Part shown: piece by piece, positions 1 through 43,499 of the stretch
Layout of the letters: each line of letters begins with the position of its first letter
Position numbering within the stretch: the stretch's first letter is position 1
Assembly: GCF_027056685.1 (NCBI RefSeq)
Contig: NZ_JALUKE010000007.1
Span: forward strand, 1 to 43,499
Length of the DNA stretch: 43,499 nt
Direction of reading: 5' to 3'
DNA from: Sulfurimonas sp.
Lineage (GTDB): Bacteria > Campylobacterota > Campylobacteria > Campylobacterales > Sulfurimonadaceae
The notes under the pieces: generated by a model
Told to the model about the DNA's origin: nothing
The model's database searches: none
Seen by the model: the letters and a program-made list of their open reading frames with translations, nothing else
Program-made: the position numbers and the translations under genes

Positions 1-312
1 GTGTATTTGGATGGTAATAAAACAAAAAGTATAGATGGATTTTTGGATGATAGTGTAAAAACTTACAGATACGATAACAGTTACGGCTTTATCCAAAAAG
101 ATCCGGAACCATTTTTTAATGCAGATGGAGTAGAAGAGAGTGTCTGCTTTTCATACACGCTCGACAACAATAAAATAGGTGATCAGGTGTTAATAGAGTA
201 CAAAAATAGGTTTTATGACATGACACCATATTTACAAAATACAGCAGTATATAACTCTATACAGGCAGCACAAGATGCCAAAGAAAATTTAGCAAATGCG
301 GTACTTCGATGA
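1..312 (+). CDS. 3' part of a gene cut by the window edge, probably a T2SS pseudopilin/accessory protein
   Basis: Open frame from position 1; its stop overlaps the gspF start (ATGA); no diagnostic motif visible. Confidence 0.5.
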   Translation: MYLDGNKTKSIDGFLDDSVKTYRYDNSYGFIQKDPEPFFNADGVEESVCFSYTLDNNKIGDQVLIEYKNRFYDMTPYLQNTAVYNSIQAAQDAKENLANAVLR

Positions 313-1523
313 TATTTAGATTTGTAGGCATTGATGCTAATGGAAAAAAGATTAAAGATAAAATAGAAGCACAATCTTTAGCTGAGGCAAAAGCAAAACT
401 CAAAGCAAAAAACATTCTGTATAAAAGTATAGATGAAGAGAGGCCCTCTTTTTTTGATAAGCTAGAGTTTAGTAGAAAGTATAAAATTTCACCACAAGAA
501 CTCTCTGTACTCTCTCGTGAACTCTCTATGTATATCCGTTCTGGTATCACCATAGTATCAGCACTTAAAGTAATAGAGTCTCATTATGAAAAAAATAAAA
601 AAATTAGACTTTTTATAACAACAGTGAGCACCTATCTTGATGAGGGAAAAGATTTTTACTCTGCACTAGAGGAACAAAATGTAGTGGAATTGCCTCTTTT
701 TTTTAAAGAGTCCATAAAAGTCAGTGAAAATGGCGGTCTTTTAGATGAAGTTTTAATGGAACTTTCACGCTTTTTAAAAGAGCAAGATAAAATAAACAAA
801 GAGATAAAGTCTGCGTTTGCTTACCCCTCATTTATGATTGTTGTCTCTCTTTTGATGATAGCATTTATGCTTACTTTTGTGGTTCCTCAAATCACAGGTA
901 TTTTTAAAAGTATGCACCAAACACTCCCTACACCTACTATTGTTGTTATTGCAATGGGTGATTTTTTTAAAAATAATTTCACTTTAATTCTTACAAGCAT
1001 ATTTGTGTTTGTAGCTGCGTTTATATTTATGGTCAAACGCAGCTATAAGTTTGCTTACCGAGTTGATAAGCTTTTACTCAAGTTACCACTCTTTGGAGGC
1101 ATAATTCAAAAGAGTGAATTGGCGCGTTTTTCATATATTGCTTCTTTGCTTACACGCTCTGGCGTTCCTTTTGTGCAAACTGTTAATTTGAGTGCAAATA
1201 TTTTAAATAATCTTGTACTTAAAGAGCTTTTTGTTGATGCCTCAAAAAAGGTAGTGGAGGGAAAACTTCTCTCAAAAGCTCTGAATGAATCTAGTACAAA
1301 GATTGATTATGCTTTTATTCAGTCTATTGCCCTTGGGGAGGAGACCTCTGAAGTTGAGAATGTTTTAACCAATGTCTCCGAACTCTATTTCGAAGAAAAT
1401 CGTGATAAAATAGCAACACTTTTAACCCTGCTTGAGCCTGCACTTATGCTTATTGTCGGTGGTAGTATTGGCTTCATCGTTGCAGCTATGCTTCTGCCTA
1501 TTTTTTCTATGAGTATCCATTAA
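309..1523 (+). CDS. gspF: Type II secretion/type IV pilus platform protein, GspF/PilC family
   Basis: 404 aa; duplicated GspF domain (RELSMYIRSGITI / SLLTRSGVPF), AFAYP and LLEPALM...LLPIF motifs, 3 TM segments. Confidence 0.93.
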   Translation: MIFRFVGIDANGKKIKDKIEAQSLAEAKAKLKAKNILYKSIDEERPSFFDKLEFSRKYKISPQELSVLSRELSMYIRSGITIVSALKVIESHYEKNKKIRLFITTVSTYLDEGKDFYSALEEQNVVELPLFFKESIKVSENGGLLDEVLMELSRFLKEQDKINKEIKSAFAYPSFMIVVSLLMIAFMLTFVVPQITGIFKSMHQTLPTPTIVVIAMGDFFKNNFTLILTSIFVFVAAFIFMVKRSYKFAYRVDKLLLKLPLFGGIIQKSELARFSYIASLLTRSGVPFVQTVNLSANILNNLVLKELFVDASKKVVEGKLLSKALNESSTKIDYAFIQSIALGEETSEVENVLTNVSELYFEENRDKIATLLTLLEPALMLIVGGSIGFIVAAMLLPIFSMSIH

Positions 1524-2437
1524 TGCAGCAGAGAAAAAAGATGAAAAATGCAATTGCATTGATGATTACGCTCTTTTTTGTGATGGCTTTGAGTATTAGT
1601 ATAGGGCTTGGGCTTAAGTATGTAAAAGAGGGTGCTCAAAGTGTAAATCAGGAGAAATTTCTTATTCAAACGCGGAGTGTCTTGGCAGACTTTTTAACAA
1701 TGTTACGCAAGACACCACAACTTACAAGTATAAACTCTGCTGATACGCTTTCACTTTTTCTCTCTGAAGCTTCACTTATTCCCCTAAGCAGTAATGATGT
1801 TAATGTTATTATAAAAATTAGTAGTGCAAGAGATAAAATAAGTCCAGAGATTTTCAATACGAAAGCAAAACGGGATGCTCTTTTAGCCTTTTTATCTACA
1901 AAAGGCGTCAATGTGGACTACCTGAATATACTAGATGATATGATGGGTGGCATAAAAGAGGATGGCTCATACAAGAGTGATATTTTCACCAATAGACCTA
2001 ATCTTTTTAGAAATTATATTGCTTCAAAAAAACAACTTGAAGTTGCAGATAGATTTTATACAGAGACATTTCATGAGCAGAGTCTTCAAAAAATTACGCC
2101 TACAAAGCTTTTTTATACAAGTGCAGAGAGTAATGCCTCAAACTATAAAATGGATTTGAACCATATTAAGCCCATAGCTTGGGAAATGATTTTAGGCTGT
2201 GATAAGCAAAGAGCGGAGACTCTGAGTGCAAACGCAGGTTATTATGCAAATACAAATGACTTGGGACTCAGTGCAGATGAAAATCTCTCTTTGATGCGAT
2301 TTCATCAAAATATTAGTTATTATGAGCCTTTTATTGCAGTTGAAATTACAATTATGAAAGATAATGAGAAAGCTCTAATAAGTTTTGAGTATAATTTAGA
2401 ATCAAAAAAGGGGTCCAATTTTGTTCTGGAAGTTTAA
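1523..2437 (+). CDS. GspK-like minor pseudopilin
   Basis: N-terminus KNAIALMITLFFVMAL is a class III-like helix lacking Glu5, typical of GspK; operon position. Confidence 0.65.
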   Translation: MQQRKKMKNAIALMITLFFVMALSISIGLGLKYVKEGAQSVNQEKFLIQTRSVLADFLTMLRKTPQLTSINSADTLSLFLSEASLIPLSSNDVNVIIKISSARDKISPEIFNTKAKRDALLAFLSTKGVNVDYLNILDDMMGGIKEDGSYKSDIFTNRPNLFRNYIASKKQLEVADRFYTETFHEQSLQKITPTKLFYTSAESNASNYKMDLNHIKPIAWEMILGCDKQRAETLSANAGYYANTNDLGLSADENLSLMRFHQNISYYEPFIAVEITIMKDNEKALISFEYNLESKKGSNFVLEV

Positions 2438-3350
2438 AAGGCAGGTCGATACAGTTTTTGTAGATACTAACTCTGCTGATTTTCATATTGAGAGTAGTGT
2501 CAATGTTATTTTATCACCCTCTTTATACTGGGTAAAAAAAGTTTCTTTACCTCTGCAATCCCTGCGTGAAGTGAAGCCGCTGTTAGAATCACTCTTTGAA
2601 GATATGCTTCCTGAGGGAAGATACAGCTATGAAGCTTATAAATTTGGTGAAGAGTATTTTATTTTTGCTTATGAAGATAAATATATTTTAGATCTGTTAG
2701 CACAAAAAGGAGTACCAGCTTCGAAAATTAATGGCGTCTATTTCGCTCAAAATGAGTTTTTACATTTAGAAGAGGCAAAAAAGATAGATGAAAGTGAAGT
2801 AATACTTGTCAAAGATGATATAGTTATTCTTTTACCTGCAAAGTTTAGCACTGCACAAAATATGCTTGATGTTACAGAGATAAAACTCTCAAAACATAGA
2901 ATAACACTCAAGCAATTTGGGCACATTCTTAATGCAAAGAGCCTCTATACTATAGTGGCACTTTTTGTAGTATTATTACTGCTTGTTGGAAGTGAGTATA
3001 TTATTACTCTCAATAAAATAGATAAACTCCAAACGCAGCGAGATAATATATTTCATAAATATGCACTCAAACCTACCATGATGCAAAACCGTTCGCTTTT
3101 AAAGGGCTATGAAGAGAGCTATAAAAGACAAATGCAGTTAAGAAAAGTTCTAGCAGTTGTGCTTGGTATGCATCTAAAATCTATGCATAAAGTGAAATTT
3201 ATTGCCTATAAAAATAGAAAAGTCACACTGCGTTATAGTGGTCTCAAAAAAGGCGATGAGGGTTATATTGAAACTTATTTCAGAGCTAAAAGTCTGAATT
3301 ATAGTGCGAAGTATAAGAACAATATCTGGTATGTGGAGGTGAAATTATGA
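2421..3350 (+). CDS. GspL-like inner-membrane assembly protein
   Basis: Cytoplasmic N-domain, single TM (about aa 175-197), periplasmic coiled region; follows the K-like gene. Confidence 0.6.
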   Translation: MFWKFKRQVDTVFVDTNSADFHIESSVNVILSPSLYWVKKVSLPLQSLREVKPLLESLFEDMLPEGRYSYEAYKFGEEYFIFAYEDKYILDLLAQKGVPASKINGVYFAQNEFLHLEEAKKIDESEVILVKDDIVILLPAKFSTAQNMLDVTEIKLSKHRITLKQFGHILNAKSLYTIVALFVVLLLLVGSEYIITLNKIDKLQTQRDNIFHKYALKPTMMQNRSLLKGYEESYKRQMQLRKVLAVVLGMHLKSMHKVKFIAYKNRKVTLRYSGLKKGDEGYIETYFRAKSLNYSAKYKNNIWYVEVKL

Positions 3351-3754
3351 ATCGTGTAAATCCTTTACACATAATTATTTTACTTATTGTTCTTTTGACT
3401 TTTGTAATGTTGAAGCTAAACGCAGCTAAAGAAGAACTTGTAGATACAAAGTCTTCTTATAATCAAACAGTTGTTTTAGCAGATAAAATAAAAGGGTTAA
3501 AATCAAGCTATTTTAATAAAACAAAAGTGCAAAGAACAATAAATAAAATATTGAGAAGTTCTACATTAAGGGCTTCAAATATTAGTAAAAAGGTGACAAA
3601 CTCCTCCATTTTACTGACATCAAAAAATATGAACATTCATTCACTAAACTTTTTGCTTGGTAAAATTTTGAATGGTAATTACATTGTCAGTGAGTTGCAA
3701 ATTAAGCAGCTAAGTGATAAAAAAGCATCTTTGCAATTGGAGATAAAATGGTAA
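3347..3754 (+). CDS. GspM-like protein
   Basis: 135 aa; N-terminal TM, coiled coil, small C-terminal domain; follows the L-like gene. Confidence 0.55.
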   Translation: MNRVNPLHIIILLIVLLTFVMLKLNAAKEELVDTKSSYNQTVVLADKIKGLKSSYFNKTKVQRTINKILRSSTLRASNISKKVTNSSILLTSKNMNIHSLNFLLGKILNGNYIVSELQIKQLSDKKASLQLEIKW

Positions 3755-4278
3755 AAATAGTAAGATTTTTTGCATATATGCTATTTTTTATTGTGGCTTT
3801 GATGTACTTTATGCCAAAAGAGAGTATCTACTTCCTTGCAGAAAAACAGTTGCAGAAGTATCATGTTGTGATTGCGCATGAAAGTGTCAAAGAGAGAGGT
3901 CTCTCTCTTGAGTTACGCCATCTTGATGTGTATGTAGAGTCAATTCAGAGTGCTAAAATAGGAGAAGTTGATATATCTCTTTTTGGTCTTTATAATGAAG
4001 TTAAGGCGAATAATATTGAACTTTCAACTGCTGTCGCTTCGATGTTACCTACAAAAATAGAGAGTGTCACTATAAAATACTCAATACTTAACCCTTTGAA
4101 TGTAACGCTAAACGCAGTGGGTGCTTTTGGAACTCTTCATGGCGAGGCAAATATAAAAGAGAGAAAAATCATAGCAGAGTTAAAGCCCTCTTCTTTGATG
4201 AAAAGAAAATATAGATCAGCTTTGCGCAATTTTAAAAAGCAAGCCAATGGGGAGTATGAATATGTCCAAAGTTTCTAA
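3748..4278 (+). CDS. GspN-like protein
   Basis: N-terminal TM ending in MP, beta-rich periplasmic part; operon position. Confidence 0.5.
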   Translation: MVKIVRFFAYMLFFIVALMYFMPKESIYFLAEKQLQKYHVVIAHESVKERGLSLELRHLDVYVESIQSAKIGEVDISLFGLYNEVKANNIELSTAVASMLPTKIESVTIKYSILNPLNVTLNAVGAFGTLHGEANIKERKIIAELKPSSLMKRKYRSALRNFKKQANGEYEYVQSF

Positions 4279-5071
4279 CTCTTATTTAAGTATATTTGTC
4301 AAACTGCTTGTTCTTTTAGCATTGGCAAAGTCTATTGCACTTGCTCTTTGGTGGTTTTTGCCAGATGATGGTGTCTCTTTAAAAGAGAATGTAAATTTTA
4401 ATCCTCCTTATCATAGGGTGACTTTTAAAAATATGCTCTTAAATGTAGGCACTTCAAACGCAGTGAAAAACTCTCAAGCACTCCAAGAGAGTAGTATTGG
4501 CATTACAAATATGATTTTAAAAGGATTGTATGGCAATAAGACAAAAGGTTTTATCATCGTAGCGCTTAAATCATCTCCTCAAAAAACTTCAATAGTAGCA
4601 GTGGGAGAGAACTATTCTGGGTATAAATTAAAATCAATACTCAAGGGTGGAGCACTCTTTACGAAAGCTGGTAAAGAGTTTGTACTGAAAATAAAAAGTC
4701 AAAAAAGCAGAACAAATACGCATTCAAGTGTTGTGAGAGTTCAAGAGAGCGAGGGTGTACATGATGTCTCTCGTCAGGATATTCGATATTATGAAAAAAA
4801 TCCTGATCAGATTTGGAAAGACATTTCTATTATGGAGAGAAAAAATGGTAATAAGATTAATGGCTTTCGAGTAACGAGAGTACGCAGAGGTTCAAAAATG
4901 GATAGTTTGGGACTCAAGCGTGGAGATGTTATAATTAGAGCAAATAATGTAGATTTAAACTCCTATAAGGCTGCGTTTGATTTATATAAAGATATTAATA
5001 AAATAGATACACTGCAACTGGTGGTGTTAAGAGATAATGAAGAGAAGGAATTGGTATATGAAATTCATTAA
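4262..5071 (+). CDS. gspC: GspC-like protein with C-terminal PDZ domain
   Basis: TM, HR-like domain (LKGLYG...VGENYSGYKL), PDZ signature GFRV...LGLKRGDVIIRAN...VLRD; ATG at 4262 has GGAG 7 nt upstream. Confidence 0.8.
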   Translation: MSKVSNSYLSIFVKLLVLLALAKSIALALWWFLPDDGVSLKENVNFNPPYHRVTFKNMLLNVGTSNAVKNSQALQESSIGITNMILKGLYGNKTKGFIIVALKSSPQKTSIVAVGENYSGYKLKSILKGGALFTKAGKEFVLKIKSQKSRTNTHSSVVRVQESEGVHDVSRQDIRYYEKNPDQIWKDISIMERKNGNKINGFRVTRVRRGSKMDSLGLKRGDVIIRANNVDLNSYKAAFDLYKDINKIDTLQLVVLRDNEEKELVYEIH

Positions 5072-6896
5072 AATAACTTTTTTGGTGCTGGCTTTGAGTA
5101 TAAGCCTTTTTGCAAGAGAACAGGTCAATGTCAGCTTTTCTAATTTAGCTGTCAATGATTTTATAAAGCTAATTTCTAAAATTACAAATAAAAATATTTT
5201 AATAAATAATAAAATAAATGGCACAGTAGATTTTGTAAGTACAAGCCCAATATATGATGATGAACTGATGGGAATTTTGATTGCTGTTTTAGAGTCAAAA
5301 GGTTATACTCTTGTACAAAATGGCTCTATTTATGAAGTTGTGCGTGCAACAGAAGCTGCAAAACATAATGTAAAAGTAATCTCAAGCTATAAAAATGCTT
5401 CAGGTTCATTGATGGTAACACAGGCAATAAGAGTACATAATGAGAATGTAGATATTGTTGCTGCAAAAATTCGCTATCTTATCTCGAAGACCGCAAAACT
5501 TATGACAATGAGAGAGAGTAATACACTTCTTATTACAGATTATCCAAAAAATATTAAGACAATTAAAGAAGTTATAAATAATCTTGAAATGCGTAAAGAA
5601 CGGGTTGTAAAGATTATTGAGCTAAAGAATACTGAAGCAAAAAAACTGCAATCACATATTAATGAAATAGCAAAGTCCATTTTTAATACTAAAGTAGTTT
5701 CACAAAATGTTAAAGTTTTATTAGATACAAATATTAATGGTTTGATCTTAATAGGGAATAAAAGAAATGTTGCTATTTTGGAAAAACTTATAAAAAAACT
5801 TGATATTGAATCGAATGTTAATAAAACTGTAAAGATATTTGAGCTAAAAAATTCTGATGCTAAAGCAGTGTTGAAAAATTTGAATGATATTGTCGCTAAA
5901 CAGGTCTTTTCAGATCCAAGTCTTAAGCCAAATCTCTCCGCAAGTGAAGAGATAAACGCAGTGATTGTTGTTGGTGATCCTACTATTATTAAAGGTATTA
6001 AACTTATTATTGATGAACTTGATAAAGAGAAGTATCAGGTCTATGTACAGGCAAGAATTATAGAAATAAATAAAGATAATGCTGTTAATTTGGGTGTGCG
6101 TTATGGTTTTGATGGTGCAGCACTGAGTGCTGAGGGACTCTACTCATTAGCTGCAAATTTTGGTGGCGCTCCTGTTCAAGGTATTGTAGGAAATGCACTA
6201 GCATCTTCTCTTGTAGGGAGTGGTGTCGCACAAGGCTTTGCACTTGGTGCGGCAGTTGATTTTCTTGAGACAAATGGTGCTTCAAAATCAATTTCAAATC
6301 CTTCTATTTTATGTGTAAACAATAAAGAATCTTCCATCTATGTAGGAAAAACTATATCGGTCTCAACAGGGACAGTTACATCAACTACAGGACTAACGGG
6401 ACTTACAAGTAGTTACAAACGAGAAGATGTTGGTTTGACACTTACTATAAAACCGCGTGTTTCATCAAATGATAAAGTGACTTTAGATGTAAGCGTTGTA
6501 TTAGAAAACATACTTGATGATGGCTCTAAAAATGTGACTGGACAGCCTGTAACATCAAAACAAGAGGTGAAAACACAGGCAATTTTACGACATGGGGAGA
6601 GCATTATTATTGGAGGGCTTGTGAAAAATTATGAGAGAGACTCTGTAAGTAAAGTCCCTCTACTTGGTGATATTCCTTTGATTGGAAGCTGGCTCTTCTC
6701 ATCAAAAGCAAAGACTAAAGAACAAGATAACCTAGTGGTTATTCTCACTCCTTATGTGATAGATAAAAGTGAAAAACTCTCTAAACTACAAAAAGATTTA
6801 GGACTTCTTGCAAAAATGCAAAAGAGTTATGATAAAGAAGTTTTTCAAGAGATAAAAAACAAAAAGTTAGAGGTAAAGTCTGATGCTAAACCTTGA
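5058..6896 (+). CDS. gspD: Type II secretion secretin GspD
   Basis: Signal peptide, N0-N3 repeats, secretin motifs QVYVQARIIE, REDVGLTLTIKP, KVPLLGDIPLIG; start at ATG 5058 after AAGGA. Confidence 0.93.
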   Translation: MKFIKITFLVLALSISLFAREQVNVSFSNLAVNDFIKLISKITNKNILINNKINGTVDFVSTSPIYDDELMGILIAVLESKGYTLVQNGSIYEVVRATEAAKHNVKVISSYKNASGSLMVTQAIRVHNENVDIVAAKIRYLISKTAKLMTMRESNTLLITDYPKNIKTIKEVINNLEMRKERVVKIIELKNTEAKKLQSHINEIAKSIFNTKVVSQNVKVLLDTNINGLILIGNKRNVAILEKLIKKLDIESNVNKTVKIFELKNSDAKAVLKNLNDIVAKQVFSDPSLKPNLSASEEINAVIVVGDPTIIKGIKLIIDELDKEKYQVYVQARIIEINKDNAVNLGVRYGFDGAALSAEGLYSLAANFGGAPVQGIVGNALASSLVGSGVAQGFALGAAVDFLETNGASKSISNPSILCVNNKESSIYVGKTISVSTGTVTSTTGLTGLTSSYKREDVGLTLTIKPRVSSNDKVTLDVSVVLENILDDGSKNVTGQPVTSKQEVKTQAILRHGESIIIGGLVKNYERDSVSKVPLLGDIPLIGSWLFSSKAKTKEQDNLVVILTPYVIDKSEKLSKLQKDLGLLAKMQKSYDKEVFQEIKNKKLEVKSDAKP

Positions 6897-8400
6897 GACT
6901 ATGCATAATCTGGATTTAGATACTTATGAACCAAAAGAGCTTCATACTGAGATAAATCTTAAAAATTACCTGCTTTTTAGTAAACTCAATGATGAAGTAA
7001 GTGCCTTTGTTTGTGAGCGATACTTGACAGAGGCCAGTAACTACTACACAAAACTTCCAAGTAAGTACCCTCTTTATATGCTTGATGAAGACTCTTACGA
7101 TAGGCTCTATAACCGCTTCTTAGAACTAAGAACAGATAAAACCATGGAGAGTATGCAAGAAGATTCTGCTGAGATGGAAGATGAAGAGGACATCTCTTTA
7201 ACAGATTTTCTGCGTACCTCTTCCGATATTTTAACGAGTGAAGAGTCTGCTCCTATTATCAAGTTTGTCAATGCTCTTTTTTATCAGGCGGTTAAGAAGC
7301 GGGCTTCTGATATTCACATAGAGGTACAAGAAAAACGGGGTGAAGTTCGTTTTCGTATTGATGGTATGCTTGTTAAAAATGCAGATTTAGATAGAAAAGT
7401 TGTTAATCTTATTGTAAGTCGTATTAAGGTTATTTCAAATCTTGATATTTCAGAGAAACGAATCCCTCAAGATGGACGAACGCAAATTAAAATAGCAGGA
7501 GAAACACTTGATATTAGGGTTTCTGTACTGCCTACTTTTTATGGTGAAAGAGTTGTTATGCGACTCTTGATGAAAAGCTCTCAAATTCCAAATATAAATG
7601 AACTCGGATTTCATCCATCTGTTATTGGTGAAATTCAAAAGCTACTGCGTTTATCACATGGTATTATTCTCGTTACTGGACCAACAGGCAGCGGAAAAAC
7701 AACCTCCTTACACTCTTTTTTAAGAGAAGTCGAAGACCCCAGTAAAAATGTCATTACCGTTGAAGATCCTGTGGAGTACAAATCAAACTCTATTTCGCAA
7801 ATTCAGGTAAATGAGAAGGCAGGGCTTACTTTTGCATCGGCTCTTCGTTCTATTTTAAGGCAAGATCCCGATGTCATTATGATAGGGGAGATTCGTGATG
7901 AAGAGACAGCAGATATTGCTGTGCGTGCAGCTTTAACTGGGCATTTAGTTTTTTCCACTCTGCATACAAATTCCGCTACAGCGACCATTGCCCGTTTAGC
8001 AGATATGGGAATAGAACCTTTTTTAATCTCCTCTTCAATTCTTGGTATTTTAGCACAACGACTTGTCCGTGTCCTTTGTAATGAGTGTAAGGAGGAGGAT
8101 ACTTTGGCTGAAGAATTTGCTAATGATTATGCCATCTCTCCAGACGCAGTAATATATAAAGCCAAAGGGTGTAAAGCGTGCAACTATACAGGATTTAAAG
8201 GAAGACGCTCTATTGGTGAGCTTGTTGTTATGAATGATAAAATTAAAAATATTTTAAAAACAACAACAGATGAGTACACCATAAAAACAGCACTCAAAGA
8301 GGATGGTCTTAAAACTCTTGCAATGCAGTTAAAAGAGATGCTTTTAGATGGTGAGACATCCTTAGATGAGGCTATTCGAATCGGTTTAGGTGATGAGTAA
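6883..8400 (+). CDS. gspE: Type II secretion ATPase, GspE/PulE family
   Basis: ASDIH, Walker A GPTGSGKT, TVEDPVE, LRQDPDVIMIGEIRD, His box TGHLVFSTLH, CxxC...CxxC zinc motif. Confidence 0.95.
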   Translation: MLNLETMHNLDLDTYEPKELHTEINLKNYLLFSKLNDEVSAFVCERYLTEASNYYTKLPSKYPLYMLDEDSYDRLYNRFLELRTDKTMESMQEDSAEMEDEEDISLTDFLRTSSDILTSEESAPIIKFVNALFYQAVKKRASDIHIEVQEKRGEVRFRIDGMLVKNADLDRKVVNLIVSRIKVISNLDISEKRIPQDGRTQIKIAGETLDIRVSVLPTFYGERVVMRLLMKSSQIPNINELGFHPSVIGEIQKLLRLSHGIILVTGPTGSGKTTSLHSFLREVEDPSKNVITVEDPVEYKSNSISQIQVNEKAGLTFASALRSILRQDPDVIMIGEIRDEETADIAVRAALTGHLVFSTLHTNSATATIARLADMGIEPFLISSSILGILAQRLVRVLCNECKEEDTLAEEFANDYAISPDAVIYKAKGCKACNYTGFKGRRSIGELVVMNDKIKNILKTTTDEYTIKTALKEDGLKTLAMQLKEMLLDGETSLDEAIRIGLGDE

Positions 8401-8818
8401 AAAGAGTTACAGGGCTGCGTTTACACTTATTGAAGTGATGATAGCTGTAATGATTATTTCCGTCGTTATTTTAGCCCTTATGCGTATGTACTCTAACGAT
8501 ACTTATCTCTTTGCATCTTACAAAAAAGAGTCTCATGTAAGTGACTATGCCTCTTTTTTAATAGCAAACAAAGATTTTGGGCTTGAAAATAAAAATATCT
8601 CTTTGTATGATTTAGTAAGTGATTTTGATATAGAAAATAGTTTAAGACGCACACTTAAAGCACAAAAGGTAGATGTGATTTATAAAGTTTTAAAAACTAT
8701 GGATTTGAGTGAAGAGTCCAATACAACTGCCCCACAAATGTCACTAGAGATAGGGCAATCAGTTGTGCGTCTTCATAAAGGTGCATCTACTGCATTACTG
8801 AGGTTACAACTACGATGA
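8393..8818 (+). CDS. Minor pseudopilin, GspI-like
   Basis: Prepilin motif AA/FTLIEVMIAV. Confidence 0.75.
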   Translation: MSKKSYRAAFTLIEVMIAVMIISVVILALMRMYSNDTYLFASYKKESHVSDYASFLIANKDFGLENKNISLYDLVSDFDIENSLRRTLKAQKVDVIYKVLKTMDLSEESNTTAPQMSLEIGQSVVRLHKGASTALLRLQLR

Positions 8819-9342
8819 GAAGATTACGCGCTGCTTTTACTTTAATTGAGATGCTTATAGCTGTGAGTATTTTTTCCATTATGATGCTCTATCTCTATAA
8901 AACATACTCCACTTTAAATATTTCAAATGCAAATTTAAAAGGGGAAGTTTCAAAAATTCAAAAAATTCAAAAAATTAAGAAGCTTATTTTTCTCGATTTT
9001 ACCCTTGCAATTTATAATCCAAGAGATATGATTACAATTGATAATCGTGAGAAAAATGAGGATTTTGTTGTGTTGCAAACCTCACACTCTGTACATAGAC
9101 GAATAAATCCTTATGTGACTTATATGGTTAAAAATAAAAAGCTCTATAGATTAGAGTCTTTAAAAAAGTTTACAAGTTATGAGTTGCCAAGTGACGCTGC
9201 GTTTGATATTGATGAATTAGGAGAGGTAAAAAGTTTTAGAGTATATAAAACAACAAAGAAAACGCAAAGTTATCTTGTTGCTATTGATTTTAAATCAATG
9301 GATGACATTTTACTAAAAGTCAATCCATTGAACGAGTATTAA
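8815..9342 (+). CDS. Minor pseudopilin, GspJ-like
   Basis: Prepilin motif [12 protein letters not shown]; V.Y....KLYR pattern typical of GspJ. Confidence 0.75.
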
Positions 9343-10106
9343 AACTCTAAACAGTCCGCAATTGAGTAGAGACCATTCTCTTGAGTGCTTAACCATTTTG
9401 CTGCTCTAATTGCACCTTTTGAAAAAGTGTTTCTTGAAGTTGCTGTGTGGTTGAGTTCTATAAACTCTCCATCATTGTAAAAGCCAACAGTATGTCTGCC
9501 TACAATGTCCCCACCACGAAGTGCCATTACTGCGATTTCATCTTTAGTTCTCTCACCTATGTTGCCATCTCTTCCACTTACTCGTACTTTATTGATGTCA
9601 AGATTACGCCCAGCAGCAGCAGATTCACTGAGTGTAAGTGCTGTTCCACTTGGCGCATCTTTTTTATGACGGTGGTGCATCTCTACAATCTCAATATCAA
9701 AATCTTTGAGTGCTGCTGAAGCTTGATAAACAAGTTTGTTTAAAAGTGCCACACCAAGAGACATATTTGTAGCGTATAAAACAGGCATCAACTCACTTGC
9801 CTGTTTTAAAAGATTTAACTGATGGTTGTTAAGCCCAGTAGTACCAATAACCAATGGTTTTGGATTTTTAATAGCCTCTTCAAGAAGCATTTCACACGCC
9901 TCAGGAAGTGAAAAATCTATAATAATATCAGCTGCGTTTATAAATGAGTGCATATCTGATGTAACAAGAACAGAAGGGTCAATTGCAAAGTCTAAAGAGT
10001 TACGCACAAAAACAGTGCTAAGACTCATATCTTCTGTAGATTTTAAATCCTCGATTAATAATTTTCCAACACGCCCACTAGCGCCAAAAACACCTACTTT
10101 TATCAT
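9339..10106 (-). CDS. dapB: 4-hydroxy-tetrahydrodipicolinate reductase
   Basis: [31 protein letters not shown] catalytic motif. Confidence 0.97.
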
Positions 10107-10138
10107 TTTAAACCTTCTTTAATTTTTATTTTTTGTAT

Positions 10139-10407
10139 TAAGTGCCTGATCATAATAAATGTCATATTTAACAACACTTAAAAGGTTTAGATTCAAGGCA
10201 AACTTTGGTTGGCGATACTAGTATCGTTAGCCTAAGTTTAACGAAGAAGATAATCCTTTTAAGTGTTGCCCTTCGGGTGAAGAAAGAAAACACAATCTAC
10301 TTCGTTAAAAATTCTTGAAGCTACCAGTAGCTCCTACGAATTCTCGCCTTGTATCTTATGGTTTCTTTCTTCATTGAATTATGACATTCATTATGGTCAG
10401 GCACTTA
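10139..10407. mobile_element. 269-bp non-autonomous MITE/ERIC-like palindromic element
   Basis: 28-bp terminal inverted repeats (10139-10166, 10380-10407; 2 mismatches) with TA at both ends; two internal long hairpins; no ORF. Confidence 0.75.
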
Positions 10408-11352
10408 TGCCAAAAGTTCATCAACATACGCAATGGCACTAATAGCAGCAACGGCACCATCACCTGCGGCACTGACCACTTGCTTTGGAGCTTGAATACG
10501 CATATCGCCTGCAGCAAAGAGACCAGCAGTTGATGTTTTCATACTTAAATCAACTATGACTTGTCCCTGCTCATTCATATCGCATAAAAAAGTTCCATTC
10601 TCTTGTATAAGAGTTTGATGGTTTACATCATTTCCTACAAAAGTAAAAACACCAGGAACGACTATATCTCTGAGCTCACCATCTTTAGATTTTACTTTTA
10701 TGCCATTTACACCGCTTGCATCACCATAGACTTCATCAGGGACTGCGTTTAGTACGAGTTCTATTTTTTCGTTCTCTTCTACTCGTTTTACTGTATTTGG
10801 TGCAGCACGAAAAGTATCGCGTCTGTGGATAAGATAGACTTTAGAACATATTTTTGCAAGATAGAGTGCCTCTTCAAGAGCAGTATCTCCCCCACCGATG
10901 ACAGCAACCTCTTTACCTTTGTAGAAAAAGCCATCACAAGTGGCACAAGTACTTACACCTTTGCCGAAAAACTCCTCTTCACCCTTAAATCCTGCGCGAC
11001 GAGGAGAAGAACCAGTACAAACGATGACACTATGAGCCTCTACTACAGAATCATCAGATTTTATGACTTGAAAAACATTACCATTTTTGGTGATTTGTTT
11101 GACTTCGGACATATCATGTTTGAGACCAAACTTTTGGCACTGCTCGGGCCATGGCATCATCAAATCCATCCCTGTAATCTCACCTGTAACACCAGGGTAG
11201 TTCTCAATCTCAGAACTTTGAGTTATTTGACCGCCAGGCATCCCTTTCTCAAACATTGTGACATTTTCAAGTCCGCCACGCGTAGCATAAAGTCCTGCTG
11301 TAAGTCCTGCAGGTCCACCACCAACAATTGCACAATCTAAAATATTACTCAT
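10405..11352 (-). CDS. trxB: Thioredoxin-disulfide reductase
   Basis: [21 protein letters not shown] redox centre, [19 protein letters not shown]. Confidence 0.97.
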
Positions 11353-11376
11353 AATCCATCCACCTCTTTACTTAAT

Positions 11377-11537
11377 TCTTTTAAATTATCTAATTTCCTT
11401 ATCATTATAATTTTGCCCGTAAAGGAGCAAGCTCCTCTACTCCGCTTGGACCGCTGAGGTCACTAAAGTTTTTATAAAAATTATAATGATGATACTTTTT
11501 TAGATAACTCTTTTAAATTATCTAATTTCCTTATCAT
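11377..11537. repeat. 29-bp direct repeat (11377-11405, 11509-11537) plus a 14-bp inverted repeat (11401-11414, 11477-11490) bounding a GC-rich palindromic insert
   Basis: TCTTTTAAATTATCTAATTTCCTTATCAT occurs twice; ATCATTATAATTTT/AAAATTATAATGAT inverted pair; internal GGAGC-AA-GCTCC and GACC-GCTGA-GGTC hairpins. Confidence 0.85.
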
Positions 11538-11969
11538 ACTATCTTGTTTATAAAGAGTATCTTTGATTTTTTTTATAAAGAAGATGGATGGGACGCTATA
11601 GATATTAAATCGTTGTATAAACTTTAAAGATGTTGTTGTTCCAGCGCGTAAAAAAGTTGTATATTTACTGTTTTTATAGGCTTGATTGTAGTAATCAATG
11701 GCGATAATAGGAAGATTGAGATTGAGTTTTGCAAGCTCTTTTTGACTCTCTCTATTTCTTGATGAGTAAAATACAACAATATACTTTTCTGCTTTAGGCA
11801 TAAAAATATCACTTTTTTCATAAAAAACAAAATCTTTAAAATTTATAAATTTATATTCAGAAAATTTGTAGTTGAAGTAGGCAAAGGCACCAGCTATCAT
11901 GGCAGCACCGAAGAATGAGGCTAAAATAGTGGAGAGAGAAAAAAAACTTTTCGTTCTTTTTCTAGCCAC
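11481..11969 (-). CDS. Membrane-anchored hypothetical protein, possible cysteine-less thioredoxin fold
   Basis: N-terminal TM; YIVVFYSS and RFNIYSVPSIFFI resemble thioredoxin beta2 and cis-Pro segments; lies between trxA and trxB. Confidence 0.6.
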   Translation of the reverse strand: MARKRTKSFFSLSTILASFFGAAMIAGAFAYFNYKFSEYKFINFKDFVFYEKSDIFMPKAEKYIVVFYSSRNRESQKELAKLNLNLPIIAIDYYNQAYKNSKYTTFLRAGTTTSLKFIQRFNIYSVPSIFFIKKIKDTLYKQDSMIRKLDNLKELSKKVSSL

Positions 11970-11986
11970 TTTGGTCTCTTTTAAAA

Positions 11987-12307
11987 TTATGCTAAAAGAG
12001 CGTCAATTTTATCAGCAAGAGCTTGTTTTGATTGTGCTCCAACGATTTGATCTACTAGTTCACCATTTTTGAAGAACATAATAGTAGGGATTGAACGAAT
12101 ACCAAATTTAACAGCAATTTCTTGCTCTTCATCTGTATTTACTTTACAAATATTTGCTTTTCCATCGTAATCTTCTGCTAATTCTTCAACAACAGGAGCA
12201 ATCATACGACATGGTCCACACCATGGAGCCCAAAAGTCAACAAGAGATACACCCTCTGCTAAAGTCGCTTCAAAATTTGCACCAGTTAATTCTATATATT
12301 TACCCAT
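11987..12307 (-). CDS. trxA: Thioredoxin
   Basis: DFWAPWCGPC, FGIRSIPT; real start probably ATG 12307 (AAGGA upstream), not the TTG of the ORF track. Confidence 0.97.
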   Translation of the reverse strand: MGKYIELTGANFEATLAEGVSLVDFWAPWCGPCRMIAPVVEELAEDYDGKANICKVNTDEEQEIAVKFGIRSIPTIMFFKNGELVDQIVGAQSKQALADKIDALLA

Positions 12308-12343
12308 TAGTAAATCCTTTTTTTTATTGTTTGATATAAAAGT

Positions 12344-12349
12344 ATTATA
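12344..12349 (-). promoter_or_regulatory. Putative sigma70 -10 box for trxA operon
   Basis: Perfect TATAAT on minus strand about 37 nt upstream of trxA ATG. Confidence 0.5.
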
Positions 12350-12399
12350 CAAGTGCTATCATTAATTAAAACTTTAAATTTGTTCATAGTAATTATTTG

Positions 12400-12405
12400 T
12401 ATAAT
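12400..12405 (+). promoter_or_regulatory. Putative sigma70 -10 box for globin gene
   Basis: TATAAT followed by AAGGA SD and ATG 12438. Confidence 0.5.
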
Positions 12406-12437
12406 TCGAGCAAAATTGTTACAAGGAATGTAGAGAT

Positions 12438-12881
12438 ATGAAACTTATAATAAGTGATGGTGTAATAGATGTTCGTCCATCCATAGCGAAACCACATCCT
12501 GGATTTTTTCATGAAGTAGGTGAAAAGCGTTTTAGAAAACTTGTGTTTGACCATTATGAGTCCATAAAAACAAGTGATATTGCCTTTTTATTTCCTATAT
12601 TTGATGATGAAGACTTTGCTGAAGCTCAAAAACATGCAGCTGATTTTCTTATAGAAATATCAGGTGGACCTGATTTTTTTACACAAAGTAGGGGTGAACA
12701 TCAAATGGTAGGGCGTCATGCTCCTTTTCGTATTGATGAGCAGAGTAGAAAAGTGTGGCTGGAACTCTACATACCACTTTTAGAAGCACTCGAAGCAGAG
12801 GGCATAAACCCTCAATATATAGAATCGTTTTGGAATTATTTAGATATTTTTTCGATGTGGGTGGTCAATACAAAGAGCTAA
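12438..12881 (+). CDS. Truncated (2/2) hemoglobin-like globin
   Basis: VGE..FRKLV..HY, FL....GGP..F...RG...M..RH.PF.I.....W pattern of truncated globins. Confidence 0.8.
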   Translation: MKLIISDGVIDVRPSIAKPHPGFFHEVGEKRFRKLVFDHYESIKTSDIAFLFPIFDDEDFAEAQKHAADFLIEISGGPDFFTQSRGEHQMVGRHAPFRIDEQSRKVWLELYIPLLEALEAEGINPQYIESFWNYLDIFSMWVVNTKS

Positions 12882-12893
12882 AGTTCTAAAAAG

Positions 12894-13673
12894 CTACAGC
12901 TCTAAGAATTTGCGCTCCCTGTTTTGAAAGTAGGCACATTTGGTATAGCCTATCTCTCGTGCGAGTTGTATTACTTCATCATTGCAAAGTCCAACCTGTT
13001 CAGGTTTATGTGCATCTGAAGAGAAAGTGATGGGAATGTCAAGCTTGAAAGCCTCCTCTAGCAACTCTTTTGAAGGATAGGCTTCTGCTACTGGTTTTCT
13101 GTAACCTGCTACATTTATTTCTAAAACCATATCTGCCTTTTTGATGGCAAGCAGGGCATTTTTTGCTATGATTTTTATATCTTTGTTTGGCATAAATTTA
13201 AAGACCTTGATGAGGTCAAGATGACCGACAATGTCAAAAAGTCCGCTTTTTGCCATTGCTTCGATGGTATCAAAGTATTTCTGCCATATTTCATCTATGT
13301 CTTCACTCTCATATCTGCCAATAAACTCAGGATTATCAAAGCCCCAGCCATCAATGAAATGCACAGATCCTATAAGATAATCAACCGCTGCGTTTAGAAC
13401 GCGTTTATCCATATGCCCTTTGAGGTAGTCCACTTCGTATCCGAGCAGAATTGTGATTTTATCTTTATAGTGTTCTTGTGCAAGGCGTACATTTTTTTCA
13501 TACTCCTGCATATCTTTAAACTCCATGCGATACTCAGGATCAAAATCCATAGGTGCATGGTCAGAAAAACCAAAAATTTTTGTTCCTTTTTGTATAGCTG
13601 CGTTTATATATTCATCTATACTGCCCTCAGCATGGTTACATAATGGTGTGTGGTTGTGTAAGTCTACTATCAT
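12894..13673 (-). CDS. hisJ: Histidinol-phosphatase, HisJ/PHP family
   Basis: DLHNHT.LC.HA, SDHAP, GSVH, GHLDL, SSDAH PHP motifs. Confidence 0.85.
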   Translation of the reverse strand: MIVDLHNHTPLCNHAEGSIDEYINAAIQKGTKIFGFSDHAPMDFDPEYRMEFKDMQEYEKNVRLAQEHYKDKITILLGYEVDYLKGHMDKRVLNAAVDYLIGSVHFIDGWGFDNPEFIGRYESEDIDEIWQKYFDTIEAMAKSGLFDIVGHLDLIKVFKFMPNKDIKIIAKNALLAIKKADMVLEINVAGYRKPVAEAYPSKELLEEAFKLDIPITFSSDAHKPEQVGLCNDEVIQLAREIGYTKCAYFQNRERKFLEL

Positions 13674-13746
13674 GTTTTTCTCTCATTTTATATATTTTGT
13701 GCTATTATAGTGCTAATTAATTAATTATTCAATTTGGAGCAGGTTT

Positions 13747-14451
13747 ATGACTCAAGAAGAACTAGATGCATTGATGAGTGGTGGCATTGATATGGATGAT
13801 GATGTCTCAGAAAATGAAGAGACTCAAAGTGATGAAAATGTTGAAGATGTCGCAGAGGCAGTAGAGAGTGAGGCTGAAGATGATGCAGATACTTTAGCTG
13901 CAAGTATTGAAGCAGCGGAGCTTCCTTTGCCTGCTACAGATGAAAATAAAATGGTGCACCAACTTGATGATGTAACAAAAGAGAGTGAAGAAAAAGCAAG
14001 TGAAATCTTTGATATTATTGATGACATTAGCAATGACTTAATGGAAAAAGAGGAGACTCTTAATGATATTCTTAAGGCTTTGAATGCTAATGTTGATCTT
14101 TTTGGAACATTAACTACAAAATTTCCAGATATTGAAACTTTTAAAACACAGTTAGCTATAAATGAAGATGCTGTTGAAAAAACAAATGAAGTTATTGAAA
14201 CACTACAAAATAGTGGTGATGCTATTATGAGTGTTATGGATATTATGCAGTACCAAGATATTCACAGACAAAAAATTGAACGAGTTGTAAATGTTATGCG
14301 TTCACTCTCTCGCTATATGAGTACTCTTTTTGAGGGTAAAATAGATGATGAAAAACGCGTCTCTTCTGCAAAACATATTGAAGGTGATACTGGTACAGAT
14401 GTGGCATCAACTGATGATATAGAAGCTTTACTTGAGCAATTTGGACAGTAA
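13747..14451 (+). CDS. cheZ: Chemotaxis phosphatase CheZ, Campylobacterota type
   Basis: MTQEELDALM N-terminus, QYQDIHRQKIERV (DxxxQ) motif, C-terminal DDIEALL peptide; precedes the U32 gene as in H. pylori and C. jejuni. Confidence 0.85.
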   Translation: MTQEELDALMSGGIDMDDDVSENEETQSDENVEDVAEAVESEAEDDADTLAASIEAAELPLPATDENKMVHQLDDVTKESEEKASEIFDIIDDISNDLMEKEETLNDILKALNANVDLFGTLTTKFPDIETFKTQLAINEDAVEKTNEVIETLQNSGDAIMSVMDIMQYQDIHRQKIERVVNVMRSLSRYMSTLFEGKIDDEKRVSSAKHIEGDTGTDVASTDDIEALLEQFGQ

Positions 14452-15743
14452 TGAAAAAAGTAGAACTATTATCTCCTGCGGGAACTTTAGAAAAATTAAA
14501 AATTGCACTTGATTTTGGTGCAGATGCTGTTTATGGAGGTGTGAGTCATTTCTCCTTGCGTATTCGTTCTGGAAAAGAGTTTACATTTGAAGATTTTGAA
14601 GCGGGCATAAAATATGCACATGAGAGAGGAAAAAAAGTCTATGCCACCATAAATGGCTTTCCTTTTAACTCACAGCTTAATCTTTTAAAAAAACATATAA
14701 TTAAAATGGCAGAGCTAAAGCCTGATGCGTTCATCGTTGCAACTCCAGGTGTTTTAAAACTTTGTCATGACTTAGCACCAGATATGCCTTTGCATCTCTC
14801 AACACAGGCAAATGTTATGAATGTGCTTGATGCTCAAATCTATGCAGATATGGGTGCTACTCGTATTATTACAGCTCGTGAGATTTCACTTCGAGATTTA
14901 AAAGAGATAAAAAAAGAGTTACCTGAGCTTGAGTTAGAAGTTTTTGTGCATGGTTCTATGTGTTTTGCATATAGTGGACGATGCCTTATCTCTACCTTGC
15001 AGAGTGGTCGTGTGCCAAATCGTGGGAGTTGTGCAAATGATTGTCGTTTTCCTTATGAAATGTATGCTGCAAACCCTGAAACAGGAACACTCTTTAAACT
15101 TGAAGAGGAAGAGGGTGTTGGTACTTACATTATGAATTCAAAAGATTTGAACCTTGCTTCGCACATAAAAGAGATTTTAGATTCTGGTGCAGTAGATTCA
15201 GTGAAGATTGAGGGACGAACAAAGACAGCTTATTATGCTGCTACAACTGCAAAAGCATATAGAATGGCTATTGATGATTATTATGCAGACAAAGTAGATA
15301 GTGAGCGTTACCAGTATGAACTTCAATCTTTGCAAAACCGTGGCTATACAGATGCGTATCTGATTTCACGACCTTTTGAAAAGCATGATACCCAGTCTCT
15401 TGATTTTACAATGCAACTTGGAACACATCAAGTAAGTGGTGTAGTAAACGCAGCGGGTACACACTTCTTGTGTAAGTATAAAACGCTTCCAAATGATGAA
15501 ATGGAGGTTGTTTTTCCTCTTGGCTCAGAAGTTGCAATAGTAGATAATGAGATAGGTTCTACTTATGAGAGAGATGGGAAGTTCTTTGTAAAACTTAAAC
15601 AGCTAAAAGCAGAAAATGGAAAAATTTGGGATGAGGTGCATAGTGGGAATGTAAATCCAATAGAACTGCCAACAAAATTTCCATCATATACATTCTTTAG
15701 GATTCCTGCACATCCAGATATGAATACAGCTCCAAAAAAATAG
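14451..15743 (+). CDS. Peptidase U32 family Fe-S protein (TrhP/YegQ-like tRNA hydroxylase)
   Basis: ELLSPAG, GADAVYGG, HLSTQAN, FVHGSMCFAYSGRC...NRGSC...CR, KIEGR. Confidence 0.9.
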   Translation: MKKVELLSPAGTLEKLKIALDFGADAVYGGVSHFSLRIRSGKEFTFEDFEAGIKYAHERGKKVYATINGFPFNSQLNLLKKHIIKMAELKPDAFIVATPGVLKLCHDLAPDMPLHLSTQANVMNVLDAQIYADMGATRIITAREISLRDLKEIKKELPELELEVFVHGSMCFAYSGRCLISTLQSGRVPNRGSCANDCRFPYEMYAANPETGTLFKLEEEEGVGTYIMNSKDLNLASHIKEILDSGAVDSVKIEGRTKTAYYAATTAKAYRMAIDDYYADKVDSERYQYELQSLQNRGYTDAYLISRPFEKHDTQSLDFTMQLGTHQVSGVVNAAGTHFLCKYKTLPNDEMEVVFPLGSEVAIVDNEIGSTYERDGKFFVKLKQLKAENGKIWDEVHSGNVNPIELPTKFPSYTFFRIPAHPDMNTAPKK

Positions 15744-15772
15744 AATAATTTAAGAAAAAAAGGGTAAAAAAT

Positions 15773-16270
15773 ATGAAATTTGTTTCAATTATTATAGGTT
15801 CAAAAAGTGACTATGAAGTGATGAAATCATGCTCAGATACATTTGAGGCGTTTGGTGTAAGTTATGAGTTGATTATCTCCTCTGCACATCGCTCTCCTGA
15901 GAGAACAAAAGAGTACATCGCTGAGGCTGAGAGAAAGGGTGCACAGGTTTTTATAGCTGCAGCTGGAATGGCAGCGCATTTAGCAGGTGTTTTATCTTCA
16001 AAAACTATTAAGCCTATCATTGGTGTTCCTATGTCTGCCTCGGCTCTTAGCGGTATAGATGCTCTGCTCTCAACCGTTCAAATGCCAGCTGGAATGCCTG
16101 TTGCTACTGTTGCCATAGGAAAAGCGGGTGCAATTAATTCAGCCTATTTGGCAATGCAAATTTTAGCGCTTGACAATGAAGAGCTTAGTGTAAAACTTCA
16201 AGAAGACAGAATAGCAAAAGCGAAAAAAGTTGAGATGGATTCACTAGAGATTGAGACAATAATAAAATAG
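15773..16270 (+). CDS. purE: N5-carboxyaminoimidazole ribonucleotide mutase
   Basis: GSKSD, SAHRSP, AAAGMAAHL, STVQMP.G.PVATV. Confidence 0.97.
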   Translation: MKFVSIIIGSKSDYEVMKSCSDTFEAFGVSYELIISSAHRSPERTKEYIAEAERKGAQVFIAAAGMAAHLAGVLSSKTIKPIIGVPMSASALSGIDALLSTVQMPAGMPVATVAIGKAGAINSAYLAMQILALDNEELSVKLQEDRIAKAKKVEMDSLEIETIIK

Positions 16271-16285
16271 TCATAGGGGCAGATA

Positions 16286-16759
16286 ATGACATGGATGAGT
16301 GATGATGAGTACTGCAAACTTACTGGGCTTGATATAAACGCAGTCAATGATTTAGTAGAGCGTGGTAAACTTACAGTAAAAACTGAAGATGGTGTGCGAT
16401 ACATTGACCCATCAAAAGGGGCTACTGAGGTTGTTGTTCCTGCAAAGCTCAAAGAACTAAGTGAAAAGAACACGCATGAGATGCTAGTACAGCCAGAGTT
16501 TGTTGAGAAAACCATTGGAACCATTATAAATCTACATGAAAAAGTGCTTGATGCAAAAGATGAAACGCTCGAAGCAGTACGCGTAGAGAATGAATTTTTG
16601 CGAGAAGCACTTGCCTCTTTACAAGAACTTTATGATGAAGATAGACAAACCATCCATACTCTGCAAGAACAGCTCAAACTCTCCCAACAAGAAGTAGAAT
16701 TTATGCGCCGTAAATATAAACTGATGTGGAACAAAGCCATAGAAGAGCATACCAACTAA
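16286..16759 (+). CDS. DUF3972-like protein (N-terminal HTH-like region plus coiled coil)
   Basis: FVEKTIGTIINLHEKVLDAKDETL...ENEFLREAL; conserved position after purE in Campylobacterota. Confidence 0.7.
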   Translation: MTWMSDDEYCKLTGLDINAVNDLVERGKLTVKTEDGVRYIDPSKGATEVVVPAKLKELSEKNTHEMLVQPEFVEKTIGTIINLHEKVLDAKDETLEAVRVENEFLREALASLQELYDEDRQTIHTLQEQLKLSQQEVEFMRRKYKLMWNKAIEEHTN

Positions 16760-17617
16760 ATGAAGATTCAAGATGCCTGTGTAGGTTGCATTATCAACCA
16801 AAGTGCAAGGGTGGCGGACGCCATTCATGCAGATGAAAAACTCCAAACGCAGCTTATCTCTACTGTTGAAGAGATGAGCAAATCTTTCTCCTTTTCACAA
16901 ACTCCTCCCCAAATTGCAGCCTATGTGTATGAAAAAATGGCTCTCATTGCAGGCAAAAGTGATTTGTATGATGAAGTAAAAGAACACTCAACACAAAAAG
17001 CACGCTCTTTTGTGCCACAACTCCATGAAGAACTTGCAAAAAGTGATGATAAACTCCTAACTGCTACAAAAATAGCAGTTGCAGGTAATGTTATAGACTT
17101 AGCTGCTGAGGTTGCGTTTGACCTTGAAGAGGAGCTCTGTAAAATCTTTAAAACAGAGTTTACGCATGATGATTTTGCACAGCTTAAATGCAGTCTTGAA
17201 GATGCAGAGACTGTTTTGGTCATTGGAGATAATGTTGGAGAGCATATTTTTGATTATGTGTTTATAGAGACATTGCAAAAGCTCTATCCAAACGCAGCGT
17301 TTTCTTATATGGTGCGTGGTGTGCCCATTATTAATGATGTGACAATGAAAGAGGCTAAAGAAGCAGGTTTTGACTCACTTTGTAACTTAGTAGATAGTGG
17401 TGTGAATACTCCAGGCTTTGATTATGCTCGTGCAAATGATGGAGCAAAAGGGTTGTATGATAGTGCAGATGTAGTTATCTCTAAAGGGATGGGGAATTTT
17501 GAATCGCTTTCTCCCACACATAGAGAAGAAGTCTATTTTTTATTAAAAGTAAAATGTAATGTGGTTGCTAACTTCTTGGGTGCTGAGGTTGGCGATATAA
17601 TTTGTAAGGTTGTGTAG
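16760..17617 (+). CDS. DUF89/ARMT1-like damage-control phosphatase
   Basis: CxxC start, AGNVID, DNVGE..FD, PIINDVT, SKGMGNFESL, LLKVKC. Confidence 0.9.
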   Translation: MKIQDACVGCIINQSARVADAIHADEKLQTQLISTVEEMSKSFSFSQTPPQIAAYVYEKMALIAGKSDLYDEVKEHSTQKARSFVPQLHEELAKSDDKLLTATKIAVAGNVIDLAAEVAFDLEEELCKIFKTEFTHDDFAQLKCSLEDAETVLVIGDNVGEHIFDYVFIETLQKLYPNAAFSYMVRGVPIINDVTMKEAKEAGFDSLCNLVDSGVNTPGFDYARANDGAKGLYDSADVVISKGMGNFESLSPTHREEVYFLLKVKCNVVANFLGAEVGDIICKVV

Positions 17618-17621
17618 GATT

Positions 17622-18419
17622 ATGAAGTTATTCTTGGTTTTGTTTGTTGTTTTTCTCTCTGTTGTTCAGGCAAAAGAGAATGATTTGTATTTTAATGCAG
17701 GTTTGATTGGTATGAGTATGGATTACCGAGAATATAATGACAATTCACAGATTCTTGATAGTGAAAAATCAGATTTTTCACAAATGATGGGAATAGAACT
17801 TGGTCTGAGTTATGTTCTAAACGCAGCGGATGATGACTTCTCCCAGTTTGATGTTGCGTTTGAGAGAATAGTAGGAAAAACTGATTATGTCGGTGCATAT
17901 CTTGATTCAGGGAAAGGATATGGAAGTTTACAAGGAAAAACACTCAACACAATTGTAAATTTTGATGTAGATTATCTTTATGGGCTTGGCATAAGCGAAC
18001 GATTGCATCTTTTGGTAGGAGCTGCGTTTGGGTACAGAACATGGGAGCGCAGCCTCTCTTCAAATCAGGTAGAGACTTATATGTGGGCATATACAGCGCC
18101 AAAACTAGGTCTACAGTATGTACAAAAACTACTAAAAATCACTCTTATGCTGGGATACAAATATGGAATTTCTCCGAAGATGAGTGCAACGGGAATTAAT
18201 GATACTTTTAAACTAGGCTCGGCAAATACGCTTGCGACTTCATTGAAAGCAAACTACGCCATAACACCAAAAACTACTGTTTATGCAGTGTATGTGTATG
18301 AAAACCAAGAGATAGAAAAATCTAATGTACTCTTTGGCAGTGATGGCAAAGGATACTTTGAACCAACCAGCACAGCAAACAACCAATATATTAAGTTCGG
18401 CTTTGCGTTTAAATACTAA
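17622..18419 (+). CDS. Outer-membrane beta-barrel protein
   Basis: Sec signal peptide (VQA/KE), alternating amphipathic strands, C-terminal FGFAFKY beta-signal. Confidence 0.75.
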   Translation: MKLFLVLFVVFLSVVQAKENDLYFNAGLIGMSMDYREYNDNSQILDSEKSDFSQMMGIELGLSYVLNAADDDFSQFDVAFERIVGKTDYVGAYLDSGKGYGSLQGKTLNTIVNFDVDYLYGLGISERLHLLVGAAFGYRTWERSLSSNQVETYMWAYTAPKLGLQYVQKLLKITLMLGYKYGISPKMSATGINDTFKLGSANTLATSLKANYAITPKTTVYAVYVYENQEIEKSNVLFGSDGKGYFEPTSTANNQYIKFGFAFKY

Positions 18420-18468
18420 AAAAGTCTCTTTGGATATAATGGCAAAATAATTTTATAAGAGAGAAAAA

Positions 18469-19353
18469 ATGATAACTTTTAGCGAAATGTTACTAAAACT
18501 ACAAGAATTTTGGATGAAACAGGGGTGTAATATTGTACAGCCTTACGATATTCCAGCGGGTGCTGGGACATTTCACCCTGCTACTTTTCTTCGTTCACTT
18601 GACTCGACTTCATGGGCAGCAGCCTATGTTGCACCATCTCGTCGTCCGACTGATGGAAGATATGGAGAGAATCCGAACAGACTTGGTTCGTATTACCAAT
18701 TTCAGGCTATTATCAAACCATCTCCAGACAATATTCAAGAGCTTTATCTGCAATCTTTAGAGTATTTAGGGCTTGATGTAAGTAAACATGACATTCGTTT
18801 TATTGAAGATAACTGGGAGTCTCCTACACTTGGTGCTTGGGGACTTGGCTGGGAAGTTTGGCTTAATGGTATGGAAGTAACACAGTTTACTTATTTTCAA
18901 CAAGTTGGTGGTATAGAGTGCAAGCCAGTAACTGCTGAAATTACTTACGGTACAGAGCGTCTGGCAATGTATCTACAAGGTGTCGATACTGTATTTGACA
19001 TTGTTTGGAATGTGGATGCAAACGGGAAGAAAACACTCTACAAAGATGTGCATAAAGAGAGTGAAATAGAGTTTTCACACTATAATTTTGAAATAGCAGA
19101 TACAGAGATGCTTTTTGCTGATTTTGCCGCAAAAAGTGATGAGTGTTTACGAACACTAGAAGCTGGGTATCCTTTGCCTGCTTATGATTTATGTATGCTT
19201 GCTTCAAATACTTTTAATGTTCTTGATGCAAGAAAAGCCATTTCACAAACTGAAAGACAAAACTACATCTTAAAAATTCGTGAACTCTCACGCGGATGTG
19301 CAGAACTCTACAAAGCACAGGAAGAAGAGCGTAACAAGCGTGTAAACGCATAA
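18469..19353 (+). CDS. glyQ: Glycine--tRNA ligase alpha subunit
   Basis: [49 protein letters not shown]. Confidence 0.98.
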
Positions 19354-19398
19354 ATATTTCAATCTGTCATATTTTTAAAATGTTTTTTGATTTTTTTC

Positions 19399-19404
19399 TA
19401 TAAT
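19399..19404 (+). promoter_or_regulatory. Putative -10 box of the small-peptide cassette
   Basis: TATAAT after a T-rich tract, just upstream of the 9-bp hairpin at 19413-19434. Confidence 0.55.
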
Positions 19405-19459
19405 GTTGATGTTCTTGCCGATTACTCGGCAAGACAAATCTGCTTTTTGGAGGTCAAAG

Positions 19460-19537
19460 ATGAAATATCTTGACACAATCCTGAAAGTTCTAACTATCAT
19501 TTATATGATAATTAAGATTTTTCAGGCAGTAAATTAG
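19460..19537 (+). CDS. 25-aa hydrophobic peptide MKYLDTILKVLTIIYMIIKIFQAVN, candidate type I toxin
   Basis: GGAGG SD at 19449-19453; single hydrophobic helix; too short for the ORF track. Confidence 0.6.
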   Translation: MKYLDTILKVLTIIYMIIKIFQAVN

Positions 19538-19557
19538 AGGGTCGCACCCCTCTAATT
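19532..19557. terminator. 10-bp stem-loop (terminator or structural hairpin)
   Basis: AATTAGAGGG-tcgcac-CCCTCTAATT; no long U tract. Confidence 0.45.
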
Positions 19558-19568
19558 CCTTAAAGCAG

Positions 19569-19577
19569 ATTATATCA
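19569..19577 (-). promoter_or_regulatory. Antisense extended -10 promoter (TGaTATAAT), candidate antitoxin RNA promoter
   Basis: Minus strand reads TGATATAAT, pointing back over the 25-aa ORF. Confidence 0.5.
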
Positions 19578-19591
19578 TAAAAAGGAAAATT

Positions 19592-19699
19592 ATGAAAAAT
19601 TTAGAAGATACTGTTTTAACACTCATTATAGTGATTATGGTTTTTATGATAAGTAATCTATATAAAAGAGTAAAGAATCTTGAAGATAAGATAGAGTAG
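19592..19699 (+). CDS. 35-aa single-TM peptide MKNLEDTVLTLIIVIMVFMISNLYKRVKNLEDKIE
   Basis: AAGGA SD; hydrophobic helix plus charged tail; ends 5 nt before recG. Confidence 0.6.
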   Translation: MKNLEDTVLTLIIVIMVFMISNLYKRVKNLEDKIE

Positions 19700-19704
19700 T
19701 TCGT

Positions 19705-21498
19705 ATGAATTTATCTAAAGATGATACAGCAAAATTTAAAAAGCTTGGTATTGATTCCTTTTTAGAACTCTCTCTTTTAATTCCGCACTCTTATGAAGAT
19801 TACAGATTGCATACGCAACTACTTCCACAAAAAGCACAGCTTATAGATGCAACTGTTGAATCTGTGTATAAAGCGCCAAATTCCATACAAGTAACCTTTT
19901 TTGCACATAATTTAGGGCATACCATTCAAGGTGTTCTTTTTCGTCCTAAACCCTATATGCTCCATCAGTTTAAAGTTGGTGATAGAGATTACTACTATGG
20001 AATTATAGATTGTAAACAGGGGCATTGCTCAATGAGTATGCCAAAAAAAGTGACTAAAATTGGCAAAATCACAGCAAAATATAAAACTGCACTGAGAAAC
20101 GATGTAATGCTGCGTTTAGTGGAGAAATACCTTACAAAAGAGAACCTTTTAAGTGAAGGTCTAAACGCAGCAATAGCAGATGCCGTATTGCAACTCCATT
20201 TTCCAAACGCAGAGACACTTGATGGCATGCAACTGAGTGAGACATCCTTAGAAGCCTTAAAATATATAGAACTCTTCTCTTATATGCGTCTCTTAGCTGG
20301 GAAAAGACGCTACTTTAAAGCAGTGACATCTTTAAGTAGAGATTATGCTCCATGGAGTGAAACTCTGCCTTTTACGCTTACTGATGAGCAGATAAAGGCA
20401 ATAGAAGATATAAAAGATGATTTGAAAAAAGATGTAGCAGCAAAACGAATGGTCGTGGGTGATGTTGGGAGTGGTAAAACCATGGTAATTTTAGCAGCAG
20501 CTTATATGATGTTGCCAGAGCGTTCCATCCTAATGGCACCTACAACAATACTAGCAAATCAACTCTTTGAAGAGGCTCAAAAATTTCTACCAGAGGCTAA
20601 AATAGCCCTTGTGACAAACAAAACAAAAAAAGAGGATTTAAGTGCTTATGATTTCATCATTGGTACGCATGCACTTTTATACAGAGAGTTACCAAACGCA
20701 GCGCTTGTAATGGTGGATGAACAGCACCGCTTTGGAACATTGCAGAGAAATATGCTTGAAAAACTTGTGAGTGCTAATGAAAAAAGACCACACTATTTGC
20801 AATTTTCTGCAACACCAATTCCTAGAACGCAGGCGATGATAGAGAGTGCACACATTGATGTGAGCTTGATTACTACGACACCATTTACAAAAGATATTGA
20901 TTCATCTGTTATTCATAAAAGTGATTTTTCTACACTTTTAACGCATATAAAAGCTGAAATTGCGAAAAAAAATCAAGTCTTAATTGTTTATCCTTTAGTG
21001 GAGCAGAGTGAGATGCTTGATTATCAAAGTATTGATGAGGCAAGAGGGTATTGGGAGAAGAATTTTGAAAATGTTTATGTGACGCATGGAAAAGATAAGG
21101 CAAAAGAGCAGGTACTTATGGATTTTAGAGAAAAAGGAGATTTACTTATCTCCACAACCGTTGTAGAGGTTGGTATATCTTTGCCACGGCTTACCACTGT
21201 TGTGATTGTAGGTGCAGAGAGACTTGGACTCTCAACATTGCATCAGCTTCGAGGACGAGTGAGTAGAACGGGGCTTAAAGGCTACTGTTACCTTTACACA
21301 AATCAGCAAAAGTCACAAAGGCTTGAAGAATTTGTGCATACTACAAGTGGTTTTGATATAGCAAATTTAGATTTGAAATTTCGTAAAAGTGGTGATTTGC
21401 TCAAAGGTCTCTCACAAAGTGGGAGTCAGTTTAGATGGATTGATTTTGCAGAGGATGAAAAAGTGGTTAAGCAAGTAAAACGAGACTTGAAAATTTGA
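19705..21498 (+). CDS. recG: ATP-dependent DNA helicase RecG
   Basis: GDVGSGKT, MAPTTILANQ, DEQHRFG, SATPIPRT, TTVVEVG, LHQLRGRV. Confidence 0.96.
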   Translation: MNLSKDDTAKFKKLGIDSFLELSLLIPHSYEDYRLHTQLLPQKAQLIDATVESVYKAPNSIQVTFFAHNLGHTIQGVLFRPKPYMLHQFKVGDRDYYYGIIDCKQGHCSMSMPKKVTKIGKITAKYKTALRNDVMLRLVEKYLTKENLLSEGLNAAIADAVLQLHFPNAETLDGMQLSETSLEALKYIELFSYMRLLAGKRRYFKAVTSLSRDYAPWSETLPFTLTDEQIKAIEDIKDDLKKDVAAKRMVVGDVGSGKTMVILAAAYMMLPERSILMAPTTILANQLFEEAQKFLPEAKIALVTNKTKKEDLSAYDFIIGTHALLYRELPNAALVMVDEQHRFGTLQRNMLEKLVSANEKRPHYLQFSATPIPRTQAMIESAHIDVSLITTTPFTKDIDSSVIHKSDFSTLLTHIKAEIAKKNQVLIVYPLVEQSEMLDYQSIDEARGYWEKNFENVYVTHGKDKAKEQVLMDFREKGDLLISTTVVEVGISLPRLTTVVIVGAERLGLSTLHQLRGRVSRTGLKGYCYLYTNQQKSQRLEEFVHTTSGFDIANLDLKFRKSGDLLKGLSQSGSQFRWIDFAEDEKVVKQVKRDLKI

Positions 21499-21500
21499 GC

Positions 21501-22034
21501 TTAATAAAGCCCAAATTTTCCATCGTTTCTTTTGTAAAGAACGCGTGTTTTGTTTTCATTGTCTAAAAAGATTTCAAACATTTTACCACTTGTTTTGAGA
21601 TCTTCTAAAACATCTTCCACTTCACGAGGTTTATAGAGATCTAATTCAACCGGAATAATTTCATCTTCTATCTCTTGAGATGCTTCTTTTACATCAACAT
21701 TTTCTGCTTTAACTTCATTGAGACCAACTTTTTGATGGTCTGTAACTTTATCATGTAGACGACGGAGTGCTTTTTGTGCTCTATTTGTAGCTAAATCAAT
21801 AGCAACATATAAATCTTCATCATTTTGTTTAATTATAATTGTATTTTTGTGAGCCAAGTTGATAACAAAATCAACAAATGCATGCTCTTTACCTTTTTTT
21901 GTTTGTGAAGATGCAATGACATTTACTGAAATAATGTCAAGATTAAATTTTTTTAATGTTTCGATAGAAGATGAGATATGCTCTTTAATAGCATCAGTAA
22001 GTTCAATATTTCTTCCTGTCATACTAATATTCAT
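21501..22034 (-). CDS. hpf: Ribosome hibernation promoting factor (long HPF/RaiA)
   Basis: MNISMTGRNIELTDAIK, DLY.AID, C-terminal VLYKRNDGKFGL domain. Confidence 0.9.
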   Translation of the reverse strand: MNISMTGRNIELTDAIKEHISSSIETLKKFNLDIISVNVIASSQTKKGKEHAFVDFVINLAHKNTIIIKQNDEDLYVAIDLATNRAQKALRRLHDKVTDHQKVGLNEVKAENVDVKEASQEIEDEIIPVELDLYKPREVEDVLEDLKTSGKMFEIFLDNENKTRVLYKRNDGKFGLY

Positions 22035-22062
22035 TTTAAATCCTTTTTTGTGATATAAGTCA

Positions 22063-22071
22063 ATTATAGCA
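22063..22071 (-). promoter_or_regulatory. Extended -10 promoter for hpf
   Basis: TGCTATAAT on minus strand, followed by AAGGA SD. Confidence 0.55.
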
Positions 22072-22098
22072 TTAAAAAGTTGATAAAGGATTATAAAT

Positions 22099-22581
22099 TT
22101 ATAATTTTTGTATGCTTCTTTTAAAATATCGAATAGGCTCGCTAACTACAGTTGGATTAACTACGCTTACAGATATATCCATCAAAACAGAACCATTTTG
22201 TTCAGGAGTGGTAACAGTGGCATAGACATTGTCATTTACCGTGCCATCATCTACACATCCAGCAGGAAGTGGAGTTGTATAGATGAATCTATTTGTAATA
22301 TTAATTTGATAAATATTGTCTTGTGTAAAGTGTAAATCATTAAAATGTGTGCAGGGACCATCTTGTGCAATTTTTAAAAGAGAGTACTCTGCTGCACTAT
22401 GTGCTTCTAGTACGGCTTGTTCATAGAGATAGAGGTCAGCTGTTTTTTTCGTGGACTTTGCACTCAGAAACATAGCTAATGCCATTATTGTTGAGATAAC
22501 AACTATTAGAGCTATTGCCATAATCATTGCAAAGGCTGGTTTTGCTTTTCTATTGGCTAAAAAATTGTTTTTTCTTTGCAT
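22099..22581 (-). CDS. Minor pilin-like protein lacking Glu5 (PilX/MshP-like)
   Basis: KPA/FAMIMAIALIVVI helix; A..AAE pattern; last gene of the cluster. Confidence 0.6.
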   Translation of the reverse strand: MQRKNNFLANRKAKPAFAMIMAIALIVVISTIMALAMFLSAKSTKKTADLYLYEQAVLEAHSAAEYSLLKIAQDGPCTHFNDLHFTQDNIYQINITNRFIYTTPLPAGCVDDGTVNDNVYATVTTPEQNGSVLMDISVSVVNPTVVSEPIRYFKRSIQKL

Positions 22582-23477
22582 AAAGAATACTCCTCTGCTA
22601 GGTCACTTTTTGTACAAACTTGAATTTTCATAATTGAACCTATTGACATAAACTGAAATGTACTTACATCAGTCATTAAAATGGAATTCTTACCGTCTGT
22701 CATTTTTTCACCGTTCCATGGTTGATAATCATAATATAAACGCAGTGTCCCTTTGTTGTTTGTTCCAGGTTCATATACAATGGCATAAGCTGTCCAAGCA
22801 AGCAAATAGTATTCATAAACATCAACACCACTGAAATCCACTCCATTTGAGCTTGTAAAGGCATTAGCTATTCCGGCTACTCTTTTTATGGGGTGCATTG
22901 CTCCTTGTTGTGTTATAAGTTTACCATTTCCTGCGTTTGTACCTGACCAACCATATCCTGTTTGTACATTACTATTTGCTCCTACAAAGTAGATAGCAGC
23001 ATCATCTATAGTTGTATTTCTATCACTTAGATCACCAATCATTGTGTTTACATTCGCAGTATCAGTTTGAGGAGAGACAAGTATGTGTTGATTGCCTGCA
23101 TTAAGATCAATGATACCGCTCCAATCTGGAAGATATGGGGTTCCATGTGCTTGGAGACTGAGTCCTCTGCGACTCTCTTGGGCAATACCAACCCACTCTA
23201 AAACTTTATAATTGCTGCCTGTTGCATCAGCGATGGCTATAGGGTTTGCATTTGTGGAAGTTCTTGCTATAACAGAATCTTTTATTCTGTATTGCAATCG
23301 TGCAGCTATAGTTTCAACAGCAGTTTCACTTTTTGATTGAAGTTCATTGTTGATTTTTGAAAATATGAAACTTTGGTATGCTTTTGCTAAAAATTCTACT
23401 CCAAATTTTCCAATTATTCCCATAATTACAATGACAAAAATTAGTTCAACCATGGTAAACGCAGCATGTTTTTTCAT
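22557..23477 (-). CDS. Minor pilin-like protein (PilW/MshO-like)
   Basis: Prepilin motif AA/FTMVELIFVIVIMG; 306 aa. Confidence 0.7.
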   Translation of the reverse strand: MKKHAAFTMVELIFVIVIMGIIGKFGVEFLAKAYQSFIFSKINNELQSKSETAVETIAARLQYRIKDSVIARTSTNANPIAIADATGSNYKVLEWVGIAQESRRGLSLQAHGTPYLPDWSGIIDLNAGNQHILVSPQTDTANVNTMIGDLSDRNTTIDDAAIYFVGANSNVQTGYGWSGTNAGNGKLITQQGAMHPIKRVAGIANAFTSSNGVDFSGVDVYEYYLLAWTAYAIVYEPGTNNKGTLRLYYDYQPWNGEKMTDGKNSILMTDVSTFQFMSIGSIMKIQVCTKSDLAEEYSLCKEKTIF

Positions 23478-24103
23478 TAGTATGCCTTTTTGTAATAATC
23501 AGTTTCGCCGATATTTGTTACATATGTTTTGAGTGATGTTAAAATAGTACCATCTGAATTTTTTATAGTGACTTGAATAGGTTTAATATTTTTACTATTA
23601 TTTAAATCACCAAATGTAGCTTTCTTTCCTACTGTGACCATAGATTTATATTCATTTTTATAACCTTCTTTATTTGGAGTTGGATTCAAAAATATCAATC
23701 TATAATTATGCGCCGCGTTCTCAACAGTTTCTACAGTTGCTGAATTAGCATCTGCCGGTATCGTTGCATTACTATCTAAACATCTTCTATGCAAAGGTTG
23801 CTCAATCTGACCGGGTAGGAGTCTATAACGAGGAGAACTTGTATTGTCATCGCAACTCCCATTAATGTCAATTACTTTTGCATACGAGTTAGGCGTCGCA
23901 GGGTTTATAGAATTTGCATCCCAATGGTAGGTTGTAGCTTCATTGAGTTCTGTCGCTGCTGCAAATATAGCTTCCTGGACTATACTATTTTCAATGCCTT
24001 TTGCCGTAACACGACTCATCATGGGTAGAGTAAGTACAGTAATCGCAATAATAACAATAGCAAAGATTAACTCAATCAGAGTAAACGCAGACCTCTTTAC
24101 CAC
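23477..24103 (-). CDS. Minor pilin-like protein (PilV/MshD-like)
   Basis: Prepilin motif SA/FTLIELIFAIV. Confidence 0.7.
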   Translation of the reverse strand: MVKRSAFTLIELIFAIVIIAITVLTLPMMSRVTAKGIENSIVQEAIFAAATELNEATTYHWDANSINPATPNSYAKVIDINGSCDDNTSSPRYRLLPGQIEQPLHRRCLDSNATIPADANSATVETVENAAHNYRLIFLNPTPNKEGYKNEYKSMVTVGKKATFGDLNNSKNIKPIQVTIKNSDGTILTSLKTYVTNIGETDYYKKAY

Positions 24104-27100
24104 ATCAGTCTCCTGTTTGTAATATCAGCTGCATTTTTCTTAGTTGTAGAATTTGTTTCGTGTTCTCCAGCCCAACCTGCTGAACTATTTATAAATTCAA
24201 CTTCAAATTCATTTTTCTTTGCATTTTTATTATATCTGTTATAAATCAACCAATTAGAAGCATTGATCTCCATCGTTGTTATATATGGGTATCCATTAGT
24301 GCTTGCAGTGGAGTATTTAAGAAGCGCTTTTGTTAGTGTTTGTGCGTCTATTGTAGTGGCTTGAACATTACCTGAACCTAAAGGAAAGCCTCTTTGATTG
24401 ATGCTGTTTACTCTACCATCTCTAGCAGTTTTATGTTTCGTATTTATAAACCACCTAGGATCATCACTGTATTTTGAGTTAAATTTATCTTGTAAGAGTG
24501 ATTTGTTACCATCATTTGCTAAGTCACAATAGACCTCATAATAGATAGAAACATTTCCATCAGCGCCAAAATATCTCTGTCTTAATGCATGTGCTTTACC
24601 ATAATAATGTTTGATTTTATAGTTTAAATCTTTTTTTCCCTCTGCTGCGTTTGAGAGATTGAGGTCTGCAGTATATGCACAGTTTGCAGGAGTACTACAT
24701 GCAACTTTATAAGTTTTAAAAGTTATGAGCTCTGGATTAACAGCTTTATTTACTTTTCTATCATAGTTTAAGTTTAGTATTGTGTTTACACTACCCTGAG
24801 CACTTTTAATAAAGTCAGAATTAGGAAGAGAAATTTTATTTAATTCCTTCTTTTGTGAGTTATTTAGATCTTTTACTTCTTCTCTTATTTGAGTAGAATT
24901 CTCATCTAATATATGAAGTCTATACTTATAAGCAATTGAGTAATTTATATCACTCACTTTTATATTTAGTTGAAGTGGTTGCGCGTAACATCCATTTACA
25001 AAGTTTGTAGTTGCTGCTGAGTCTGCTCCTACAGCACTAATAATGCCGTTAAGGTGAAAAGACATATTTTCATCACTATTTTTGCTTATATCAGCCATGT
25101 AAATATATGCGTCCGTTACATTTGCATCATCTGTTAATCCTACAGTCGGATTTACTGCGTTTAGATCAAATGCATAAGGGTGAAAAGTTACATTTTTATC
25201 AGTGTAAATAAAACCAGTATCTACATTTTTATGAGAAGAACTGATTTGACATCCATTGAGTTGATAATGAGTGCTAGAGACTACATTAGCGGAGTTTTGA
25301 ATACAATCTGCATTTGCAGCAGAATTGAAATATTTGTTATTTTGATGGTGTTGTATATATTTATAATCAACAGCTGTCCACTCTTTATCAACTGCAGAGA
25401 GTTTGTACTCTCCAACTTGTGATACTGAACTGTTATGGTCTAAAAATCCATTGTTAAATCCACCTTCAATTATTTTATTAGTCGTATCATTACACGCATT
25501 ACTATTTATAGCTTGTCGTGGTGTCCATTTATATTGAAGTTGCATAGCTGTGTTACTCTGATTATTGTCAAACGCAGCATTATATCCTTTAGATGGATTG
25601 TTGTCTTGATGATTTGTCGCATTTATATCTAGTCTATAGCTATATCCTGCAGCTAAGTTTATATCATTATTTGCACCCGTACCATTGATATTTAAAAGAT
25701 TTGAAGATGTAGTTTGGTTTTGATCTTTGAGTTGTAGTAAAAATGCTTCCGGACGGATTGCAAAATTATCTCTTGAACACTCATTTTTGATTTCTGTTCC
25801 AAATATACATGAAAAACATTGACTTAGTTCAGAAGAATCCATTCCATTATTGGAAGATCCTTTTCCCTCGCTACCACAGTATGTATCAATTTTTTTAGAA
25901 GTTCCAAAACTTGCATCACACTCTTGCCCTGCTAGTTGATCATAATTAGTAATTTCAAAAAGCTTACTAGAATTTTCTTTTAGGTTTACACGAGAGCTAT
26001 TTATTGCAGAAGGATTATAGCTTAATCTAAAAGCAACATTTTTTGATGCTCTATTAAAAAATAGATTATTTTGTAAGTCTGCTTTTTTTATTCCTATGTA
26101 TTTGGTAGTATTGTTATCAAATATTACCCATATTTTATGATTGTTGATTGTTGTTGCATTATGATCAGTACAAGTGGCTGTAGCATAGTGAAAACCTGAC
26201 ATGTCAACCATTTCTAATCCAATTACACCCGTAGCTCCTTTTGTGGTATTGAGATCATCTGGATCAAGTGATTGCATCAAATAGTTATCTGTATATCTTT
26301 TTACAACTTGTGTTGGAAGATTAAAATAGTAGTCAGAACTTAAAGAGCTGTTTTTTTGTGATTTATGAACTACATTAAATCTACCTGGTACTGGTGTATA
26401 AGCAGAGCTTCCCTGACAGGGATTCATATCGGCAATATCGGATGTTCCTATACCTGTAATGTTAGTAGATTGTCCATCAATTTTTACGCTGTATTTATAA
26501 GTTAGTCTTGCATGTATTGTAGTGTTTATATCTGAGCCTAAATGATTTAAACTATAGTAAGTATAAAAATATTGTAAAGATCCTAGATGTCCAATTGGGA
26601 TATTATAATTATGGTCATTACCGACATCTCTACCTGCATCAGATATAGGGTCTTGCTGCAGACCTCCAGGGACAGTTACAGCAGTGCTGTCTCTTTTATA
26701 GGTAACTTTTGAGGTATCTATATTATAGATGTGAACCTGTAAATCATTGAGTTCAATATCAGAATTTTCAAGATTTTTAAAATATAATTTTACATCGATA
26801 GGTCTAGTTGGTGAAAAGCTACCTTCAATTTCTGTCGGTTTCGTACTTGGAGCAGTAATGTAGTAGCCATTCTGTCCATAAGTATAGTCATAGCATAGTC
26901 TAGGTGCGTATATTTGTGTTGAAAATACTATTAGTGATGGAAAATAGGTATCTTGATCTGAGGTAAACTGAAATTTTGCACCTGTCTCTCCTGTTTTTAT
27001 AATATTTCTTGCCCCTGAGGTTGTTCCAACATCATAGTATTGGATGTCGATTCCGTTGTTGTTAATAAGATCTGGAACTCTTGTAGCAGGCACATCAATG

Positions 27101-28428
27101 CGAGAATCAAATGTACCGAGGGTTGCCATTGGTGAAGTTGGTCTTCGTATGCCGCTCATCTTGACTACATCGCCAGTATTTTTGAGATATTTATCTCCCT
27201 CTCCAGCAAATACATATGTTTTAGAATCGACAGGGTTCACTTTTGGTGTTAGAAAACCACTAACTGATACATTAATATTACCACTACTAGAAGTGACTTT
27301 TTTATACCCATCAAATATACTAATGTTTCTTGTTGTAGTGCTATTATTGTCTTGATAAACTACAACCAAACTCCATGCACCATAGTTACCTAGTCCATCA
27401 GAAGGATCAGCATCAGATGTTTCTCCTGTATTTGTATAAAAGCTAGAAGGATCCACATAATATGTTCCACTACCAGTTACAGCGGGAAGAGCATCTGCAC
27501 TGGCAGAGTATATATTAATATAATCAGTACTACTAAAGTCAGCAACATCAGCCGTTAGCTTCTTGTATGCTCCACTATTTCCTTTTTTTATTTCTATAAC
27601 CTTTGCTAAGTTCTTTTGCTTATTTGTCCATTGTTTATAGTCTTTTTTATATTGTGCTTTTATTCTACCTTGCCAGTAAATACGGGCATATACAACTACA
27701 GCACCGTCAGGTATAGTAAGAGTTGATGATGAAATAGGAGCTTTTTGTAAGTCAACTTGATCGTTTGAAAGACCATCCTTAGATTCTTCACATTGCCCAT
27801 GTGAATTGTGCTCACATAAAACAGTATTCCCAATAACTTTTACATCACCAGTAATATTTTCTTGATGTCGTAGTTCAAAATCTCTATCTCCATTACTTTC
27901 TTGTGTTGCAGTTGGACAAGCTTGCACAACACCTCTGTATTGTTGCCCATTCTTTGTATAGGTAGCATATAAGTTAGCACCGTTGAAACAACTCATACCT
28001 GCAAAGTTAGAAGCCCATATAGAATTACTGTTGTCGTCTGGTGGAATCGAATTAGCTAAGTCAAAAACTGTTGTTTTACCTAACATTCCAAAAGGACCCA
28101 TATTGATGTTACTTTTAGATGTACAAGTTCCAGAAGGGTTGACACCACAATCACTTGAGAAAGATCCTCCCAATCCACTCTCATCATAAATAGCTTCTAC
28201 ATTGGACAGCGTTGAAGAACCAATGTTTTTAAGTGGATATGTATTTTTACATCCCAATCCTCCAGAGCATATTCCCATATTTATACACATAAAACCACTA
28301 GGAGTAGGCTTTTCATAACAAATATCATCCGCATTGTCAACATAAGTTGTTTTTGCGTTTAAATTGGAAAGAAAAAAAGTAAAAAAGGTTAAGTTAATAA
28401 ATAAAAGTTTCAAAATTAGCGGTTTCAT
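24097..28428 (-). CDS. 1443-aa secreted, Cys-containing, beta-rich adhesin-like protein (putative pilus-tip protein)
   Basis: Sec signal peptide; Cys/Gly-rich N-domain; N/S/T/G-rich; overlaps the first of three minor pilin genes. Confidence 0.65.
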   Translation of the reverse strand: MKPLILKLLFINLTFFTFFLSNLNAKTTYVDNADDICYEKPTPSGFMCINMGICSGGLGCKNTYPLKNIGSSTLSNVEAIYDESGLGGSFSSDCGVNPSGTCTSKSNINMGPFGMLGKTTVFDLANSIPPDDNSNSIWASNFAGMSCFNGANLYATYTKNGQQYRGVVQACPTATQESNGDRDFELRHQENITGDVKVIGNTVLCEHNSHGQCEESKDGLSNDQVDLQKAPISSSTLTIPDGAVVVYARIYWQGRIKAQYKKDYKQWTNKQKNLAKVIEIKKGNSGAYKKLTADVADFSSTDYINIYSASADALPAVTGSGTYYVDPSSFYTNTGETSDADPSDGLGNYGAWSLVVVYQDNNSTTTRNISIFDGYKKVTSSSGNINVSVSGFLTPKVNPVDSKTYVFAGEGDKYLKNTGDVVKMSGIRRPTSPMATLGTFDSRIDVPATRVPDLINNNGIDIQYYDVGTTSGARNIIKTGETGAKFQFTSDQDTYFPSLIVFSTQIYAPRLCYDYTYGQNGYYITAPSTKPTEIEGSFSPTRPIDVKLYFKNLENSDIELNDLQVHIYNIDTSKVTYKRDSTAVTVPGGLQQDPISDAGRDVGNDHNYNIPIGHLGSLQYFYTYYSLNHLGSDINTTIHARLTYKYSVKIDGQSTNITGIGTSDIADMNPCQGSSAYTPVPGRFNVVHKSQKNSSLSSDYYFNLPTQVVKRYTDNYLMQSLDPDDLNTTKGATGVIGLEMVDMSGFHYATATCTDHNATTINNHKIWVIFDNNTTKYIGIKKADLQNNLFFNRASKNVAFRLSYNPSAINSSRVNLKENSSKLFEITNYDQLAGQECDASFGTSKKIDTYCGSEGKGSSNNGMDSSELSQCFSCIFGTEIKNECSRDNFAIRPEAFLLQLKDQNQTTSSNLLNINGTGANNDINLAAGYSYRLDINATNHQDNNPSKGYNAAFDNNQSNTAMQLQYKWTPRQAINSNACNDTTNKIIEGGFNNGFLDHNSSVSQVGEYKLSAVDKEWTAVDYKYIQHHQNNKYFNSAANADCIQNSANVVSSTHYQLNGCQISSSHKNVDTGFIYTDKNVTFHPYAFDLNAVNPTVGLTDDANVTDAYIYMADISKNSDENMSFHLNGIISAVGADSAATTNFVNGCYAQPLQLNIKVSDINYSIAYKYRLHILDENSTQIREEVKDLNNSQKKELNKISLPNSDFIKSAQGSVNTILNLNYDRKVNKAVNPELITFKTYKVACSTPANCAYTADLNLSNAAEGKKDLNYKIKHYYGKAHALRQRYFGADGNVSIYYEVYCDLANDGNKSLLQDKFNSKYSDDPRWFINTKHKTARDGRVNSINQRGFPLGSGNVQATTIDAQTLTKALLKYSTASTNGYPYITTMEINASNWLIYNRYNKNAKKNEFEVEFINSSAGWAGEHETNSTTKKNAADITNRRLMW

Positions 28429-28607
28429 AGCGTCCCCTTCAGAGTAAAATTACTGCACCACACAACGGGGCTCAGTAGCAAAGCACAGTTACTATACTAC
28501 ATTATCTAATGAGTAAGCTTTAAAAAAGCTGAAATCTCTCTTATTTAATGCGTGTTATATATCTTTTAGATAAAATAACAATCTAATTACGAAAGGAAGT
28601 CTATTTT

Positions 28608-29348
28608 ATGAAAAGAATGTATATATTTTTGGGTTTGTTTGTTTTGAGTCTGCTTTTCAGTGCATGTTCAAAAAGTGTTGATGAATATAATAAACCAGCC
28701 GTTTACTGGTATGGTAAAATTATAGAATCCCTCTCAGATGGAAACTATGATAAAGCTGATGATTACTACTCCTCATTGCAGGGTGAGCATATTGGTTCGC
28801 CACTTTTACCTGAGGCGACGATGATTTTGGCAATTGCACATATGCACAATGGGGAGTATCTTTTAACGGAACATTTTTTGAGTGAGTACATAAAGCGTTA
28901 TGCCAACGCCAATGAGATAGAGTTTGCAGAGTATTTAAAAATCAAAGCAAAATACAGATCTTTGCCACATCCAAGAAGAGATCAGGTTTTTATTCAAGAT
29001 GCTATTGAACAAGCTGAAGCTTTTGAGAAAAACCATCCTCACTCTATGTACTACTCTTTAGTAGATACAATGCTCACAAGACTTTATCTTGGAAGAGCTT
29101 CGTTTAACGAGAGTATTGCAGGTTTGTATGATAGAATTGATAAACCAAGATCAGCAAAATATTATAGAGATCTTGACCCTCAGGCGTGGATAAACTGGAA
29201 AAATGTTACACCGGCTAAAATTCCTTGGTATAGAGAGTGGTTTGTTGGCGATGGCAAATCAAGTTGGTATGCTTTTTTAATACCAGATACAAAAAGTGTC
29301 GTTTCACGAAATACAGTTAGCGATAGTGATGAAAATATAACGAAGTAA
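28608..29348 (+). CDS. bamD: Outer-membrane assembly lipoprotein BamD/ComL
   Basis: Lipobox FSAC; TPR-like helices; RDQ motif; upstream of lon as in Campylobacterota. Confidence 0.85.
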   Translation: MKRMYIFLGLFVLSLLFSACSKSVDEYNKPAVYWYGKIIESLSDGNYDKADDYYSSLQGEHIGSPLLPEATMILAIAHMHNGEYLLTEHFLSEYIKRYANANEIEFAEYLKIKAKYRSLPHPRRDQVFIQDAIEQAEAFEKNHPHSMYYSLVDTMLTRLYLGRASFNESIAGLYDRIDKPRSAKYYRDLDPQAWINWKNVTPAKIPWYREWFVGDGKSSWYAFLIPDTKSVVSRNTVSDSDENITK

Positions 29349-29361
29349 AGGATGAAAATTT

Positions 29362-31779
29362 ATGAAATTGAGTAATTATGGAGAATTTCCTGCTGATATT
29401 CCGGTAATAGCAGAAGATGAACTTTTTTTATACCCATTTATGATATCACCACTTTTTTTAAGTGATAAAGAGAACATAAACGCAGCAACAAAAGCTATAG
29501 ATAACAACTCTCTTGTTATTGTCTGTACAAGTAAAGCAGGACATGAAGGTGAAAGAGATTTTGATGCTTTATATGATACGGGCGTTGTTGGCTCTATTAT
29601 GCGTAAGGTTTCTTTACCTGATGGAAGAGTAAAAGTACTTTTTCAAGGACTTGCTCGTGCAAAATCTCTTTATCAGGTTTCACAAAATCCTCTTATAGCA
29701 CATGTTGATATAATTGAGTCTTCAGATGTTGATGCACTTAAGGCTGATGCAATTTTAGAAGTAGTGCGAGAAAAAGTAAGAGCGCTTTCTTTGGTTAGCA
29801 ACTATTTTCCTCCTGATTTACTAAGAACTATAGAAGAAAATCATGATCATAACCGTATTATAGATTTGATTTGTTCTACTATTAAGCTTAAAAAAGAGCA
29901 GGCATATAAACTTTTTGTGGAGAGTGATACTGAAAAAAGATTTTTGGATTTGATTGATTATCTTATTGAAGAGATAGAAGCAAATAAATTGCAAAAAGAG
30001 ATTCGCTCAAAAGTGCATTCACATATTGAAGAGGTAAATAAAGAGTACTTCTTAAAAGAGCAGATGAAGCAGATTCAGCAAGAGCTTGGTGTTGATACTT
30101 CCCGTGATGAAGAGATAGAAGAGTACAAGAAACAACTCGAAGCAAAAAAAGAGAAGATGACAGAAGATGCTTATAAAGAGATTTCTAAACAATTAGAGAG
30201 ATTTTCTCGTATGCATCCCGACTCTTCTGATGCTTCTATGACGCAGACCTATCTTGACTGGGTTTTAGATATTCCTTTTGGAGATTTAGCGAAAAAATCA
30301 CTTAAAATTGAAACGGTAGAAGAACAACTAAATAAAGACCACTTTTCACTTGAAAAACCAAAAGAGCGTATAGTAGAGTATTTCGCAGTAAAAGAGCTGC
30401 TTGAACTTCGTGGGATTACTGCGAAAAAAAATGCGGGGGCTATTCTCTGTTTTGCAGGACCTCCAGGCGTTGGAAAAACATCACTTGCTAACTCAATAGC
30501 AACTGCACTAAAACGTCCTCTTGTGAGAATAGCACTTGGTGGACTTGAAGATGTAAATGAACTTCGTGGTCATCGTCGTACTTATGTTGGGGCTATGCCT
30601 GGGCGTATTACTCAAGGTTTGATTGATGCTAAAAAAATAAATCCGGTGATTGTACTTGATGAGATAGATAAGATAACACGCTCACAAAGAGGTGACCCTA
30701 CCGCTGCACTTTTAGAGATATTAGATCCAGAGCAAAACAGTGAATTTCGTGACTATTATCTTAATTTTGATTTAGATTTAAGTAATGTCATTTTTATTGC
30801 CACTGCAAATGATATTGGGCGTATTCCTGCTCCACTTCGTGACAGAATGGAGTTTATTACACTCAGCTCTTACACTCCTCAGGAGAAGTTTGAAATAGCG
30901 CGTCGCTATTTAATTCCACAAGAGTTAAAAAAGCATGGACTGAAAAAAAATGAGCTTAGTATCTCTAAGCCGGCTTTAAAAGATTTAATACACTCTTATA
31001 CGCGTGAAGCGGGAGTGAGAAATTTACGCAGACGAATTGCTGAAATGTCTCGAAAAGCTGCCTTAGATATACTTAAACATCCTGAGATGAATAAGGTCAC
31101 TGTATCTATGAAAAATTTAAAAACATTTTTCGATAAAAGTATTTTTGAAATTGAGAAGACAGATAAAATACCAGTTGTGGGTGTGGTAAATGGCTTGGCT
31201 TGGACTGCGGTTGGTGGTGATGTACTTAAAATTGAGAGTATTCGCATCAAGGGAAAAGGAACGCTTCAGCTCACTGGTAGTCTTGGTGATGTGATGAAAG
31301 AGTCAGCGCGTATTGCTATGAGTGTTGTCAAAACACTTATAGATAAAAGAAAACTACGCATTTCTCAAGATAATATCCCTTTGACATTCAAAGAGAAAGA
31401 GGAGATTGTGGAAGTGGATTCTAGTGAAGTCTACAAGCGCTATGATTTACATATTCATGTTCCAGATGGAGCGACTCCAAAAGATGGACCAAGTGCTGGT
31501 ATTGCTATGGTAAGTGTTATTGCATCTATACTAAGCTCACGAAAAATCCGTTCTGAGATTGCAATGACAGGTGAGGTCTCTTTGAGCGGAGATGTACTTC
31601 CTATTGGTGGCTTAAAAGAGAAACTTATTGCAGCATATAAGGCTGAAATGACAAAAGTTTTGATTCCTGCAAAAAATTATGAGCGAGATTTAGAAGATAT
31701 TCCAAAAGAGGTGCAAGAAGCGCTTGAGATTGTTCCTGTTAAAAGAGTTGAAGAGGTTTTAAAACAAGTTCTTGTATAG
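29362..31779 (+). CDS. lon: Lon protease
   Basis: GPPGVGKT, RGHRRTYVGAMPG, DEIDK, PKDGPSAG catalytic Ser, GGLKEK. Confidence 0.98.
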   Translation: MKLSNYGEFPADIPVIAEDELFLYPFMISPLFLSDKENINAATKAIDNNSLVIVCTSKAGHEGERDFDALYDTGVVGSIMRKVSLPDGRVKVLFQGLARAKSLYQVSQNPLIAHVDIIESSDVDALKADAILEVVREKVRALSLVSNYFPPDLLRTIEENHDHNRIIDLICSTIKLKKEQAYKLFVESDTEKRFLDLIDYLIEEIEANKLQKEIRSKVHSHIEEVNKEYFLKEQMKQIQQELGVDTSRDEEIEEYKKQLEAKKEKMTEDAYKEISKQLERFSRMHPDSSDASMTQTYLDWVLDIPFGDLAKKSLKIETVEEQLNKDHFSLEKPKERIVEYFAVKELLELRGITAKKNAGAILCFAGPPGVGKTSLANSIATALKRPLVRIALGGLEDVNELRGHRRTYVGAMPGRITQGLIDAKKINPVIVLDEIDKITRSQRGDPTAALLEILDPEQNSEFRDYYLNFDLDLSNVIFIATANDIGRIPAPLRDRMEFITLSSYTPQEKFEIARRYLIPQELKKHGLKKNELSISKPALKDLIHSYTREAGVRNLRRRIAEMSRKAALDILKHPEMNKVTVSMKNLKTFFDKSIFEIEKTDKIPVVGVVNGLAWTAVGGDVLKIESIRIKGKGTLQLTGSLGDVMKESARIAMSVVKTLIDKRKLRISQDNIPLTFKEKEEIVEVDSSEVYKRYDLHIHVPDGATPKDGPSAGIAMVSVIASILSSRKIRSEIAMTGEVSLSGDVLPIGGLKEKLIAAYKAEMTKVLIPAKNYERDLEDIPKEVQEALEIVPVKRVEEVLKQVLV

Positions 31780-31786
31780 AACTTGT

Positions 31787-32164
31787 TTAGAGTATGACTG
31801 TTGCCATCTTTTTGAGTAGGTCGTCATTTCGAATGGGCTTCATAAGAAAACCATTTGCACCTGATTCGAGTGCCTCATTTTTTTTCGTTTCATCCGTTGT
31901 TAAAACAATAATAGGAAGTTGACGAAGGCTGTCGTCTGCTCTTACAACTTTTAGCATCTCGATGCCGTTCATTATGGGCATTATAATGTCTAAAAGTATT
32001 AAGTCTATATCATCTCTTGCTTTGAGTAATCCAATGGCATCAGAGCCATTTTTTGCTTCTACAACTTCTTTGACATGACTATTTTTCATCAGCATAGATT
32101 TTAAAAGTTTCAAATTAATTATATCATCATCTACTGCTAGGACGACCAAATCAGTTCTTTGCAT
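31787..32164 (-). CDS. Single-domain response regulator
   Basis: VDDD, LLDIIMP.MNG, PIIVLT, KP. Confidence 0.92.
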   Translation of the reverse strand: MQRTDLVVLAVDDDIINLKLLKSMLMKNSHVKEVVEAKNGSDAIGLLKARDDIDLILLDIIMPIMNGIEMLKVVRADDSLRQLPIIVLTTDETKKNEALESGANGFLMKPIRNDDLLKKMATVIL

Positions 32165-32174
32165 CTATTTTCCT

Positions 32175-35100
32175 TTATATAAATTTTTCAATAACTAAAC
32201 GCAGTAAGTCTTTATTTACTATATTGCGTATGCTTTCATGCACATAAGCTATATCTTCACCACTGTTGTCATCGTTATTCATTAAAACAAGGTATGTTGG
32301 TAAATTACTCTTTTGACTTGCTGATTTAACAAGTTTTGAAAATGCTTCAATATTTAGATTTTGTAACTCTTTGTCAAAAAGAATAACTCTGTAATTGTTG
32401 TCTGCAATCATACTTTCTAATTCTGCAGTAGTGTTAGCAACATCATAGCTATAGCCGAGTGAGTCTAAAACTTTTTGAAAGAGTTTTGTTTCAAAAAGAC
32501 TTTTCTTAGCAAGGATTATATCTGCTTTGTACTCCTGTTTTTGTCTCTGCTGAGGTATCTGTTCTTCTTCCTCTACCTCCGCTTCTTCTACCTCTAGTAA
32601 TGCTTCTTCCTCTACTATCTCTTGTTCTTCTCCTGCAGCTTCTGTTTTCTCTACTTTTACTTCTTTTTCTGTTACTGCTTCTTCTACCTCTTCTACTTCT
32701 GCTACTTCTGCTACTGCTGTTTCAGGCTCAATTTTAATTTCTGGTTCTTCTCTCACATCTATGATTTTATCAGATAAAAATTGTGTCAATAGCAGTACGA
32801 TCTCAGAACGCACAAGTGGTTTTGTGGTGTATTCATCAAGACCAGCTTCTATAAATCTTTCCCTATCGCCTTTAAGGGCATTTGCTGTTAGTGCAATAAT
32901 AGGAACATGAATCCTATGGTAATCCTCTTCAAACTCTAAAATCTCTTTTGTCGCTTCAATACCGTCAAGGAATGGCATTTGAATATCCATAAATATAAGA
33001 TCAAAATCACCATCTTTACGCTTTTGGAAAGCTTCAAGTCCATTGGATGCAATACTAACTGTAAGACCTAAATCTTCAAGTGTTCTTTTTATCAATTTTT
33101 GATTGATAATATTGTCCTCAGCAACTAAAACTTTTGCATTAAATTTTGCAGATTCCATATCAATAGTTGTTGGAATTTTTCTCTCTTGTGTTACAGCTGT
33201 AAAATTCTCGCTTTGGTAACTTTCAAGTGCACTTTTTAATTTTGTATTGTTGAGTGGTTCATAGAGTGTTTTAAATATTTCAATACCGAAACTCTCAATA
33301 GTTTTCATATAAAACGACTTTGTGATTAAAATTAGTTTCTGGCGAAGAGATGCATACTCTTTAAGCTCTTTTTCACTACAGTGTTCATAATCAATAAAAA
33401 GTAAATCATAGTTAATCTGTTTTTGCAGGTTCTCTAGTTCAGCTAAATCTTTGTACTTTGTATAGCTTACACCATAAAAATCAAGATACTCTAAGAGGTA
33501 ACTATCTTGTCTTTTTGTTTTATGTTCTGATTCTAAAACAAGGGCATTAATGCTTGAATAAGCCCCTTGAAGAGTCTCCCCTTTTGTCTTAATCTCTTCA
33601 AAATCAATTGTAAAGAAGAAAGTTGTTCCTTCTCCTGGTTCACTTTGTAAATCAAGTTGTCCACCCATAAGCTCAATAAATCTAGCAGAAATGGTAAGCC
33701 CTAAACCAGTACCACCATATTTACGCGTAATGGAAGTATCTGCTTGTGAAAAGGCTTCAAATATTTTTGATTTTTGCTCACTTGTAACACCAATACCGCT
33801 ATCTTGCACTTCAAATCTAACTCTTGTAATCCCCTCTTGCACTGAAGTCTGTTTTCTAATATCGACATTAATCATTCCAGAACTATTTGTGAATTTAACT
33901 GCATTTGAAAGAAGATTTATAAGCACCTCTTTAATCTTTGTTGGATCACCTTTAAGTGCTTGCTCAAGTTCTGGGTCTATAAAACAGCTTAAGTCAATCT
34001 GTTTTTCACTAGCACGAACAGAGTAGACTTCAACAGCACTTTCAAACTCTTCTATAGGATTAAAAATAATATCTTCAATCTCTAGTTTATTACTCTCAAT
34101 TTTTGAAAGGTCAAGAATATTATTGATGATTTCCAAAAGATTTTCAGAACTTTTTTCAATAATTTCAACAAATTCAGCTTGCTCTTCTTGAAGACCTGTA
34201 TCTTTCAAAAGTTCAGTAAATCCAACAATACCATTAAGTGGTGTTCGTATCTCATGTGACATATTTGCCAAAAACATTGATTTTGCTTCACTCGCTTCTT
34301 GCGCACTTTCTTTATCAAGCCGTGTTTGCTCAATAATATGTTCAAGTAGATTATAGGCTTCTTCTGTACCTTTTGCAGTGTGAAGATTTATTTCTCTTTT
34401 TTGAGAAGTGTCATTTGTGTCATCAGCAACTCTTTTTAAAACATTTTCTAGGTTAAGAATATTTCTAGCTATTTCATTAGAAAGTAAAAATCCAAAAATT
34501 GCTAAAATGACTGAAATAAGCCAAATTGTAAAGGTAATTGCGAGAAGTTGCAGAGCATCTGTTTTAATGGTGATAGCTCTTGTATCCATTGTTTCAAGGA
34601 GTATCTCTTCTGCGTTAGAAATCATATTTATTTTTTCAGAAAGCATAGCAAACCAAACACCTGCGTTTGTATCATATTTCCCTTGCGCAGCTTCAACTAA
34701 AATTGCAGCTCTTTGGCTATTTATATCTTCAAACAACTCCGTTGCATCTTCATTTTTAAAGATATTATTGAGCTTTGATACTAACATTTTATTTTTTAAA
34801 GTATCATAGTCTAAAGCATCTGCTTTTGCAATGAGTGAAATCCATTTATTAATTGATTCTTCATTTAAAGGGGTTGATTTAGCAATAGTATATGAAAGAT
34901 AGTCTCTCTCTTGTGCAGTATATTCACTTGCTCGAACAAATTCTATATATTTGTTTGTGTATTCATTAATTTTTGCATCGAGTTGTTCATTCGTAATTTT
35001 TTCAAGTTCCTTAATTGCAATATTTTGGGCTTTGGCATATACATTTTGATAAACATCTTCAAAACTTATTTTATGCTCATCTACTAATAGACGAGATTGT

Positions 35101-35438
35101 TGAATCTCTTTTAAAGCGGAACTTAGTTTACTAGGAATATTTTTGATACCTTGGAAATATTTTTTTGTTAAGGCATCTACAATTTTTCTCTGTTTTACCA
35201 AAGATTTAAGAGTCTTTGGTGAAGAGTTTCCGAGGTAAATGACGGTCATACCCTTCTCTCGAGAGATATTGATAAGTAGGTCATTAAGCTCTCTATTAGT
35301 TGAGAGCTTATTTTGTAAAAGTTGCGCAGATTTATAACTGTCGTATGAAGTATACACAAAGTAACTTGTTACAAAAAAGAGAATAATAATTGGTATTAGA
35401 CTGATAAGTCGTAATCTATTTTTTAGGCTGAGTTGCAT
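32175..35438 (-). CDS. Hybrid sensor histidine kinase (periplasmic NIT-like sensor, HisKA, HATPase, one canonical and two degenerate receivers)
   Basis: Two TMs; [15 protein letters not shown]; [10 protein letters not shown]; DSGIG; GGTGLGL; AEDN...MDIQMP...LTA...KP. Confidence 0.92.
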
Positions 35439-35440
35439 TG

Positions 35441-36949
35441 TTAAGCTCCTATTTTTGATAATTGGTTTATTATATCTTGAATTTTATGAATGAGTTTGAG
35501 TGACTTTTCTTGATTTGTTGAGTGTGTAAGTGCTTCAAGATCACTATTAAAGCTATTTATTCGCATATTTTCACTCATTCCTTTGAGTTTCATTACCTCA
35601 AAATTAACGAGGTCAAAGTTGTTATTTTCAGTGGCATCTTGCATCTCTTTGATAAGTATATTCGTTTCATAAATATAATCATTAAACACTTCTTTAAAGC
35701 TTTCAATATCAAGCCCAATTTCATTTGCCACCTTCTCTTTTGAATAGCTAATTTCAATAGTTTCTTGTGCTATTTTTGGAACTATTTCTTGAGCTTCATC
35801 TTTAAATGTAAGTGAAAGTTCTTCTTCTTTTTTTGCTTCTTCTTTCTCTTCTTTCTCTTCTTTCTCTTCTTTCTCTTCTTTCTCTTCTTCCTGAATTTCT
35901 ATAGGCTCTTGAATAACATTATCTTCATCATCTTTAAATTCAAGTGAAAATTCTTCTTGTTTCTCTTCTTGTGCTTGTGCTTGTTCTGCTTCAACTGTAA
36001 CTACTTCATCAATCTCTTCACCAGCTAATTTAGCAATGATTTTATAAAACAAATCTAAGTTACTTTGAATCACTGAAATGTCAGGAGTAGTATTAATGAG
36101 TGCGAGAACTTCAAATGCGTCCTCAATCCTTAGGTTTGCAGCAACACCTTTGAGTTTATGAGACAAGGTTTTAACATTGTCAATATCTCCATCATTTAGT
36201 GAAGTATAAAGTTCTGATTTAAAATCTCTAGCCTGTGCTATAAAATCTTGGATAAACTCTTCTATTAAATCAAGTGGTAGACCTAACTCTTTTGAAGCTA
36301 CTTCCGGGTTGTAGATATATCCATTGTTAACTTCTTCTTTTTTATGAACTTTGCTTGGAGGTGTGACACTAGGTTCTTCTTCTAAATCAATGTCAAGTTT
36401 TATATCATTTATATCTTCTACAGCAGGGACTTCTTGAACATTCTCCTGCACACTTTCTTGGACTTGAGGTATAAATTCATCTATATTATTGTTCACATCT
36501 TCTGGAAGCAATATATCTTGTACTGGTTCATGAACTGGTTTTACTATAGGTTTGTGATGTATTGGAGTAGGCTTTTGTAAAATATCATCATGAATATGCT
36601 CAACTTCTCTATCAGATAAAACTCTTAAATTGTTGAGATGAATAAGATATGCTTTTTCTATTGGATTATCGCTGAGATAAGCATAGGAAATTAATAGATT
36701 GGCGGTAAAGTTTTTTTCATTTGCATTAATAATAACTTTTTGTATTTCACCATCATCTGCACAATCAATAAAATCTATCCAGTGTACATGTTGAAAATTA
36801 TGAATATAACCAGGTGTTTTTACAAATAAATCAGCAAAATCTGTTACCTCACTTCTTAATGAAGATAGATCTTGATAGCCTAGCTCTTGCAGGTCTTTGG
36901 CATCTATACCTAAAAATTCTTTTTGAAAATTATATATTAACATTGCCAC
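35441..36949 (-). CDS. Protein with two Hpt-like domains and acidic linkers
   Basis: [11 protein letters not shown] (canonical Hpt); second copy [11 protein letters not shown] lacks the His. Confidence 0.8.
35840..35884. repeat. In-frame tandem repeat (TTCTTTCTC)x5 encoding EKE repeats
   Basis: Five perfect 9-nt copies read directly. Confidence 0.9.
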
Positions 36950-36952
36950 TCC

Positions 36953-37366
36953 TTACTTTTGCGTCTCTAACATTTTTTGATAAATCTCTTCATTTTCTTG
37001 AATATCTTTTCTTGAAGCGGATTTCCTTGCTGCTATGTAACCTATGACTTCATCATTCTCATCCCGTATGGGAAGTATTTCTGTCTCCACCCAATAGTAA
37101 AGACCATCTTTACGCAGGTTTTTTATAAGTCCGTTCCAAACTTGTCCGGTTTGAATAGTCTCCCACATCTTTTTAAATACCTCTTTTGGCATATCCGGAT
37201 GTCTGAGAATATTGTGTGCTTGCCCTATTAGTTCATCCTTTTCATATCCTGAAACCTTAAAAAAAACTCTGTTTCCATATGTAATAACACCTTTCAAATC
37301 TGTTTGGCTAATGATCACATCGTCATCAAAAAAATACTCTTTATCTTTTGGAATAACCTTACTCAT
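36953..37366 (-). CDS. Stand-alone Aer-type PAS domain protein
   Basis: ISQTDLKGVITY.N..F..VSGY..ELIG..HNILRHPDMP...W...KN.RKDG.YYWV. Confidence 0.9.
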   Translation of the reverse strand: MSKVIPKDKEYFFDDDVIISQTDLKGVITYGNRVFFKVSGYEKDELIGQAHNILRHPDMPKEVFKKMWETIQTGQVWNGLIKNLRKDGLYYWVETEILPIRDENDEVIGYIAARKSASRKDIQENEEIYQKMLETQK

Positions 37367-37435
37367 AAAAAAACCTTATAATTGCTTGAACTATTAATCT
37401 ATCACAAATATATCATAAAGGGATAAAAAAAAAAC

Positions 37436-39238
37436 TTATTTATAAATATTTTTGATGGTTTTTGCATCTTTTGTATTTAAAAGTGAAGAAATATCATCTT
37501 GGGTAACATTTTTGAGTGCTTCAAAAGTCCCAAAATGGTTTAAAAGTTTTTGTACTTTTGCTGGTGAAATTCCATTTAGGTTAAGCAGTTTACTCTCTTG
37601 GTCGAGTTTGAGCTTGGTTTTTTTATGAAAAGTGATGGCTGCTCTATGTGATTCATCTCGTAAATTTTGAACAAATTGTAATCTTTTGTCGCTATTTTTT
37701 AGCCGAAAAGCTTCCTCTTTTGTGTAGATAATATCATTTGCTTTTCCTTTGGCACGATGTGCCTTTGCATCAACTTTTTCTTTAGAAATAGCAATTACAT
37801 CTAAAAAAACGCCATTTGATTCTAAAATTTCTAAAGCAAGCTTAAGAAGCGTTGCGCCACCATCGAGTATCCATAAATCTGGTGGAGAATTTTTAGCAAA
37901 ACTTGCAACGCGCCGAGAGAGCGTTTCTCGCATCTGTGCATATTCATCTTTTGCGTTTAGATGATAAGTTCTGTAAGATTTCTTATCAAATCTGCCATTT
38001 TCATAGACAATCATAGCGCCTACAGTAGCTACTCCTGCCATATGTGAATTGTCAAAGGTCTCAATTCTTAGAGGAACTCTTTCTAGTTTGCATAAATCTT
38101 GAATGTCTTCTAAAATTTCAGTGTTAGATATATTTGTTTCTCTTGAGAGTAACTCTGCTGCGTTTAGTTTTGCAAGAGTAATTAAATCTTTTTTCTTGCC
38201 TCTTTGTGGTACAGATATAGAGGCTTTTTTTTCAAATATTTTGCTTAAATGTGCTTCTATAAGTGCCAAGTCATCAAACATATCAGCAACTAAAATAGGT
38301 GCAACAATAGGGGGCTTTTCATCTTTGTAAAAATCAATCAAGGCACGAGAATAGGCCTCATTTATATTAAATTCTTCATTTATGTTTATATAATTATGGG
38401 TAGAGGATATAATTTTACCGTGACGCATAAATATACGAACAACGACGGCACGCTTAGGGGAGTGCTCTATGACAAAAATATCATAATTTTCATCTGTTGC
38501 AAAATCTATGTCACTTTTAATCTCTGAACGCTCAATCCTCTCTATTCTATCGCGCAGTTCACCTGCCTCCTCAAAACGCAACTCCTGGGCATAAAAGTTC
38601 ATTCTCTCTTTGAGCTTTTTTGTTAAAAATGTTTTGTTTTTAATGAGTTTTGTAGCTAAATCAATCTCTTTTTGATAACGCTCTTTTGAAACTGGAAGTT
38701 CACATGGACCTAAACATTTCTCTATTTGATAGTATAAACAGAGTTTTTTTGATTTAAGAGAACCCTTTTTTTGAACAAGCTTACAGATTTCATAGATAGA
38801 GTTTAAAATATCTCTTGCACCAACAGAATAGGGACCAAAGTAGGTAATGTCTTTACTCTTTATAATTTTTCTTGTTATTTCAAAACGGGGATACTCCTGA
38901 GAGTTGTCAATATAAATATAGGGGTAGGTTTTATCATCTCTTAAAAGTATATTGTACTTTGGATTGAGTTGCTTGATAAGAGAGTTTTCAAGAATGAGTG
39001 CATCATGTTCGGAGTTTACGACGATGTAATTCATGGAAACTGTCTGCTCTATCATCTTTTTTATTCGCACAGAAAGGTTTGTATTTGCTCCTAATTTTGG
39101 TGTAAATTTCCAGTAACTTTTTACTCTGTTGGCAAGATTTTTTGCCTTGCCAACATATAAAAGGTGACCATTCTTATCGAAGTATTGGTAAATTCCCGCA
39201 GAAGAGGGGAGCTGTTTAATCGTCTCTAACAGTTGCAT
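37436..39238 (-). CDS. uvrC: Excinuclease ABC subunit C
   Basis: GIY-YIG (GIYQY...YVGKAKNL), [36 protein letters not shown], HhH. Confidence 0.97.
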
Positions 39239-39671
39239 TTTTCTCTTTTATAATGTTTTGAATAGACTCTACAAGCGATTTTAGTTCTTGGTTATGAATG
39301 TTTATTTCAAACTCTCCACTTGAACGCTCTGGGTATATTTGCGGTTCTTTCTTCTCTAATTTGAATACTTTTGTAGGAGAATGTGTTACAAATGCTTTAA
39401 TATCTTGGATGTTATCTGCCTGACACTCATCAGGATTATAGAACTTTAAAGCACTTTTAATGCTTTGTATATTATTATCAAACTCTTGTTTGGCACCTGG
39501 GTGGTTGAGTACAAAGAATAGTGTGTTGTTTTTAATGTAAGCAAACTTGACCATTCTTTGTAAAGGTGGCGAAAATAACGACTGTATCCTAGAGATGCAT
39601 TTATAGTGCGAAAGCTTAGAAAACTGAGGTTTATTTTGAAGAGAATTAAGAATATCGCTAACATTTTTCAT
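39216..39671 (-). CDS. Conserved hypothetical protein, possibly DUF721/DciA-like
   Basis: [19 protein letters not shown] pattern resembles DUF721; overlaps the uvrC start. Confidence 0.55.
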
Positions 39672-39830
39672 CTGTTAATTATAGCAGGCTTTTTCTTATG
39701 TTTTAGTGGATGTGGCTATAAAGCTAATCCATATTACGAAGAGGATAAAGGCTTTAGCGATAAAAATGTGAAGTTTATAATTCAAAAAAAAGAGTTACAA
39801 AAAGATAATAATGCGAGTTGCAGCCAATGA
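39636..39830 (+). CDS. Small lipoprotein
   Basis: Lipobox FSG/CGYKANP; probable TTG start at 39636 (GAGG at 39626-39629); stop overlaps the nadB ATG. Confidence 0.65.
   Translation: MKRIKNIANIFHLLIIAGFFLCFSGCGYKANPYYEEDKGFSDKNVKFIIQKKELQKDNNASCSQ
39678..39686 (-). promoter_or_regulatory. Extended -10 promoter placed for a leaderless transcript
   Basis: TGCTATAAT-taacag-ATG (39671). Confidence 0.6.
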
Positions 39831-41278
39831 TAAGATATGATGTAATAATAATAGGAGCAGGCGTAGCAGGACTTTATGCTGCTATGAATTTGCCAAAAGA
39901 TAAAAAAATCCTGCTTATTAATAAGCGTGAAACTTTCAAATGCAATACCTTTTATGCACAAGGTGGTGTAGCTCTTGCTCGCGATAAAGCAGATATACCT
40001 TTTCATATAAAAGATACACTTGAAGCAGGTGCAGGCTTATGCGACACGGATGCTGTAAATGTTTTGAGTGAAAATTCACGCAAGGCTATTGATGATTTAA
40101 TAGCACACGGATTTGAATTTGACAGAGATGAAAATGATAAACTTCTCTATACTAAAGAAGCCGCACACTCATGTGAGCGTATTTTGCATGCTGGTGGTGA
40201 TGCAACTGGAAGATATTTACACTACTTTTTGCTGCAACAAAACAGACATGCTATGCTTGGTGATGCAAGAGTTGTTGATTTACTCATTAAAGATGGAGAG
40301 TGTTATGGTGTTACTCTGCTTGAACATAGAGAGAGACGAAATATTTATGCTAAAAATGTCATTATAGCGAGTGGTGGTGTTGGCTCCCTTTTTGAGTACC
40401 ATACCAATGCACCCTGCATTAGTGCAGATATGCAAGGACTTTGTGTGATGAAAGGCATAGCACTCGATAGAATGGAGATGCTGCAATTTCATCCAACTGT
40501 CTTTGTAAACTCTACAAATGCACAAAAGATGCTGCTTACAGAAGCACTTCGTGGTGAGGGTGCAACAATGGAAGATGAAAATGGTAGAAGATTTTTATTT
40601 GATTATGATGAGAGAGGAGAGCTTGCTTCTCGTGATATTGTCTCAAAAGCGATGTATCACTACTCAAGAAAAACAGGATTGAAAATATACTTGAATTTTG
40701 AAAATTTTGATGAAGAGTATTTTGCACACCGTTTTCCAAATATCTATAAAAACTTACGAAGCTTAGGCTACAAAGTACCACAACAGCGAGTGCCAATTTC
40801 TCCTGCGTTTCACTATGCCATTGGTGGTATAAAAACAGATTTGGATGCAAAAGTGCCAAGTGTAAAAAATTTGTATGCTGTTGGTGAAGTTGCATCTACA
40901 AGAGTGCATGGTGCAAATCGTCTTGCTTCCAACTCTTTGCTTGAGGGAATGGTTTTTGCAAAAAGAGCGACTGATGATATTATGAAACATATTGATGAGC
41001 CAAAAGAAGATATGCATTTCAAGCTTGAAGATGAGGTCATGAGTCTTAAAAATGACAAGAACATAAAAAATCAGCTGCGTCATATAATGTGGGAGAATGT
41101 TTCTATAGTGAGGACAAAACGAGGATTAAATGATGCTTTAGAGACAATTAATGCTCTTTTAAATGAAAATATTGGTAAACTACTCAAATTTCGTTTACTA
41201 ACTGCAAAAGAGATAGTAACATCGGCACTTAAACGCAGTGAATCTATAGGGGTTCACACAATACAAGAGGAGAAATAA
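39827..41278 (+). CDS. nadB: L-aspartate oxidase
   Basis: GAGVAGL, AQGG, EAAHS..RILH.GGD.TG, QFHPT, EALRGEG, ELASRDIV, HGANRLASNSLLE. Confidence 0.95.
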   Translation: MIRYDVIIIGAGVAGLYAAMNLPKDKKILLINKRETFKCNTFYAQGGVALARDKADIPFHIKDTLEAGAGLCDTDAVNVLSENSRKAIDDLIAHGFEFDRDENDKLLYTKEAAHSCERILHAGGDATGRYLHYFLLQQNRHAMLGDARVVDLLIKDGECYGVTLLEHRERRNIYAKNVIIASGGVGSLFEYHTNAPCISADMQGLCVMKGIALDRMEMLQFHPTVFVNSTNAQKMLLTEALRGEGATMEDENGRRFLFDYDERGELASRDIVSKAMYHYSRKTGLKIYLNFENFDEEYFAHRFPNIYKNLRSLGYKVPQQRVPISPAFHYAIGGIKTDLDAKVPSVKNLYAVGEVASTRVHGANRLASNSLLEGMVFAKRATDDIMKHIDEPKEDMHFKLEDEVMSLKNDKNIKNQLRHIMWENVSIVRTKRGLNDALETINALLNENIGKLLKFRLLTAKEIVTSALKRSESIGVHTIQEEK

Positions 41279-42585
41279 TGGAACACGAAGCAATTAATCT
41301 TGCAACAACATGGGTAGGATGGCTAAGTTTAGCAGTCTTTGTTATAGCGTACTATTTTATAGCTACAGAGGAGAAGTATGAGATAAATAAGGCAAAACCA
41401 TCACTTTTTGCTGGGACATTTATGTTTATGCTTATTGGGATTTACTATGCTATAAACGGGCTTGATCCAATGCCTTTACATAAAGAACTTGAGAGATTGA
41501 TTTTAGAGATTTCTGAAATATTCTTCTTCCTTTTAGTGGCTATGACTTTCATCGAAACACTGCTTGAGCGTGGTGTGTTTGATTTAATGAAGTATAAACT
41601 TGTCTCAAAGGGTTATACATATAAAAAACTTTTTTGGCTAACAGGTCTTTTAGCATTCTTTATTTCTCCTGTTGCAGACAACTTAACAACAGCACTTATT
41701 CTCTCTACTGTACTTTTTACAATAGATAAGAAAAATATTTCATTTTTAGTTCCAGGGGCTATAAATATTGTTGTTGCTGCAAATGCAGGTGGTGCATGGT
41801 CTCCATTTGGAGATATTACAACACTAATGTCTTGGACTGCAGAAAAAGGTCAATTTGTAGATTTTCTTTATCTTTTTCCAGCTTCAGTAATAGGGTGGGG
41901 TGTAACAGCATTTTTGCTAAGTCTTTCTCTTCCTTCTGGTCAGCCTCCCTTTGATGCTTCAACTGAGAAAAAACCTGTTGTTTTAGACGGTGGTATTACT
42001 GTTGCATATTTAGGTGTGCTTACTATTGTTATTGCAGTTTTAGGACATACATTCTTCCATTTTCCAGCAATGTGGGGTATGATGTTTGGACTTGCAATTT
42101 TAAAACTCTATTCATTCCAATTAAAAAGAAAAGGTGCAAATACATTCAATATTTATGTAAATATGGAAAAAGTGGAAAATGATACACTTCTTTTCTTCTT
42201 TGGTATTCTCTCGGCAGTTGGAGCATTACACTTTTTAGGATTTTTAGAGTATGTACATGATGTTTACGCGATGGCAGGGGCAACAGCTTCAAATATTGGT
42301 GTAGGTTTCCTATCTGCAGTGATTGATAATGTTCCTGTTATGAGTGCTATTTTGAAATCATCTCCATCTATGGATACAGACCAGTGGATGCTTGTAACAA
42401 TGACAGCAGGTATTGGCGGCAGTCTAATCAGTTTTGGTTCCGCTGCAGGTGTGGGTGTTATGGGTAAAATGCGTGGTGTTTATACTTTTGGTTCACATAT
42501 GAAACACTCATGGACAGTTTTGGCTGGCTACTTCGTTTCAATTGCTATTTGGTATGTTCAATTTGAAATTTTAGGACTTTACTAA
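41278..42585 (+). CDS. nhaD: Na+/H+ antiporter NhaD
   Basis: ISPVADNLTTAL, AANAGGAWSPFGDITT, SAVIDNVP, GGSLISFGSAAGV; many TMs. Confidence 0.9.
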   Translation: MEHEAINLATTWVGWLSLAVFVIAYYFIATEEKYEINKAKPSLFAGTFMFMLIGIYYAINGLDPMPLHKELERLILEISEIFFFLLVAMTFIETLLERGVFDLMKYKLVSKGYTYKKLFWLTGLLAFFISPVADNLTTALILSTVLFTIDKKNISFLVPGAINIVVAANAGGAWSPFGDITTLMSWTAEKGQFVDFLYLFPASVIGWGVTAFLLSLSLPSGQPPFDASTEKKPVVLDGGITVAYLGVLTIVIAVLGHTFFHFPAMWGMMFGLAILKLYSFQLKRKGANTFNIYVNMEKVENDTLLFFFGILSAVGALHFLGFLEYVHDVYAMAGATASNIGVGFLSAVIDNVPVMSAILKSSPSMDTDQWMLVTMTAGIGGSLISFGSAAGVGVMGKMRGVYTFGSHMKHSWTVLAGYFVSIAIWYVQFEILGLY

Positions 42586-42597
42586 ACTTTTTAACTC

Positions 42598-42624
42598 TTA
42601 AACGCAGTAAATGGCTGCGTTTAA
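42598..42624. terminator. Hairpin after nhaD built from two inverted copies of AAACGCAG
   Basis: TTAAACGCAG-taaatgg-CTGCGTTTAA, 12 nt after the nhaD stop. Confidence 0.65.
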
Positions 42625-42691
42625 ATCAAACATTAATCTACTTTATAGTATTCTTTCTCATTAATTATCATATTTTAAAAAGGCATTTCAA

Positions 42692-43499
42692 ATGACAAAT
42701 GTTAGTATTATCGTCCTCGATTTTGGTTCTCAATATACACAACTTATAGCTCGTCGTCTGCGTGAAGATAAAATTTACTGCGAAATTCTTCCTTATCACA
42801 CAAAAGTAGAAGATATAAAAGCAAAAAATCCTAAAGGTATTATTTTGAGTGGTGGTCCTTCATCAGTCTATAATGAAAACGCTTATGAGGTGGATCAGGG
42901 TGTTTATGATATGGGTCTGCCTATTCTTGGTATTTGTTATGGTATGCAAAGAATTGCAGTGGATTTTGGTGGTAGTGTAATTCGTTCTGATCATCACGAA
43001 TATGGAAAAGCTGAACTTGAATTAGTAGGCTATCCCGATGCTGTTTCACCACTTTTTAAAGAGTGTGACAACAATAGAATTGTATGGATGAGTCACTCAG
43101 ATAGAGTTGAGACACTTCCTAAAGGGTTTAAAGTTATTGCAACTTCAAGTAACTCTCCATATGCAGCGATTGCAAATGATGAAAAACGCGTCTATGCAAT
43201 GCAATTTCATCCAGAAGTACAACACTCAGAAGAGGGTTACTTAATGCTTCGTAATTTTGCAAAAAATATTTGTGGTGTAGCTGAAAAATGGAAAATGGAG
43301 CATTTCTTAAAACAACAAATTGAATCTATTAGAGAACGCGTTGGTGATGGTAAAGTGCTTTGTGGACTCAGCGGTGGTGTTGATAGTTCTGTTGTTGCAG
43401 CAATGCTCTATGAAGCAATTGGTGAGCAACTTGTTCCTGTCTTTGTAGATAATGGACTTTTAAGAAAAGGTGAGAGAGAGCAGGTAGAACAAGTCTTTA
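42692..43499 (+). CDS. guaA: GMP synthase (glutamine-hydrolysing), 3' end cut by the window edge
   Basis: Translated by hand: [51 protein letters not shown]. Confidence 0.96.

What the first reader, a model, noticed from the sequence alone, without database searches (positions are those of the whole stretch)
811..42622. Candidate new DNA uptake sequence YAAACGCAGY at about 1 copy per kb
SEEN: AAACGCAG starts at 1035, 2230, 3031, 3418, 4110, 4456, 5954, 15446, 16336, 16845, 17290, 17819, 20163, 20205, 20694, 22738, 23457, 24083, 25570, 29478, 32197, 41231, 42600. Its reverse complement CTGCGTTT starts at 811, 1015, 4971, 7645, 8415, 9197, 9932, 10743, 13388, 13598, 18022, 20110, 22931, 24645, 25155, 34661, 38158, 40803, 42615. 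That is 42 by eye, possibly more. A rough zero-order estimate assuming about 33% GC gives roughly 1 expected copy on both strands. The base before the core is C/T in 41 of 42 copies and never A despite the A-rich DNA; the base after is C/T in 35 of 42. The motif lies in five reading frames (NA, AF, LRL, KRS, QTQ), often through GC-ending codons (AAC, GCG), so one peptide or codon bias does not explain it. Orientation is balanced (23:19). KNOWN: Neisseria DUS (GCCGTCTGAA) and Pasteurellaceae USS (AAGTGCGGT) occur at about 1 per kb, are non-polar, sit mostly in genes and form inverted-pair terminators; C. jejuni instead selects DNA through methylated RAATTY. INFERENCE: this lineage may have its own sequence-specific uptake system; I know of no description of it. 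A nucleoid-protein or methylase site is the alternative.
Basis: partly seen in the sequence, partly recalled or inferred. Interest (0 to 1): 0.92.

Follow-up and report, generated by a model that had tools for sequence, protein, structure and literature searches.

The report
Swappable genome-wide DNA words in Sulfurimonas
This sulfur bacterium writes one short DNA word about every 1.4 kb through its genes against its own codon habits, while close relatives write different words in the same way, which likely makes it a tag for taking up own-kind DNA like those of Neisseria and Haemophilus, although no uptake test has been done.

Summary
Observation confirmed exactly: 23 + 19 cores in the window, about 0.9 expected. 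Genome-wide, AAACGCAG is the commonest 8-mer (1481 copies in 2.01 Mb; consensus Y-AAACGCAG-Y). It is 12-fold over a synonymous-codon shuffle, lies in all six frames and is not strand-polar. Most one-mismatch variants are depleted. Among 150 other Sulfurimonas-genus genomes, 9 carry over 400 copies. 26 others carry a palindrome, TACATGTA, instead, and others carry further words; the two main words never co-occur. RecG and AddB trees show the words changed between lineages at least twice. No DNA methyltransferase was found in this assembly, and none is shared by motif-rich relatives. ComEC, DprA and type IV pilus genes are present. An orphan FimT-like pilin is the best receptor candidate, but its support is weak: parsimony is no better than the species tree, and a prediction failed in 4 of 4 genomes. 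Best reading: a new uptake-sequence-like system with exchangeable specificity (0.55). Main rival: an intracellular, HIP1-like reader. Function is untested. Ten literature searches found no description. The scan's earlier notes report similar words in other phyla, not this one.

The parts
811..42622 (.). Dispersed word Y-AAACGCAG-Y, 42 cores (23 on +, 19 on -), 0.97 per kb; local sample of a genome-wide set of 1481
811..818 (-). core, antisense in GspF-like ORF 309-1523 (SAF)
1015..1022 (-). core, antisense in ORF 309-1523 (AAF)
1035..1042 (+). core, sense in ORF 309-1523 (KRS)
2230..2237 (+). core, sense in ORF 1523-2437 (ANAG)
3031..3038 (+). core, sense in ORF 2421-3350 (QTQ)
3418..3425 (+). 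core, sense in ORF 3347-3754 (LNAA)
4110..4117 (+). core, sense in ORF 3748-4278 (LNAV)
4456..4463 (+). core, sense in ORF 4247-5071 (SNAV)
4971..4978 (-). core, antisense in ORF 4247-5071 (AAF)
5954..5961 (+). core, sense in gspD 5037-6896 (INAV)
7645..7652 (-). core, antisense in GspE-like ORF 6883-8400 (LRL)
8415..8422 (-). core, antisense in ORF 8390-8818 (AAF)
9197..9204 (-). core, antisense in ORF 8815-9342 (AAF)
9932..9939 (-). core, sense in ORF 9339-10106 (INAA)
10743..10750 (-). core, sense in ORF 10405-11352 (LNAV)
13388..13395 (-). core, sense in ORF 12894-13673 (LNAA)
13598..13605 (-). core, sense in ORF 12894-13673 (INAA)
15446..15453 (+). core, sense in U32-peptidase-family ORF 14451-15743 (VNAA)
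16336..16343 (+). core, sense in DUF3972 ORF 16286-16759 (INAV)
16845..16852 (+). core, sense in ORF 16760-17617 (QTQ)
17290..17297 (+). core, sense in ORF 16760-17617 (PNAA)
17819..17826 (+). core, sense in ORF 17610-18419 (LNAA)
18022..18029 (-). core, antisense in ORF 17610-18419 (AAF)
20110..20117 (-). core, antisense in recG 19705-21498 (LRL)
20163..20170 (+). core, sense in recG (LNAA)
20205..20212 (+). core, sense in recG (PNAE)
20694..20701 (+). core, sense in recG (PNAA)
22738..22745 (+). core, antisense in pilin-like ORF 22557-23477 (LRL)
22931..22938 (-). core, sense in ORF 22557-23477 (TNAG)
23457..23464 (+). core, antisense in ORF 22557-23477 (AAF)
24083..24090 (+). core, antisense in pilin-like ORF 23477-24103 (SAF)
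24645..24652 (-). core, sense in 1443-aa ORF 24097-28428 (SNAA)
25155..25162 (-). core, sense in ORF 24097-28428 (LNAV)
25570..25577 (+). core, antisense in ORF 24097-28428 (AAF)
29478..29485 (+). core, sense in ORF 29362-31779 (INAA)
32197..32204 (+). core, antisense in ORF 32175-35438 (LRL)
34661..34668 (-). core, sense in ORF 32175-35438 (TNAG)
38158..38165 (-). core, sense in uvrC 37436-39238 (LNAA)
40803..40810 (-). core, antisense in nadB 39818-41278 (PAF)
41231..41238 (+). core, sense in nadB (KRS)
42598..42624 (+). Intergenic inverted pair of cores (42600 on +, 42615 on -) forming an 11-bp hairpin just after the nhaD stop codon; predicted terminator-like use
   Evidence: -14.1 kcal/mol, z -6.1, 0 of 200 shuffles fold as well
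22099..28428 (-). Context only: cluster of two N-methyl-Phe pilin-like ORFs, a 160-aa ORF that I read as PilX-like, and a 1443-aa DUF6701-like protein, probably a pilus tip complex; tested as receptor candidates, and their trees do not follow the word

Best explanation
The word Y-AAACGCAG-Y is written about 1,500 times through this genome on both strands and in all six reading frames, and is likely a DNA uptake tag: a surface pilin of the competence pilus would bind it, so that DNA from kin is taken up and recombined preferentially. Biased uptake plus recombination would turn near-matches into perfect copies wherever the protein tolerates it (molecular drive), and least in highly expressed genes. 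Other lineages of the genus carry other words (TACATGTA, CTCACGCA, AAACGCCA, CCACATGCC, CGCACGTAAC, CAGATGC). The specificity factor has therefore likely been exchanged or changed several times, each time rewriting the genome. Shown: enrichment, non-polarity, codon independence, site retention and turnover, mutual exclusion of the words, presence of competence genes, and lateral origin of the FimT-like pilin in one lineage that changed its word. Inferred: binding, uptake bias, and the identity of the receptor (best candidate: the orphan FimT-like pilin, G000 C150:292-939).
For: Enrichment: top 8-mer of the genome, 1481 vs 61 (Markov-2); 1409 vs 119 +- 11 under synonymous shuffling, in all six frames; QTQ, LNA, NAA and AAF are four of the five most over-represented tripeptides, and TAF is ninth. 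Sharpness: 17 of 24 one-mismatch variants are below their shuffle expectation; only AAACGCAA is clearly raised, 3.65x. This resembles the steep perfect-to-single-mismatch drop described for DUES (PMC1939737, passages). Non-polarity: 395:430; both strands all round the near-closed chromosome of G012, 65:50 if the replichores split at mid-contig (p=0.19). Expression gradient: density falls from 1.59 to 0.30 per kb across codon-based expression bins, and is 0.16 per kb in the top 60 genes. Site retention: G000 sites are kept in orthologs of seven motif-rich relatives in 35 of 93 cases vs about 17 expected from CpG-matched 8-mers (19 of 72 vs 6.9 without G073, p 1e-4), but in only 1 of 131 in five TACATGTA genomes; G141 has 28 sites that G000 lacks. 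Competence genes: ComEC without stops, DprA, a PilB-like/secretin/PilC-like operon on C132 and two PilT-sized ATPases, 11 N-methyl pilin matches. One of these pilins lies directly before an ORF I read as priA, the position of C. jejuni Cj0683, which is needed to start DNA uptake (PMC10046745, passages). Candidate receptor: the orphan pilin folds like FimU/FimT (pLDDT 89.7; FimU Z 11.2, rmsd 3.0, 119 aligned; Legionella FimT Z 7.0, rmsd 3.2, 111 aligned). FimT is the class of the predicted USS receptor PpdA/ComN (PMC12616744, passages). Its tree holds 16 of 17 ACGC-word genomes in one clade of 19 (SH-aLRT 96) and rejects vertical descent for the TACATGTA lineage G128/G016/G061 (p-AU 8e-6), which groups with TACATGTA genome G075. 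It is the only one of 7 proteins compared for which G000 is closer to both G141 and G022 than to G128 while G128 is closer to G075 than G141 is. No methyltransferase was found to explain the word.
Against: No uptake or binding data exist, and my search found no paper on natural competence in Sulfurimonas. ComEC occurs in 88 of 89 good genomes of the genus, with or without a known word. Only 4 intergenic inverted pairs exist among 1481 sites and 95% of sites are in ORFs, whereas about half of DUES are reported in predicted terminators (10.1101/2025.10.24.684340, abstract). There are no conserved distal flanks as in USS. The words of the genus are not dialects around one obvious core, and one is a palindrome, which is HIP1-like. 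The FimT-like tree needs 8 label changes vs 7 on RecG (three states, 38 genomes) and 4 vs 5 (two states). The G141/G022 placement is not significant (p-AU 0.15), the AU groups were named after I had seen the trees, and TACATGTA genomes carry several unrelated FimT types. Four genomes predicted from the FimT clade to have an ACGC word (G068, G007, G123, G081) did not (ratios 0.9-1.25). The Cj0683-position pilin groups 6 motif-rich genomes, but G073 and G141 have other types. A short ComEA was not found in G000 or G073, although C. coli and C. lari are competent without one.
Confidence: 0.55

Rival explanations
1. A HIP1-like word read inside the cell. A cytoplasmic sequence-specific DNA-binding, repair or recombination protein (unknown) favours or restores the word, for example by biased repair or gene conversion after uptake, or through selection for chromosome-organising sites. 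Lineages swap that protein.
For: The sister word TACATGTA is an 8-bp palindrome at 0.1-0.5 per kb, like cyanobacterial HIPs, where other HIPs replace HIP1 in some lineages (PMC4390886, passages). Terminator use is scarce. No pilin tracks the words cleanly. HIP1 raises transformation in a homology- and methylation-dependent way (PMC13756078, passages; 10.1101/2024.09.10.611283, search listing), so a post-uptake step could give the same genomic print.
Against: The word here is not palindromic. Spacing within genes is random, not periodic. There is no large gap at the one parS-like site found (cores 2.1 kb and 2.9 kb away). AddB follows the species tree, not the word. No candidate cytoplasmic reader was identified, but whole proteomes of relatives could not be screened.
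Confidence: 0.27
2. A methylation mark. An orphan or type IIG/III methyltransferase modifies the word, and methylated DNA is favoured at uptake (as RAATTY in C. jejuni) or in repair; swapping methyltransferases swaps the word.
For: In this phylum, uptake in C. jejuni depends on methylated RAATTY (PMC10046745, passages). Methyltransferase specificities change quickly between strains (general knowledge). G000 is only 92% complete, and defence islands are often missing from metagenome bins (general knowledge).
Against: No PF01555, PF00145, PF02384 or PF02086 match in G000, and no catalytic-motif candidate. The methyltransferases of G073, G141 and G132 are at most 34% identical to each other and have no hit in G000. 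For TACATGTA, closed genome G016 has no C5 enzyme and closed genome G128 has no PF01555 or PF02086 match. An 8-10-bp asymmetric site is longer than typical methyltransferase sites (recalled).
Confidence: 0.1
3. A Chi- or KOPS-like directional signal for AddAB or FtsK.
For: Asymmetric 8-mer, abundant, and dense in the addB locus (8 cores in 3.7 kb).
Against: No strand polarity (395:430; 65:50 in G012). The sister word is a palindrome and cannot give direction. The AddB tree follows species, and a TACATGTA clade is rejected on it (p-AU 3e-4).
Confidence: 0.03
4. Codon or peptide bias, a mobile repeat, or an assembly artefact.
For: Two frames (NA and AF) hold 70% of coding sites.
Against: 12-fold excess with proteins and gene codon usage fixed, present in all frames. 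Flanks beyond about 2 bp are unrelated. The same word is at 400-1100 copies in 9 independently assembled genomes.
Confidence: 0.01

Closest known systems
DNA uptake enhancing sequences: DUS of Neisseriaceae (receptor ComP) and USS of Pasteurellaceae (predicted receptor PpdA/ComN, FimT class)
   Same: Short asymmetric word, hundreds to thousands of copies, both strands, inside genes in several frames, sharp fall-off at one mismatch, lineage-specific variants, occasional inverted-pair hairpins, and type IV pilus competence genes with a FimT-class orphan pilin.
   Different: Unrelated sequence and a different phylum; 95% coding with few terminator pairs; no distal flanks; sister lineages use unrelated words, one of them a palindrome, and the words change between lineages within one genus; uptake untested; no ComP-family match among the 13 proteins scanned.
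HIP1 (GCGATCGC) and alternative HIPs of cyanobacteria
   Same: Genome-wide iterated octamer in coding DNA, replaced by other words in some lineages; the sister word TACATGTA is a palindromic octamer at similar density.
   Different: AAACGCAG is not palindromic; no associated methyltransferase was found; spacing is random within genes.
Methylation-dependent uptake of RAATTY in Campylobacter jejuni (Cts type II/IV machinery, Cj0683)
   Same: Same phylum and apparently the same machinery, including a pilin directly before an ORF read as priA.
   Different: Longer, asymmetric word; no methyltransferase found; not enriched in any of 193 other-genus genomes sampled across the phylum.
Chi (RecBCD/AddAB) and KOPS (FtsK)
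   Same: Abundant asymmetric octamer.
   Different: Not polar; AddB does not track the word.

Membership tests
DUES (DUS/USS) | 9-10-nt word in hundreds to thousands of copies, over-represented under Markov and codon-aware nulls | tested here: met
   1481 cores vs 61 (Markov-2); 1409 vs 119 +- 11 (synonymous shuffle)
DUES (DUS/USS) | Asymmetric and not polarised with replication | tested here: met
   395:430, p=0.24; G012 65:50, p=0.19
DUES (DUS/USS) | Steep drop from perfect to singly mismatched copies | tested here: met
   perfect 11.7x; 17 of 24 single-mismatch variants below 1x, one at 3.65x
DUES (DUS/USS) | Sites kept above background in orthologs, with gain and loss by point change | tested here: met
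   35 of 93 kept vs about 17 expected; 28 new sites in G141; only sampled loci, not whole genomes
DUES (DUS/USS) | Frequent use as inverted-repeat terminators (secondary feature) | tested here: not met
   4 intergenic inverted pairs, 8 of 1481 sites; one folds as a strong hairpin
DUES (DUS/USS) | Type IV pilus competence machinery in the same genome | tested here: met
   ComEC, DprA, ATPase/secretin/PilC-like operon and PilT-sized ATPases, pilins; short ComEA not found
DUES (DUS/USS) | A minor pilin (ComP or PpdA/ComN type) that reads the word and co-varies with it | tested here: inconclusive
   FimT-class fold; partial tree match, parsimony no better than RecG, one prediction set failed
DUES (DUS/USS) | Preferential uptake of DNA that carries the word | not testable with these tools
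   needs an uptake or transformation assay
HIP1-type highly iterated palindrome | Palindromic word | tested here: not met
   AAACGCAG is asymmetric; only the sister word TACATGTA is palindromic
HIP1-type highly iterated palindrome | Orphan methyltransferase whose site lies in the word | tested here: inconclusive
   none found in G000 (92% complete) and none shared by G073, G141, G132; methylome not available
HIP1-type highly iterated palindrome | Quasi-periodic spacing | tested here: not met
   within-gene spacing matches random placement in 8 of 9 distance bins; long-range periodicity not tested (fragmented assembly)
C. jejuni methylation-dependent uptake (RAATTY/CtsM) | Word methylated by a conserved orphan methyltransferase | tested here: inconclusive
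   no enzyme found; methylation itself not testable
Chi / KOPS | Strong orientation bias with the replichore | tested here: not met
Integron attC core (GTTRRRY, consensus recalled) | Word matches the recombination core | tested here: not met
   0 of 1481 sites match

The most novel reading that the evidence does not exclude
Sulfurimonas has a sequence-specific DNA uptake system independent of Neisseriaceae and Pasteurellaceae, whose specificity is a swappable module. Lateral exchange of a FimT-like tip pilin, encoded between aclA and an rRNA operon, changes the word read (AAACGCAG, TACATGTA, CCACATGCC and others), the genome is rewritten with the new word, and a new barrier to gene flow arises inside one genus.
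Probability: 0.3. Interest if true: 0.92.

Novelty: new variant of a known kind. Interest (0 to 1): 0.74.

Why it matters
Sequence-tag DNA uptake is described for only two bacterial families, each with one conserved core. Here one genus shows half a dozen unrelated genome-wide words that exclude each other, change between close lineages, and apparently decay (G029 has lost most sites). Whatever reads them, this is a natural series in which to test how such words arise and spread (molecular drive versus selection) and whether they build species boundaries. It also offers a practical lead for getting DNA into Sulfurimonas and related sulfur bacteria.

Tried and rejected
Methyltransferase cause: four Pfam families, a motif scan and cross-comparison found none in G000 and none shared. 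Chi/KOPS: no polarity, and AddB follows species. Even spacing or a gap at the parS-like site: not seen. Integron core: no match. Receptor candidates that do not follow the word: PilX-, PilW- and PilV-like proteins and the 1443-aa protein of the window; the Cj0683-position pilin, which groups 6 motif-rich genomes but not G073 or G141, and whose fold search gave only Z under 5. The FimT-like gene could not be checked in G073, G029 or G013 (aclA is cut at a contig end) or in G137 and G077 (aclA not assembled). The FimT-based prediction failed in 4 of 4 genomes. A wider FimT tree with 39 of the 80 loci gave no clean link to TACATGTA. The candidate AAGCAGTGA in G128 was mostly local; its genome-wide word is TACATGTA. 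Sequencing runs: no RNA holder was listed, and laying four related runs gave a cut list of differences that could not test polymorphism at the sites. Foldseek against PDB gave no match at E <= 0.001 for the FimT-like model (best FimU, 1.2e-2). PMC3993363 was not held. Depletion in prophages or islands was not tested properly, because no annotation of accessory DNA was at hand.

Full report
Observation. The 42 coordinates are exact: 23 AAACGCAG and 19 CTGCGTTT, with a pyrimidine before the core in 41 of 42 and after it in 35 of 42, against 0.90 expected. 40 copies lie in ORFs in five frames. Two form an inverted pair 14 bases after the nhaD stop that folds as an 11-bp hairpin (-14.1 kcal/mol, z -6.1). 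The window is contig C7 of genome G000 (2,013,410 bases, 252 contigs, 91.95% complete). Its closest named relatives by a pilin search are Sulfurimonas and related Campylobacterota records, and the four runs holding most of the window are hydrothermal vent metagenomes of one study.

Genome-wide statistics. AAACGCAG is the commonest 8-mer of G000: 1481 copies (0.74 per kb) against 61 under a second-order and 354 under a fourth-order Markov model. In 1474 copies with full flanks, position -1 is T 57% / C 34% and position +1 is C 47% / T 34%; beyond about two bases there is only codon periodicity, so no distal flank as in USS. 127 of 130 contigs of 5 kb or more carry it. With my own ORF caller (2119 ORFs, 94% coding), 1412 sites are coding, 63 intergenic and 6 on a boundary. 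In genes, 1409 are seen against 119 +- 11 when synonymous codons are shuffled within each gene, and every frame is in excess (553 vs 61, 431 vs 27, 155 vs 4, 130 vs 9, 129 vs 17, 11 vs 0.6). QTQ, LNA, NAA and AAF are four of the five most over-represented tripeptides, so the word has also changed proteins. 17 of the 24 one-mismatch variants are below expectation; only AAACGCAA (3.65x) is clearly raised. Orientation is 395:430 on G-rich versus C-rich strands of skewed contigs (p=0.24). Spacing inside genes matches random placement, except a slight excess at 30-60 bases (57 vs 43 +- 6). Density falls from 1.59 to 0.30 per kb across eight bins of a codon-based expression score with motif codons masked, and is 0.16 per kb in the top 60 genes, mostly ribosomal-type by their N-termini. 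Only 4 intergenic inverted pairs exist.

Distribution. Among 150 other genomes of the genus, YAAACGCAGY has over 400 copies in 9, 80-330 in 14, 37-66 in 8 and under 30 in the other 119; the reversed-word control is 0-33 in all but one. The 9-mer YAAACGCAG does not exceed 84 copies in any of 193 other-genus genomes of the phylum, or 63 in any of 159 other-genus genomes of the family. De novo word counts in 20-100 kb samples of about 50 relatives showed that many motif-poor genomes carry other words. Against synonymous shuffles these hold: TACATGTA (16-24 vs 2-4 in four genomes), CTCACGCA (19 and 23 vs under 2), AAACGCCA (21 vs 1.6), CACATGCC (9 vs 1.4, with flanks making about TTCCACATGCCA), CACGTAAC (8 vs 0.9), CAGATGC (48 vs 18) and GAGATCGA (10 vs 2.3). 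TACATGTA has 100-850 copies in 26 of the 150 genomes, none of them among the 23 with 80 or more YAAACGCAGY. A degenerate ACGC pattern is at least 1.75x its control in 38 of 150, again with no overlap. Kin are not independent, so I give no p-value. TACATGTA also reaches 648-1520 copies in 4 of 5 genomes of a genus in another family, and 608 in the one sampled genome of another genus of this family.

History. RecG and AddB trees agree on two points. The TACATGTA genomes G128, G016, G061 and G044 fall in one well-supported clade with the AAACGCAG-rich G000, G073, G015, G137 and G132. The AAACGCAG-rich pair G141/G022 sits with G121, G086, G035, G085, G075 and G043, which carry other words. The word has therefore changed at least twice; the trees are quick and midpoint-rooted, so direction is not shown. 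In codon-aligned orthologs from the fetched loci only, G000 sites are kept in 35 of 93 cases in seven motif-rich relatives (about 17 expected from CpG-matched 8-mers; 19 of 72 vs 6.9 without G073), and in 1 of 131 in five TACATGTA genomes. G141 has 28 sites that G000 lacks. G029, 88% identical in these genes, keeps 5 of 22 sites and has no new ones, against 16 of 21 in G073 (Fisher p 7e-4). No replacement word appeared in 57 kb of G029. This looks like decay after loss of the driving process, although G029 keeps ComEC and DprA matches.

What could read it. No DNA methyltransferase of four Pfam families, and no catalytic-motif candidate, was found in G000. The enzymes of G073, G141 and G132 are at most 34% identical to each other and absent from G000. 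Closed TACATGTA genomes also share no obvious enzyme, though G016 was searched for the C5 family only. AddB follows species. Competence genes are present: ComEC without stops, DprA, an ATPase/secretin/PilC-like operon on C132 and two PilT-sized ATPases (names inferred from BLAST to the window's type II secretion proteins), and 11 N-methyl pilin matches. A short ComEA was not found in G000 or G073. ComEC is in 88 of 89 good genomes, so presence does not discriminate.

Two pilins are candidates. The first lies directly before an ORF I read as priA, as does C. jejuni Cj0683, whose loss nearly abolishes initiation of uptake (PMC10046745, passages). Six motif-rich genomes form a clade on its tree, but G073 and G141 have other types. 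The second is an orphan 215-aa pilin between an ORF I read as aclA and an rRNA operon, with a FimU/GspH/FimT fold; PpdA/ComN, the predicted USS receptor, is placed in that class (PMC12616744, passages). On 38 genomes that had both genes, its tree holds 16 of 17 ACGC-word genomes in a clade of 19, and rejects keeping G128/G016/G061 with G000/G015/G132 (p-AU 8e-6), while RecG rejects their grouping with G075. Against it: parsimony is 8 vs 7 changes (three states) and 4 vs 5 (two states) compared with RecG; the G141/G022 move is not significant (p-AU 0.15); the groups were named after the trees were seen; TACATGTA genomes have several types; and four genomes predicted to carry an ACGC word did not. 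It is a lead, not a finding.

Mechanism and rivals. I commit to an uptake tag spread by biased uptake and recombination (0.55). An asymmetric, non-polar, sharply defined, codon-independent word that is kept and regained site by site, in a genome with competence pili and no matching methylase, is the known print of DUS/USS (10.1101/2025.10.24.684340, first of five parts read; PMC1939737, passages). A HIP1-like intracellular reader is the main rival (0.27), helped by the palindromic sister word and the scarcity of terminator pairs (PMC4390886 and PMC13756078, passages). A methylation mark as in C. jejuni gets 0.10, Chi/KOPS 0.03 and codon bias or artefact 0.01. It works like a DUES in its statistics. 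Membership is not shown: the defining uptake test is missing, one secondary feature is not met, and the sequence is unrelated.

Novelty. Searches for uptake sequences with Campylobacterota, Sulfurimonas or Epsilonproteobacteria gave 0 papers. The word itself gave 3,060 papers; the 30 listed looked unrelated by title and abstract. TACATGTA with genome terms gave 3 unrelated papers. Sulfurospirillum with palindrome terms gave general and cyanobacterial papers (15 of 62 listed). Sulfurimonas with natural competence gave 1 unrelated paper. The library lacks most subscription papers, and I read no supplements, where large k-mer surveys could list these words. The scan's own notes hold nothing on this genome and report similar uptake-like words in other phyla, which I did not check. 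Verdict: a real, strong and apparently undescribed genome-wide word system, a new variant of a known kind, with an unproven function.

Noticed in passing
G128, G016, G075, G085 and 22 other genomes of the genus; G217, G291, G307, G278, G299 outside it: The palindrome TACATGTA (TTACATGTAA in G128/G016) is iterated at 100-1520 copies per genome and never together with AAACGCAG; a HIP-like word in two families of Campylobacterota.
   Followed up: partly
G121 (L061, L210, L211), G019, G143, G010/G033/G144, G069, G086/G035/G096/G082, G039, G037: Further lineage-specific iterated words: about TTCCACATGCCA, CGCACGTAAC, CTCACGCA, AAACGCCA, CAGATGC, GAGATCGA and AAACGTG. Several share an A-C-R-Y-R kernel, which may be chance.
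   Followed up: partly
L126:292-939 (G000 C150) and orthologs: The orphan FimT-like pilin gene sits between an aclA-like gene and an rRNA operon in the complete genomes checked, so metagenome assemblies often break right after it.
   Followed up: yes
G029 (L056, L217, L218, L219): A close relative of G000 (88% nucleotide identity in genes) has about a quarter of the word count, keeps 5 of 22 sites, gains none, and has extra pilin genes (15 N-methyl matches vs 11); cause unknown.
   Followed up: partly
window:22099-28428 (-): Pilin-like ORFs plus a 1443-aa DUF6701-like protein next to recG; the large protein is only about 51% identical in G073, whose RecG is 95% identical, so it varies fast.
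   Followed up: partly
window:309-9342 (+): Type II secretion cluster (GspF-like, GspD, GspE-like, two pseudopilins), separate from the pilus operon on contig C132.
   Followed up: no
L374-L403 (addB loci): The addB region is rich in each genome's own word (8 AAACGCAG in 3.7 kb of G000; 6 TACATGTA each in G075 and G043), which recalls the reported DUES bias to genome-maintenance genes; not tested against expression level.
   Followed up: no
G000 C132:448-10077: The type IV pilus operon itself is a 9.6-kb stretch without the word, at 31% GC.
   Followed up: no
G160: YAAACGCAG has 90 forward and 15 reverse matches, probably a local array such as a tandem repeat.
   Followed up: no
G000 C13:13456: One perfect parS-like palindrome (consensus recalled) on a contig with a gyrB-like ORF; all 10 cores on that contig lie on the minus strand.
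   Followed up: partly
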